Positions 1 through 63,854 of a stretch of 63,854 nucleotides of DNA are shown here, in pieces. A program made the position numbers and the translations under genes. Below the pieces are notes generated by a model. The model searched no databases, was not told the DNA's origin, and saw only the letters and a program-made list of their open reading frames with translations. The DNA is from Squalus acanthias (lineage: Eukaryota). The stretch lies in NCBI GenBank assembly GCA_030390025.1, contig JASTWF010000048.1, positions 147 to 64,000 of the forward strand, in the 5' to 3' direction. The stretch's first letter is position 1; each line of letters opens with the position of its first letter.

Positions 1-89
1 TACTCACGGACCCTGTGTTTCCTGTCTCCACAGGGTCAGCAGAGGGCGCTCTAGGACTATGCAACACTACTGTTGCTGAAACAAGATTT

Positions 90-420
90 AATCGGAACAG
101 GAGGAGGCCATTCAGCCCCTCGAGCCTGTTACACAGGAACAGGAGGAGGCCATTCAGCCCCAGGAGCCTGTTACACAGGAACAGGAGGAGGCCATTCAGC
201 CCCTCGAGCCTGTTACACAGGAACAGGAGGAGACCATTCAGCCTCTCGAGCCTGTTACACAGGATCAGGAGGAGGCCATTCAGCCCCTCGAGCCTGTTAC
301 ACAGGAACAGGAGGAGGCCATTCAGCCCCTCGAGCCTGTTACCATAGGAACAGGAGGCGGCCATTCAGCCCCTCGAGCCTGTTACACAGGAACAGGAGGA
401 GGCCATTTAGCCCCTCGAGC
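90..420. repeat. 42-bp minisatellite ACACAGGAACAGGAGGAGGCCATTCAGCCCCTCGAGCCTGTT
   Basis: Tandem units; source of the RNRRRPFSPSSLLH / QEQEEAIQPLEPVT ORFs. Confidence 0.92.
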
Positions 421-754
421 CGTCCTATCCGATCAAAGCTCATTTGTACCTCAGTCGCATTTGAGACTGTTCTGGATTCGCCCACCAGAGGAAATAATTT
501 CTCTGTATCGTCCCTATCGGATCATTTTAATATTTGAAACACCTCATTCAGTTCACCCCTCAATCTCCAAACCTCAAGTGGATGCAAGCCAAGTTGTTAT
601 GCAACCTGTCCTCAGCAATTAGCGCGCTAAGCCCCCAATATCGCTTCAGTGAATCTGCGCTGCACCCCCTCCAAGGCCAATATATCCTCCCTGAGTTGCG
701 GTGCCCAGGACTGAACGCATTTGCTCCAGATGGAGTCTGACCAGGGCTCGGTGC

Positions 755-1210
755 AACTTTTTTGTTTATTCGTTCACAGGATGTGGGCGTTTCTGGCAAG
801 GCCGTCATTTTAGCCCATCCTCCAATTGTGATGGTGACATGCCTTCTTGAACCGCTGCCGTCCGTGTGGTGAAGATAGTCCCACAGTGCTGATTCTGTTG
901 TCGTGGGTTGGTACAACTGAGTTGCTTTTTGGGTCAGAAGGCAGTTAAGAGTCAACCACAATTTCTGTGGGTCACATATAGACCAGACTGGGTAAGGACG
1001 GCAGATTTCCTTCACCTAAAGGACATTCGTGAACCAGTGGGGTTTTGTACAACAATCCGGTCGCCATTACTGAGACCAGATTTATCTAATTAACTGAATT
1101 TAAATTCCCCAGCTGCCAGTGCTGGGATTTGAACTCACGTCTACTGACATCATTAACCCAGACCTCTGGATTACTTGTCCAGTAACATAACCACTATGCT
1201 ACCGTACCCC
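755..1210 (-). mobile_element. tRNA-derived SINE (related pieces 12810-12935, 22570-22695, and 61068-61370 on +)
   Basis: Head GGTAGCATAGTGGTT (A box) ... GAGTTCAAATCC (B box). Confidence 0.65.
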
Positions 1211-1332
1211 ATAAATTGATACATCACTTCCACCCCTTTGTATTCCAGCGCACTTGAGATACATGACAACATTCCATTAGCCTTATCAATTATTTTTGTA
1301 ACTATTTTTAGTGCTTTGAGTGCATGGATCCC

Positions 1333-1914
1333 TGTTGTTGAAAAATGAATTCACTCGAGACTGTCTCAAAGCAGAAGATCACAGATTATTTAACAGAGAG
1401 CCCAGGGAGAAGAGTCATAGACCCCGCGATCTAGTGATTCACTTCTCGACCTTACAGTGATATCGGAACTTCTTTTATACATTATAGGGCCGGATACGTA
1501 ATTCATTACATACAAATGTCTTCCCCCAATCACGTTCCCCCAGCAACAGACTTCTAATTATAAACTGCACTTTTAAGCTATACAAAAAAAATGTTACTTC
1601 CCTATCGAAACTATAAACATCGAAATGTGGTGTCAGCTTTGTCAAATCGGACTGGCTGGTCATGCGGTGATTGGTTCTCAAGTGTAACCGTTGTTACTAT
1701 TATTATCTTGGTGGGCCTTGCATGTACACATGTTGACCACAGACATTACTCATCGCACTGTGTCAGCGAAACCATTCTGTCTATACGAATTTACCTCAAC
1801 TTTTACATTGTTGCTTTAACTTTTACATTCTTTAACTTTTACATTGTTGCTTTAACTTTTACATTCTTTAACTTTTACATTGTTGCTTTAAGCCCTATAA
1901 TTTTTACTCTAACA
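1333..1914. mobile_element. Solo LTR (582 bp) with 5-bp TSD
   Basis: TGTT...AACA flanked by ATCCC (1328-1332, 1915-1919); uninterrupted empty site in paralogue near 13040. Confidence 0.75.
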
Positions 1915-2083
1915 ATCCCTAAATCCCGTTGCTCCTCCATAGTTCCTGGTATCTCACCTTTTAGAAAATACTCTGCTCTAATTTTCTTCGGTCCAAAGTT
2001 GATGACCTCGCACTTGACCCCGTTAAACGCGCTCTGCCCACTCTCTGAATCTGTCTATGCGCCCATTGGAACTCCCTATTCCC

Positions 2084-3340
2084 ATTCAATTGAATTTTTT
2101 GATGAAGTGACAGGGAGGATTGATGAAGGCAATGCAATGGATGTTGTCTACCTGGATTTTCGGAAGGCGTTTGACAAAGTGCCACGTAGAAGGCTGGTTA
2201 ACAAAATTGAGGCTCATGGAATAGGTGGGTCAGTGGCAGCTTGGATAAGGAATTGGCTTAAGGACAGAAAACGGCGAGTTGTGGTAAATGGCTGTTTTTC
2301 AGACTGGAGGATGATAGACAGTGGTGTTCCCCAAGGGTCAGTGCTGGGGCCACTGCTTTTTTTGATATATATATAAATGACCTGGATATTGGAATACAGA
2401 GAAGGATTTCTAAATTTGCCGATGACACCAAATTGGGGGTGTGGCAAACAGTGAGGATAATACCAATCGACTGCAACAGGACATAGAAAGGCTAGCAGAA
2501 TGGGCAGACAAGTGGCAGATGGAATTTAATACAGAGAAGTGTGAGGTGATACATTTTGGCAGAAGGAACAGGGAGCGGCAATATACACTTAATGGCACAG
2601 TGTTAAAGAATGTGCAGGGACAGAGGGACATGGGAGTTAATGTGCATAGGCCCCTGAAGGTGGCGGGACATATTGAGAGAGTGGTTAGCAAAACATATGG
2701 GATCTTGGGCTTCATAAATAGAGTTATTGAGTACAAAAGTAGTGAAATTATGCTGAACCTTTATAAAGCGCTGGTTAGGCCATAACTGGAGTATTGCCTC
2801 CAGTTCGGGTCACCACACTTTAGGAAGGATGTGAAGGCCCTTGAGAGGGTGCAGAGGAGATTTATCAGAATGGTTCCGGGGATGGGGGATCTTAGCTACA
2901 AGGACAGGTTGGAGAAGCTGGATTTGATTTCATTAGAGCAAAGGAGGTTGAGGGGTGATTTGATAGAGGTGTACAAGATTATGACGGGTTTGGATAGGCT
3001 AGACGGGGAAAGGCTGTTCCCACTAGTTGATGGTACAAGGACTAGGGGACACAGATTTAAGGTTTTGGGCGAGAGATACAGGGAGGATGTGAGGAGAAAC
3101 TTTTTTACGCAGCGAATGGTGAGGACCTGGAACTCGCTGCCGATGGAAGTGGTGGAAGCGGAGACACTCAATGTTTTCAAGGGGAGATTGGATAGGCACT
3201 TGAGGGAAAATAAACTTGCAGGGCTACGGGGATAGAGCGGGGGGGAATGGGACTGACTGGATTGCTCTACAGAGAGCCAGCACGGACTCGATGGGCCGAA
3301 TGGCCTCCTCCTGTGCCGTTATGACTCTCTGATTCTATGA
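2084..3340 (+). mobile_element. 5'-truncated CR1-type LINE (RT C-terminal half and 3' tail)
   Basis: YLDFRKAFDKV, GVPQGSVLGPLLF, KFADDTK, LERVQRRF, RTRGH, WNSLP motifs; tail GGGCCGAATGGCCTCCTCCTG..GATTCTATGA. Confidence 0.93.
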
Positions 3341-3573
3341 TCTGCTCTATTCAATGTCAATAAGTGAGGGAGGGGCGGGGCTGTTAATCAGAGAGGGAGG
3401 GGCTTTGTCTGTCAATCAGAGAGGGAGGGGCGGGGCTGTCCAACCCTGCATCACCACCTCATGCTCAGCATGTTTTCGTCAATGATTTGTAAAAGAGCGG
3501 GTTGGATCCTCACAAGACACAACTCTCCTGTTCTCGCTCCTTTCATTATTAAGAGAAAAGCTTCCAGTAAAAG

Positions 3574-4017
3574 ATGTATCTGTTACTGGGACTAATTATC
3601 TTGTTTCACAGTAAGGGGGATTATTTCCAGCAATAATTCTTTTTTAATATCCTTTCTTTCATTCATTCTCCCATTCCCCATAATGCCCCTGTTTGCTGAC
3701 CTGCTCCTGTCTCTTTCCCAGACGTGAAGTCGCAGACTATCCGCCAGACTCCCGCCGCTGTCTCCAGATTTCCCGGGGAGGGTGTGGAACTGAATTGCGA
3801 TGTGAAGGGCAGCAGCAACCCTCGCATGTTCTGGTACAGACAATACCCGGGGAAGGAGCCGCTGCTGATGTTTCTCTCCCCAATTGCACAAAGTGTGACT
3901 CCAGAGGGGACGGTGGACGGTTTTACCGCCGAGCGACCGAATGGCAACGAGTTCAACCTGAAGTCCTCCAGCCTGCAGGCGAATCACTCGGCCGTGTATT
4001 ACTGCGCCTGGAGTCTT
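3574..4017 (+). CDS. TRBV: TCR beta V segment, family A (TRBV30-like), intact (V1)
   Basis: Leader 3574-3610 (MYLLLGLIILFH, phase-1 GTAAG); V exon 3722-4017 SQTIRQ..C..WYRQ..YYCAWSL; RSS CACAGTG(4018)-23 bp-ACAAAAACT(4048-4056). Confidence 0.93.
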
Positions 4018-4652
4018 CACAGTGACTCAGAGAGATGGAGGAGCTGAACAAAAACTCCAAAGGCGGCAGGAGACACCTGCTTAAGATAAAACCGCGCACA
4101 GCTGTTGGGTTTATTTTGCAGAGCGAATGTGTTTTTGACAACAAGAAGAGACGGGTTAGAATAAAAGTGAGAGATTAGATATAGAGGCACTGGAGAAGGT
4201 ACAAAGAAATATTAACAAGTATGACACCAGAATTGAGAGTTTCTGGCTATCAGGAAATAATGAACAGGCTCGGGCTGTTTTGTCTAGAAATGTGAAGGCT
4301 GAGGGGTGACCTGACAGAGGTCTTTAAAGATGATCAATGGATTTGATAGGTTAGGCGTAGAGAGGAAAGATATAAAGAAAGGAAGATTGAAAGAACAAAA
4401 GAATGAAAGATAGGAAGAAAGAGGGAAATAAATAAATGAAGAAGGAAAGAAAGATATAATGTAAGAACGAAATAAAGTAAAAAGAAAGGATGGAAGCAGG
4501 GAAGAAAAAAGAGAAGGAAAGAAAGATAGAGAAAAGAAAAAGATAGAAAGACAGAACGATAGTAAAAAAAGATAGAACGCAATGTAAAAAGATGGAAAGT
4601 AATTAAAAGTACTTTTTTTATACACTGACATTGTGCTTTCTTTCTCCACAGG

Positions 4653-4668
4653 GACAGTAGAGGGCGCT
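4653..4668 (+). promoter_or_regulatory. CTCF-type motif downstream of V unit (one of ~16 paralogous sites)
   Basis: GACAGTAGAGGGCGCT; paralogues at 35, 7367, 9975, 12677, 14840, 24704, 27007, 32465, 34334, 37155, 39493, 45842, 48068, 55318, 57498. Confidence 0.7.
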
Positions 4669-4711
4669 CTAGACCATGAAACACACCAGTGCCCGGAACA
4701 TTGTTCAATCG

Positions 4712-5200
4712 GAACACAGGAACAGGAGGAGGCCATTCAGCCCCACGGGCCTCTAACACAGGAACAGGAGGAGGCCATTCAGCCCCTCGAGCCTGTTACA
4801 CAGGAACAGGAGGAGGTCATTCAGCCCCACGAGCCTCTTACACAGGAACAGGAGGGGCCATTTAGCCCTTCGAGCCTGTTACACAGTAACAGGAGGAGGC
4901 CATTCAGCCCCACGAGCCTGTTACACAGGAACAGCAGGAGGCCATTCAGCCCCTGGAGCCTGTTACACAGGATCAGGAGGAGGCCATTCAGCCCCACGAG
5001 CCTGTTACACAGGAACAGGAGGAGGCCATTCAGCCCCTCGAGCCTGTTACACAGGGACAGGAGGAGGCCGTTCAGCCCCTCGAGCCTCTTACACGGGAAC
5101 TGGAGGAGGCCATTCAGCCCCACGAGCCTGTTACACAGCACCGGCAGGAGGCCATTCAGCCCCACGAGCCTGTTACACAGGGACAGCAGGAGGCCATTCA
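4712..5200. repeat. 42-bp minisatellite array (paralogues 7426-7960, 10032-10440, 24762-25210, 27105-27410, 32522-32635)
   Basis: Same unit, always just 3' of the CTCF-type motif. Confidence 0.92.
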
Positions 5201-5818
5201 TCCACTTGCGTCAGCTCTGCCTTTTAATCTGTGTTTCAGCCTCATTAACCCGCCTTTACTGCATATCCCTTGATATCCTAACCCAACATGAATCGATCCA
5301 ACTCAGCCTTGAGAGCTACAATTGTCCCCCAGCAACCGCAGCCTTTTGGGGGCGCTAGTTCCATATTTCAAAAGGGAATTGGATAAATACTCGAAGGAGC
5401 CAAACTGAAGGGATATGGGGAAAGAGCGGGGGAGTGGGACTAACTGGATTGTTCTTCGAAAAAGCCAGCGCAGACTCGATGGGCCGAATGACCTCCTTCT
5501 GAGCTACACTATTCTTTGATTCTATAAGTTTTTTTCAAAATTCATAATTTATCAACAGCCGGACTTTATTTGCAATATTGAGGGTCATTAAGGATACCTT
5601 GGAAATTATTCCTTCTTCCAGTTAGCTCTATATCCTGGCCAGTCATGTTCCCGCTCAGCGAGTGTTATCTCTGATGTGGGACGGGTTCACTGTAGTCTGA
5701 ATACTGTGGGGCCGTTTGCAGGTTCCCCAGTCAGGGGCGAGTCTTTGTGTCATCCTGATCGTCATAGGCCCAACCATGCAATAGAACAGATGTACAGCCC
5801 GGTGTGACCCGGATATTG

Positions 5819-6220
5819 TAGCCCCTCCCCGGTAGCCCCTCCCCATCTAGCCCACCCCTGCAATACCGCCCGTCCCCTGTAGCCCCTCCCCTGTAGCCCC
5901 TCCCCCTGTAACCCCGCCCCTCCCCTGTAACTCCTCCCGGTAGCCCCGCCCCTACATGTAGCCCCTCCCCCTGTAACCCCGCCCCTCCCCTGTAGCCCCA
6001 CCCCCAGTAACCCTGCCCCTCCCCTGTAGCCCCACCCCCAGTAGCCCCGCCCCTTCCCTGTAGCCCCTCCCCCTGTAACTCCGCCGCTCCCCCAGTAGAC
6101 CCTCCTCCCTGTAGCCCCTCTTCTTGTAGCCCCTCCTCCTTGTAGCCCCTCCCCCAGTATCCTCGCCCCTCCCCATATAGCCCCTCCTCCAAGTAGCCCC
6201 GCCCCCCAGTAGCCCCGCCC
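5819..6220. repeat. C-rich/G-rich minisatellite (TAGCCCC..), start of NECAP intron 1; shorter copy 8576-8830
   Basis: Repeated gtagcccc(t/g)cccc(t) units; G-runs on minus strand. Confidence 0.85.
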
Positions 6221-6226
6221 CCTCAC

Positions 6227-6350
6227 CGGTAGCCGCGGTTGGAAGCCCGGGGCGGGATGCGGTAAACGTTCACCTCCTGCTTCACACAGAGAACCGCCTA
6301 GTAGCCGGCCCGGCACCGGCCTCCGCCTCTCGCTCCGCCGCCGCCGCCAT
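6227..6350 (-). pseudogene. NECAP1: Inactivated exon 1 of NECAP1-like gene (copy 1)
   Basis: Minus strand ATG GCG GCG.. then, after a 1-nt frame slip, [26 protein letters not shown] followed by GTGAG donor; recalled human NECAP1 N-terminus is [26 protein letters not shown]. Confidence 0.88.
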
Positions 6351-6830
6351 TGTTCCCCTTTTCCGCGCGTCGCTCCTGGCAACCGACACTTCCGGCGTCG
6401 AAACGTCACTTCCCCGTCACGTGTCCGGCCTGACGCGTCTACCCTGTCCTGCGGGGGGGCTGAATTTAATCATCCAACTCTCCCGGCGCCGGATCCGCCC
6501 AATTACCATAATTATTTTGTTTTGGAAATCCGCGTTTCGTTTTTTTAATTTAAAAATTGGCGCAGGCGCACTGGCGCCCAAACGCCGCCTGGCCGTGACG
6601 TTATTTCAAATTGTCCATGTTAGCCAGATTGCCATTTTTTTTATTTTTTTTATTTTTGCTCCTCATGAAAGAAACAAATCGGTGGAGAAGCTTTTATTTG
6701 CAGGGAAACAATTAAATGGGGGAAGAGGGGAGAATTGGGTGCGCAAGCGCGGCGGTCGGCGTGCGCCGCCATGTTTGATAAAGGCGCAGCCCGGGCCGCA
6801 CTGCCGGACCGGCCATCTTTGAGATTGGCA
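6351..6830 (-). promoter_or_regulatory. CpG-island housekeeping promoter of the NECAP1-like exon (second copy ~8960-9438)
   Basis: CpG-rich; RFX-like CCTGGCAACC (6375), ETS CACTTCCGG (6387), ETS-CRE ACGTCACTTCC (6403), E-box GTCACGTG (6416), several YY1-like CGCCAT/GCCATCTT. Confidence 0.75.
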
Positions 6831-8835
6831 CGAACATGTTTTTGACCAGAAGAATATACGGGTTCGAATAAAAGTGAGAGATTAGATATAGAGGCACTGG
6901 AGAAGGTGCAAAGAAGGATTAGCAAAGGATAATGCCAGAATTGATAAGTTTAAAATATCAGGAGATTCGAAAACAGGCTGGTGCTCTTTTCTCTAGAAAA
7001 GAGAAGGCTGAGGGGTGACCTGACAGAGGTCTTAAAAGATTATCAATGGGTTTGATAGGTTAGACGTAGGGAAGAAAGATAGAAAGAAAGGAAGATAGAA
7101 AGTATAAAAGTAAGAAAGATAGGAAGAAAGAGGGAAATAGATAAAGGAAGAAGGAAAGAAAGGAAGATATAATGAAAGAACGAAATAAAGAAAAAAGAAA
7201 GGAAGGAAGCAGGGAATAACGAAGAGAAGGAAAGAAATATAGAGAAAAGAAAGAAAGGTAGAACGGCCGAACGATAGTAAAGAAAAATAGAAAGAAATAT
7301 TTAAGAAGGAAAGTAATTAAAAGTACTTTTTTTATACACTGACATTGTGCTTTCTTTCTCCACAGGGACAGTAGAGGGCGCTCTAGACCATGAAACACAC
7401 CAGTGCCCGGAACATGGTTCAATCGGATCACAGGAACTGTCGGAGGCCATTCAGCCCCACGAGCCTGTTACACAGGAACAAGAGGAGGCCTTTCAGCCCC
7501 ACTAGCCTCTTACACAGGAACAGGAGGAGGCCATTTAGCCCCACGAGCCTGTTACACAGGAACAGGAGGAGTCCATTCAGACGCCTCGAGCCTGTTACAC
7601 AGGAACAGGAGGAGACCATTCAGCCCCTCGAGCCTGTTACACAGGAACAGGAGGAGGCCATTCAGCCCCACGAGCCTGTTACACAGGAACAGCAGGAGGC
7701 CATTCAGCCCCTGGAGCCTGTTACACAGGATCAGGAGGAGGCCATTCAGCCCCACGAGCCTGTTACACAGGAACAGGAGGAGGCCATTCAGCCCCTCGAG
7801 CCTGTTACACAGGGACAGGAGGAGGCCGTTCAGCCCCTCGAGCCTCTTACACGGGAACTGGAGGAGGCCATTCAGCCCCACGAGCCTGTTACACAGCACC
7901 GGCAGGAGGCCATTCAGCCCCACGAGCCTGTTACACAGGGACAGCAGGAGGCCATTCATCCACTTGCGTCAGCTCTGCCTTTTAATCTGTGTTTCAGCCT
8001 CATTAACCCGCCTTTACTGCATATCCCTTGATATCCTAACCCAACATGAATCGATCCAACTCAGCCTTGAGAGCTACAATTGTCCCCCAGCAACCGCAGC
8101 CTTTTGGGGGCGCTAGTTCCATATTTCAAAAGGGAATTGGATAAATACTCGAAGGAGCCAAACTGAAGGGATATGGGGAAAGAGCGGGGGAGTGGGATTA
8201 ACTGGATTGTTCTTCGAAAAAGCCAGCGCAGACTCGATGGGCCGAATGACCTCCTTCTGAGCTACACTATTCTTTGATTCTATAAGTTTTTTTCAAAATT
8301 CATAATTTATCAACAGCCGGACTTTATTTGCAATATTGAGGGTCATTAAGGATACCTTGGAAATTATTCCTTCTTCCATTTAGCTCTATATCCTGGCCAC
8401 TCATGTTCCCGCTCAGCGAGTGTTATCTCTGATGTGGGACGGGTTCACTGAAGTCTGAATACTGTGGGGCCGTTTGCAGGTTCCCCAGTCAGGGGCGAGT
8501 CTTTGTGTCATCCTGATCGTCATAAGCCCAACCATGCAATAGAACAGATGTACAGCCTGGTGTGACCCGGATATTGTAGCCCCTCCCCGGTAGCCCCTCC
8601 CCATCTAGCCCACCCCTGCAACACCGCCCGTCCCCTGTAGCCCCTCCCCTGTAGCCCCTCCCCCTGTAACCCCACCCCTCCCCTGTAACTCCTCCCGGTA
8701 GCCCCGCCCCTACCTGTAGCCCCTCCCCCTGTAACCCCGCCCCTCCCCTGTAGCCCCACCCCCAGTAACCCTGCCCCTCCCCTGTAGCCCCACCCCCAGT
8801 AGCCCCGCCCTTTCCCTGTAGCCCCGCCCCCTCAC

Positions 8836-8959
8836 CGGTAGCCGCGGTTGGAAGCCCGGGGCGGGATGCGGTAAACGTTCACCTCCTGCTTCACACAGAG
8901 AACCGCCTAGTAGCCGGCCCGGCACCGGCCTCCGCCTCTCGCTCCGCCGCCGCCGCCAT
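8836..8959 (-). pseudogene. NECAP1: Inactivated exon 1 of NECAP1-like gene (copy 2)
   Basis: Same 124-bp exon with the same TAG and frame slip. Confidence 0.88.
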
Positions 8960-11478
8960 TGTTCCCCTTTTCCGCGCGTCGCTCCTGGCAACCGACACTT
9001 CCGGCGTCGAAACGTCACTTCCCCGTCACGTGTCCGGCCTGACGCGTCTACCCTGTCGTGCGGGGGGGGGCTGAATTTAATCATCCAACTCTCCCGGCGG
9101 CGGATCCGCCCAATTACCATAATTCTTTTGTTTTGGAAATCCGCGTTTCGTTTTTTTAATTTAAAAATTGGCGCTGGCGCACTGGCGCCCAAACGCCGCC
9201 TGGCCGTGACGTTATTTCAAATTGTCCATGTTAGCCAGATTGCCATTTTTTTATTTTTTTTATGTTTGCTCCTCATGAAAGAAACAAATCGGTGGAGAAG
9301 CTTTTATTTGCAGGGAAACAATTAAATGGGGGAAGAGGGGAGAATTGGGTGCGCAAGCGCGGCGGTCGGCGTGCGCCGCCATGTTTCATAAAGGCGCAGC
9401 CCGCCGCACTGCGTGACCGGCCATCTTTGAGATTGGCACGAACATGTTTTTGACCAGAAGAAAATACGGGTTCGAATAAAAGTGAGAGATTAGATATAGA
9501 GGCACTGGAGAAGGTGCAAAAAAGGATTAGCAAAGGATAATGCCAGAATTGAAAAGTTTAAAATATCAGGAGATTCGAAAACAGGCTGGTGCTCTTTTCT
9601 CTAGAAAAGAGAAGGCTGAGGGGTGACCTGACAGAGGTCTTTAAAGATTATCAATGGGTTTGATAGGTTAGACGTAGGGAATAAAGATAGAAAGAAAGGA
9701 AGATAGAAAGTATAAAAGTAAGAAAGATAGGAAGAAAGAGGGAAATAAATAAAGGAAGAAGGAAAGAAAGGAAGAAATAATGAAAGAACGAAATAAAGGA
9801 AAAAGAAAGGAAGGAAGCAGGGAAGAAAGAAGAGAAGGAATGAAAGATAGATAAAAGAAAGAAAGGTAGAACGGCAGAACGATAGTAAAGAAAAATAAAA
9901 CGAAATATAGAAAGAAGGAAAGTAATTAAAAGTACTTTTTTATACACTGACATCGTGCTTTCTTTCTCCACAGGGACAGTAGAGGGCGCTCCAGATCATG
10001 AAACACACCAAAGCCCGGAACATGGTTCAATCGGAACACAGGAACAGGAGGAGGCCATTCAGCCCAACGAGCCTCTTACACAGGAACAGGAGGAGGCCAT
10101 TCAGCCCCGCGAGCCTGTTACACAGGAACAGGAGGAGGCCTTTCAGCCCCTCGAGCCTGTTACACTGGAACAGCAGGAGGCCATTCAGCCCCTCGAGTCT
10201 GTTATACAGGAACAGGAGGAGGCCATTCAGCCCCTCGAGCCTGTTACACAGGAACAGGAGGAGGCCATTCAGCCCCGCGAGCCTGTTACACAGGAACAGG
10301 AGGAGGCCATTCAGCCCCCTCGAGCCTGTTACACAGGAACAGGAGGAGACCATTCAGCCCCTCGAGCCTGTTACACAGGAACAGGAGGAGACCATTCAGC
10401 CCCCTCGAGTCTCTTACAGAGGATCGGGGGGAGACCATTCATCGACCTGCGTCAGCTCTGCCTTTTAATCTGAAATTCAACCTCATTAACTCGCCTTTGC
10501 TGCATATCCCTTGATATCCTAACCCAACATGAATCGATCCAACTCAGCCTTGCGAGCTACAATTGTCGCCTTGCATCGGTAGCCTTTTGGGGGCGGGAGT
10601 TCCAGATTTCAAAAGGGAATTGGATAAATACTCGAAGGAGCAAAACTGCAGGGATATCGGGAAAGAGCGGTGGAGTGGCACTAACTGGATTGTTCTTCGA
10701 AAGAGCCAGCGCAGACTCGATGGGCCGAATGACCTCTTTCTGTGCTACACTATTCTGTGATTCTCTTATTTTTTTCAAAATACATATTTTCTCAACAGCC
10801 GGACTTTATTGGGAATAATGACTGTCATTAAGAACACCTAGGAAATTATTTCCTCTTCCATTTAGCTCTATATCCCTAGCCAATCACGTTCCAGCTCAGC
10901 GAGTGTTATCTCTGATGTGGGACGGGTTCATTGCAGTCTGAATACAGTGGGGCCGTTTGCAAGTTCCCCAGTCAAGGGCGAGTCTTTGAGTCCTCCCGAT
11001 CATCATAGGCCCAACAATGCAATAGAACAGATGAACAGCCCGATGTGACCCGGATATTATTGCACCGACTGCCTCACGTTATCAAAAGCGCTTACTGTGG
11101 ACCAGTGTTGTCCATGTGTTAGCCACTAGTCGCATGTGGCTAATTGGGAATCAAGGTATGGCTAATTGTGAATCTACATGTGGCTAATCGGGAATCCAGA
11201 CGTGGATAATTTCATTTCTGATGAGCAAACAATAAACGAGCGATAGACGCCGTTGTTGGGAATGTTAACGGCATAAGGTCCAGTCAGTCATTGGTAATTA
11301 GCATGCACATCGATTCTGATCGGTTCGCTCGAGGAAGGGGCGTGTCCAACCCTGCATCACCTCCTCACGGTGCTCAGGGTTTCTTCAATGATTTTTAAAG
11401 AGCGGGTTGGCTCCTCACAAGACTCCACGCTCCTGTTCTCGCTCTTTGAATTATTTAGAGAGACGCTTCAAGTAAAAG

Positions 11479-12028
11479 ATGTATCTGTTACTGAGTCTGA
11501 TTTTCTTGTGTCACCGTAAGGGACTTTTTCAAAAATTAATTCTTGTTAATAAAATTCCTTTCTTTCTCTCTTTCTTTCTGTCTTTGTTTCTTCATGTATT
11601 TTTTTCTTCCGTTTTTCTTTGTTTCTCTCTTTCTCACTATCTCACTTTCTTTCTTGCTCTCTTTCTCCCTTTCTTCCTCCCATTCCCCAGAATGTCCCAA
11701 TTTACTGACCTCCTCCTCTGTCTCTTTTCCAGACGTGAACTCGCAGACTATCCGCCAGACTCCCGCCGCTGTCTCAAGATTTCCCGGGGATGAAGTGGAA
11801 CTGAAGTGCGATGCGGAGGGGGACAGTAGCGATCGCATGTTCTGGTACAGACAGGACCCGGGGAAGGAGCCGCAGTCCATGTTTCACTCCTTGGGTACCA
11901 ATATTGTGGATCCAAAGGGGACGGTGGACGGTTTTAAAGCCGAGCGACCGAATGACAACGAGTTCAACCTGAAGTCCTCCAGCCTGCAGGCGAATCACTC
12001 GGCCGTGTATTACTGCGCCTGGAGTCTG
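11479..12028 (+). CDS. TRBV: TCR beta V segment, family A, intact (V2)
   Basis: Leader 11479-11515; V exon 11733-12028 open to YYCAWSL; RSS CACAGTG(12029)-23-ACAAAAACC(12059-12067). Confidence 0.93.
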
Positions 12029-13357
12029 CACAGTGACTCAGAGAGATGGAGGAGCTCAACAAAAACCCCAAAGGCGGCAGGAAACACCTGTGACTGATGA
12101 AACCGCGCGTTGCCTCGACCTGTTGGGTTTATTTTACAGAACGAAGGCGTTTTTGACAACAAGAAGAGACGGGTAAGAATAAAAGTGAGAGATTAGATAT
12201 AGAGGCACTGGCGAAGGTACAAAGAGAGATTAAAAGGATGACACCAGAATTGAGAGGTTCTAGCTATCAGGAAATGCTGGACAGGCTCGGGCTGTTTTTC
12301 TCGAAAGGAGAAGGCTGAGGGGTGACCTGACAGAGGTCTTTTAGGATTATCAATGTGTTTGATAGGTTAATGTAGTGAAGAAAGATAGAAGGAAAGGAAG
12401 ATAGAAAGAATAAAAGAAAGAAAGATAGGAAGAAAGAGAGAAATAAATAAAGGGAGAAGGAAAGAAAGTAAGAAATAATGTCAGAACAAAATAAAGAAAA
12501 AAGAAAATAAGGAGGCAGGGAAGACAAAAGAGAAGGAAAGAAAGATAGAGAAAATAAAGAATGAAAGATAGAAAGACAGAACGATAGTGAAGAAAAATTG
12601 AACGAAATATAGAAAGAAGGAACTAATAAAAAATCCTTTATTTATACACTGACATTATGCTTTCTTTCTCCACAGGGACAGTAGAGGGCGCTCTAGACCA
12701 TGAAACACATCAGTGCCCGGAACTTGGTTCAATCGGAACACAGGAACAGGAGGAGGCCATTCAGACCTACACGAGCCTCTTACACAGGAACAGGAGGAGG
12801 CTATTCAGATTTATCGAATTAACTGAAATAAAATTCCCTAGTTGCAGTGGTGGGATTTGAACTTTCAGTCTCCAGATTATTTGCCCAAGGCTCTGGATAA
12901 CTGGCCCAGGAACATAACCACTATGCTACCATACCTCATCAACTTCCACCCCTTTGTATTCCAGCCCACTTGAGATATAAGACAACATTCCATTAGCCTT
13001 ATAAATTATTTTTGTACCTATTATTAGTGCTTTGAGTGCATGGGCCCCTAAATTCCTTTGCTCCTCCACATTTCCTAGTTTTTCATCATTTAAAAATACT
13101 CTGATCTAACATTGTTAGGTCCAAAGTTGATGACCTCACACTTGACCACTTAGCCCCTTGAGGCTGTTACCAAGGAACAGGAGGAGACCATTCAGCCCTT
13201 CCAGCCTGCTCCGCCATTCAGTTACATCCTGGCTGATCGTTATTTAAATCCCTCTGCCACTGTTTTGCCCACTCACTGAATCTGCCTATATCGACATCGG
13301 AACTCCCTGTTCCCTCTGCTCCATTCAATGCCAATCAGAGAGGGAGGTGTGGGGCTG

Positions 13358-13830
13358 TCACCTGGGATGGCAGGAATGACATATGAGGAGAGATTGGGTC
13401 GATTGGGCTTATACTCGCTGGAGTATAGAAGAATGAGAGGGGATCTCATCGAAATATGTAAAATTCTGACAGGTCTGGACAAACTAGATGCAGGAAGAAT
13501 GTTCACGATGGTCGGAGAATCCAGAACCAGGGGTCACAGTCTAAGGATAACGGGTAAGCCATTTAGGACAGAAATGAGGAAGAATTTCTTCACCCAGAGA
13601 GTGGTGAAACTGTGGAATTCTCTACCGCAGAAGGTAGTTGAGGCCAAGTCATTAAATATATTCAAGAATGAGTTAGATATATTTCTTAAAGCTAAAGGTA
13701 TCAACGGATATGGGGAGAAGGCAGGTACAGAGTACTGAGTTTGGATGATCAGCCATTATCTCATCGAATGACCAAGCAGGCTCGAGGGGCCGAATGGCCT
13801 ACTCCTGCTCCTATCTTCTATGTTTCTATG
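13358..13830 (+). mobile_element. CR1 LINE 3' fragment
   Basis: YEERLGRLGLYSLE..RTRGH..WNSLP plus 3' tail. Confidence 0.9.
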
Positions 13831-14047
13831 TAATCAGAGAGGGTGGGGCGGGGTCTGTCATTCAGACTGGGAGTTGGCGGAGTCTGTCAATCAGAGAGGG
13901 AGGGGCGGGACTCTCCAAACTTGCATCACTTCCTTACACTCGTCATGTTTTCCTCAATGATTTGAAAAGAGCGGGTTGGATCCTCACAAGACACAACTCT
14001 CCTGTTCTCGCTCTTTTCCTTATTAAGAGAAAAGCTTCAATTGAAAG

Positions 14048-14123
14048 ATGTATCTGTTACTGGGTCTGATCATGCTGTTTCACCGTAAGGGATTTTTTCA
14101 AACAATAGGTCTTGTTAATAACC

Positions 14124-14175
<52 letters not shown>

Positions 14176-14531
14176 TTCTCCCATTGCCCGATTGTCCCAA
14201 TTTACTGACCTTCTCCTCTCTTGTCTCTTTCCCAGTTGTGAACTCGCAGAATATCCGCCAGACTCCCGTCGCTGTCTCCAGAGTTCCTGGGGAGGGAGTG
14301 GAACTGAAGTGCGACTTGGAAATCACCAGTGATCCTTACATGTTCTGGTACAGACAATCCCCGGGGAAGGAACCGCAGTTGATGTTTTACTCCCCAACTT
14401 TAGAAAGCGTGACTGCAGAGGGGACGGTGGACGGTTTTACCGCCGAGCGACCGAATGGCTACCCGTTCAGCTTAAAGTCCTCCACCCTGCGGACGATTCA
14501 CTCGGCCGTGTATTACTGCGCCTGGAGTCTT
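14048..14531 (+). CDS. TRBV: TCR beta V segment, family A, intact (V3)
   Basis: Leader 14048-14084; V exon 14236-14531; RSS CACAGCG(14532)-23-ACAAAAACC(14562-14570). Confidence 0.92.
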
Positions 14532-14894
14532 CACAGCGACGCAGAGAGATGGAGGAGCTGAACAAAAACCCCAAAGCCGGCAGGAAATACCTGTGGGGGA
14601 TTGAATTGTGCAGTGCCGCGACCTGCTGTTTTATTTTTACAGAGCGAACGTGTTTTTGAGAAAAAGAAGAGAAGGGTTAGAATAAAAGTGAGTGATTAGA
14701 TACAGAGGCACTGGAGAAAGTGCAAAGAAAGATTAACAAGGATGACACCAGTACTGAGAGTTTGCAACTGTCTGGAAAGTATAACAATAAAAAGACTTTC
14801 GCCTTTCGTCTCCAACACTGTGTTTTCTGACTCCACAGGAACACCAGAGGGCGCTCTATGAGCATAAAACACTTCTGTTACGAGAACATAGTTG

Positions 14895-16678
14895 AGAAGT
14901 CGCACAACACCAGGTTATAGTCTAACAGTTGTATTTGAAATTACGAGCTTTCGGAGCTCTGCTCCTTCGTCAGGTACAGTGAGGGAATACAAATCGGTTA
15001 CAAAGTATATATAGACAGAGAACAATGTGTCGGCAGAGCTACAATCAGTCAGGAAGGCATTACATCAAAGACACAGCAGAGTACAGCTAGGACAATGAGG
15101 TGGGATCACAGGGGGCCCAACGTGTCAAATGCTGCAGTCTGCAGTTAAGCTTTTTACTTTTTTTAAAACTGGAATTCACATCTGTGAACCAGACAACGAC
15201 GTCGAGTGACGTCCTGTAGCGTGACATGAAACCGAGATCCCGGTTGATGCCGTCCTCATGGGTGTGGAACTTGACTATCAGTTTCTGTTCGATAATTTTG
15301 TGTTGTCGTGTGTCATGAAGGCCGCCTTGGAGAACGCTAACCCGCAATCCGAGGCTGAATGTCCTTGACTGCTGAAGTGTTCCCCGACTGGGAGGTAACA
15401 ATCCTGCCTGGTGATTGTTGCGCGGTGTCCGTTCATATGTTGTCTCAGTGTCTGCATGGTCTCACCGATGTACCATGCCGCGGTGCATTCTTTCCTGCAA
15501 CGTACGAGGTAGACAAAGTTGGCCGAGTCACATGAGTATGTACCATGTACCTGGTGGGTAGTGTCCTCACGTGTGATGATGGTATCTGTGTTGATGATCT
15601 GGCATGTATTGCAGAGGTTGCCGTGGCAAGGTTGTGTGGTGTCGTGGTCGCTGTTCTCCTGACAGCTGGGTAATTTGCTGTGAACGATGGTACTTTTGAG
15701 GTTAGGCGGCTGCTTGAAGGCGAGTAGTGGAGGCGTGGGGATGGCCTTAGCAAGGTGTTCGTCATCATCGATGACATGTTGAATGCTGCGAAGAACATGG
15801 CGTAGTTTCTCCGCTCCGGGGAAGTACTGGACGACGTAGGGTACTCTGTTGGTTGTGTCCCGTGTTCGCCTTCTGAGGAGGTCTATGCGATTTTTCGCTG
15901 TGGCCCGTCAGAACTGTCGATCGACGAGTCGAGCGTCATATCCCGTTCATACGAGGGCGTCTTTCAGCGTCCGTAGGTGTCCATCGCATTCCTCCTCGTC
16001 TGAGCAGATCCTGTGTATTCGCAGGGCTTGTCCATAGGGGATGGCTTCTTTAACGTGGTTAGGGTGGAAGCTGGAGAAGTGGAGCATCGTGAGGTTGTCC
16101 GTGGGCTTGCGGTAGAGTGAATTGCTGAGGTGTCCGTCTTTGATGGAGATTCGTGTGTCCACGAATGAAACCGATTCTGAGGAGTAGTCCATGGTGAGTT
16201 TGATGGTGGGATGGAACCTGTTGATGAACCCATGGACCAGTTGAACCAGGAACACTCCTCGCCACGATGGACGTATCAGCACTCTACACCAGTATCCCCC
16301 ATGATGATGGCATTGCTGCGACAGCCTCAGTACTCAACACCAACAACAGCCAATCTCCAGACGCCATCCTAGAACTCATCCGCTTCATCTTTGACCACAA
16401 TGTCTTCACCTTCGAAAACAGTTTTTTACCCAAACACACGGAACTGCCATGGGGACCAAATTCGCACCCCAATGCGCAAACAACTTCATGCACAAGTTCG
16501 AGCAAGACTTCTTCGCTGCACAGGACCTTCAACCAAAGCTGTACATCAGATACATCGACGACATCTTCTTCCTTTGGACCCACGGTGAAGGATCACTGAA
16601 AGGACTACACGATAGCATCAACAGGTTCCATCCCACCATCAAACTCACCATTGACTACTCCTCAGAATTGGTTTCATT
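14895..16678 (-). mobile_element. Penelope-like retroelement (RT and GIY-YIG) with inverted RT segment
   Basis: Minus strand YRKPTD..HFSSFHP..IPYGQALRIHRICS and GIY-YIG-type C-terminus; plus strand 16245-16678 DVSALYTSIPH..MGTKFAP..RYIDDIF. Confidence 0.88.
14942..14976 (-). ncRNA. Minimal type I hammerhead ribozyme in Penelope terminus
   Basis: Minus strand UAC CUGACGA A GGAGC AGA GCUCC GAAA GC UC GUA: core boxes, 5-bp stem II, palindromic AGCU stem III, 3-bp stem I. Confidence 0.7.
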
Positions 16679-17655
16679 CAACCCCTCGAGCCTATTACAC
16701 AGGAACAGGAGGAGGCCATTCAGCCCCTCAACTCTATTACACAGGAACAGGAGGAGGCCATTTAGCCCCTCGAGCCTGTTAAATATGAATAGGAGGAGGC
16801 CACTTAGCCCCTCGAGCCTGTTACACAGGAACAGGAGGAGGCCATTCAGCCCCTCGAGCCTGTTACACAGGAACAGGAGGAGGCCATTCAGCCCCTCGAG
16901 CCTGTTACACAGGAACAGGAGGAGGCCATTCAGCCCCTCAACTCTGTTTTACAGGAACAGGAGGAGGCCATTCAGCCCCACGAGCCTCTTACACAGGAAT
17001 AGGAGGAGGCCATTCAGCCTCTTGAGCCTGTTACATAGGAAAAGTAAGAGGCCATTCAACCCCTCGAGCCTGTTACACAGGAACAGGAGGAGGCCATTCA
17101 GCCCCTCGAGCCTGTTACACAGGAACAGGAGGAGGCCATTCAGCCCCTCAACTCTGTTACACAGGAACAGGAGGAGGCCATTCAGTCCCTCGAGCCTGTT
17201 ACACAGGAACAGGAGGAGGTCATTCAGCCCCTCGAGCCTGTTACACAGGAACAGGAGGAGACCATTCAGCCCCTCGAGCCTGTTACACAGGAACAGGAGG
17301 AGGCCATTAAGCCCCTGAACTCTGTTTTACAGGAACAGGAGGAGGCCATTCAGCCCCTCAACTCTGTCACACAGAAACAGGCGTAGACCATTCAACCCCT
17401 CAACTCTATTAGACAGGAACAGGAGGTGGCCATTTAGCACCTCGAGCCTGTTAAATATGAATAGGAGGAGGCCACTTAGCCTCTCGAGCCTGTTACACAG
17501 GGACAGGAGGAGGCCATTCAGCCCCTCTAGACTGTATCACAGGAACAGGAGGAGGCCATTCAGCCTCTCAACTCTGTTACACAGGAACAGGAGGAGTCCA
17601 CTTAGCCCCTCGAGCCTGTTAACCATGAACAGGAGATGGCCATTTAGCCCCTTCA
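16678..17655. repeat. Longest 42-bp minisatellite array
   Basis: About 23 tandem units. Confidence 0.92.
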
Positions 17656-18387
17656 GACAGTTCAATGGGTTCATGGCTGAACTGGTTCCTATCTCCATAT
17701 ACCCGCCTTTGCCACATATCGCTTAATACCTTTGGTTAACAGAAATCTATCAAACTCAGATATAAAATTTTCAATTGACCTAGAATCAACCGCCCTTTTT
17801 GGAAGAGAGTTTAAACTTCTGCCACCCTTTGTGTGTAGAAGTGTTTGCTAACTTCAAGCCTGAACCGCCTCGCCATGTCCCCTTGTCCTAGACTCCCCAA
17901 ACAGCAGAAGTATTTTCTCTATATCTACCACATCAGTTCTCCGTAATATCTTTAAAACTTCGATCAAATCACCACTTAATCTTCTAAATTCCAGGGAACA
18001 AAAGCCCAGTTTTTGTAATCTCTCCTCGAAACTTAACCCTTAATGTCCAGTTATCACTCCGGTAAATGCTAAGGTGTCGTGCCCAGAACTGAGCACAGTG
18101 CTCCTGTTGTGGTCTAACCAGCGCTTTGTATCGCTGAATCATAACGTCTACCCCCTTGTATTCTCGTCGTCTCGTTATAAAGCCCAGAATTCCATTAGAC
18201 TTTTTGAGTATTATCTGCACCTGTCCATGACATTTTAATGATCTATGTACATGGAGCACTGAGTCTCTTTGGATCTCCATTGTTTCTAGCTTTTCACCAT
18301 TTAGAAAATTTTCTGATCATTCCTATTCCCTATTCCCGATTACATTAGGTCATGTACCAAAGTGGATGACCTTACACTTAGGTACAT

Positions 18388-20029
18388 TGTAAGGGATTTG
18401 AACGTGCGTGTCTCTCAGCCTGTGAGATTCGCGCGGCTCTGTGCAGCCTGTATGTCAGTGCGGGTTTAGGCCTTGTTGCCTGTTCTGGTCTCCAGCCAGT
18501 CTGGGAGCACTAGACACACCTGTGAGTGGTTCGAATCACTCGCCCTTACGGTTCTTGACACTGGACTTAGATGCGAGAGCAGTAATGGAGATGAAACTCA
18601 TGTAGACTCGGTTGAATGGTACGAAATGGAAAATCTTTATTGCATGATATTTAAGATTACGAAATACATGTCATAAGCACAGATTAATGACAGTACAATC
18701 TTACACGCAGTTATATAGCTAATTCTGGGGAAACGAGGAACGAACGACACACCGTAAATAGGGGCACACATTACAAGTATCCTTAATACTTAAACCCTCC
18801 CCTATCAATATCTGTCCTAGCTAGATTCGTAGGATTCGAGACTCATGCTCACCACTCGTGATAACTCGGAGAAATTCCGAATAGCTGATCGGATGTTTTC
18901 ACCACAGCACCCACGTGTAGATCAGGGGGTCTCCTGGTCCCACTTGTTTACTTGCTTCTGCTCCGGCGAGCAGGCTGGAACGTCTGCTGTGATGAAGATC
19001 TGTGTTGGTTGGTTTAACAGGCACTGTCCTGATGGGTTTCACAGACCAGTCAATATCTTCTTGGAGGATCTTCCGAGGTCCGTTCTTGCAAGTTCAAAGA
19101 AGTCTCCCTGGCAAGGAAACTTGGCTATTCGACCTACAGGCGCGGTCGGGGCTTACTGACCGTGGCGATGAGCATGGTCTTCCTCTCTTCTCATCTCATC
19201 TCATCTCATCTCATCTCATCCCGGGCCTTTGGTTCCGATGCCAGTTACCAACATAGGTCTTTGTTACACGACACGAGGTAGATCCAAACGGATCACAAAG
19301 TTCAACAGTCCTTTTCAAAGAGGCACCAGGCAAGCAGGAACAAGACTACGAGTCAAAACACAGGAGCAGCCACGAGGATACGAGTCGATCGGATAAGAGA
19401 AAGATGGACGGTTGGAGCTTGTAATTATAGTACAAAATCTTCCGTTTCCCGCCCAACCTTAATGTCCTTTCTGTTGTTTGGGTTTGGCGCTCAAATGTCT
19501 TGTATGGGTGATCTCCGTTCTTAATGGGTTTCGGGGCTACTCGTAAATGCCTGAGTACCTGTTAATATTTCTCCCATTGTTAAATCGGTCGGTGTTCTCC
19601 CTGGAGGGGTTTTGGGGCTTTCAAGTGTTTTGTATAACTACCCGCTAACGGCTCTCTCATCGTAGAGTCGTTGGGATTTTACATATTAATGTCTTTGGAT
19701 GGGCCCTTGATTACTTGGTACAATAGCTTTCATTCGTACCTGGGAGACCGATTTCAGTATTTATGTGTATACTGCAAACCCATAATGTCTCGTGTATTAT
19801 CTTCAATGTGCTGAATCTTAATCGATCTTGCACAAATGTTTATTGGAACGCCATCTTGTCTGCCTGTCGAAAAGTCTAGAATGTTCTGCCACGAGGTGCG
19901 GCGGCCATTTTACAGGCTGCTTGTGTCCACTTTGAAAAACCTGACAGCATTCTGCTGAAATAAAAGCTGTTTGAACGAAATCTGTGTTTTCTCCTTTTAA
20001 TAAAATCGCGATATATTGCGAATTCTACA
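18388..20029 (-). mobile_element. Long solo LTR (1642 bp) with 4-bp TSD, inserted in a CR1 fragment
   Basis: TGTA...TACA flanked by ACAT (18384-18387, 20030-20033); empty site in paralogue ~28117; minus-strand TATATAA (18711-18717) and AATAAA (18636-18641). Confidence 0.82.
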
Positions 20030-20976
20030 ACATTGAAATCAATTTGCCACAGTTTTGCCTTCTTACTTAATCTTTTAATATTTCTTTGTAAGTTAATGCT
20101 GTCTCTACTCTGTGTGCCATGCTGCCTATCTTGTGTCATTGGCAGATTTGAATATGTGGCTTTCTATCCCATCATCTAAGTCGTTCATAAATACGGTAAA
20201 TAGTTGAGGCCATGACACAAAACCTGTGGGAAAGCTTTAGTCACAAGATGCCAATTGGAATACCTGCCCATTATCTCAACTCTCTGTCTCCTGCCGTTCA
20301 GCCATTTGCATAATCAGGTCAATAAATTGCTTTCAATTCCCTGTCCTTCAACTTTAGCTAACAATCTCTTATGAGGAATAGTAGGAAGCCATTCGAACAC
20401 TCGAGCCTTTTACACAGGAGCAGGAGGAGGCCTTTCAGCCCCTGGAGCCCGTTAAACAAGTACAGGAGTTGGCCCATTCAGCCTTTCGACCCTGTTACAT
20501 AGAAACAGGAGGACGCCTCTGCAGCCACTCAAGACTATTATATATGAACAGGAGTTGGTCCATTCAGCCTTTCGAACCTGTTACATAGGGTGCCCTGCAG
20601 CCACTCAAGCCTATTGTATATGAACAGGAGGCCATTTAGCCCCACGAGCCAATTGCATATGTCCATGTCCCCATTGCAACTTTCTGATCGCATCAACTCA
20701 ACTTAATTCCAATCAGAGAGGGAGGGCCGGAGCGGCCAATCAGAGAGGGAGGGGCGGAGCTTTGTATGTGCAGTGTTTTCTTCTGAATGATGAAGATCGT
20801 TGCACTTTACACCCGCCAGTTCCGGGCCTTGCACACAACAGTTTCAGAGTTCGGATCTCTGACCAAGTACATTGATTCTAATTGGTTTGACCGGGGAAGG
20901 AGGCGTGTCCAACCCTGCATCACTTCCTTATGCTCTTCCTGTTTTCCTCAATTATTTCACAAGAGCCGGTGAGGCG

Positions 20977-20986
20977 GTGACGTCAG
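20977..20986 (+). promoter_or_regulatory. TCR V-beta decamer/CRE upstream of family B leader
   Basis: GGTGACGTCA ~100 bp 5' of ATG; related TGACGTCA ~43845 and GGAAGTGACG at 42543 and ~52127 (family C). Confidence 0.7.
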
Positions 20987-21081
20987 AAACACAGGACCCG
21001 CCTCCAACAAGTAACCAATCGGTGAAATTCTCTGAGAAGCGGTTCCCGACTGAATCAGGAGCAGCGAATGAGCGGAGGGGG

Positions 21082-21946
21082 ATGGAAGTGTGGGGCTGTG
21101 GGACCGCGTGTCTCTCACTCCTGCTCCACTGTCTGAGTCTGGAGATCAGCTCTGGTCAGCGCACGTTTACTTTTCAATGCAATTTGTTTTAATAACGAGA
21201 GAAAGTGAGAGACTGAGGTAGTCAGTGAGGGAGTGAGGGAGACAGAGAGTCACAAACAGACAGAAAGAGATAAATAAAGGGTGAGGGAACGAGTCGGTGA
21301 GAGAGAGACAGATACACAGATTGAGAGTCATAGAAAGTGAGTGAGGGATTGTGAGAGAAAGAGTAATTGATAGAAACAGAGAGAGAGTGAGTGAGTGAGA
21401 GACATAGAGATGGAGTGAGCAATTGAGACAGAGAGAGAGACAGAAAGTATGAGTGAGGGAGTGAGAGAGACAGAGATTGATAGAGAGGGAGAAACAGTTA
21501 GATAGATAGATAGATATACATATATATATATAGATAGATAGATAGACCTACATAGAGATATCTAGGAAGATAAATAGAGAGACCGATATATATATAGATA
21601 GATAGAGCGAGTTGCCCATTAATTCTGAGGTTTGAATCTCACTCTCCACATTTCACAGGCAGCAGAGGCTGGTTTGTGGAACAGGGGCCGGTGTCACTGA
21701 CCGTGTCCGAGAGCGAGCTGTTCCAGGTGAGTTGCGTGCTGAAGGAACCGAACTACAGCCACCTGTACTGGTACCGGCAGTATCCCGACTCAGAGCCCGA
21801 GGCCCTGATCTACTCCAACACCAAGGGGGCAGTTACTCCGTACACCAAGGAGCCGTTTACAGACCGGAGACCCAGCGAGACGCACTTCCTTCTGAAAGCG
21901 GCCAACCTGTCACGTTCCGCCGTCTTTTACTGCGCTTGCAGTAATG
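21082..21946 (+). CDS. TRBV: TCR beta V segment, family B (ends FYCACSN), apparently intact (V4)
   Basis: Leader 21082-21154 (MEVWGCGTACLSLLLHCLSLEISS, phase-1 GTCAGC donor); V exon 21659-21946 with Cys, WYRQ, Cys; RSS CACAGCG(21947)-23-ACAAAAAGA(21977-21985). Confidence 0.85.
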
Positions 21947-22231
21947 CACAGCGCAGCAAAGAGCGACATGCTCCGTACAAAAAGACAGCACCAGAGAGAG
22001 AGAGACAGGGAGAGTCAGATAGAGAGGGTGGAAGTGAGAGAGAAGAAGATAGTGAGAGACAGAGAGAGAGATTGGTTCGCTCTTGGAAGGGGCGTGTCCA
22101 ACCCTGCATCACTGCCTCACTCTGCTCAGGGTTTCCTCAATGATTTTTAAAGAGCGGGTTGGCTCCTCACAAGACTCCAGGCTCCTGTTCTCGTTGCTTT
22201 CAATTATTAAGAGAAAAATTTCCAGTAAAAG

Positions 22232-22569
22232 ATGTATTTGTTACTGGGTCTGAAAATTTTGCTCCACCGTAAGGGACAATACATCTTGTTAATAAGCTTC
22301 CCTTTACTCTTTCCTTCTTTCTCTCTCTTTCCCAGATGTGAATTCGCAGAGTATCCGCCTGTTTCTCCAGATTTCCCGGGGATGGAGTGGTCCTGAAGTG
22401 CACTCTGGAAAGCACCAGTAACCATCGCATGTGCTGGTACAGACAATACCCGGGGAAAGAGCCCGCAATTCATGTTTTACTCCGCGGGTACCAATCACGT
22501 GACTCCAGAGGGGACGGTGGACGGTTTTCCCGCCGAGCGATCGAATGATTACGAGTTCAACTTAAAGTT
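22232..22569 (+). pseudogene. TRBV: TRBV family A pseudogene, frameshifted and 3'-truncated (V5)
   Basis: Leader 22232-22268; V from 22336 with an FR1 deletion; breaks off after 'EFNLK' into SINE sequence; no second Cys or RSS. Confidence 0.88.
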
Positions 22570-23097
22570 ATCTAATTAACTGAATTGAAATTCCCGCAGC
22601 TACCAGTGGTGGGATTTAAACTCACGTCTCCGGATTATTAACCCAAGGCTCTGAATTACTGGCCCAGGAACATAACCACTATGCTACCGTACCCCATAAA
22701 CTGACCCATCACTTCCACCCCTTTGTATTCCAGTCCACTTGAAATATAAGACAGCATTCCTAGAGTCTTATAAATTATTTTTGTACCTATTATTAGTGCT
22801 TTGAGTGCATGTACTCCTAAATTCCTTTGCTCCTCCACAGTTCCTAGTTTCTAATCATTTAAAAATACTCTGATCTAATTTTGTTAGGTCCAAAGTTGAT
22901 GACCTCATACTTGCCCACTTAGCCCCTTGAGCCAGTTACCAAAAACAGGAGGAGACCATTCAGCCCCTCCAGCCTGCTCCGCTTTTCAGTTACATCCTGG
23001 CTGATCATTATTTAAATCCCTCTGCCACTGTTTTGTCTACTCATTGAATCTGTCTAAATCTCCATTGGAACTTCCTGTTCCCTCTGCTCTATTCAAC

Positions 23098-23370
23098 GCC
23101 AATCAGAGAGGGAGGTGTGGGGCTGTCAATAAGAGAGGGAGGGCCGGGGCTGTCAATTAGAGGCGGAGGGGTCGGAGCTGTCAATCAGAGAGGGAGGGAC
23201 GGGGCTGTCAATCAGAGAGGGAGGGGACGGGGCTGTTAATCAGAGAGGGAGGGACGGGGCTGTCAATCAGAGTGGGTGGGGGCAGGGCTGTCAATCCACG
23301 GGAGGATGGGCGGTGCTGTCAATCAGAGAGGGAGCGAGTTTGTCTGTCAATCAGAGAGGGAGGGGCGGCA
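23098..23370 (+). repeat. ~27-bp promoter-proximal tandem array (GCTGTCAATCAGAGAGGGAGGGGCGG); paralogous arrays before most V promoters
   Basis: About ten units here; others at ~3352, 13830, 33180, 35545, 41383, 46790, 49143, 56270, 58608, 63470. Confidence 0.85.
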
Positions 23371-23507
23371 CTGGCCAAACCTGCATCAGTTCCTTCCGCT
23401 CTTTATGTTTTCCTCAATGATTTGAAAAGAGCGGGTTGGATCCTCACAAGACACATCTCTCCTCTTCTCGCTCTTTTCCTTATTAAGAGAAAAGCTTCAA
23501 TTGAAAG

Positions 23508-24106
23508 ATGTATCTGTTACTGTGTCTGATGATCTTGTTTCACCGTAAGGGATTATTTCAAACAANNNNNNNNNNNNNNNNNNNNNNNNNNNNNNNNNNN
23601 NNNNNNNNNNNNNNNNNNNNNNNNNNNNNNNNNNNNNNNNNNNNNNNNNNNNNNNNNNNNNNNNNNNNNNNNNNNNNNNNNNNNNNNNNNNNNNNNNNNN
23701 NNNNNNNNNNNNNNNNNNNNNNNNNNNNNNNNNNNNNNNNNNNNNNNNNNNNNNNNNNNNNNNNNNNNNNTCAATTTATTGACCTCCTCCTCTCTCCCTC
23801 TCTTTCCCAGATGTGAACTCGCAGAGTATCCAACAGACTCCCACCGCTGTTTCCAAATCTGCTCGGGAGGGAGTAGAACTGAAGTGCGATGTGAAGGGCA
23901 CCAGTGCTCCTAGCATGTATTGGTACAGACAATACCCGGGGAAGGAGCCGCAGTTGATGTTGTACTCCACAACTGTAGAAAGCGCGGCTGCAGAGGGGAA
24001 AGTGGACGGTTTTACCGCCGAGCGACCGAATTGGAACGAGTTCAACCTGAAATCCTCCAGCCTGCAGGCGAATCACTCGGCCGTGTATTACTGCGCCTGG
24101 AGTCTT
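23508..24106 (+). CDS. TRBV: TCR beta V segment, family A, intact (V6)
   Basis: Leader 23508-23544; N run in intron; V exon 23811-24106; RSS 24107-24145 canonical 23-RSS. Confidence 0.9.
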
Positions 24107-26250
24107 CACAGTGACTCAGAGAGATGGAGGAGCTCAACAAAAACCCCAAAGGCGGCAGGAAACACCTGTTTACGATAAACCGCGCGGTGCTGTTCGGTTT
24201 ACTTTGCAGAGCGAAAGTGTTTTTGACAACAAGAATATACGGGTTAGAATAAAATTGAGATATTAGATATAGAGGCACTGGAGCAGATGCAAAGAAAGAT
24301 TAACAAGGATGGCACTAGAATTGAGAGTTTCTAGCTATCAGGAAAGGCAGAACATGCTCGAGCTGTTTTGTCTAGAAAAGAGAAGGTTGAGGTGTAACCT
24401 GACAGAGGTCTTTAAATATTATCAATGGATTTGATAGGTTAGGCGTAGTGAAGAAAGATAGAAAGAAAGGAAGATAGAAAGTAGAAGAGAAAGAAAGATA
24501 GGAAAATAAAGGGAAATAAAGAAAGAAAGAAGTTAAGAAAGGAAGAAATAATGTAAGAACAAAATAAAGAAAAACAAAGGATGGAGGCAGGGAAGAAAAG
24601 AGAAGAAGATAGAGAAATGAAAGAAAGAACGAAATATAGAAAGATGGAAAGTAATTAAAAATCCTTTTTTATACACTGACATTGTGCTTTCTTTCTCCAA
24701 AGGGACAGTAGAGGGCGCTCTAGACCATGACAAGCTCCAGTGCCCAGAACATGGTTCAATCTGAACACAGGAACAGGAGGAGGCCATTCAGCCCCACGAG
24801 CCTGTTACACAGGAAGAGGAGGAGGCCATTCAGCCCCACGAGCCTGCTACACAGGAAGAGGAGGAGGCCATTCAGCCCCTCGAGCCTGTTACACGGGAAC
24901 AGGAGGAGACCATTCAGCCCCTCGAGCCTGTTAAACAGGAAGAGGAGGAGGCCATTCGGCCCCACGAGCCTGTTACACAGGAACAGGAGGAGGCCTTTCA
25001 GCCTCTCGAGCCTGTTACACGGGAACAGGAGGATACCATTCAGCCCCTCGAGCCTGTTAAACAGGAGCAGGAGGAGGCCATTCAGCCCCTCGAGCCTGAT
25101 TACACAGGAACAGGAGGAGGCCAAACAGCCCCTCGAGCCGGTTACACAGGAACAGGAGGAGTCTATTCAGCCCGTCGAGCCTGCTACACAGGAACGGGGG
25201 GAGGCCATTCATTCACTTGCGTCTGCTCTGCCTTTTAATCTGTAATTCAACATCATTAACCCGCCTTGCTGCATATCCCTTGATATCCTAACCCAACATG
25301 AATCTATCCAACTCAGCCTTGGCAGCTCCTATTGTCCCCCAGCATCCGCAGCATTTTGGGGGCGAGAGTTCCATATTTTAAAAAGGGAATTGGATAAATA
25401 CTCGAAGGATCAAAACTGCAGGGATATGGGGAAAGAGCGGGTGAGTGGGAATAACTGGCTTGCTTTTCGAAAGAGCCAGTGCAGACTGCATGGGCCGAAT
25501 GACCTCCTTCTGAGCTACATTATTCTTTGATTCTATGAGTTTTTCAAGATACTTAATTTCTCAAAAGCCAGATTTTTTGGGAATAATGTGGGTCATTAAA
25601 GAAACCTAGCAAATTATTCCTTCTTCCATTTAGCTCTATATCCGTGGCCATTGAGCTTCCAGCTCAGCGAGTGTTATCTCTGATGTGGGACGGGTTCACA
25701 GCAGTGTGAATACAGTGGGGCCGTTGGCAAGTTCCCCAGTCAAGGGCGAGTCTTTGTGTAATCCTGATCGTCATAGGCCCAACCATGTAATAGAACAGAT
25801 GAGCAGCCCGATGTGACCCGGATATCGTTGCACCGACTGCCTCGCGTTATCAAAAGGGCTTACTGTGGACCAGTGTTGTCCATGTGTTAGCCACTAGTCA
25901 CAGGTGGCTAAATGTGAATCACGGTTTGGCTAATTGGGAATCTACTTGTAGCTGTTCGGGAATCCAGACGTGGATAATCTCATATCTGATTAACAAACAA
26001 TAAACGAGCGATAGACACCGTTGTTGGGAATGTTAACGTTATAAGGTCCAGTCAGTCATTGGTAATTAGCAAAAAACACATCGATTCTGATTGGTTCGCT
26101 CGAGGAAGGGGGCGTGTCCAACCCGGCATCACACCCTCACTCTGCTCAGGGTTTCCTCAATGATTTTTAAAGAGCGGGTTGGTCCTCACAAGACTCCACG
26201 CTCCTGTTCTCGCTGCTTTCAGTTATTAAGAGAAACGCTTCACTTAAAAG

Positions 26251-26705
26251 ATGTATCTGTTAATGGGTCTGATTATCTTGTTTCACCGTAAGGGACATTT
26301 TCAAACATTAATTCTTGTTCATAACCTACTTTTACGTTTTTCTTTCCTTTCTCACATTTGCCCGAGTGTCCCAGTTTACTGACCTCCTCCTCTCCCTGTC
26401 TCTTCCCAGATGTGAACTCACAGACTATCCGGCAGTTTCCCTCCACTGTCTCCAGAGTTCCCGGGAATGGAGTGGTACTGAAGTGCACTCTGGAAAGCAG
26501 CAGTACCCCTCAAATGTTCTGGTACAGACAATACCCGGGGAAGGAGCCGCAGTCCATGTTTCACTCCCCAACTGTACAAAGCGTGAATCCAGAGGGGACG
26601 GTGGACGGTTTGACCGCCGAGCGACCGAATGGCAACGAGTTCAATCTGAAGTCCGCCAGCCTGCAGCCGAATCACTCGGCCGTGTATTACTGCGCCTGGA
26701 GTCTT
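26251..26705 (+). CDS. TRBV: TCR beta V segment, family A, intact (V7)
   Basis: Leader 26251-26287 (MYLLMGLIILFH); V exon 26410-26705; RSS 26706-26744. Confidence 0.92.
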
Positions 26706-27399
26706 CACAGTGACTCAGAGAGATGGAGGAGCTCAACAAAAACCCCAAAGGCGGCAGGAAACACCTGTGGATGATAACAATGCGCGGTGCTCTTGGGTTT
26801 ATGTTACAGAGCGAATATGTTTTTGACAACAAGAAGAGACGGGTTAGAATAAAAGTGAGAGATTAGATATAGAGGCACTGGAGAAAGTGCAAAGAAAGAG
26901 TAACAAGGATGACACCAGTACTGAAATGTTGTAACTGTCTGGAAAGAGTAACAATATAAAGAATTCGGTTTTTCTGCACTGACACTGTGTTTTGTTTCTC
27001 GACAGGGACAGCAGAGGGCGCTCTATGACCATAAAACACATCTGATGCAAGAACATAGTTTAACAGGAACACAGGGACACAGAGGCAGAAGAGCAGATAC
27101 CCTCTCAAGTCTGTTACACAGAAACAGGCGGAGGCCATTCAGCCCCTCGACTCTGTTACACAGAAACAGGAGTCGGCAACTCAGCACTCCTCGAGTTTGG
27201 TACACTGGCGCAGGAGGGGCCATTCAGCTACTCGAGTCTTTTACACAGGAACAAGAGGAGGCCATGAAGCCCCTCGACTCTGTTACACAGGAACAGCAGG
27301 AGGGAACTCAGCACTCCTCGTGTCTGGTACACAGAAGCAGAAGGAGGCCGCTCAGCCCCTCGAGTCTGTTACACAGGAACAGGAATAGGCAATTTAGCC

Positions 27400-28460
27400 C
27401 CTTGAGCCTGTTCCGCTATTCAATGAGTTCATGGCTGCACTGTTGCCTAACTCCATATACCCACCTTTGCCCCATATCTCTTAATAACTTTGGTTAACAG
27501 CAATCTATCAAGCTCAGATTTAAAATAATCAATTGACCTAGCATCAACCGCCCTTCGTGGAAGTGAGTTTAAACTTCCGGCAGCCTTTGCGTGTAGAAGT
27601 GTTTGCTAACTTCACGCCCGAATGGCCTCACCATGTCCCCTTGTCCTGGACTCCCCAACCAGCAGAAGTAGTTTCTCTCTATCTTCATTATCAGTTCCCC
27701 AAAATTTCTTGACATCTTCGATCAAACCACCCCTTAACCTTCTAAATTCCTGGGAATACAGCCTCAGCTTGTGTAATCGCTCCTCGTAAATTAACCCTTG
27801 AAGTCCAGGTATCATTCCGGTAAATCCTAAGGTTTGATGCCCAGAACTGAGCACAGTGCTCCTGATATGTTCTAAGCAGGGTTTTGTATCGCTGTATCAT
27901 AGCTTCTACTCCCTTGAATTCTAGTCGTCTAGTTATAAAGTCCAGAATTCATTAGCCTTTTTAATAATGATCTGCACCTGTCCATTACATTTTAATGATC
28001 TATGTACATGGAGCAATGAGTCTCTTTGGACCTCTATTGTTTCGAGCTTTTGGCCATTTAGAAAGATCTCTGATCATTCCTTTTCCAGTCCAAAATGGAT
28101 GACCTCACACTTACGTACATTGAAATCAATTTACCACAGTTTTGCCTTTTCACGTAATCATTTAATATTTCTTTGCAAGTTAATGCTGTCTCTACTCTGT
28201 GTGCCATGCTGCCTATCTTTGTGTCATTGGCAGAATTGGACATGTGGCTTTCTATCCCATCATCTAAGTCGTTACTAAATATGGTAAATAGTTGAGGCCC
28301 CTGCAGAATCCCTGTGGGAGAGCACCAGTCACAATATGCCAATTGGAATACCTGCCCATTATCTCTACACTCTGTCTCCTGCCGCTCAGCCAATTCCTTA
28401 ATCAGGTCAATAATTTGCCTTCAATTCCCTGTCCTTCAACTTTAGCTAACAATCTCTTAT
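27400..28460 (-). mobile_element. Degenerate CR1 LINE fragment (paralogue 17650-18387 plus 20030-20370)
   Basis: Minus-strand GPQLFTIF..DLDDG, YEERL..LYS..FRRLRG, RTRGH motifs. Confidence 0.85.
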
Positions 28461-29166
28461 GAGGAATAGTAGGAGGCCATTCGAACACTCGAGCCTTTTA
28501 CACATGAACACGAGGAGGCCTTTCAGACCCTGGAGCCCGTTAAACAAGTACAGGAGTTGGCCCATTCAGCCTGTCGACCCTGTTACATAGGAACAGGAGG
28601 AGGCCACTTAGCCTTTCGAACCTGTTACATAGGAACAGGAAGAGGCCATTAGCCTTTCGAACCTGTTACATAGGGTGCCCTGCAGCCACTCAAGCCTATT
28701 ATATATGAACAGTACGCCATTTAGCCCCACGAGCCTATCGCACATGGCCATGTCCCCATTGCAACTTCCTGATCGCATCAACTCAACTTAATTCCAATCA
28801 GAGAGGGAGGGGCGGAGCGGCCAATCAGAGAGGGAGGGGCGGAGCATCTTATATGCAGTGTTTTCTTCTGAATGATGAAGATCGTTGCACTTTACACCCG
28901 CCAGTTCCGGGCCTTGCACACAACAGTCTCAGAGCTCGGATCTCTGACCAATGACATTGATTCTAATTGGTTTGACTGGGGAAGGAGTCGTGTCCAACCC
29001 TGCATCACTTCCTTATGCTCTTCATGTTTTCCTCAATTATTTGACATGAGCCGATGAGGCGGTGACGCCAGATACGTAAGACCCGCCTCCAACAAGTAAC
29101 CAATTGGTGCAATTTTGTGAGAAGCGGTTCCCGACTGAATCAGGAACAGCGAAGCAGCGGAGGGGG

Positions 29167-30038
29167 ATGGAAGTGTGGGGCTGTAGGATCGCGTGTCTCT
29201 TACTCCTGCTCCACTGACTGAGTCTGGAGATCAGCTCTGGTCAGCGCACGTTTACCTTTCAATGCAGTCTGTTTTAATAGAGAGAGAGAGAGAGATGGAG
29301 ACATAGCGAGCCAGTGAGGGAGTCAGAGAGACAGAGACACACAGACAGACAGAAAGAGATAAATAAAGGGTGAGGGAACGAGTCGGTGAGAGAGAGACAG
29401 ACACACAGAGTGAGAGACATAGAAAGTGAGTGAGGGATTGTGAGAGAAAGATTAAGTGACAGAAACAGAGAAAGAGAGTGAGTGAGAGACATAGAGATAG
29501 AGTGAGCAATTGAGACAGAGAGAGAGAGACAGAAAGTATGAGTGAGGGAGTGAGAGAGACAGAGATTGATAGAGAGGGAGAAACAGTTAGATAGGTAGAT
29601 AGATAGATATACATATGTACAGATAAATAGATAGATAGACCTACAGAGAGATAGCTAGGCAGATAAATAGATAGACAGAGATATATATAGATAGATAGAG
29701 CGAGTTGCTCATTGATTCTGAGGTTTGAATCTCACTCTCCACATTTAACAGGCAGTAGAGGCTGGTTTGTGGAACAGGGCCGGGGTCACTGACCGTGTCC
29801 GGGAATGAGCTGTTCCAGGTGAGTTGCGTGCTGAAGGAGCCGAGCTACAGCCACCTGTACTGGTACCGCCAGTATCCGGACTCAGAGCCCGAGGCCCTGA
29901 TAAACTCCAGCACCAAGGGGGCAGTTACTCCGTACACCAAGGAGCCATTTACAGCCCAGAGACCCAGCGAGACACACTTCCTTCTGAAAGCGACCAACCT
30001 GTCACGTTCCGCCGTCTTTTACTGCGCCTGCAGTAAGG
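29167..30038 (+). pseudogene. TRBV: TRBV family B pseudogene (V8)
   Basis: Paralogue of V4; TGA in leader (CAC TGA) and 1-bp deletion in FR1 (GAACAGGGCCGG vs GAACAGGGGCCGG); RSS 30039-30077 retained. Confidence 0.88.
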
Positions 30039-30174
30039 CACAGCGCAGCAAAGAGCGACACGCTCCGCACAAAAAGACTGCACCAGAGAGAGAGTGAGAC
30101 AGGGAGATTCAGACAGAGAGAGAGGAAGAGACGGAGAGAGAGAGAGAGACAGGGAGAGGGAGGAAGAGAGTGAC

Positions 30175-30205
<31 letters not shown>

Positions 30206-31315
30206 GAGACAGACAGAGAGACAGGGAAAGGGAGGAAGAGAGAGAGAAGGAGATAGTGAGAGAGAGGGAGACAGAGAGAAAGAGAGAGATAAAGAGTCAG
30301 ACAGAGCATAGAGAGACATGGATAGAGAGGAACGGAGAGAGAAGGAGATAGTGAGAGAAAGAGAGAGACAGAGAGAAAGAGAGAGATAGAGAGTCAGACA
30401 GAGCATCGAAAGACGGGGATAGGCAGGAAGGAAGAGAGAAGGAGATGAGTGAGAGACAGAGAGTGTCAGAGAGAGAGAGAGAGAGAGAGAGAGACGGAGC
30501 GAGAGAGACAGAGAGAGTTAGAGAGACGGAGCGCGAGAGAGACAGAAATAGACAGAAACACGGAGAGAGTGACTGTGACAGAAAGAGAGGCTGTGAGAGA
30601 AAGCGAGAGAAATAGAGAGAGAGATACAGAGAGAGAGGGAGGGAGAGAGAGAAAGAGAGACAAGCAGAGAGAGAAATAGTGAGACAGAGAGAGACGGACA
30701 GACAGAGTGAGAGAGACAGGCAGAGAGACAGAGAAAAAAATACACATACATCACACGTACAAAGCGCTATATATACGTGGCCATTCATGTTCCAGCTCAG
30801 CGAGTGTTATTACTGATGTGGAACGGGTTCACTGCAGTCTGAATACAGTGGGGCCGTTTGCAAGTTCCCCAGTCAAGGGCGAGTCTGTGAATCCTCCTGA
30901 TCGTCATAGGCCCAAAAATGAGCCCAACCATGCGGCAGAACAGATGAGCAGCCCGATGTGACCCGGATATTGTTGTACCGTCTGCCTCTTCTTATCTAAA
31001 GGGTTTGCTTTAGACCAGTCTTGTCCATGTGTTAGTCCTGATGTGGATAAGATCAATTCTGATTAGTAAATAAACAATGACCAACAGACACCATTGTTGG
31101 GAATGTTAAAGCCATAAGGTCCAGTCAGTCATTGGTAATGAGCAACCACATCGATTCTGATTGGATCGATCGGGAAAGGGGGCGTGTCCATCTCTGCATC
31201 ACTTCCTCACGCTCTTCCTGTTTCCCTCAATGATTTGAATAGAGCGGGTTGGCTCCTCACAAAACTCTCCTGTTCTCGCTCCTTTCATTATTAAGAGAAA
31301 AGCTTCAAGTAAAAG

Positions 31316-31830
31316 ATGTATCTGTTACTGGGTCTGATTATCTTATTTCACAGTGAGGCACTTTTTCAAACATTAATTCTTGTCAATAACATTTTTATAC
31401 GTTTTAATTTCTTTCTTTTTTCTCCTACTTTCCTGTTTTCTATCTCTCTTTCTTCTTTCATTCTTTCTTTTTTTCCTTCTACATTGCCCCGAATATCCCC
31501 GTTTACTGAATTCCTTCTCTCCCTCTCTTTCCCAGACGTGAACTCGCAGAGTATCCGCCAGACCCCTGGCGCTGTCTCCAGATTTCCCGGGGATGGAGTG
31601 GAACTGAAGTGCAATGTGAGGGCACCAGTAACCCTGACATGTACTGGTACAGATAATACCCGGGGAAGGAGCCGCAGTTCCTGTTTTACTCCACGGGTAC
31701 CAATCACGTGAATCCAGAGGGGACGGTGGAAGGTTTCACCGCCGAGCGACCGAATAACTACGAGTTCAACCTGAAATCCTCCAGCCTGCGGGCGAATCAC
31801 TCGGCAGTGTATTACTGCGCCTGGAGTCTT
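31316..31830 (+). pseudogene. TRBV: TRBV family A pseudogene (V9)
   Basis: Leader 31316-31352; V exon from 31536; 1-bp deletion just after first Cys and TAA in the WYRQ position; RSS 31831-31869. Confidence 0.88.
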
Positions 31831-33388
31831 CACAGTGACTCAGAGAGATGGAGGAGCTCAACAAAAAAACCCAAAGGCGGCAGGAAACACCTGTTGATGA
31901 TGAAACTGCGCAGTGCTGTTGGGTTCATTTTGGAGAGCGAACATGTTTTTGACCACAAGAAGAGACGGGTTAGAATAAAATTGAGAGATTAGATATGGAG
32001 GCACTGGAGAAGGTGCAAATAAAGATTAGCAAGGATAATGCCAGAATTGAGAGGTTTAAGCTATCAGGAAATGCTGAACAGGCTGGCGCTCTTTTCTCTA
32101 GGAAAGAGAAGGTTGAGGGGTAACCTGAAAGAGGTGTTTAAAGATTATCAATAGGTTTGATAGGTTAGGCGTAGGGAAGAAAGATAGAAAGAAAGGATGA
32201 TAGAAAGTATAAAAGGAAGAAAGATAGGAAGAAAGAGGGGAATAAATAAAGGAAGAAGGAAAGAAAGGAAGAAATAATGTAAGAACGAAATAAAGGAAGG
32301 AAGCAGGGAAGAAAGAGGAGAAGGAACGAAAGATAGAGAAAAGCAAAAAAGAAAGAAAGAACGGCCGAACGATAGTAAAGAAGAATGGAACGAAATATAG
32401 AAAGAAGGTAGTAATTAAAAGTCCTTTTTTTATACACTGGCATTGTGCTCTCTTTCTCCACAGGGACAGTAGAGGGCGCTCTGGACCATGAAACACACCA
32501 GTGCCCGGAACATGGTTCAATCGGAACACAGGAACAGGAGGAGGTCATTTAGCCCCACGAGCCTCTTACACAGGAACAGGAGGAGGCCATTCAGCCCCAC
32601 GAGCCTCTTACACAGGAACGGGAGGAGGCCATTCATCCACTTGCGTCTGCTCTGCCTTTTAATCTGTAATTCAACCTCATTAACCCGGCCTTTGATGCAT
32701 ATCCCTTGATATCCTAACCCAACATGAATCAATCCAACTCAGCCTTGCGAGCTCCAATTGTCCCCCAGCATCCGCAGCCTTTTGGGACTGAGAGTTCCAG
32801 ATTTCAAAAGGGAATTGGATAAATAATTGAAGGAGCAAAACTGCAGGAATATGGGGCAAGAGCGGGGGAGTGGGAGTAGCTGGATTGTTCTTCGAAAGAG
32901 CCGGCGCAGGCTCCATGGGCCGAATGTCCTCCTTCTGTGCTACACAAATCTATGATTCTATTAATTTTTGAAATTACATAATTTCTCAACAGCCGGACTT
33001 TATTGGGAATAAGGGCATTAAGGGCACCTAGAAAATTATTCCCGATTCCATTTAGCTCTCTATCCGTGGTTATTCACGTCCCAGCTCAGCGAGTGTTATC
33101 CCGGATGTGGAACGGGTTCACTGTAGTCTGAATACAGTGGGGTCATTTGCAAGTTCCCCAGTCAAGGGCGATTCAATCCATGGGGGGATGGGCAGTGCTG
33201 TCAATCAGAGAGGGAGGGACTTTGTTTTTCATTCAGAGAGGGAGGGGCGGCACTGTCCAAACCTGCACCACTCCCTCACGCTCTTCAGATTTCCACATTG
33301 ATTTGAAAAGAGCGGGTTGGATGCTCACCAGACACAACTCTCCTGTTCTCGCTCTTTTCATTAATAAAAGAATAGCTTCCAGTGAAAG

Positions 33389-34033
33389 ATGTATCTGTTA
33401 CTGGGTCTGATGATCTTGTTTCACCGTAAGGAACTTTTTCAAACATTAATTCTTGTTAATNNNNNNNNNNNNNNNNNNNNNNNNNNNNNNNNNNNNNNNN
33501 NNNNNNNNNNNNNNNNNNNNNNNNNNNNNNNNNNNNNNNNNNNNNNNNNNNNNNNNNNNNNNNNNNNNNNNNNNNNNNNNNNNNNNNNNNNNNNNNNNNN
33601 NNNNNNNNNNNNNNNNNNNNNNNNNNNNNNNNNNNNNNNNNNNNNNNNNNNNNNNNNNNNNNNNNNNNNNNNNNNNNNNNNNNNNNNNNNNNNNNNNNCC
33701 CGTTAATTGAATCACTCCCCTCTTGTCTGTTTCCTAGATGTGAACTCGCAGATTATCCGCCAGACTCCCGCTGCCGTCTCAAAATTGTCTGGGGAGGGAG
33801 TGGAACTGAAGTGCGATGTGAGGGGCACCAGTAACCCTTACATCTACTGGTACAGGCAATACCCGGAGAAGGAGCCGCAGTTTATGTTTTACTCCACGAT
33901 TACCAATCACGTGAATCCAGAGGGGACGGTGGACGGTTTTACCGCCGAGCGACCGAATGACAACGAGTTCAACCTGAAGTCCTCCAGCCTGCGGGCGAAT
34001 CACTCGGCCGTGTATTACTGCGCCTGGAGTCTT
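33389..34033 (+). CDS. TRBV: TCR beta V segment, family A, intact (V10)
   Basis: Leader 33389-33425; V exon 33738-34033 (CDVRGTSNPYIYWYRQ); RSS 34034-34072. Confidence 0.9.
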
Positions 34034-34689
34034 CACAGTGACTCAGAGAGATGGAGGAGCTCAACAAAAACCCCAAAGGCGGCAGGAAACACCTGTGGGG
34101 ATTGAATTGCGCAGTGCCGCGACCTGCTGTTTAATTTTTACAGAGCGAACTTGTTTTTGACAACAAGAGACGGGTTATAATAAAAGTGAGAGATTAGATA
34201 TCGAGGCACTGGAGTAGGGGGCAAGAAGGATTAACAAGGATGATACCAGAACTGAGAGGTTTTAACTATCTAGAAACAGAAACAGTAAAAGGCTTGGTTT
34301 TTGTCCACTGACTCTGTTTTGTTTCGCCAAAGGGACAGCAGGGGGCGCTCTAGGACCATGAAGGAAACATTGTCCTGGAGCAGGGTTCAAAAGAGCACAG
34401 AAAGTGGAGGAGGTCATCCAGCCACTCGAGCTTATTGCACACGAACAGGAGGACGCCATTTAGCCCCTCGAACCTGTTACATATATCCAAAAAACAGGAA
34501 GCTATTTAGCCCCTCGAGCCTGTTACATATATCCAAAAAACAGGGAGCTATTTAGCCCCTCGAGGCTGTTACATATATCCAATAAAACAGGAAACCATTT
34601 AGCCCCTCGAGCCTGTTACATATATCCAAAAAACAGGAAGCTATTTAGCCCCACGAGCCTGTTACAAAAGAACAGGAGGAGACCATTCA

Positions 34690-35520
34690 GCCCTTCCTGC
34701 CTGCTCCGCAATTCAGTTACATCCTGGATGATCATTATTTAACTCCTTTGCTCCCTGTCCCTCGATACCCTTACCCAACAAGAAATCTATCAATCTCTGT
34801 CTTGAAGGCTGCAATTGACCCCCAGCCTCAGCAACCCTTTGGAGGAGAGTGTTCCAGATTTGCACGACTCATTGTTTAAAGAAACGCTTTCTGACGCCAC
34901 GTCTGAATGGCCTGGCTCTAATTTTAAGGTTATGTCCCCTTGTTCTGGACTACCCCCACCAGAGGAGATAGTTTCTCCCTTTCGATCCTGTCAACTCCTT
35001 TTAACGCTTTGAAAACCTCAATGAGTTCACCGCTGAATCTCTTATATTCAAGGTAGTACAAGCCACGTTGATGCATTCTGTCCTCTTTGTTTAACCCTCT
35101 AAGCCCCGCTAACATTCCAGTGATTCTTCGTTGATCCCCATCCAAGGCTAATATATCCTTACGGAGGTGCTGTGCCCAGAACTGAACGCAGTACTCCAGA
35201 TGAAATCTGACCAAGGCTCTGTTCAACTGAGGCATAAATTATTTCCCTCTGTATTCCAGCCCCTTGAGATAAAGAACAACATTCCATCAGCATTTTAAAT
35301 GATTTTATTTTTACCAATCCACTATTTTTTAGTGATTTTTGTGCATGGACTACCAGATCCCTTTGCTGCTCGAAAGTTACTCGTTTCTCACCCTTTAAAA
35401 ACACTCTGATCTAACTTTGCTAGGTCCAAAGTTCATGGCCTCGTACTTGCTCACGTTGAACTCCCTCTGTCACTGTTTTGCCCACTCACTGAAGCTGTCT
35501 TTATCCCCATTGGAACTTCC
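34690..35520 (-). mobile_element. Old CR1 fragment (similar ones at ~420-750, 45920-46760, 48300-49100, 55400-56240, 57780-58570)
   Basis: ALVRFHLEYCVQFW..LRKDILAL motifs on minus strand. Confidence 0.8.
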
Positions 35521-35945
35521 TGTTCCCTCTGCTCTATTCAATGCAAATGAGAGAGGGAGGGGCGGAGCTGTCAATCAGAGAGGGGGCGGTGCTGTCAATC
35601 AGAGAGGGAGGGGTGGTGCTGTCAATCAGAGAGGGAGGGGCGGTGCTGTCAATCAGAGAGGGAGGGGTGGGGCTGTCAATCACAGTGGAGGGGCGGGGCT
35701 GTCAATCAGAGTGGGAGGGGCAGAGATGTCAATCCACGGGGGGATGGGCGGTGCTGCCAGTCAGAGAGGGCGGGGCTTTGTTTGTCAATCAGAGAGCGAA
35801 GGGCGGGACTCTCCAAACCTGCATCACTTCCTCACGATCTTCATGTTTCCCTCAATGATTTGAATAGAGCGGGTTGGAACCTCACCAGACACAACTAACC
35901 TGTTCTCGCTCCTTTCATTATTAAGAGAAAAGCTTCAATTGAAAG

Positions 35946-36588
35946 ATGTATCTGTTACTGGGGCTGATGATCTTGTTTCACCGTAAGGGATTATTTCAAA
36001 CAANNNNNNNNNNNNNNNNNNNNNNNNNNNNNNNNNNNNNNNNNNNNNNNNNNNNNNNNNNNNNNNNNNNNNNNNNNNNNNNNNNNNNNNNNNNNNNNNN
36101 NNNNNNNNNNNNNNNNNNNNNNNNNNNNNNNNNNNNNNNNNNNNNNNNNNNNNNNNNNNNNNNNNNNNNNNNNNNNNNNNNNNNNNNNNNNNNNNNNNNN
36201 NNNNNNNNNNNNNNNNNNGTCCCAATTTATTGACTTCCTCCTCTCCCTGTCTCTTTCCCAAATGTGAAATTGCAGAGTATCCATCAGACTCCCGCCGCTA
36301 TCTCCAGATTTCCCGGGGATTGAGTGATACTGAAGTGCACTCTGGAAAGCACCAGTACTCAGACTATGTACTGGTACAGACAATACCCGGGGAAGGAGCC
36401 GCAGTTGATGTTTCTTTCCCCAACTGTACAAAGCGTGAATCCAGAGGGGCCGGTGGACGGTTTTACCGCCGATCGACCGCATGGCAACGTGTTCAACCTG
36501 AAGTTCTCCAGCCTGCAGGCGAATCACTCGGCCGTGTATTACTGGCGCCTGGAGTGACGCAGAGAGATGGAGGAGCTCAACAAAAACC
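35946..36588 (+). pseudogene. TRBV: TRBV family A pseudogene lacking acceptor and heptamer (V11)
   Basis: Acceptor AG>AA (ttcccaaat), frameshifts, 1-bp insertion at second Cys, heptamer deleted; spacer and nonamer (36580-36588) remain. Confidence 0.88.
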
Positions 36589-37982
36589 CCAAAGGCGGCA
36601 GGAAACACCTGTTTAAGATAAAACCGCGCTGTGCTGTTGGGTTTATCTTGCAGAGCGAACATATTTTTGCCAAGAAGAATTGAAGGGTTGGAATTAAAGT
36701 GAGAGATTAGATATAGAGGCACTGGAGAAGGTGCAAAGAAAGATTAGCAAAGCTAATGCCAGAATTGAGAGGTTTATAAAGTATCAGGAAATTCTGAACA
36801 GGCTGGCGCTTGTCTTGGAGTATTATCAGTGGGTTTGATAGGTTAGGCGAAGGAGAGAAAGATAGAAAGTAAAGAAGATAGAAAGTATAAAAGAAAGAAT
36901 GCAAGCCGGGAAGAAAAAGGAAAATAAATAAAGGAAGAACGAAAGAAAGGAAGAAATAATGGAAGAACGAAATAAAGAAAAAGACAGGATGGAAGCAGGG
37001 AAGAAAAAAGAGAGGGAAAGAAATATAGAGAAAACAAAGAAAGAATGATAGAAAGGCAGAACGATATAAAGAAAAATAGAACGAAATATAGAAAGAGGGA
37101 AAGTAATTAAAATTACTTTTTATACACTGACAATCTGCTTCCTTTCGCCACGGGCACAGTAGAGGGCGCTCTAGACCATGAAACACACCAGTGCCCGGAA
37201 CATGGTTCAATCGGAACACAGGAACAGGAGGAGGCCGTTAATCCACTTGCGTCAGCTCTGCCTTTTAATCTGTAATTCAACCTCATATCCCTTGATATCC
37301 TTTATTTACAATAATGAGGGTCATTAAGGAGACCTAGGAAATTATTCCCTCTTCCATTCAGCTCTATATCCGTGGCCACTCACGTTCAAGCTCAGCGAGT
37401 GTTGTCTCTGATGTGGGACGGGTTCACTGCAGTCTGAATATAGTGGGGCCGTTTGCAAGTTCCCCAGTCAAGGGCGAGGCTTTGTGTCCTCCTGATCGTC
37501 ATAGGCCCAACCATGCAATAGAACAGATGAACAGCTGAACAGCCCGATGTGACCTGGTTATTGTTGCACCGACTGCCTCACGTTATCAAAAGGGCTTACT
37601 GTAGACCAGTGTTGTCCATGTGTTAGCCTCTAGTCACATGTGCCTAATTGGGAATCAAGGTATGTCTAATTGGTAATCTACATGTGGCTAATCGGGAATC
37701 CAGACTTGGATAATGTCATTTCTGATTAGCAAACAATAAACGAGCGACAGACACCGTTGTTGGGAATGTTGACGGCATAAGGTCCAGTCTGTCATTGGTA
37801 ATTGGAAAGCTCATCGATTCTGATTGGTTCGCTCTTGGATGGGGCGTGTCCAACTCTGCATCACTTCATCACTCTGCTCAGGGTTTCCTCAATGATTTTT
37901 AAAGAGCGGGTTGGCTCCTCACAAGACCCCACGCTCCTGTTCTCGCTGCTTTCATTATTAAGGGATATACTTCACGTAAAAG

Positions 37983-38573
37983 ATGCATCTGTTACTGGGT
38001 CTTATTTTCTTCTTTCACTGTAAGAGATTTTATCAAACATTAATTCTTGTTAATAACCTACTTTTACGTCTTTCTTTCTTTCCTCCTTCCTTATTACTTT
38101 TTCTCCCATTGTGCAGACATTAATTCTTGTTAAAAACTTACTTTTACGTTTTAATTTCTTTTCCTCTTTCATTCTTTCTATCTTTCTTTCTTTCTTGCTT
38201 TCTTCCATTCTTTCTTTCTCTCCCATTGCCCCGGATGTCCCAATTTACTGACCTCCTCCTCTCCCTCTCTTTCCCAGGTGTGAACTCGCAGACTATCCGC
38301 CAGACTCCCGCCGCTGTCTCCAGATTTCCGGGGAATGGAGTGGTACTGAAGTGCACTCGGGAAAGCACCAGTGCTCAGTATATGTTCTGGTACAGACAAT
38401 ACTCGGGGAAGGAGCCTGAATTGATGTTTTACTCCCTAACTGCACAACGCGTGAATCCAGAGGGGACGGTGGACGGTTTTACCGCCGAGCGACCGACTGG
38501 CAACGAGTTCAACCTGAAGTCCTTCACCCTGCAGGCGAATCACTCGGCCGTATATTACTGCGCCTGTACTCTT
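37983..38573 (+). CDS. TRBV: TCR beta V segment, family A variant ending YYCACTL, intact (V12)
   Basis: Leader 37983-38019; V exon 38278-38573; RSS 38574-38612. Confidence 0.9.
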
Positions 38574-39659
38574 CACAGTGACTCAGAGAGATGGAGGAGC
38601 TGAACAAAAACCCCGAAGCCTGCAGGAAACACCTGTTTGAGTTTAAACCGCGCGGTGCTGTGTCATGTTGGGTTTATTTTGCAGAGCGAACTTGCTTTTG
38701 ACAAGAAGAGGAGTCGGTTTAGATTTAACGTGAGAGATTAAATATAGAGGCACTGGAGAAGTTGCAAATAAAGAATAACAAGCGTATTACCAGAACTGAG
38801 AGGTTATAACTATCACGAAATGCTGAAAAGGATGGGACTACTTCCTCTAGAAAAGAGAATGTGAAGAAGTGACCTGATAGAATTCTTTAAAATTATGAAG
38901 CGGTTTCAGAGTGTAGATGTAGTTATATTTATGACTCCAAGATTTGCTCTTCCATTTGTTTGGGAAACCAAAACTTGGGCCCATAATATAAGCGACTCAC
39001 TAATAAATCCAGTAGGGAATTCAGGAGAAATTTCTTTATTCATGGAGTGGGTACCACAGGGAGTGGTTGAGGCGAATAGCATAGATGCAGTTAAGGCGAA
39101 GCTGGATAGGTGCATGAGAGAGAAAGTAATAGAAGGTGATGCTGATAGAGTACAGCATCAACCCATACTGTGGTGAAGTGTTGAGCACATTCAGTTAGCA
39201 GAGGGCAAGGGTTTTAATAGGTCAAACCGGTTCCGACCACAACAAATAAAATTATCAAATTAAAATATGAAAGAAAGAAATATAGAATGACAGANNNNNN
39301 NNNNNNNNNNNNNNNNNNNNNNNNNNNNNNNNNNNNNNNNNNNNNNNNNNNNNNNNNNNNNNNNNNNNNNNNNNNNNNNNNNNNNNNNNNNNNNNNNNNN
39401 NNNNNNNNNNNNNNNNNNNNNNNNNNNNNNNNNNNNNNNNNNNNNNNNNNNTGGTTTTTATACACGTGCAATGTGCTTCATTTCTCCACAGGGACAATAG
39501 AGGGCGATCTAAGACCATGAAACCCACCAGTGCATGATTGAATCGGATCAGAAATGTAGATTCAGCCACCTCAAACCCCTCCACCGTTGAATCAGATCAT
39601 GGCTGATCTGTATCTTAGCTCAATTTACCCATGTTGATCAAAGAATTTAAGAAATAGTA

Positions 39660-40660
39660 ACTGAAGTAGGCCATATGGCGCTTCGAGCCCGCTCCGACAT
39701 TCAATAAGACCACGGCTGATCTTCTACCTTAACTCCATATCCCGCCCTATCCCCATATCCCTTGATTCACTTAGTATCCAAAAATCTGTTGCTCTCTGCC
39801 TTCATTATGCTGAACGACTGAGCATCCACAGCCCTCTGGGGTTATTGAATTCCAAAGATTCAGAGCCCTTTCAAATTTCTCTTGATCTCCGTCGCAAATG
39901 GTCGACCCCTTATTCTGAGACTGTGACCCCTGGTTCTCATTCCCCAGCCATGTGCAACAGCCTCTCAACATCTACACTGTAAAATCTCCTAAGATTTTTC
40001 GTCTTTCAATTAGATCACCTCTCATTTTTCTAAATTCTCGGAAATATAGGCCTAGTCCACTCAATCTCTCCTCATAGGGCAATCCCCGCATCCCAGGAAT
40101 CAATCTGGTGAGCCTTCGTTGCACTACCTCTGTTGCAAGTATATCCTTCCTTAGGTAAGGAGACGAAAACTGTACACAATACTCCAGGTGTGGTCTCACC
40201 AAGGCCCAATATAATTGGAGTACGACGTCTTCATTCTTATACCCCAATCATTTTGTAATAAAGGCTAACATACCATTTGCTTCCCTAATTGCTTGCTGTA
40301 CCTGCATGTTAACTTTCAGTGATTCGTGTACAAGGACACAGACGTCTCTCTGAATACGAACATTTCCCAGTCTCCCACCATTTGAAAATTATTCTGCTTT
40401 TCTATTTCTCCTACCAAAGTGGTTAAATCCACATTATATTCCATCTTCCACGATTTTGCCCACTTATTAAACCTGTCTATATCCCGTCGCAGCCACTTTG
40501 CGACCGCCTCACAATTTACTTTGCCACCTAGCCTTGTATCGTCAGCAAACTTGAATACATTAAACTGGGCCTCCTCATCTAAGTCATTGATTTAGATTGT
40601 AAATAGCTGAGGCCCAAGTACCCCACTAGTTACAGCCTGCCAGCCCGAAAATGACCCGTT
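39660..40660 (-). mobile_element. CR1 LINE 3' fragment
   Basis: LYWALVRPHLEYCVQF..VQRRLTRLIPG..YEERL. Confidence 0.88.
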
Positions 40661-41673
40661 TATGCCTGCTGTTGTTTCCATAATCCTTGATACCCTTACT
40701 TAACAAAAATCGGTCGATCTAAGTTTTGGAATCTCCAATTGACCTCTAGCCTCATCAGTGAACTGAGTGAGAGAATTCCAGATTTCCACTCCCCTTTGTG
40801 TAATAAGTGCTTCCAGATATGAAAGCTGAACGGCCTAGCTCTAATTTTAAGGTTATTTCCCTTTGTTCTCAACAGAGGGAATAGTTTCTCTCAATCTGCC
40901 CACTCGAATTATTTTAACATTCTGAAACACTTCAATAAGATCATCTCTTAATCTTCCATACTGAAGGGAATAAAGCAAAGTTTTTGCAACCTGTTCTCAT
41001 AATTTAAGCTTTTTTGCTCTCTTATCATTCGGGTGAATATGCGGACACCCACTTCAAGGCAAATATATCCTTCCAGATATACATTGCCCAGAATTCCAGA
41101 GATGCACGAAGTTCTCCAGACAGAGTCTGACCAGAGTGTTATACAACTGAAAGATAACTTCCTCCCGCTTTGAGATAAAAGCCAGCCAACCATTAGGTTT
41201 GCACTTTTTTTAGCTGATCGCCATTTGAACAATATTCCGATCTATCATTCTTAGGTGCACAGGGGATGATCTCACGGTTGCCCACATTAAACTCCATCTG
41301 TCAGTGTCACTGCTTTGCTCATTCACGTAATCTTTCTCTGCCACTTTGCAACTTCCAGCTCCCAGCTGCTCGACTCACTGCCTCTCAGAGAGGGCGGGGC
41401 GGAGCTGTCAATCAGAGAGGGAGGGGCGGAGCTGTCATTCAGAGAGGGAGGGGCGGGGCTCTCCGTCAGAGAGGGGGCGGGGCTGTCAAATAGAGAGGGA
41501 GTGGCGGGGCTGTCAGTCATAGAGGGAGGGGCGGGGCTTTCCAAACCTGCACCACTTGCTTTTGCTCTTCATGTTTTGTTCAATGATTTCCGAAGAGCGG
41601 ATTGGATCCTCACAACACACAACGAACCTGTTCTCGCTCCTTTACTTATTGACGGGACAGCTTAAAATAAAAA

Positions 41674-41710
41674 ATGTATCTGTTACTGGGTCTGATGATC
41701 TTGTTTCACC
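41674..41710 (+). pseudogene. Orphan family A leader exon (promoter kept, V exon lost)
   Basis: MYLLLGLMILFH + GTAAG and start of the CT-rich intron, then retroposon-tail sequence at ~41845 instead of a V exon. Confidence 0.8.
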
Positions 41711-42673
41711 GTAAGGTACTTTGAAAAGAAACAATTATTGTTAATAAACTTCCTTTACTCTTTCTTTCTTTCTTTCTTTTCTCTTTCTCTCTTTCTTTCT
41801 TCTTTCCTCCTTCCCTTCTTTATTTTTCTCCCCTTCCTAGAATCAGAATCTGAAAGCACTGAAGGAGGCCATTCGGCCCATCGGGTCTGACCCGGCTCTT
41901 TTGAAGACCTATCCAATTTGACCCCCCGGGCTTCGTCCTACCCCTCTTCAATACTCTCATTAGCATATCCATCTATTCCTTTCTCTCTCATGTACATATC
42001 TAGTTTCCCCTTAAATGCAACTATGCTAATTGGCTCAACCACTCCAAGTGGTAGCAAGTTCCACATTGTCACCACACTTTGAGTAAAGAAGTTTCTCCTG
42101 AATTCCCTATTGGATTGATTAGATTATATCTCATAACGCCCCTAGTTTTGGACCCTCTTATCTATTTAGTCCCACTCCCCTGCTCTGTCCCCATAGCTCT
42201 GTTTTTTTTCCTTATCGAATTTATATCCAATTCACTTTTGAAAGTTATTATTAAATCTGCTTCCACCGCTATTTCAGGCAATGCATTCCAGATCAGGACA
42301 AATATTTTTAATAAAATTTATGTCCCCTCATCTCCCCGCTTGTTCTACTGCCAATTATCTTAAATCTGTGCCCACTGGTTAAAGTCCGTCCTGCCAGTGT
42401 ATATAGTTTCTCCCTGTCAACTCTGTCAAAACTATTCGTAATTTTGAACACCTCTATTCGTTCTCTCCTTAATCTTCTGTGCTGTACGATTCTATGACGT
42501 TGCTGAACTACCGAAGGAATGGGATGGAGCGTGGGTTAGGCAGGAAGTGACGTATGAGTGACAATTACAACCGGATGCTTCGTATTTAATCAGATTGAAC
42601 ATACAAACTGGCTTTAAAAGTGGTATTGAGCTAAACCCGATCACACAGCGAGCCAGTGTCGAATAAATAAATC

Positions 42674-43594
42674 ATGTTTCATGGAGCTTGTTATCTAACG
42701 TTGATGGTGGCACTGATCCCACGTAAGTCAAAGTAACAAACTTATGCAGGGATCTTTGTAGAATAATGTATTATAATGTCAGCTCTTGTTCAGCTGGTAG
42801 AAACCTTGCCTCGGAATCAGAGGTTTTGGGATCGAGTCTTACTCCTGAGACTTGAGCACAAAATCTATGCTGGCACTCCCGAGACCAGCGCTGAGGGAGT
42901 GCTACACTTTTGGAGGTGCATCTTACAGATAAGGCGTAAAACTGAGCTGCCCTCTCAGGTGGAAGTAAATGATCCCAGGGCACTATTGGAAGAACAGCAA
43001 TGAAGTTGTCGCCGGTGTCCTGGGCCAACATTAATCCCACCACAATCAACAAAAAAACAGATGTACTGGTCATTTATTTCAAGGCAGTATTTGGGAGCTT
43101 GCTGTGCTCAAATTGGTTGTCTCCTTTCCTACATTACAACAATGACTACACTTTAATCTGTACTTCATTTGTTGTAAAGAGTTTTGTGAGTTTCTGAAAT
43201 CGGGAATGCTCTTTATGAATGGAAGATCTTTTTCTCTGTAGTCCGCGCTCAAATAAATTATTGACAAAAATAAGAAACTAATCGATGTTACTTTCGACAG
43301 AAATACTCTCCTCGTACGTGGAGCAGTCGCCTTCTATCCTTTCGATTGGAACAGGAGAGTCCACCACGCTCAGATGCACGCTGAAGAATACTGGCTATAC
43401 CTTTATGTACTGGTACAGACAACAACCCGACCGGGCATTAGAAGCTCTTTTCTATTCTGCAGGAGCAGGAGCTGTTACGAAACACACGACCGAGTCTTTT
43501 AAGGCAGAAAGAAGCAGCACTACGCTGTTTACTTTGGAACTGAGCGCCGCCTCTCCGTCTCACACCGCTGTCTATTACTGTGCTTGTAGTATCG
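42674..43594 (+). CDS. TRBV: TCR beta V segment, family C (ends YYCACSI), intact (V13)
   Basis: Leader 42674-42722 (MFHGACYLTLMVALIP, GTAAGT); V exon 43301-43594; RSS CACAGCG(43595)-23-ACAAAAACC(43625-43633). Confidence 0.9.
42775..43240 (+). mobile_element. Deu-domain SINE (SacSINE1/AmnSINE1-like) in family C leader intron; paralogue ~52360-52820
   Basis: CTGAGGGAGTGCTGCAC..GCCCTCTCAGGTGGACGTA..GATCCC..GCACTATT, recalled Deu-domain core. Confidence 0.65.
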
Positions 43595-43668
43595 CACAGC
43601 GTTTGAGAAAGCGGCTCCCCAGCTACAAAAACCTGCAGCGGATGAATGGCAGTTCAGTGCTCATTTTT

Positions 43669-43688
43669 CGCCACCAGGTGGCAGCACT
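43669..43688 (+). promoter_or_regulatory. CTCF motif ~35 bp 3' of the V13 RSS
   Basis: CGCCACCAGGTGGCAGCACT, near-consensus CTCF core; degenerate paralogue ~53238. Confidence 0.8.
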
Positions 43689-43910
43689 AGCTATTAGTTC
43701 AGTACTTGATTTCTCCTTCACTCCTGCCACTCCTGTCCTCTGTACTTCGCTACCCAATTATCTCCCCCCCCTCGCATCCCTTATTCCCTCCTCTCCCCTC
43801 CCCTTATTAAATGACTTGGGACAAGATATTGAGGCGGCGACCTCTGACGTCATCCTTCAAAAAGTAACCAATGTGTGCATTTGTGGAAGAATCAGAAGGA
43901 ATGGATGGGG

Positions 43911-43983
43911 ATGGAAGTGTGGGGCTGTTTGACCGCGTATCTCTCACTCCTGCTCCACTCTCTGAGTCTGGAGACCAGTTCTG
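43911..43983 (+). pseudogene. Orphan family B leader exon
   Basis: Open leader with GTCAGC donor and upstream TGACGTCA; GA-rich intron runs into a family A promoter with no family B V exon. Confidence 0.78.
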
Positions 43984-44662
43984 GTCAGCACACGGTTACC
44001 TTTCAATGCAGTTCGCTTTAAAATAGAGAGAAAGCGAGAGAGAGAGAGTTAATTCGTGAGGAAGTGAAAGACACAAATGCAATGAGAGAGAGAGACAGAG
44101 ACTGAGAGAGAGGAAAACGAGAGACAAAAAGAGAGAGAGAAAGCGAGTGAACGAGAGACAGAGAGAAACCGAAAGATGAAAGAGAGGAACGAGAGACAGG
44201 GAGAGAGAAAACGAGTGAAAGAGAAACACAGAGACAGAGAGAGGAAAGAGAGAGACAGAGTGACAGAGGGAGGAAAGACAGAGATCGAGAGAGAGAGAAA
44301 GCGAGTGAAAGAGAGACAGAGAGAAAGACAGCACAGAGCGAGAGAGAGAAATACAGAGACAAGAGGGAGACACAAAATACATAGACATAAAGCAAGAGAG
44401 ACAGAAACATACAAAGCCAGACAGGGAGCCTTGCAGAGAGAGAGAGAGTCGGACGAACAGTGAGAGACAAGTGAAGACATTGGCAAACACGTCGATTCCG
44501 TTTATTTGAACTGGAGAAAGGGGGTGTATCCGTCCTTCAATTGCTTCCTTATGCTCTTCATGTTTTTCTCAATGATTTGAAAAGAGCGCTTTGTCTCCTC
44601 GCAACACTCATAGTTCCTGCTCTCGCTCCTTCCATCATTAGAAGTAAATATTAAAATAAAAG

Positions 44663-44990
44663 ATGTATCTGTTACTGTGTCTGCTGAACGTGTTCCAACT
44701 GAAGAGAGATTTTCAAACAATGATTATTGCTAACAACCTCCATTTACTTTCTTTCTTTCTTTCTATCTCTCTTTCTTTCTTTCTCTCTTGCTCCCTTTCC
44801 CCATTGCCCGAATGCCCATGTTTACTGACCTCCTCCTCTCCCCGTCTCTTTCCTGGATGTGAGCTCACATAGTAACCGCCAGACTCCTGCCGCTGCCTCC
44901 AAATTACCTCGGGAGCGTGTGGACCTGAAATGCGCTGTGAAGTCTGTCAGTAACCATAACATGCTCTGGCACAGACAATACCCGGGGAAG
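44663..44990 (+). pseudogene. TRBV: TRBV family A pseudogene, truncated in FR2 (V14)
   Basis: Leader donor lost, acceptor mutated, stop codons; ends at 'QYPGK' fused to CR1-derived sequence. Confidence 0.85.
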
Positions 44991-47077
44991 GCTGCTTTCT
45001 CGAGAAAAGAGAACACTGAGGGGTGAGCTGACAACCAAAATTATGAAAGAAGTTCGATAGGATAGATGTAGGGAACATGCTTCCACTTCCGGGGAAGACC
45101 AAAGCTCAGGGTCATAAATATAAGATAGTCACTAATAAGTCCAAATAGGGAATTCAGGAGAAAACTGTTTACCCAGAGAATGGCGAGAATGTTGAACTCG
45201 CGACCACAGGGAGTAGTTGAGTCGATTAGCATAGGTGCAGTTAAGGGGACGCTGGATAAGCATATGGGGGACAAAGGAACAGAAGGCCATGCTCATCGGG
45301 CACAACATCAACACATCCTGTGCTGAAATGTTGATCACATTCAGTCATCCGAGGTCATTAGCTTTCAGTGGTAGGTGTAGTTGGTTCTGAGCAAAACAAA
45401 TGAAAATAATCAATGCAAAAAGAAAGAAAGGAATGAAGAAAAGAAAGAAGGAAATAAAGATATAAGTAAAGCAGGATAGAAGGATATAATGATAGAGAAA
45501 GAAAAAGAAAAGGATAGAGAAAGAAAGAACGAAAGAAAGAAAGGAAGAAAGAAAGAAGGAAAGAAAGAAAGACGGAATGAAAGAGAGAATGAAAGGTTTA
45601 GAGAATAAAGAAAGACAGAAAGAAAGAGAGACAAAGAGAGAAGGAANNNNNNNNNNNNNNNNNNNNNNNNNNNNNNNNNNNNNNNNNNNNNNNNNNNNNN
45701 NNNNNNNNNNNNNNNNNNNNNNNNNNNNNNNNNNNNNNNNNNNNNNNNNNNNNNNNNNNNNNNNNNNNNNNNNNNNNNNNNNNNNNNNNNNNNNNNNNNN
45801 NNGGTGGGTTTTTGTCGACTGACGCTGTGGTTCTCCACAATGACAGCAGAGGGCGCTCTAGGACTATGAAAGACATCAGTGCCTGGAACATGGTTTAATA
45901 GGAACACAGGAACAGGAGGAGGACATTCAGCTCTTCAAGCTTGCTTCGCCATTCAATTAGATCATAGCTGGATCTTATCTTCAATCCATCGACCCGCTTT
46001 TGCTCCCTTTCTCTTGATCTGCTTACCCAAGAAAACATCTATCAATCTCGATCAGCAGATCTCCAATTGGCCGCTGGCACGCACATCGTTTTCGGGCAGA
46101 GAGTTGAAGATTCTCACTGCCCTTTGTGTGAAGAAGTGCTTCCTGCCCTCACGCCTGAAACGCTGAGCTCTCACTGTAAAGTTATGCCTCATTGTTCTGG
46201 ACTCCGCCACCAGTGGACATACTTTCATTCTATCTACGCAATCAACTCCTTTTAACAATAAAAGACTAAATCAGTTCACCCCTCAATCTTCTATACTCAA
46301 GGGCATACAAGCCCAGTCTATACAACCTGCCTTCATAATTTAACCCTCTAAGCATTCTGGTGAATCTGTCTTGCACTCCCTCCAAGGACAAAACGTCCTT
46401 CCTGAGGTGTGTTACCCAGAACTGAACCTATTTTGCCAGATGGAGTCTGACCGGGGCTCTGCCCAACTGAAGCATAACTTCCTCCCTTTTGTATTCCAGC
46501 CTCTTTGACATAAAGGCCAACATTGCATTAATCTCTTTGATTCATTTTTGCACCTCTATCCTTGCTTTTAGTGATTTGTGTACCTGGCCAACTTAATTTA
46601 TTTGTTCGACAGTTTCCAGCTTCTCATCAGTTAGAAAACATTATGATGTTTATTCCTCAGGCCCCCAGTGGATGAGCTCATACTTGCCCACGTCCCACGT
46701 TAAACTCTACCTGCCGCTGTTTTTTTCTCATTCACGTAAGTTGTTTAGGTCAACTTTGCAACTTCCTGCTCCCGTTTGCTCCACTTACTGCCAAACAGAG
46801 AGGGAGGGGCTGGACGGTCAATCAGTGTCGGGGGCGGAACTGTGTTTCACGGAGTGAGGGCGAGTCTGTCAATCAGCGTGGGAGGGGCGTGGCTGTCAAC
46901 CAGCCTGGGAGTGGAGGAGCGGTGTTGTCAGTCAGAGAGGGGCGGGGGGCCTGAATCACTTCCTTATGCTCGTCATGGTTTCCGGAATGACTTGAAAAGA
47001 GCGTGTTGGGTCCTCACAAGACTCAACGCTCTTGTTTTCGCTGGTTTGATTTCTAAAAGTAAATCTTGAAGTTAAAG

Positions 47078-47582
47078 ATGTATCTGTTACTGAGTTTCAT
47101 AATTGTATTTCAATGTAAGTGATTTTTTCACACAATAATCTTTGTTAATATCCATTCTTTACTATTTCTTTCTTTCCTTCGTTGTTACCTTCATTCTCTC
47201 TTTCTCTCGTTCTTTACTTCTTTCTTTCCCCACAACCCAGAATGCCCCTGGTTACTTATCTCCTCCTCTCCCTGTCTCTTTCTCAGACGCGAACTCGCAC
47301 ACTATCCGCCAGATTCCCGCCGCTGTCTCCAACTTTGCTGGGGAGGGACTCGAAATAAAGTGCAACGTCGAGGGTGCCAGTAGCAGTTACATGTACTGGT
47401 ACAGAAAGGACCCGGGGAAGGGGCCGCAGTCCATGTTTATCTCCGCGGGTACCAATGTTGTGAATCCAGAGGGGATGGTGGACGGTTTCACCGCCGAGCG
47501 ACCGAAAGACAAAGAGTGCAACCTGAAGTCCTCCAGCCTGCGGGCGAATCACTCGGCCGTGTATTACTGCGCCTGGAGTCTT
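47078..47582 (+). CDS. TRBV: TCR beta V segment, family A, open (V15)
   Basis: Leader 47078-47114; V exon 47287-47582 (extra Cys in FR3, KECNLK); RSS 47583-47621. Confidence 0.88.
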
Positions 47583-49452
47583 CACAGTGACTCAGAGAGA
47601 TGGAGGAGCTGAACAAAAACTCCCAAAGGCGGCAGGAAACACCTGTTCGAGATAAAACTGCTCTGCGCTGAGTCCTGTGAGGTTTAATTTATGCAGAGCG
47701 AACATGTTTTTGACAAGATCAAGTAGCGGGTTCCAATAAAAGTGAGAAAAAGAGAAAAAAGGCACTGAGTAAATTGTAATGAAAGATTACGTTACATGGA
47801 GTGAAGAGCGATAGAACGAAAGGAAGATAGAAAGAAAGAATGATACAAAGATGGAAACAAGGCAGAAACGAAAGGATGATAGAAAAAAAGAAAGACAGAC
47901 AGAATGTAAGAAAGATGAAAGAAAGAAGAAAGACAGAAAGGAAGGAAGGAAGAAAGAAGAAAAACAAAACATTTAAGAAACAATGACAGAATGATCGAAA
48001 GAAGCAAAGGATGTAAATAGACTGTCGGGATTTTACACACTGACAGTGTGTTGTCTTTCTCCACGGAGACTGAAGATGGCGCTCTAGTAACATGAACTGC
48101 ACGGTTGCTTGTAATACGGTTTAATGTGGAATAGAAGAGAGGTCATTTAGTCCCGCTCATGCTGTTTCATAGGAACAGGACAAGTCCTTTAGCCCCTTTA
48201 GGACCGTGTACACAGGCACAGGAGTAGACCCATTCAGCCACACGAGCCTGTTACACAGGATCAGGAGGAGGCCATTCAGCCCCTCGAGACTGCAATGCCA
48301 GCCAGTGAGATCATGGTTGATGTGTATCTTCATTCTATCTAACCGCATTTGCTCCATGAACCTCGATACACTTACCCAACAAATATCTATCAATCACAGT
48401 CTTGAAAGCTCCAATTGACCCTCAGCCTTAAAAGATTCTGGGAGGAGAGCTTTCCACATTTCCACTACCATTCTGTGAAGAGGTGATTTTTGACACAATG
48501 CCTGAACGACGTAACTCTACGATTAAGGTTGTTCCACTTAGTTCTGGACTCCCCCACAGGAGGAAATAGTTTGTCTCCATCTACCCTATCAACTTATTTT
48601 AACATTTACAAAACGCAATCAGTTCAGCACTGAATGTTCTATACTCAAAGTAATATAGGCCAGGTTTTGCAATCCTTCCTCATAATTTAATCCTCTTAGT
48701 CCCGGCTATCAGCCTGGTGAATCTGCGCTGCATCCCATTAGAACATAATATGTCCTTCCTGAGGTGCGGTACCCAGAATTGAACTCAGTATTCTAGATTG
48801 GATCTGACCAAGTCTCTATACGAAAGAAGAATAAATTCCGGCCCTTTATATTCCAGACCCCTTGAGAGAAAGGACAACATCCCTTTAGCCTTTTTGATTC
48901 CTTTTTTCCCTTTCTACCGGCATTTAGTGATTTGTTTACCTTGGCAGTTAAATCCCCTTGCTCCTCCGAAATTCCTAGCTTAACACGATTTAGAAAATAC
49001 TCTGATCTATCTTTCTTAGATCCCGAGTGGATGACCTCGAACTTGCCCAATTCTTCCACTGTTCCTTCTTCCACTATTTTGCCCGCTCACTTAATCTCTC
49101 TGTCCCCATTCCAACTCCCGGTTCCCAGCTGATCTACTTACTGCCAATCAGAGACTGAGGGGCCGGGCTGTTCATTGGAGACAGTGGGGAGGGGCCTTCA
49201 ATCAGAGAAATATGACGGGGGAATTAAATATGGAGGGCGGACGGGGCTATCAATCATCGAGTGAGGGGCGGGGCTGCCAGTCATGGAGGGAGGGGCGGGG
49301 CATTGTATGTTCAATGTTATCTTATGAGTGATAGAGAACGTTGCCGTTTACACGCGCCAGTTCGGACCTTGCACACAACAGTTTCATTGCTCCAGTCTCT
49401 GGACAGCTTGTTGGTCGAGGGGCTCCCGATCTCAAACCCTCTGTCTCGGACA

Positions 49453-50560
49453 ATGCGGACTTGCCTCCTGTCCTGTACGTTGCCGCTGTTCCTATTGGCG
49501 GGTAAGTAAAGCGAGAGCTCGGTGTCAGATGGAGGGCTTTAGCTTTTGAAGCAGGAATGTATTCATGAGCTTGCAAAACAAGTTGTAATTTGCAACAAAA
49601 AGAGAAAGAATGAATGGATGGATCAGATAAAAAGATGGATAGAAAGATAGAAAGAAAGAAAAAAGAAAGACAGAAAGAAAATAGCTAAAACGAAAGAAAG
49701 AACAAAGGAAAGGAAGAGAACAGGGTTGTTGGAGCAAGTAGACTATATCTGTTTTGTGACACTTAAAGGTGATAAATTGTGTGAAATAATGGCAGGATGG
49801 ACATTTCGTTAACAGGGATTCTTCTATAATAGTTGAACCAGTGAGTGACCTTTCCAAGCCAATCCATATTACAAGGAGAGCTCCACTAAACCTATTGGCT
49901 CCTGTCTAATTACAAGGGCCTGCGGCTTTTGACTATTAATCTTGTTTTGCCAAATCGACTAAAACCAGAATGTCGCGCGGCAGAGCCGGTAGAATGTGTC
50001 TGTTAAGGAGCATAGGAATAGGGGGGTGATAGGGTAGACAGAGGAAATCATTTCTCCCTATCTAGCCTATACAATCATTTGGTCAGCTCAATTAGGTTCA
50101 TGTGAAAATAGAGGAAATACATCGACTGAAATGAAAAGAAAGTGTGTGAGGGGAAGGGGAGAATCTGTCTCAGTACAGTAAATAATTAAACATGTTATTG
50201 TGTCTTATTTCTGGGGAAATAACTGTCTCTCTTTGCTGTTCATTCCTATTTGCCTTCCAGGTGTTGGCGGGTCTCAGAAGATAGTACAGTCCCGGGAGTA
50301 TGTGTCGGTGAGAGAGGGCGAGTCTGTGACTATCCCGTGTACCCAACGCGGCAGTGATGCTTATATGTACTGGTACCGTCAGGTCCCGGGCCTAGGACTC
50401 CAGGACCTCTTGTATGCGGTAAATGAAGGTGACTCGACCAGGTCGGAGGGGATCACGGAGAGATTTTGGGCCAAGAAAACTGCAGATAACTCCTTCGAAC
50501 TGAAGATATCGATGGTGCGGCCGAACGACACGGCGCAGTATTTCTGCGCCTGCGGTGATG
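49453..50560 (+). CDS. TRBV: TCR V segment, family D (ends YFCACGD), intact (V16)
   Basis: Leader 49453-49501 (MRTCLLSCTLPLFLLA, GTAAGT); V exon 50261-50560; RSS CACAGTA(50561)-23-ACAAAAACC(50591-50599). Confidence 0.87.
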
Positions 50561-52257
50561 CACAGTAACACACTCAGATTGAACCGTGCTACAAAAACCC
50601 ACCCGTCTCAGACACCAACCCCCAACTAGTTCTAATGATAGATAGACCGNNNNNNNNNNNNNNNNNNNNNNNNNNNNNNNNNNNNNNNNNNNNNNNNNNN
50701 NNNNNNNNNNNNNNNNNNNNNNNNNNNNNNNNNNNNNNNNNNNNNNNNNNNNNNNNNNNNNNNNNNNNNNNNNNNNNNNNNNNNNNNNNNNNNNNNNNNN
50801 NNNNNNNNNNNNNNNNNNNNNNNNNNNNNNNNNNNNNNNNNNNNNNNNNNNNNNNNNNNATCTATCTATCTATCTAACTAACTTGAATAGGTTACAAATT
50901 GCTTTTAATTAATTAAAATTTGATGTATCAACTTACTGAATGTCTTTCTTTTAAGATATTATCTTCATTTAACAACCAGATTGCGTGCTGCAGACAGAAC
51001 AACACCAGCTTCTCCAGTCTCTCCAGCAAACTGGAGTCGCTCCTCCCTGGTACCATTCTGGTAAATCTCCGCCTTACATTCTCTGCTCGAAGGAGAATAC
51101 CCCATACAATTAGGAAATAGTTAATGTTAGAACCCTTGCATTTCTCACCGATGGTTCACACTGTGCGAAGGCGTGATGCATCTTCAGATATGTTTGTCTC
51201 CGGGACACCTGCCGCATGACGGCGGTTTCAGAATCTGTTGAGAACCGTTTACCCGCTTCTCTATCAGACTCTAGGGGCCTTTTGATGTGTTTTTCATAGA
51301 ATCTGCGAATTCAGCTCAGCAAATAATTTAACCCTTGATTTCTCGCTCAGCACATCGGAACTGAAACCTGCACTGCCTGAAACAGGAGAGCATTTTTCCC
51401 AGCAACGTTCCGTTTTTCCAAGAATCATAGAATCCTACAGCACTGAAGGAGGCCATTCGGCCCGTCTGGTCTGATACGGCTCTTTGAAAGACCTATCCAA
51501 TTTGAACCCCACCGGCTTCGTCATACCCCTCTTCAATACACCCATTAGCACATCCTTCAATTCCTTTCTCTCTCATGTACTTATCTAGCATCCCCTTAAA
51601 TGCAACGATGCTATTTGACCCAAACACCCCATGTGGTAGCAAGTTTCAGATCCTCATCACACTTTGGGGAAAGAGGTTACTCCTGAATTCCCTCTTGCAT
51701 GAATTATTGTATATCTTATAAGGACCCTAAGTTTTGATCCCGATTATCAATTTAGTCCCACTCCCCTGCTGTTTCCCCATAGTCCTGTTTCTTCCATATC
51801 AAGTTTATTTCCAATTCCCTTGAAGATGTTATTATTGAATCTGCTTCCATCGCCATTTCAGGCAGTGCATTCCAGATCATGACAACTCTCTGCAATAAAA
51901 TGTACGTCTCCTCATCTCCCCGCTGGTCGTTTTGCCTATTATCTTAAATCTGTGCCCTCTGGTTAACGACCCTCCTGCCAGTGGATTTAGATTCTCCCTA
52001 TCAACTCTATCGAAACCATTGGTAATATTTAACACCTCTATTTGTCCGTTCCTTAACGTTCTGTGCTGCACGGTTCTATGAAGTTACGAAACTAGCGAAG
52101 GAATGGGATGGGGCGTGGCTTGCACAGGAAGTGACGCAAGAGTGACAATTACAACCGGATGCTTCGTATTTAATCAGATCCAATCGACAAACTGCCTTTA
52201 AACGTGGTATTTAGCTGCACTAGTTCGCACAGTGAGCCATTGTCGAATGAATAAATC

Positions 52258-53180
52258 ATGTTTCATGAAGCTCATTATCTAACGTTGATGGTGGCACTGA
52301 TCCCACGTAAGTCAAAGTAACAAACTTATGCAGAGTTCTTTGTAGAATAATGCATTATAATGCCAGCTGTTGTTCAGCTGGTTCAAATCTTGCCTTTGAA
52401 TCAGAGGATTTGGGTTGGAGTCTTACTCCTGAGACTTGAGCACAAAATCTATGCTGGCAATCACGAGACCAGCACTGAGGGAGTGCTGCACTATCGGAGA
52501 TGCCGTCTTTCAGATAAGGTGTTAAACTGAGCTGCCCTCTCAGGTGGACGTACATGATCCCATTGCACTATTGGAAGAAGAGCAGCGAAGTTGTCACCGG
52601 TGACCTGGGCCAACATTAATCCCACAACATACACCAAAAAAACAGATGTACTGGTCATTTATTTCAATGCAGTATGTGTGAGCTTGCTATGCTCAAATTG
52701 GCTGTCTCGTTTCCTTCATTACAACAATGACTCCACTTAAATCAGTACTTCATTGATTGTAAAGAGCTTTGCGACTTTCTGAGGTCGTGAGTGGCGCTTT
52801 ATGAATGGAAGATCTTTTTCTCTGTAGTCCGTGCTCAAATAAATTATTGACAAAAATAAGAAACTAATCGATGTTGCATTCGACAGGAATACTCGCCTCG
52901 TACGTGGAGCAGTCGCCTTCTGTCCTATCGATTGGAGCAGGAGAGTCGATCACGCTCACATGCACGCTGACTAATACTGGCTATACCGAAATGTACTGGT
53001 ACAGACAACAACCCGACCGGGCATTAGAAGCTCTTTTCTATTCTGTTGGAGCAGGAGCTGTTACGAAATACACGTCCGAGTCTTTTAAGGCCGAAAGAAG
53101 CAGCACTACGCTGTTTACTTTGGAACTGAGCGCCGCCTCTCCGTCTCACACCGCTGTCTATTACTGTGCTTGTAGTACCG
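52258..53180 (+). CDS. TRBV: TCR beta V segment, family C, intact (V17)
   Basis: Leader 52258-52306; V exon 52887-53180 (LFYSVG.., YYCACST); RSS 53181-53219. Confidence 0.9.
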
Positions 53181-53486
53181 CACAGCGTTTGACAAAGCGG
53201 CTCCCCCGCTACAAAAACCTTTTCAGTGCTCATTTTCCGCCACCAGGTTACCGCACGAGATATTAGTTCAGTGTTTGATTTCTACTTCACTCCTTCCCCG
53301 CCACTCCTCTCTCCAACTGCTTCGTCTCCCACCCCTCGCATCCCCTATTCCCTCCTCTGCCCTCCCCGCATGAAATGACTGGGGACAAGATGGTGAGGCG
53401 TGTAGTCTGACATCAAACGTCATCCACGCCCCGCAACAAGTAATAAATCCGTGCACTTGTGATTGAATCAGGAGGAGTGGAGGGGG

Positions 53487-53559
53487 ATGGAAGTGCGGGG
53501 CTGTGGGACCACGTATCTCTCACTCCTGCTCCACTGTCTGAATCTGGAGATTAGCTTTG
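53487..53559 (+). pseudogene. Orphan family B leader exon, donor lost
   Basis: Paralogue of 43911-43983; GT>AT at donor; no V exon follows. Confidence 0.75.
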
Positions 53560-54384
53560 ATCAGGGCACGTTTACATTTCAATGCAGTTTGATTTAATAG
53601 AGAGAGAACGCGAGAGAGAGAGAGAGAGTTAGTGAGTGAGGGAGTGAGAGAGACAGAAACAAAAAGAGAGAGAGACAGCGACAGAGACAGAGAGGAAAGA
53701 GAGAGACAAAGAGAGAGAGAAAGCGATTGAAAGAGAGGCAGCGAGACGAAAGAGAGACGAAGGAGAGACAGAGAGTAATACTTAGCGAGTGAAAGAGAGA
53801 CACAGCGACAGAGAGGGGAAAAAGAGAGAGCGATGGAGAGAGAGAAAAAGCATGTGAAAGTGAAACACAGAGACAGAGAGAGGAAAGAGAGAGACAGAGA
53901 GAGGAAAGAGAGAGACACAGAGAGAGAAAGCGAGTGAAAGATAGACAGAGAGAAAGCGAGGCAGGGAGCGAGAGACAGGAGAGAGAGTGAGACAGAGAGA
54001 GAGACAGAGAAACAAGAGGGAGACAGAAACATACACAGGCATAGAGAGAGACACACATGTACAGAGAGACATTAAGCGAGAGAGACAGAAACATACACAG
54101 CCAAACAGGGAGAGAGGCAGAGAGAGAGAGCCGGATGAACAGCTAGAGAGAAAGAGCGAGAGAGAGAGAGATTAAGAGACAGAGAGAGAAAGGGGGAGAC
54201 ATTGGCAAACACGTCGATTCCGATTGTTTGAACTGGAGAAAGTGGGTGTATCCGTCCTTCTATTGGTTCCTTATGCTCTTCATATTTTTCTCAATGATTT
54301 GAAAAGATCGCTTTGTCTCCTCGCAACACTCAATGCTCCTGCTCTTGCTCCTTCCCTCATTAGAATCAAACATTAATATAAAAG

Positions 54385-54717
54385 ATGTATCTGTTACTGG
54401 GTCTGCTGAACTTGTTCCACCTGAAGAGAAATTTTCAAACAGTAATGATTGTTAACAACCTCCATTTACTTTCTTTCTTTCTTTCTTTCTATCTATCTTT
54501 CTGTCTTTCGCTCTTGCTCCCATTCCCCATTGCCCGAATGACCCTGTCTACTGACCTCCTCCTCTCCCCGTCTCTTTCCTGGATGTGAGATCGCAGATTA
54601 TCCGCCAGACTCCCGCCGCAGTCTCCAAATTACCCCGGGAGCGTGTGGAACTGAAATGCTATGTGAAATCTGTCAGTAACCATAACATGTTCTGGCACAG
54701 GCAATACCCGGGGAAGG
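54385..54717 (+). pseudogene. TRBV: TRBV family A pseudogene, truncated in FR2 (V18)
   Basis: Same breakpoint and splice lesions as V14. Confidence 0.85.
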
Positions 54718-56548
54718 CTGCTTTCTCTAGAAAAGAGAAGACTGAGGCGTGAGCTGATAGCGAAAATTATGAAAGGTGTTCGATAGGATAAATGTAGGGA
54801 AGATATTTCCACTTGTGAGGAAGACCATGCTCGTGGTCATAAATATAAGATAGTCACTAATACGTCCAAATAGGGAACTCAGGAGAAAACACTTTACCCA
54901 GACAATGGCGAGAATGTTGAACTCGCTACCACAGGGAGTAGTTGAGACGAATAATATAGTTGCAGTTAAGGGGTAGCTAGATAAGCACATGGGGGGTGAA
55001 AGGAATAGAAGATCGTGCTGATCGAGCACAACATCAACCTGTCCTGTCTGAAGTGTTGAGGACATTCAGTCATCCGAGGTCAATGGCTTTAAATGGTAGG
55101 TGAAGTTCCCTCTGAGCAAAACAAATGAAAATAATCAATGCAAAAAGAAAGAAAAGAAGGTATGAAAAAAGAAAGAAAGAGGGAAATAAAGATTAAAGTA
55201 AAGAAGGAAAGAACGATATAATGGGAAGGGAAAAAACGATAGAAAAAGAAAGACAGAAAGAAAGAAAGTAAACACACGGGTGGGTTTTGGTCGACTGACG
55301 CTCTGTTTCTCCAAAAGGACAGCAGAGGGCGCTCTAGAACCATGAAAGACATCAGTGCCTGGAACATAGTTTAATAGGAACACAGGAACAGGAGGAGGCC
55401 ATTCAGCTCTTCAAGCCTGCCGCGCCATTTAATTTGGTCATAGCTGGAACTTATCTTAAATCCATCGAGCCGCTTTTGCTCCCTATCTCTTGATCTACTT
55501 AGCCAAGAAAAAATCTGTGAATCTCGGTCTAGAAATCTTCAATTGACAGCCAGCACGCTCATCGTTTTCGGGCAGAGAGTTGAAGATTATTTCTGCCCTT
55601 TGTGTGAAGAAGTGCTTCCTGCCCTAACGCCAGAAAGGCTTAGCTCTCACTGTAAAGTTATGCCCCGTTTTTCTAGACTCCGCCACCAGTGGACATACTT
55701 TCATTCTATCTTCCCTATCAACTCCTTTTAACATTAAAAGACTGAATCAGTTCACCCCTCAATCCTCTATACTCAAGGGTGTACAAGCCTAATCTGTACA
55801 ACCTGTCTTCATAATTTAACCCTCTAAGCCCTGGTATCATTCTGGTGAATCTGCCTTGTCCTCCCTCCAAGGACAAAACATCCTTCCTGAGGTGCGGTCC
55901 CCAGAACTGAACCTAGTTTGCCAGATGGAGTCTGACCAGGGCTCTGTCCAACTGAAGCACAAATTCCTCCCTTTTGTATTCCAGCCTCCTTGACATAAAG
56001 GCCAACATTCCATGAAGCTGTTTGATTCTTGTTTGCCCCTGGCTTTTAGTGATTTGTGTACCTGGCCAACAAAATGTCTTTGCTCCTCGACAGTTTCCAG
56101 CTTCTCATTAGTTAGAAAATACTCTGATGTTTCTTCCTCAGGCCCCCAGTGGATGACCTCATACTTGCCCACGTTCCACGTTAAACTCAACCTGCCGCAG
56201 TTTCTTCTCATCCACGTAAGTTGTTTTGGTCAACCTTGCAACTTCCTGCTCCGGTCTGCTCTGCTTACTGCCAAACAGAGAGGGAGGGGCTGGACTGTCA
56301 ATTAGAGTGGGAGGGGCTGGACGATGTTTCAGAGAGTGAGGGGGCGGGTCTGTCAATCAGCGTGGGAAGGGGTGGGGCTGTGAATCAGCCTGGGAGTGGA
56401 GGAGCGGTGCTGTCAATCAGAGAGGGAGGGGCCTGCATCACTTCTTTCCGCTCGTCAATGATTTGAAAAGGGCGGGTTGGATCCTCACAAGATTCAACGC
56501 TCTTATTTTTGCTGATTTCATTTTTGAAAGTAAATTTTAAAGTAAAAG

Positions 56549-57053
56549 ATGTATCTGTTACTGAGTCTCATGATCTTATTTCAATGTAAGTGATTTTTTC
56601 ATACAATAATCTTTGTTAATAACCTTTCTTTAATCTTTCTTTCTTTTTTTCATTGTTTCCTTCATTCTCTCTTTCTCTCGTTCTTTACTTCTTTCTTCCT
56701 CTACAAACCAGAATGCTCCTGTTTACTGACCTCCTCCTTTCCCCGTCTCTTTCCCAGACGTGAACTCAGAGACGGTCAGCCAGACTCCCGCCGCCCTCTC
56801 CAATATTCCTGGGGATGGAGTGGATATAAAGTGCGACGTGGAGGGTGCCAGTAGCGGTACCATGTCCTGGTACAGACAGGACCCGGGGAAGGGACCGCAA
56901 TTGATGTTTTACTCCGGGGCTACCAATCACGTGGATCCAGAGGGGACGGTGGACGGTTTCACCGCCAAACGACCGAATGGCAACGAGATCAATCTGAAGT
57001 CCGCTAGCCTGCAGGCGAATCACTCGGCCGTGTATTACTGCACCTGGAGTCTT
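56549..57053 (+). CDS. TRBV: TCR beta V segment, family A (ends YYCTWSL), intact (V19)
   Basis: Leader 56549-56585; V exon 56758-57053; RSS 57054-57092. Confidence 0.9.
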
Positions 57054-58943
57054 CACAGTGACTCAGAGAGATGCAGGAGCTCAACAAAAACCCCAAAGGC
57101 GGCAGGAAACACCTGTGGATGATGAAACCGCGCGGTGCCGCGTCTTGTTGGGTTTATTTTACAGAGCGAACCAGCTTTTGACAAGAATAACAGATAGGCT
57201 GGAATAAAAGCGATAAATTAGATTTAAAAAAGACACTGGAGAAGCGGCAAAGAAAGATAAGTTAAATATAGTGAAGAACGATAGAACGAAAGGAAGATAG
57301 AAAGACAGAAGGAAAGAATGATATAAAGAAAGAAACAAGTCTGAAAAGAAGGAAAAAAGGATGAAGGATAGACAGAAAGAAAGGAAGAAAGATACACAGA
57401 AAGAAAGGAAGCAGGAAAGAAAGATAGAAAGAAGGAAATGAAGTAAAAAGATTTTCGAGCTTTTACTCACAGACACTGTGTTTTCTTTCTCCACAGAGAC
57501 TAAAGAGAGGGCTCTAGGACCATGAACCACACAGTTGCTTGTAATATGGTTTAATATGGAATAGAAGGCGGTCATTCAGTCCCCTTGAGCCTAATACATA
57601 GGAACAGGAGAAGGCCATTAAGCATCCTCGAGACCGTATACACAGGTACAGGAGAAGGAGCATTTAGCCACATAAGCCTGTTACACAGTAACAGGAGGAG
57701 TCCATTCAGCCCCTCTAGTCTGTTACATAGGAACAAGAGAAGGATATTCATGCCCTCGAGTCTGCTCTGCAAGCCAATTAGATCATGGGTGATGTGTATA
57801 TTCCTTCTGTCCAACCGCATTTGCTGCACATACCTCGATAATCTTACCCTACAAATATCGGTCAATAACAGTCTTAAAGGCTCCAATTGTTCCCTCACCT
57901 TCAACATACTCTTGGAGCAGAGAGTTCCACATTTCCACTACCATTGTGTGAACAGGTAGTTTTTCACACAAGGCCTGAACGACCTAACTCTAACTTTAAG
58001 TTGCTCCCCGCTGTTCTGGACTCCCCCACCAGAGGAAATAGTTGCTCTCTATCTAACCTATCAACTTATTTTAACATTTACAAATCTCAATGAGTTCAGC
58101 ACTGAATCTTCTATACTCAAGGTAATATAGGCCATGTTTTGCAATCCTTCCTCATAATTTAACACTCTCAGTCCCGGGTATCAGTCTGGTGAATCTGCGC
58201 TGCATCCCCTCCAAGTCTAATATATCCTTCCTGAGGTGCGGTTACCAGAATTGAACTCAGTACTCCAGATGGGGTCTGACCAATTCTCTATAGGACAGAA
58301 GAATAACTTCCTGCCGTTTGTATTCCTGACCCCATGAGATAAAGGACAACATCCCTTTAGACTTTTTGATTTATTTCCCCCCTATCTACCAGCATTTAGT
58401 GAATTTTTTACCTGTACAGTTAAATCGCTTTGTTTCTCCGCAAATCCTAGCTTAAAACCATTTAGAAAATACTCTGATCTATATTTGTTAGGTCCCAAGT
58501 GCTAGGCCTCGCACTTGCCCACGTTAAATTACTTCTTGCACTGTTTTGCACGTTCACTTAATCTCTAAATCCTCTTTGCAAATCCCGGTTCCCATCTGTT
58601 CTACTTACTGTCAATCAGAGAGGGAGGGGCCGGGCTGTTCATTGGAATCGGTGGGGAGGGGCTGTCAATGAGAGAGGTATGACGGGACAGTCAAACAGAG
58701 AGGGCGGACGGGGCTGTCAATCATCGAGTGAGGGGTGAGATCGTCAGTGATAAAGGGGCGGGGCGGGATTGACAATCATAGAGAGAGGGGCGGGGCATTG
58801 TCCCTTCAGTGTTTTATGAAATAGAGACCGTTGCCGTTTACACGCGCCAGTTTGGGCCTTTCAAACAGCAGTCTCAGTGCTCCAGTCTCTGGGCAGCTTT
58901 TTGGGTCGAGGGGCTCCCGGTCTCAGACCCTCTGTCCCGGACC

Positions 58944-60063
58944 ATGCGGACTTGCCTCCTGTCCTGTCCGTTGCTGCTGTTCCTATTGGCGGGTAAGTAG
59001 AGCGAGAGCCCGGTGTCACATAGAGGGCTTTAGCTTTTGGATTAGGAATGCATTAAAGAGCCTACAAAACAAGTTTTCATCAAAAAGAGAAAGAAAGAAA
59101 GAACGAGATGAAAAGAAAGATAGAAAGAAAGAAAGATAGAACGATGGAAAGATGGAAAGGAAGAGAGAAAGAAAGAAGACAGACAGAAAGAAAAAAACTG
59201 AAAAAAGAAAGTGGGAAAGTAAGAGAACAAGGTTTTTGGAGCAAGTAGACTATATCTGTTTAGTGACACATAAAGGAGATAAATTGTGTTAAATAAAGGC
59301 GGGATGGACATTTAGTTAACTGGGTTAGTTCTATAATATTTGAACCAGTGAGTGACATTTCCACGCCAATCCAGCTTACAAGGAGAGCTCCACTAAACCT
59401 ACTGGCTCCTGTCTAACTACAAGTGCCTGCCGGTTTAGAATATTAATCTTGTTTTGCCAACTCGACTAAACCAGAATGTCGCGCGGTAGAGACGGTAGAC
59501 TGTATGTTTTAAGGAGCAGAGGAGCAGGGGGGTGATAGGGTAGATAGAGGAAATAATTTCTCCCTATCTAGCCTATCCAATCCTTTGATCACTATTAGAT
59601 TTCAGTGAAAATACAGAAAATACATCGATTGAAATGAAAAGTAAGAGTGTGAGAGAAAGGGGAATATCAGTCAAAGAACAGCTAATCATTAAACAGGTTA
59701 ATGTGTCTTATTTCTGGGGAAATAACTGTCTCTCTTTGCTGTTCTTTCCCGTTTTGATTCGAGGTGTTGGCGGATCTCAGAAGATAGTGCAGTCCCGGGA
59801 GTATGTGTCGGTGAGAGAGGGCGAGTCTGTGACTATCCCGTGTACCCAACGCGGGACTGATTCTAATATGTACTGGTACCGTCAGCTGCCGGGCCAGGGT
59901 CTCCAGAACCTTCTGCAAGCGGTGTATGAAGATGATCCGAGCAGGTCGGACGGGATCACGGAGCGATTTTGGGCCAAAAAAACTGCAGATAACTCCTTCG
60001 ATCTGAAGATCTCGATGGTGCGGCCGAACGACACGGCGCGGTATTTCTGCGCCTGCAGTGATG
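58944..60063 (+). CDS. TRBV: TCR V segment, family D (ends YFCACSD), open; weak GAG acceptor (V20)
   Basis: Leader 58944-58992; V exon 59764-60063; RSS CACAGAG(60064)-23-ACAAAAACC(60094-60102). Confidence 0.82.
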
Positions 60064-60390
60064 CACAGAGATACACTCAGACTGAACCGTGCTACAAAAA
60101 CCCGCCCGTCTCAGACACTACCGCCTAACCAGTTCTATTGATAGATAGACCGGGATAGAGTGAAGAAGAGGGATAGAGAGAGGGTGAGAGGGAGAGAGAA
60201 GGAGACGGAGAGAGAGAGAGGGAGGGCGAGAGGGTGTGAGACGGAACAGAGACAGAGAGATAGGGAGAGTGGGAGCGCGAAGGCAACAGCGAGGCAGGTT
60301 TAGAGAGTGACAGGGAAAGAGAGACATTGAGAGATAGAGAAGACAGAGGGAGAGACGGAGAGCGAGCTGTCCAAAGATTTATGCATGTAT

Positions 60391-60434
<44 letters not shown>

Positions 60435-62349
60435 TGATCTCTCTATCTTTGGATGATTATAATTTGTTATTAAATAATTGTAAAATGTTATATCAATGCA
60501 TTCAATGTCCTTTTTAAACAAATTAAGTACATTTTAATCAACAGATTTTGCGGTGGGTAAATGAGTTAACGTCAGTGGTGAAAGAGTGGTTGGTGGAGTA
60601 TGTGGAGGAGATACCCATACCTGCCGATGTGCCAGTGAATTATTCCTGTTATTTCCCCTATTGCAATAGCGACTTGAGACGCGCTCCTTGTCACAGCATC
60701 ATGAAATGATACTTCACGGAAGGAGGCCATTCGACCCATCGCACCTGTGCCGGCTCTGTGAAAAAGCTATTATATTAGTCCCATTCCCCTGCCCTATCCC
60801 CTATAGACCTGCAACGTTTCCTCCAGGAAATATGTATCCAATTTCCTTTTGAATGTTACTATTGTATCTGTTTCCACCACCCTTTCAGGATGAGCATTTG
60901 AGATCATAACAAACCGCTGTGAAGAAAAAAAATTCTCCGCCTGTCGCCTCTGGATCTTGTACCATTTACCTTATATCCGTGTGCTTTGGTTATCGATCCT
61001 CCTGCCAGTGGAAACAATTTATCATTATTTACTCGATCAAAACCCTTTATTATCTTTAACAAAGGATACGGTAGCATAGGCGTTATGCTGCTGAACCAGT
61101 AATCCAGAGTTCGGGAAAAATGATCCAGAGACATGAGTTCAAATTCTACCATGACCACGAATTTAAATTCAGTTAATTGACTAAATCTCGAATTGAAAAG
61201 CAAGTATCAGTAATAATGACCATGAAACTACAGGAGTGTCGTAAAAACCCAGTTGGTTCACTTAACTGCTCTCTTGTGGTTCAAGAACGCTTTCTCACCA
61301 CCACCTTTCCCAAGGGCAATTAGGGATTGACAATAAATGCCAGCGACGCCCACATCCTATGAATAAAAAAAATCTCCATTACATCTCACATTAACATTCT
61401 CTGCTTTAATTAGAACAATCCCAGCTTCCCTATCTCTCATACCTGACGTCCCTCATCCCTGGTACCATTCTGGTAAATCTCCTCTTAACCTTCACTAAGG
61501 CGAACAGCCCCATATACATAGGATATAGTTCATCTTAGAACCCTTAAACGTGTCACGAATGTTTCACACTGTGCAAAGGCCAGATGACTCCCCAGATATG
61601 TTTGTCACTGAGACACCTGCTTCCTGACGGCGGGTGCAAACTCTGTTGAAAACCGTTTACCCACTTCTCATCAGACACTAGGCGCCTTTTGAAGTGTTTT
61701 TTGAAATAATCTAGAAGTTCAGCCCAGGGAAGAATTTAACCCTTTAATTCGCGTTTAGCACATGGGAACTGAAAGCTGCACTGCCTGAAACAAGAGAGAA
61801 CTTTGACCCAACAATGATCCGTGTTTTATAGAACCATAGAATCCTACAACACAGAGAGAGGTCACTCGATCAGTCCAGTCCGTGCCGGCTCTTTGAAAGA
61901 GAGATTCAATTAGTTCCAACATGAGACTCCTCCCTCCCAGCTTCCTCTCACCCCGTCAACATATCCTTCTATTCCTTTCTCCCTCATGTGTTTATCTCGC
62001 TTCCCCTTAAATGCATTTGTGTTATTTCCCTCAACTACGCCTTGTGGTAGCGAGTTCCACATTCTCACCACTCTCTGCGTAAAGAGGTTTCTCCTGAATT
62101 CCCTATTGGATTTATTAATGTCTTTCTGATACTTATCACCTCTAGTTTTGGCCTCTCCTATCCAATTATTCCCACACCCCTGCTCATTCCCCGCAGACCT
62201 GTTTTTTTCCTCTTCAAGTTGATGTCCAATTCCCTTGTCAAAGTTACCAGTGAATCTGTCCCCAGCATCCTTTCAGTAAGTGCATTCCCGATCATAACAT
62301 CTTGCGGCATAAAAAATCTGTTTCCTCATCTACCAGTTGGATTTAGAAG

Positions 62350-63190
62350 CAGAGAAACATAGAAAAATAGGAGCAAGGGTAGGCCATTCGGCCCTTCGAG
62401 CCTGCTCCGCCATTCAATATGATCATGGCTGATCCTCTATCTCAATACCATATTCCCGCTATCTCCCCACACCCCTTACTGCCTTTTGTGTCTAGAAATC
62501 TATCTATCTCCTTCTTAAATATATTCAGTGACTTGGCCTCAACAGCCTTCTGTGGGAGAGAATTCCACATGTTCACCATCCTCTGTGTGAACAAATTTCT
62601 CCTCATCTCAGTCCTTAATGTTCTACCCCGTATCCTGAGACTGTGACCTCTCGTTCTAGACAGCCCCAGCCAGGTGAAACATCCTCCCTGCATCCAGTCT
62701 GTTTAGCCCTGTCAGAATTTTATACGTTTCAGTGAGATCCCCTCTCATTCTTCTAAACTCTAGTGACTACAGGCCGAGGCCCTCCTCATACGACAGACCA
62801 GCCATTCCAGGAATCTGTCTGGTGAACCTTCGCTGCACTCCCTCTATGGCAAGTATATCCTTTCTTAGGTAAGGAGACCAAAACTGCACACGATACTCCA
62901 GGTGTGGTCTCACCAAGGCCCTGTCTAACTGTAGGAAGACATCCTTGCTCCTGTACTCAAATCCTCATTTTTAAACACGATTTGACTTTCATAAATCCAT
63001 GTTGACTTTGTCTAATCCCGTTGATATTTTCTAAGTGTCCTGTTATCACATCCTTTATAATAGACTCTAGCATTTTCCCTACGACTGATGTTAGGTTAAC
63101 CGGTCTGTAGTTCCCTGTTTTCTCTCTCCCTCCTTTTTTAAATAGTGGGGTTACATTTGCCAACCTCCAATCTGCAGGAACTGTTCCATA
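62350..63190 (-). mobile_element. CR1 LINE fragment(s)
   Basis: VPADWRLANVTPLFKKG..NYRPV..QHGF joined to RTRGH..WNSLP and 3' tail. Confidence 0.88.
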
Positions 63191-63854
63191 ATTTATCCTT
63201 GTCTGCTCTGTCAAAACCCCTCTGATATTTAAACACCTCTATTAACTCTCACCTTATCGTCTGCGTTTTATTATTATATGAAATTGAAAAACTTGCTCCG
63301 TTTCAAGCTTCTCACCGTATAGAAATACTCTGATATATTATTCTTAGGTCCCAAGTTGATGACGTCACACTTGCCCCAATGAATCCAACTGTCACTGTTT
63401 TTCTCACTCATTTAATCTCTCTCTGTGCACTTTGAAACTGACTGTTCCCGCCTGCTCTGCTCACTGCCAAGCAGAGAGAGATGGGTGGGACTGTCAACCA
63501 AGGAGAGAGAGTCAGGGCTGCGAATCAGAGAGCGCGTTGCAGGGCTGTCAATCAGAGACGGGAGCGGCGGAGCTTTCAATCAGAGAGGGCGTGGCAGAGT
63601 TGTCAATCATAGAGGGGAGCGGCGGAGATTTCAATCAGAGGGGGAAGGGGGGAGCTGTCAATCAGAGAGGGCGCGACAGGGTTATCAATCAGAGAGTGAG
63701 TGATGGAGTTGTCAATCAGAGGGGGTGACGAGTTTTCAGAGAGGGGATGGGTGGTGATGTCAATCAGAGACGGACGGGCGGTGCTGTCAATCAGAGAGGG
63801 GAGTGGTGGAGCTGTGAATGATTACATAGGATTACATAGGATATCTGGCACAGA

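Follow-up and report, generated by a model that had tools for sequence, protein, structure and literature searches.

A duplicated CTCF-type motif of uniform orientation among TCR-beta-like V segments of the shark Squalus acanthias

In a TCR-beta-like V array of Squalus acanthias, tandem duplication multiplied one CTCF-type motif, which sits 0.3-0.9 kb 3' of the RSS in the main V family. Whether CTCF occupies most copies of this family-A motif in thymocytes, making them cohesin loop anchors of one direction through which the V array folds toward D-J-C, is, in our judgment, about evenly balanced, and we adopt this as the preferred reading. Bound copies would help to fold the array, like the V-region sites of mouse Tcrb, and may play a role in V usage; the proposed direction of the fold assumes that D-J-C lies 3' of the + strand V genes. 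Because strong sites persist next to V genes that are dead and have been lost at some that are intact, such anchors would serve a neighborhood rather than individual genes. The spacing of 0.3-0.9 kb fits loop anchors of the mouse Tcrb type better than RSS-adjacent scanning stalls of the Igh type.

The V array and its motif island

The window, i.e., the whole stretch analyzed, comprised 63,854 nt of S. acanthias DNA (contig JASTWF010000048.1, positions 147-64,000, + strand) with V segments; D-J-C lie beyond it. The V exons in the window carry a leader and a 23-bp-spacer RSS, and the best single-domain PDB matches of the V segments were TCR beta chains. The array is TCR-beta-like, with the chain called from the V segments, and the TRB locus proposed in an earlier, sequence-only reading of this DNA was supported to this extent. 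A protein search with one V returned a single bamboo-shark hypothetical protein (62% identity).

The sequence-only reading had listed 16 motifs behind nearly every V unit of its families A and C, ~0.25-0.9 kb 3' of the RSS. On the + strand, the motif is present at all 16 positions, in full or degenerate form, and the heptamer-to-motif distance was 300-919 bp in the 10 units with an RSS. An island was found behind 13 of the 14 family-A V segments (those with YYCAWS) and behind none of the six V segments from the three remaining families, while the copies at 7367 and 9975 follow no V and sit in V-less sub-duplications (~92% identity). For five of the six V genes of other families, no strong CTCF-type site was present within 1.2 kb. 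Thus, "nearly every unit" is accurate for family A alone.

All 16 motifs belong to one homologous island of ~90 bp (~90-100 bp), which is part of the family-A V duplication unit and, within the window, is confined to such units (Table 1). The islands lie between CR1 remnants, with the next V promoter following 0.9-3.5 kb further on. Eight copies form a young, near-identical group. The nonamer-to-core distance in family A, 261-880 bp, is free to change with insertions of microsatellite and CR1 sequence. The 16 sites are therefore not independent but copies of a single duplicated element, and the family-A sites share the + orientation because it was inherited via tandem duplication. The earlier claim that the sites point the same way as the RSSs is correct as an observation, but it describes one element rather than many independent sites.

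The island was also present in sequencing runs labeled as three other organisms. Its summed contig depth in those runs was ~100- to 400-fold below that of the adjacent CR1 remnant; depth is not copy number, and this gives a weak hint that the island is not a dispersed repeat. A metagenome scan for the island pattern and an Rfam search of the window returned 0 matches each.

Table 1. Positions of V-gene examples, family-A island cores, and family-B sites in the window
Feature	Position	Strand	Score (bits)	Context
Family-A V gene, example	3574..4056	+		Leader exon, intron, V exon 3733-4017, 23-RSS at 4018
Island, example	4610..4712	+		T-rich tract, core, conserved 3' flank; between AAGA microsatellite and 42-bp minisatellite
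Island core	33..51	+	17.5	V beyond window edge
Island core	4651..4669	+	17.5	RSS 4018, V frame open
Island core	7365..7383	+	17.5	V-less sub-duplication
Island core	9973..9991	+	17.5	V-less sub-duplication
Island core	12675..12693	+	17.5	RSS 12029, V frame open
Island core	14838..14856	+	17.9	RSS 14532, V frame open
Island core	24702..24720	+	17.5	RSS 24107, V frame open
Island core	27005..27023	+	18.2	RSS 26706, V frame open
Island core	32463..32481	+	17.5	Behind frameshifted V (RSS 31831)
Island core	34332..34350	+	19.1	RSS 34034, V frame open
Island core	37153..37171	+	14.3	Behind V pseudogene 36273 (stop codon, heptamer lost)
Weakened core	39491..39509	+	11.5	RSS 38574
Island core	45840..45858	+	16.8	Behind truncated V 44877
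Weakened core	48066..48084	+	10.6	RSS 47583
Island core	55316..55334	+	18.1	Behind truncated V 54594
Dead core copy	57496..57514	+	-5.5	RSS 57054, V frame open
Family-B V exon and 23-RSS	43312..43633	+		Heptamer 43595
CTCF-type site, unrelated to island	43668..43686	+	23.5	Strongest; perfect consensus 43671-43684
Degraded paralogue of 43668 site	53237..53255	+	7.4	20 bp behind second family-B nonamer

Motif scores and a second, unrelated site

The window was scored with a JASPAR-MA0139.1-like matrix at a threshold of p<1e-5, with 40 local shuffles as background. With this matrix, 13 of the 16 listed sites reached the threshold (14.3-19.1 bits). The copies at 39493 (p 2e-5) and 48068 (p 3e-5) were weak, and 57498 is not a credible site; as a motif match, the CTCF assignment made earlier from sequence was upheld for 13 copies and fell for the last. 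Across the whole window, 14 matches were found on the + strand and one on the - strand (0.68 and 0.53 expected). The single - strand match is the reverse reading of the near-palindromic site at 43668, which scores 14.5 bits on the - strand versus 23.5 on the +. The islands read on the reverse strand as CTCF gave best scores below zero.

In a second test, the published CTCF consensus CCASYAGRKGGCRS, as given in the available part of PMC6746451, was searched with at most one mismatch against 100 shuffles. All 14 matches lay on the + strand, with 0.58 expected and a maximum of three in 100 shuffles. Thirteen of them are listed sites with one mismatch each (the first C of the consensus is missing in all 13 strong family-A sites), and the 14th, at 43671, is perfect and unlisted. 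The copies at 39493, 48068, and 57498 did not match CCASYAGRKGGCRS even at two mismatches. Since 13 of the 14 + strand matches are paralogous, there are two independent origins only. The shuffle statistics overstate significance for the same reason, and their p-values were not counted as evidence of selection. The plain pattern AGAGGGCG occurs 20 times in the window; seven of these matches fall in promoter repeats and V exons away from the islands and were rejected, with no CTCF-level score.

The 43668 site lies 37 bp behind a family-B nonamer and was absent from the earlier list. That a second, unrelated site of perfect consensus also reads best on the + strand was counted in favor of the preferred reading. 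The upstream ZF9-11 motif, sought by eye at its published spacing (8-9 bp before the core CCA), is absent from the family-A sites (4/10 matches), and at the family-B site 6/10 positions match, with the central CAGT in register.

Comparison with mammalian antigen receptor loci

The literature found on CTCF or loop extrusion at antigen receptor loci was all mammalian. As far as the accessible parts of the cited sources go, mouse Igh and Tcrb V regions show uniform CBE orientation (PMC5859386; Loguercio et al. 2018), and mouse Tcrb has 18 same-direction V CBEs that are convergent with D-J CBEs (PMC10772921; Allyn et al. 2024). Loss of the Trbv1 CBE lowers Trbv1 use ~6-fold in mouse, and the CBE effect at Tcrb is described as looping plus diffusion, not scanning alone (PMC10772921). 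The shark array resembles this arrangement in that many CTCF motifs of one orientation occur among TCR-beta-type V segments (PMC10772921, PMC5859386), and the Trbv1 CBE lies downstream, as in shark family A (PMC10772921). In mouse, however, ChIP has proven the sites, which converge with three D-J CBEs (PMC10772921), whereas the shark sites are predicted from V-region sequence. The density also differs, with 14 strong sites in 64 kb and one duplicated cassette in the shark. The likeness claimed is one of arrangement.

Igh VH clans II/III of mouse and human offer a second comparison. As in the available text on those clans, the shark site is 3' of the RSS and is removed by recombination; it travels with some V families and is lacking in the rest; and the 3' end of its core has a CpG (PMC6746451; Bolland et al. 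2016, PMC4914699). Spacing sets them apart: in the mammalian scanning-stall model, nonamer and site are a set 17-19 or 48 bp apart (PMC6746451), and in shark family A the distance is variable. Short, Igh-like spacing (~17-48 bp) is found at the family-B pair only (37 and 20 bp), and one of these two sites is degraded; among the sites of CTCF grade, Igh-like spacing belongs to the family-B site alone.

The earlier proposal was that cohesin is stalled at each site, which brings the site's own RSS before RAG as it scans from D-J, as at proximal mouse VH. The position 3' of the RSS, the shared orientation, and the family-B distances, which are near the mammalian values (PMC6746451), are all consistent with it. 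Its extension to family A is not supported by a freely variable spacing of 261-880 bp, and scanning alone does not explain even mouse Tcrb (PMC10772921). In addition, nonfunctional mouse VH usually have no site, and proximal VH pseudogenes are described as being without CBEs (PMC7930373), whereas broken shark V genes keep theirs. A stall of this type therefore seems very unlikely. What survives of the mammal-like V architecture in the sequence-only reading is a good CTCF core and a uniform V-region orientation, as in mouse Igh and Tcrb (PMC5859386), but not the scanning-stall spacing.

Site retention can be stated by gene class. The nine family-A genes with an open frame and an RSS have a strong site in six cases, a weak one in two, and a dead one in one, and a strong site is kept in all four broken family-A genes with an island. 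The strength of the CTCF-type site does not track V-gene integrity. A bound CTCF might instead form a local insulator or barrier that shields the next V promoter from CR1-rich chromatin or read-through, with no long-range anchoring. Both the placement of the islands between CR1 remnants ahead of that promoter and the retention of sites beside dead V genes, from which the next gene would benefit, agree with such a role. But the upstream CTCF motif linked to insulator activity (PMC12885311, in the part available) is the one absent from the family-A sites, and a barrier does not require uniform orientation; we regard this explanation as quite unlikely.

Binding in the shark, on which the preferred reading of loop anchors depends, is predicted on the grounds that the vertebrate motif is conserved from lamprey to human and skate shows a CTCF orientation code. 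In the accessible portions of the sources, lamprey CTCF binds the mammalian motif (PMC5504073), and little skate, which has loop-extrusion genes, carries oriented CTCF motifs at TAD borders (PMC10115646). The same motif class thus occurs outside bony vertebrates, but this evidence comes from TAD borders and Hox clusters rather than from loci of antigen receptors (PMC10115646, PMC5504073).

No report of CTCF sites at cartilaginous-fish antigen receptor loci was found in a search of open-access papers; the element is of a known kind, and its occurrence in cartilaginous fish is apparently unreported. The shark-genome paper of Hara et al. (2018) reportedly includes shark CTCF ChIP-seq. No living lineage with RAG-based receptors is older than the sharks. 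If the sites are bound and face D-J-C, oriented TRB CTCF anchors either date to the jawed-vertebrate ancestor or arose twice. A wider proposal, which is possible but tentative, is that CTCF-guided folding of TCR-beta V segments is ancestral to jawed vertebrates, that the distal Tcrb-type anchor of family A and the RSS-adjacent Igh-type site of family B evolved separately, and that V-family expansion and V usage depended on which of the cassettes had a site. The locus also represents a natural experiment, in which related V genes have strong, weak, dead, or no sites and their use is readable from the repertoire.

Conservation of the core

The core appears to change about half as often as its flanks or a neutral remnant, which suggests modest constraint. 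Across all 16 copies, 0.95 parsimony steps per column were needed in the core (0.80 at positions 4-18) versus 1.57 and 1.81 in the flanks (p 0.007 and 0.004). The core also changed less than a CR1-containing neutral stretch in 13 copies, with 0.73 versus 1.30 steps (p 0.036); the copies at 35, 45842, and 55318 do not have this stretch and were therefore left out of the 13-copy tests and the window control. The 18 inferred core changes fell mostly at tolerated positions and cost a mean of -1.98 bits versus -3.36 for random changes (p 0.033). The core CpG is retained in 15 of 16 copies, and a flank CpG is retained in 6 of 15, having decayed to TG or CA in seven. The copies at 34334, 45842, and 55318 agree at 14-15 of 15 core bases, while in the adjacent 1-kb CR1 remnant 34334 is just 71-72% identical to the other two.

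Retention of strong sites was also simulated under neutrality. A first simulation (p<=0.001) used flank-derived branch lengths, which were probably inflated, and an ancestor inferred from the same data. It was treated as too optimistic and was redone with trees from the neutral stretch; there, 48068 and 57498 were masked over the final 42 of the 134 columns, where they are not homologous. Retention in 10 of 13 copies then had p 0.013-0.028, and the test restricted to the five oldest copies was not significant (p 0.12-0.25). As a control, 9 of 120 fifteen-column windows of the neutral stretch (7.5%) were as conserved as the core. The earlier statement that the core outlasts its neighbors thus has moderate support, in that the overall tests favor it (p 0.004-0.04), but neither the neutral windows nor the oldest copies do. 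Homogenization of the core by gene conversion is possible.

These results bear on whether the motif is a neutral passenger, an ancestral sequence that resembles or once was a CTCF site and is carried along in young duplications with little or no present role in recombination. The common origin of all 16 copies, the young group of eight, the two V-less copies, the decay of the 48068/57498 lineage and of 39493 beside open-frame V genes, the window control, and the old-copy test are what a passenger would leave. Slower core change, the tolerated substitutions, CpG retention, and the unrelated consensus site at the family-B RSS speak against it, and we find it rather unlikely. If the copies are passengers, the array warns that tandem duplication is enough to produce oriented motif arrays.

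The conservation pattern also concerns a 3' splice site look-alike directly 5' of the core, with a branch-point-like CTGAC, a pyrimidine tract, and CAG. It might serve a germline or aberrant V transcript, in which case the CTCF match would be incidental exon sequence, and from an ATG behind it a frame runs into the 42-bp minisatellite for up to 213 codons. This explanation is highly improbable. The AG is in register in just 12 of 16 copies, with two changes in each AG column, no better than the flanks; two of the 16 copies have no ATG, and in 8 of the other 14 the frame spans at most 40 codons. The peak of conservation coincides with the CTCF core, not with the AG. The Arg/Ser-rich frame behind the island was also considered as a gene and rejected.

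One inherited island behind the family-A V segments

V gene segments stood in tandem throughout the window, all on the + strand, and every intact one was followed by a recombination signal sequence (RSS) with a 23-bp spacer. By tblastn within the window, 20 V-like segments fell into four families: 14 in the main one, which we label family A, ending in YYCAWS (9 with an open frame and an RSS, 5 broken), and two in each of the three others. TCR beta chains were the top single-domain matches of the V segments among solved structures, and a database search returned a single homologue, a bamboo-shark protein (62% identity). The window showed no D, J, or C segment. The locus is likely, but not proven, to be shark TCR beta.

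All 16 coordinates at which CTCF-type motifs had been listed (35 to 57498) carried the motif or a degenerate form. With an MA0139.1-like matrix, the source of the motif p values and bit scores here, 13/16 reached p < 1e-5 and two were intermediate (2 to 3e-5), while 57498 was dead. When one mismatch was allowed, a published consensus (PMC6746451) matched 14 times, 14/14 on the + strand, against a chance expectation of 0.58; at two mismatches, 10 more appeared (9 on the - strand, 1 on the +), with about 10 expected by chance. Its first C was absent from 13/13 strong listed sites.

Alignment showed that 16/16 listed sites belong to a single homologous island, about 90 bp long. Thus, their co-orientation was inherited from a single ancestor and, because the sites are paralogous, shuffle statistics are uninformative on selection. 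The order within the duplication unit is promoter, leader, V exon, RSS, a short CR1-like remnant, an optional AAGA microsatellite, the island, and a 42-bp minisatellite. The sequence-only reading had placed a site downstream of nearly every unit of the families it called A and C; here the island followed 13/14 family-A segments and 0/6 segments of the other families. The copies at 7367 and 9975 lay within 2.6-kb sub-duplications, where a CpG-rich fragment replaces the V and RSS; its motifs (ETS, YY1, and E-box/CRE-like) are presumably housekeeping-promoter-like.

One further site, absent from the list, is the strongest in the window. It adjoins a family-B RSS, is not homologous to the island, and is near-palindromic, the + reading scoring higher; no other independent evidence supports the + orientation. 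It also has a partial upstream motif, and with its decayed paralogue forms a natural pair for comparing V usage. The observed feature is real; the 16 listed sites amount to a single inherited element, and the family-B site is a separate, independent one.

Features of the V array and their positions
Feature	Position	Strand	Remarks
Family-B CTCF-type site	43668-43686	+	23.5 bits, perfect consensus; 37 bp past nonamer of one family-B V
Its paralogue	53237-53255	+	7.4 bits, decayed; 20 bp past second family-B nonamer
27-28 bp tandem arrays	3355-3440, 13832-13909, 23100-23368, 35546-35806, 41385-41538, 56267-56431, 63523-63819		upstream of many V leaders
42-bp minisatellite	94-421, 4714-5200, 7429-7958, 10036-10441, 16675-17652, 24765-25211 and others
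CpG-island-like fragment	about 6150-6830 and 8770-9440		tandem duplicate at expected V exon/RSS position
Family-A promoter and broken V	21947-22570		begins <300 bp past family-D RSS; deletion took RSS and island; sole family-A segment without island
Orphan leader	41674-41830		family-A promoter and leader exon; intron enters repeat, no V exon after
Reverse-transcriptase and GIY-YIG-like remnant	15087-16600	-	from ORF translations

Conservation of the core

The claim that the core outlasts its neighbors found moderate support: the core had 0.95 changes per column versus 1.57 and 1.81 in the flanks (16 copies, p = 0.007). Relative to the neutral stretch, CR1-containing sequence of the same units, the core changed at 0.73 versus 1.30 per column (13 copies; p = 0.036). 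With an ancestral core inferred from the same data, the 18 inferred core changes were less costly than random ones (p = 0.033; p = 0.005 when the dead copy's three private changes are left out), and neutral simulation of the core gave p = 0.007 to 0.028. The core CpG was retained in 15/16 copies and a flank CpG in 6/15. Against constraint, 9/120 windows of the neutral stretch were as conserved as the core, and a tree from 1 kb of neutral sequence gave p = 0.12 to 0.25 for five old copies. That the islands were neutral passengers of duplication is rather unlikely. Conversion among paralogues may also account for the conservation. Strong sites lay behind 6/9 open-frame genes and 4/4 broken genes having an island, and we read the constraint as modest, lineage-dependent, and independent of the adjacent gene's state. 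The look-alike of a splice acceptor in the island is striking to the eye, but its AG was conserved no better than the flanks, and this role is hardly credible.

Runs labelled organisms B, C, and F, possibly close relatives, yielded contigs covering the island, and the CR1 remnant was joined to the core in at least three of the run X7 contigs listed. Core-bin summed depth (1600, 746, and 150), which is not copy number, was near that of leader bins and 130- to 380-fold under the CR1 bin, which hints weakly that the island occurs in V units alone.

Possible role and mammalian comparison

This element class is already well known in mammals. Lamprey, chicken, and human share one CTCF motif (PMC5504073), and skate has loop-extrusion genes and oriented motifs at TAD borders (PMC10115646). 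V-region sites of mouse Igh and Tcrb all point toward D-J-C (PMC5859386), 77% of predicted Igh sites are occupied in vivo (PMC6746451), and CTCF state tracks VH clan history (PMC4914699). The Trbv1 CTCF-binding element (CBE) anchors extrusion and lifts use about 6-fold, diffusion-based synapsis being possible (PMC10772921).

The nonamer is 17-19 or 48 bp away from RSS-adjacent Igh sites (PMC6746451), whereas family-A spacing is variable (261-880 bp); only the family-B site has Igh-type geometry. Mouse proximal VH pseudogenes lack CBEs (PMC7930373), whereas dead family-A genes that have an island keep their sites. Both differences argue against the proposed gene-by-gene stalling of RAG scanning in family A, and an Igh-type stall is highly improbable. 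A local insulator serving the next promoter is improbable too, as the upstream motif tied to insulation (PMC12885311) is absent from the family-A sites. The chances are about even that thymocyte CTCF would bind the islands, which would serve their neighborhood as redundant same-direction anchors. Full-text searches of an open-access library yielded no account of CTCF sites at TCR or Ig loci of cartilaginous fishes, and a term count in a 2026 repertoire-evolution review (PMC13433984) returned no "CTCF."

Other elements of the array

Across 10 family-A RSSs, the spacer and about 25 bp past the nonamer (e.g., 12068-12092) were near-invariant, even in the divergent units 47583 and 57054. Together they hold CAGGAAA and CACCTG, which we take to be ETS-like and an E-box, and may be either another element close to the RSS or a tract of gene conversion.

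Each 27-28 bp unit, present in 0 to about 11 copies, contains a GC box and TGTCAATCA (27 copies on the + strand, 0 on the -), which presumably resembles a PBX/PREP site. In an alternative V promoter subtype, a single CCAAT-like box replaces the array. The 42-bp minisatellite, apparently derived from a CR1-like end, is open in all three + frames; Arg/Ser-rich ORFs of up to 213 aa past the island were rejected as spurious. The reverse-transcriptase remnant is presumably Penelope-like.
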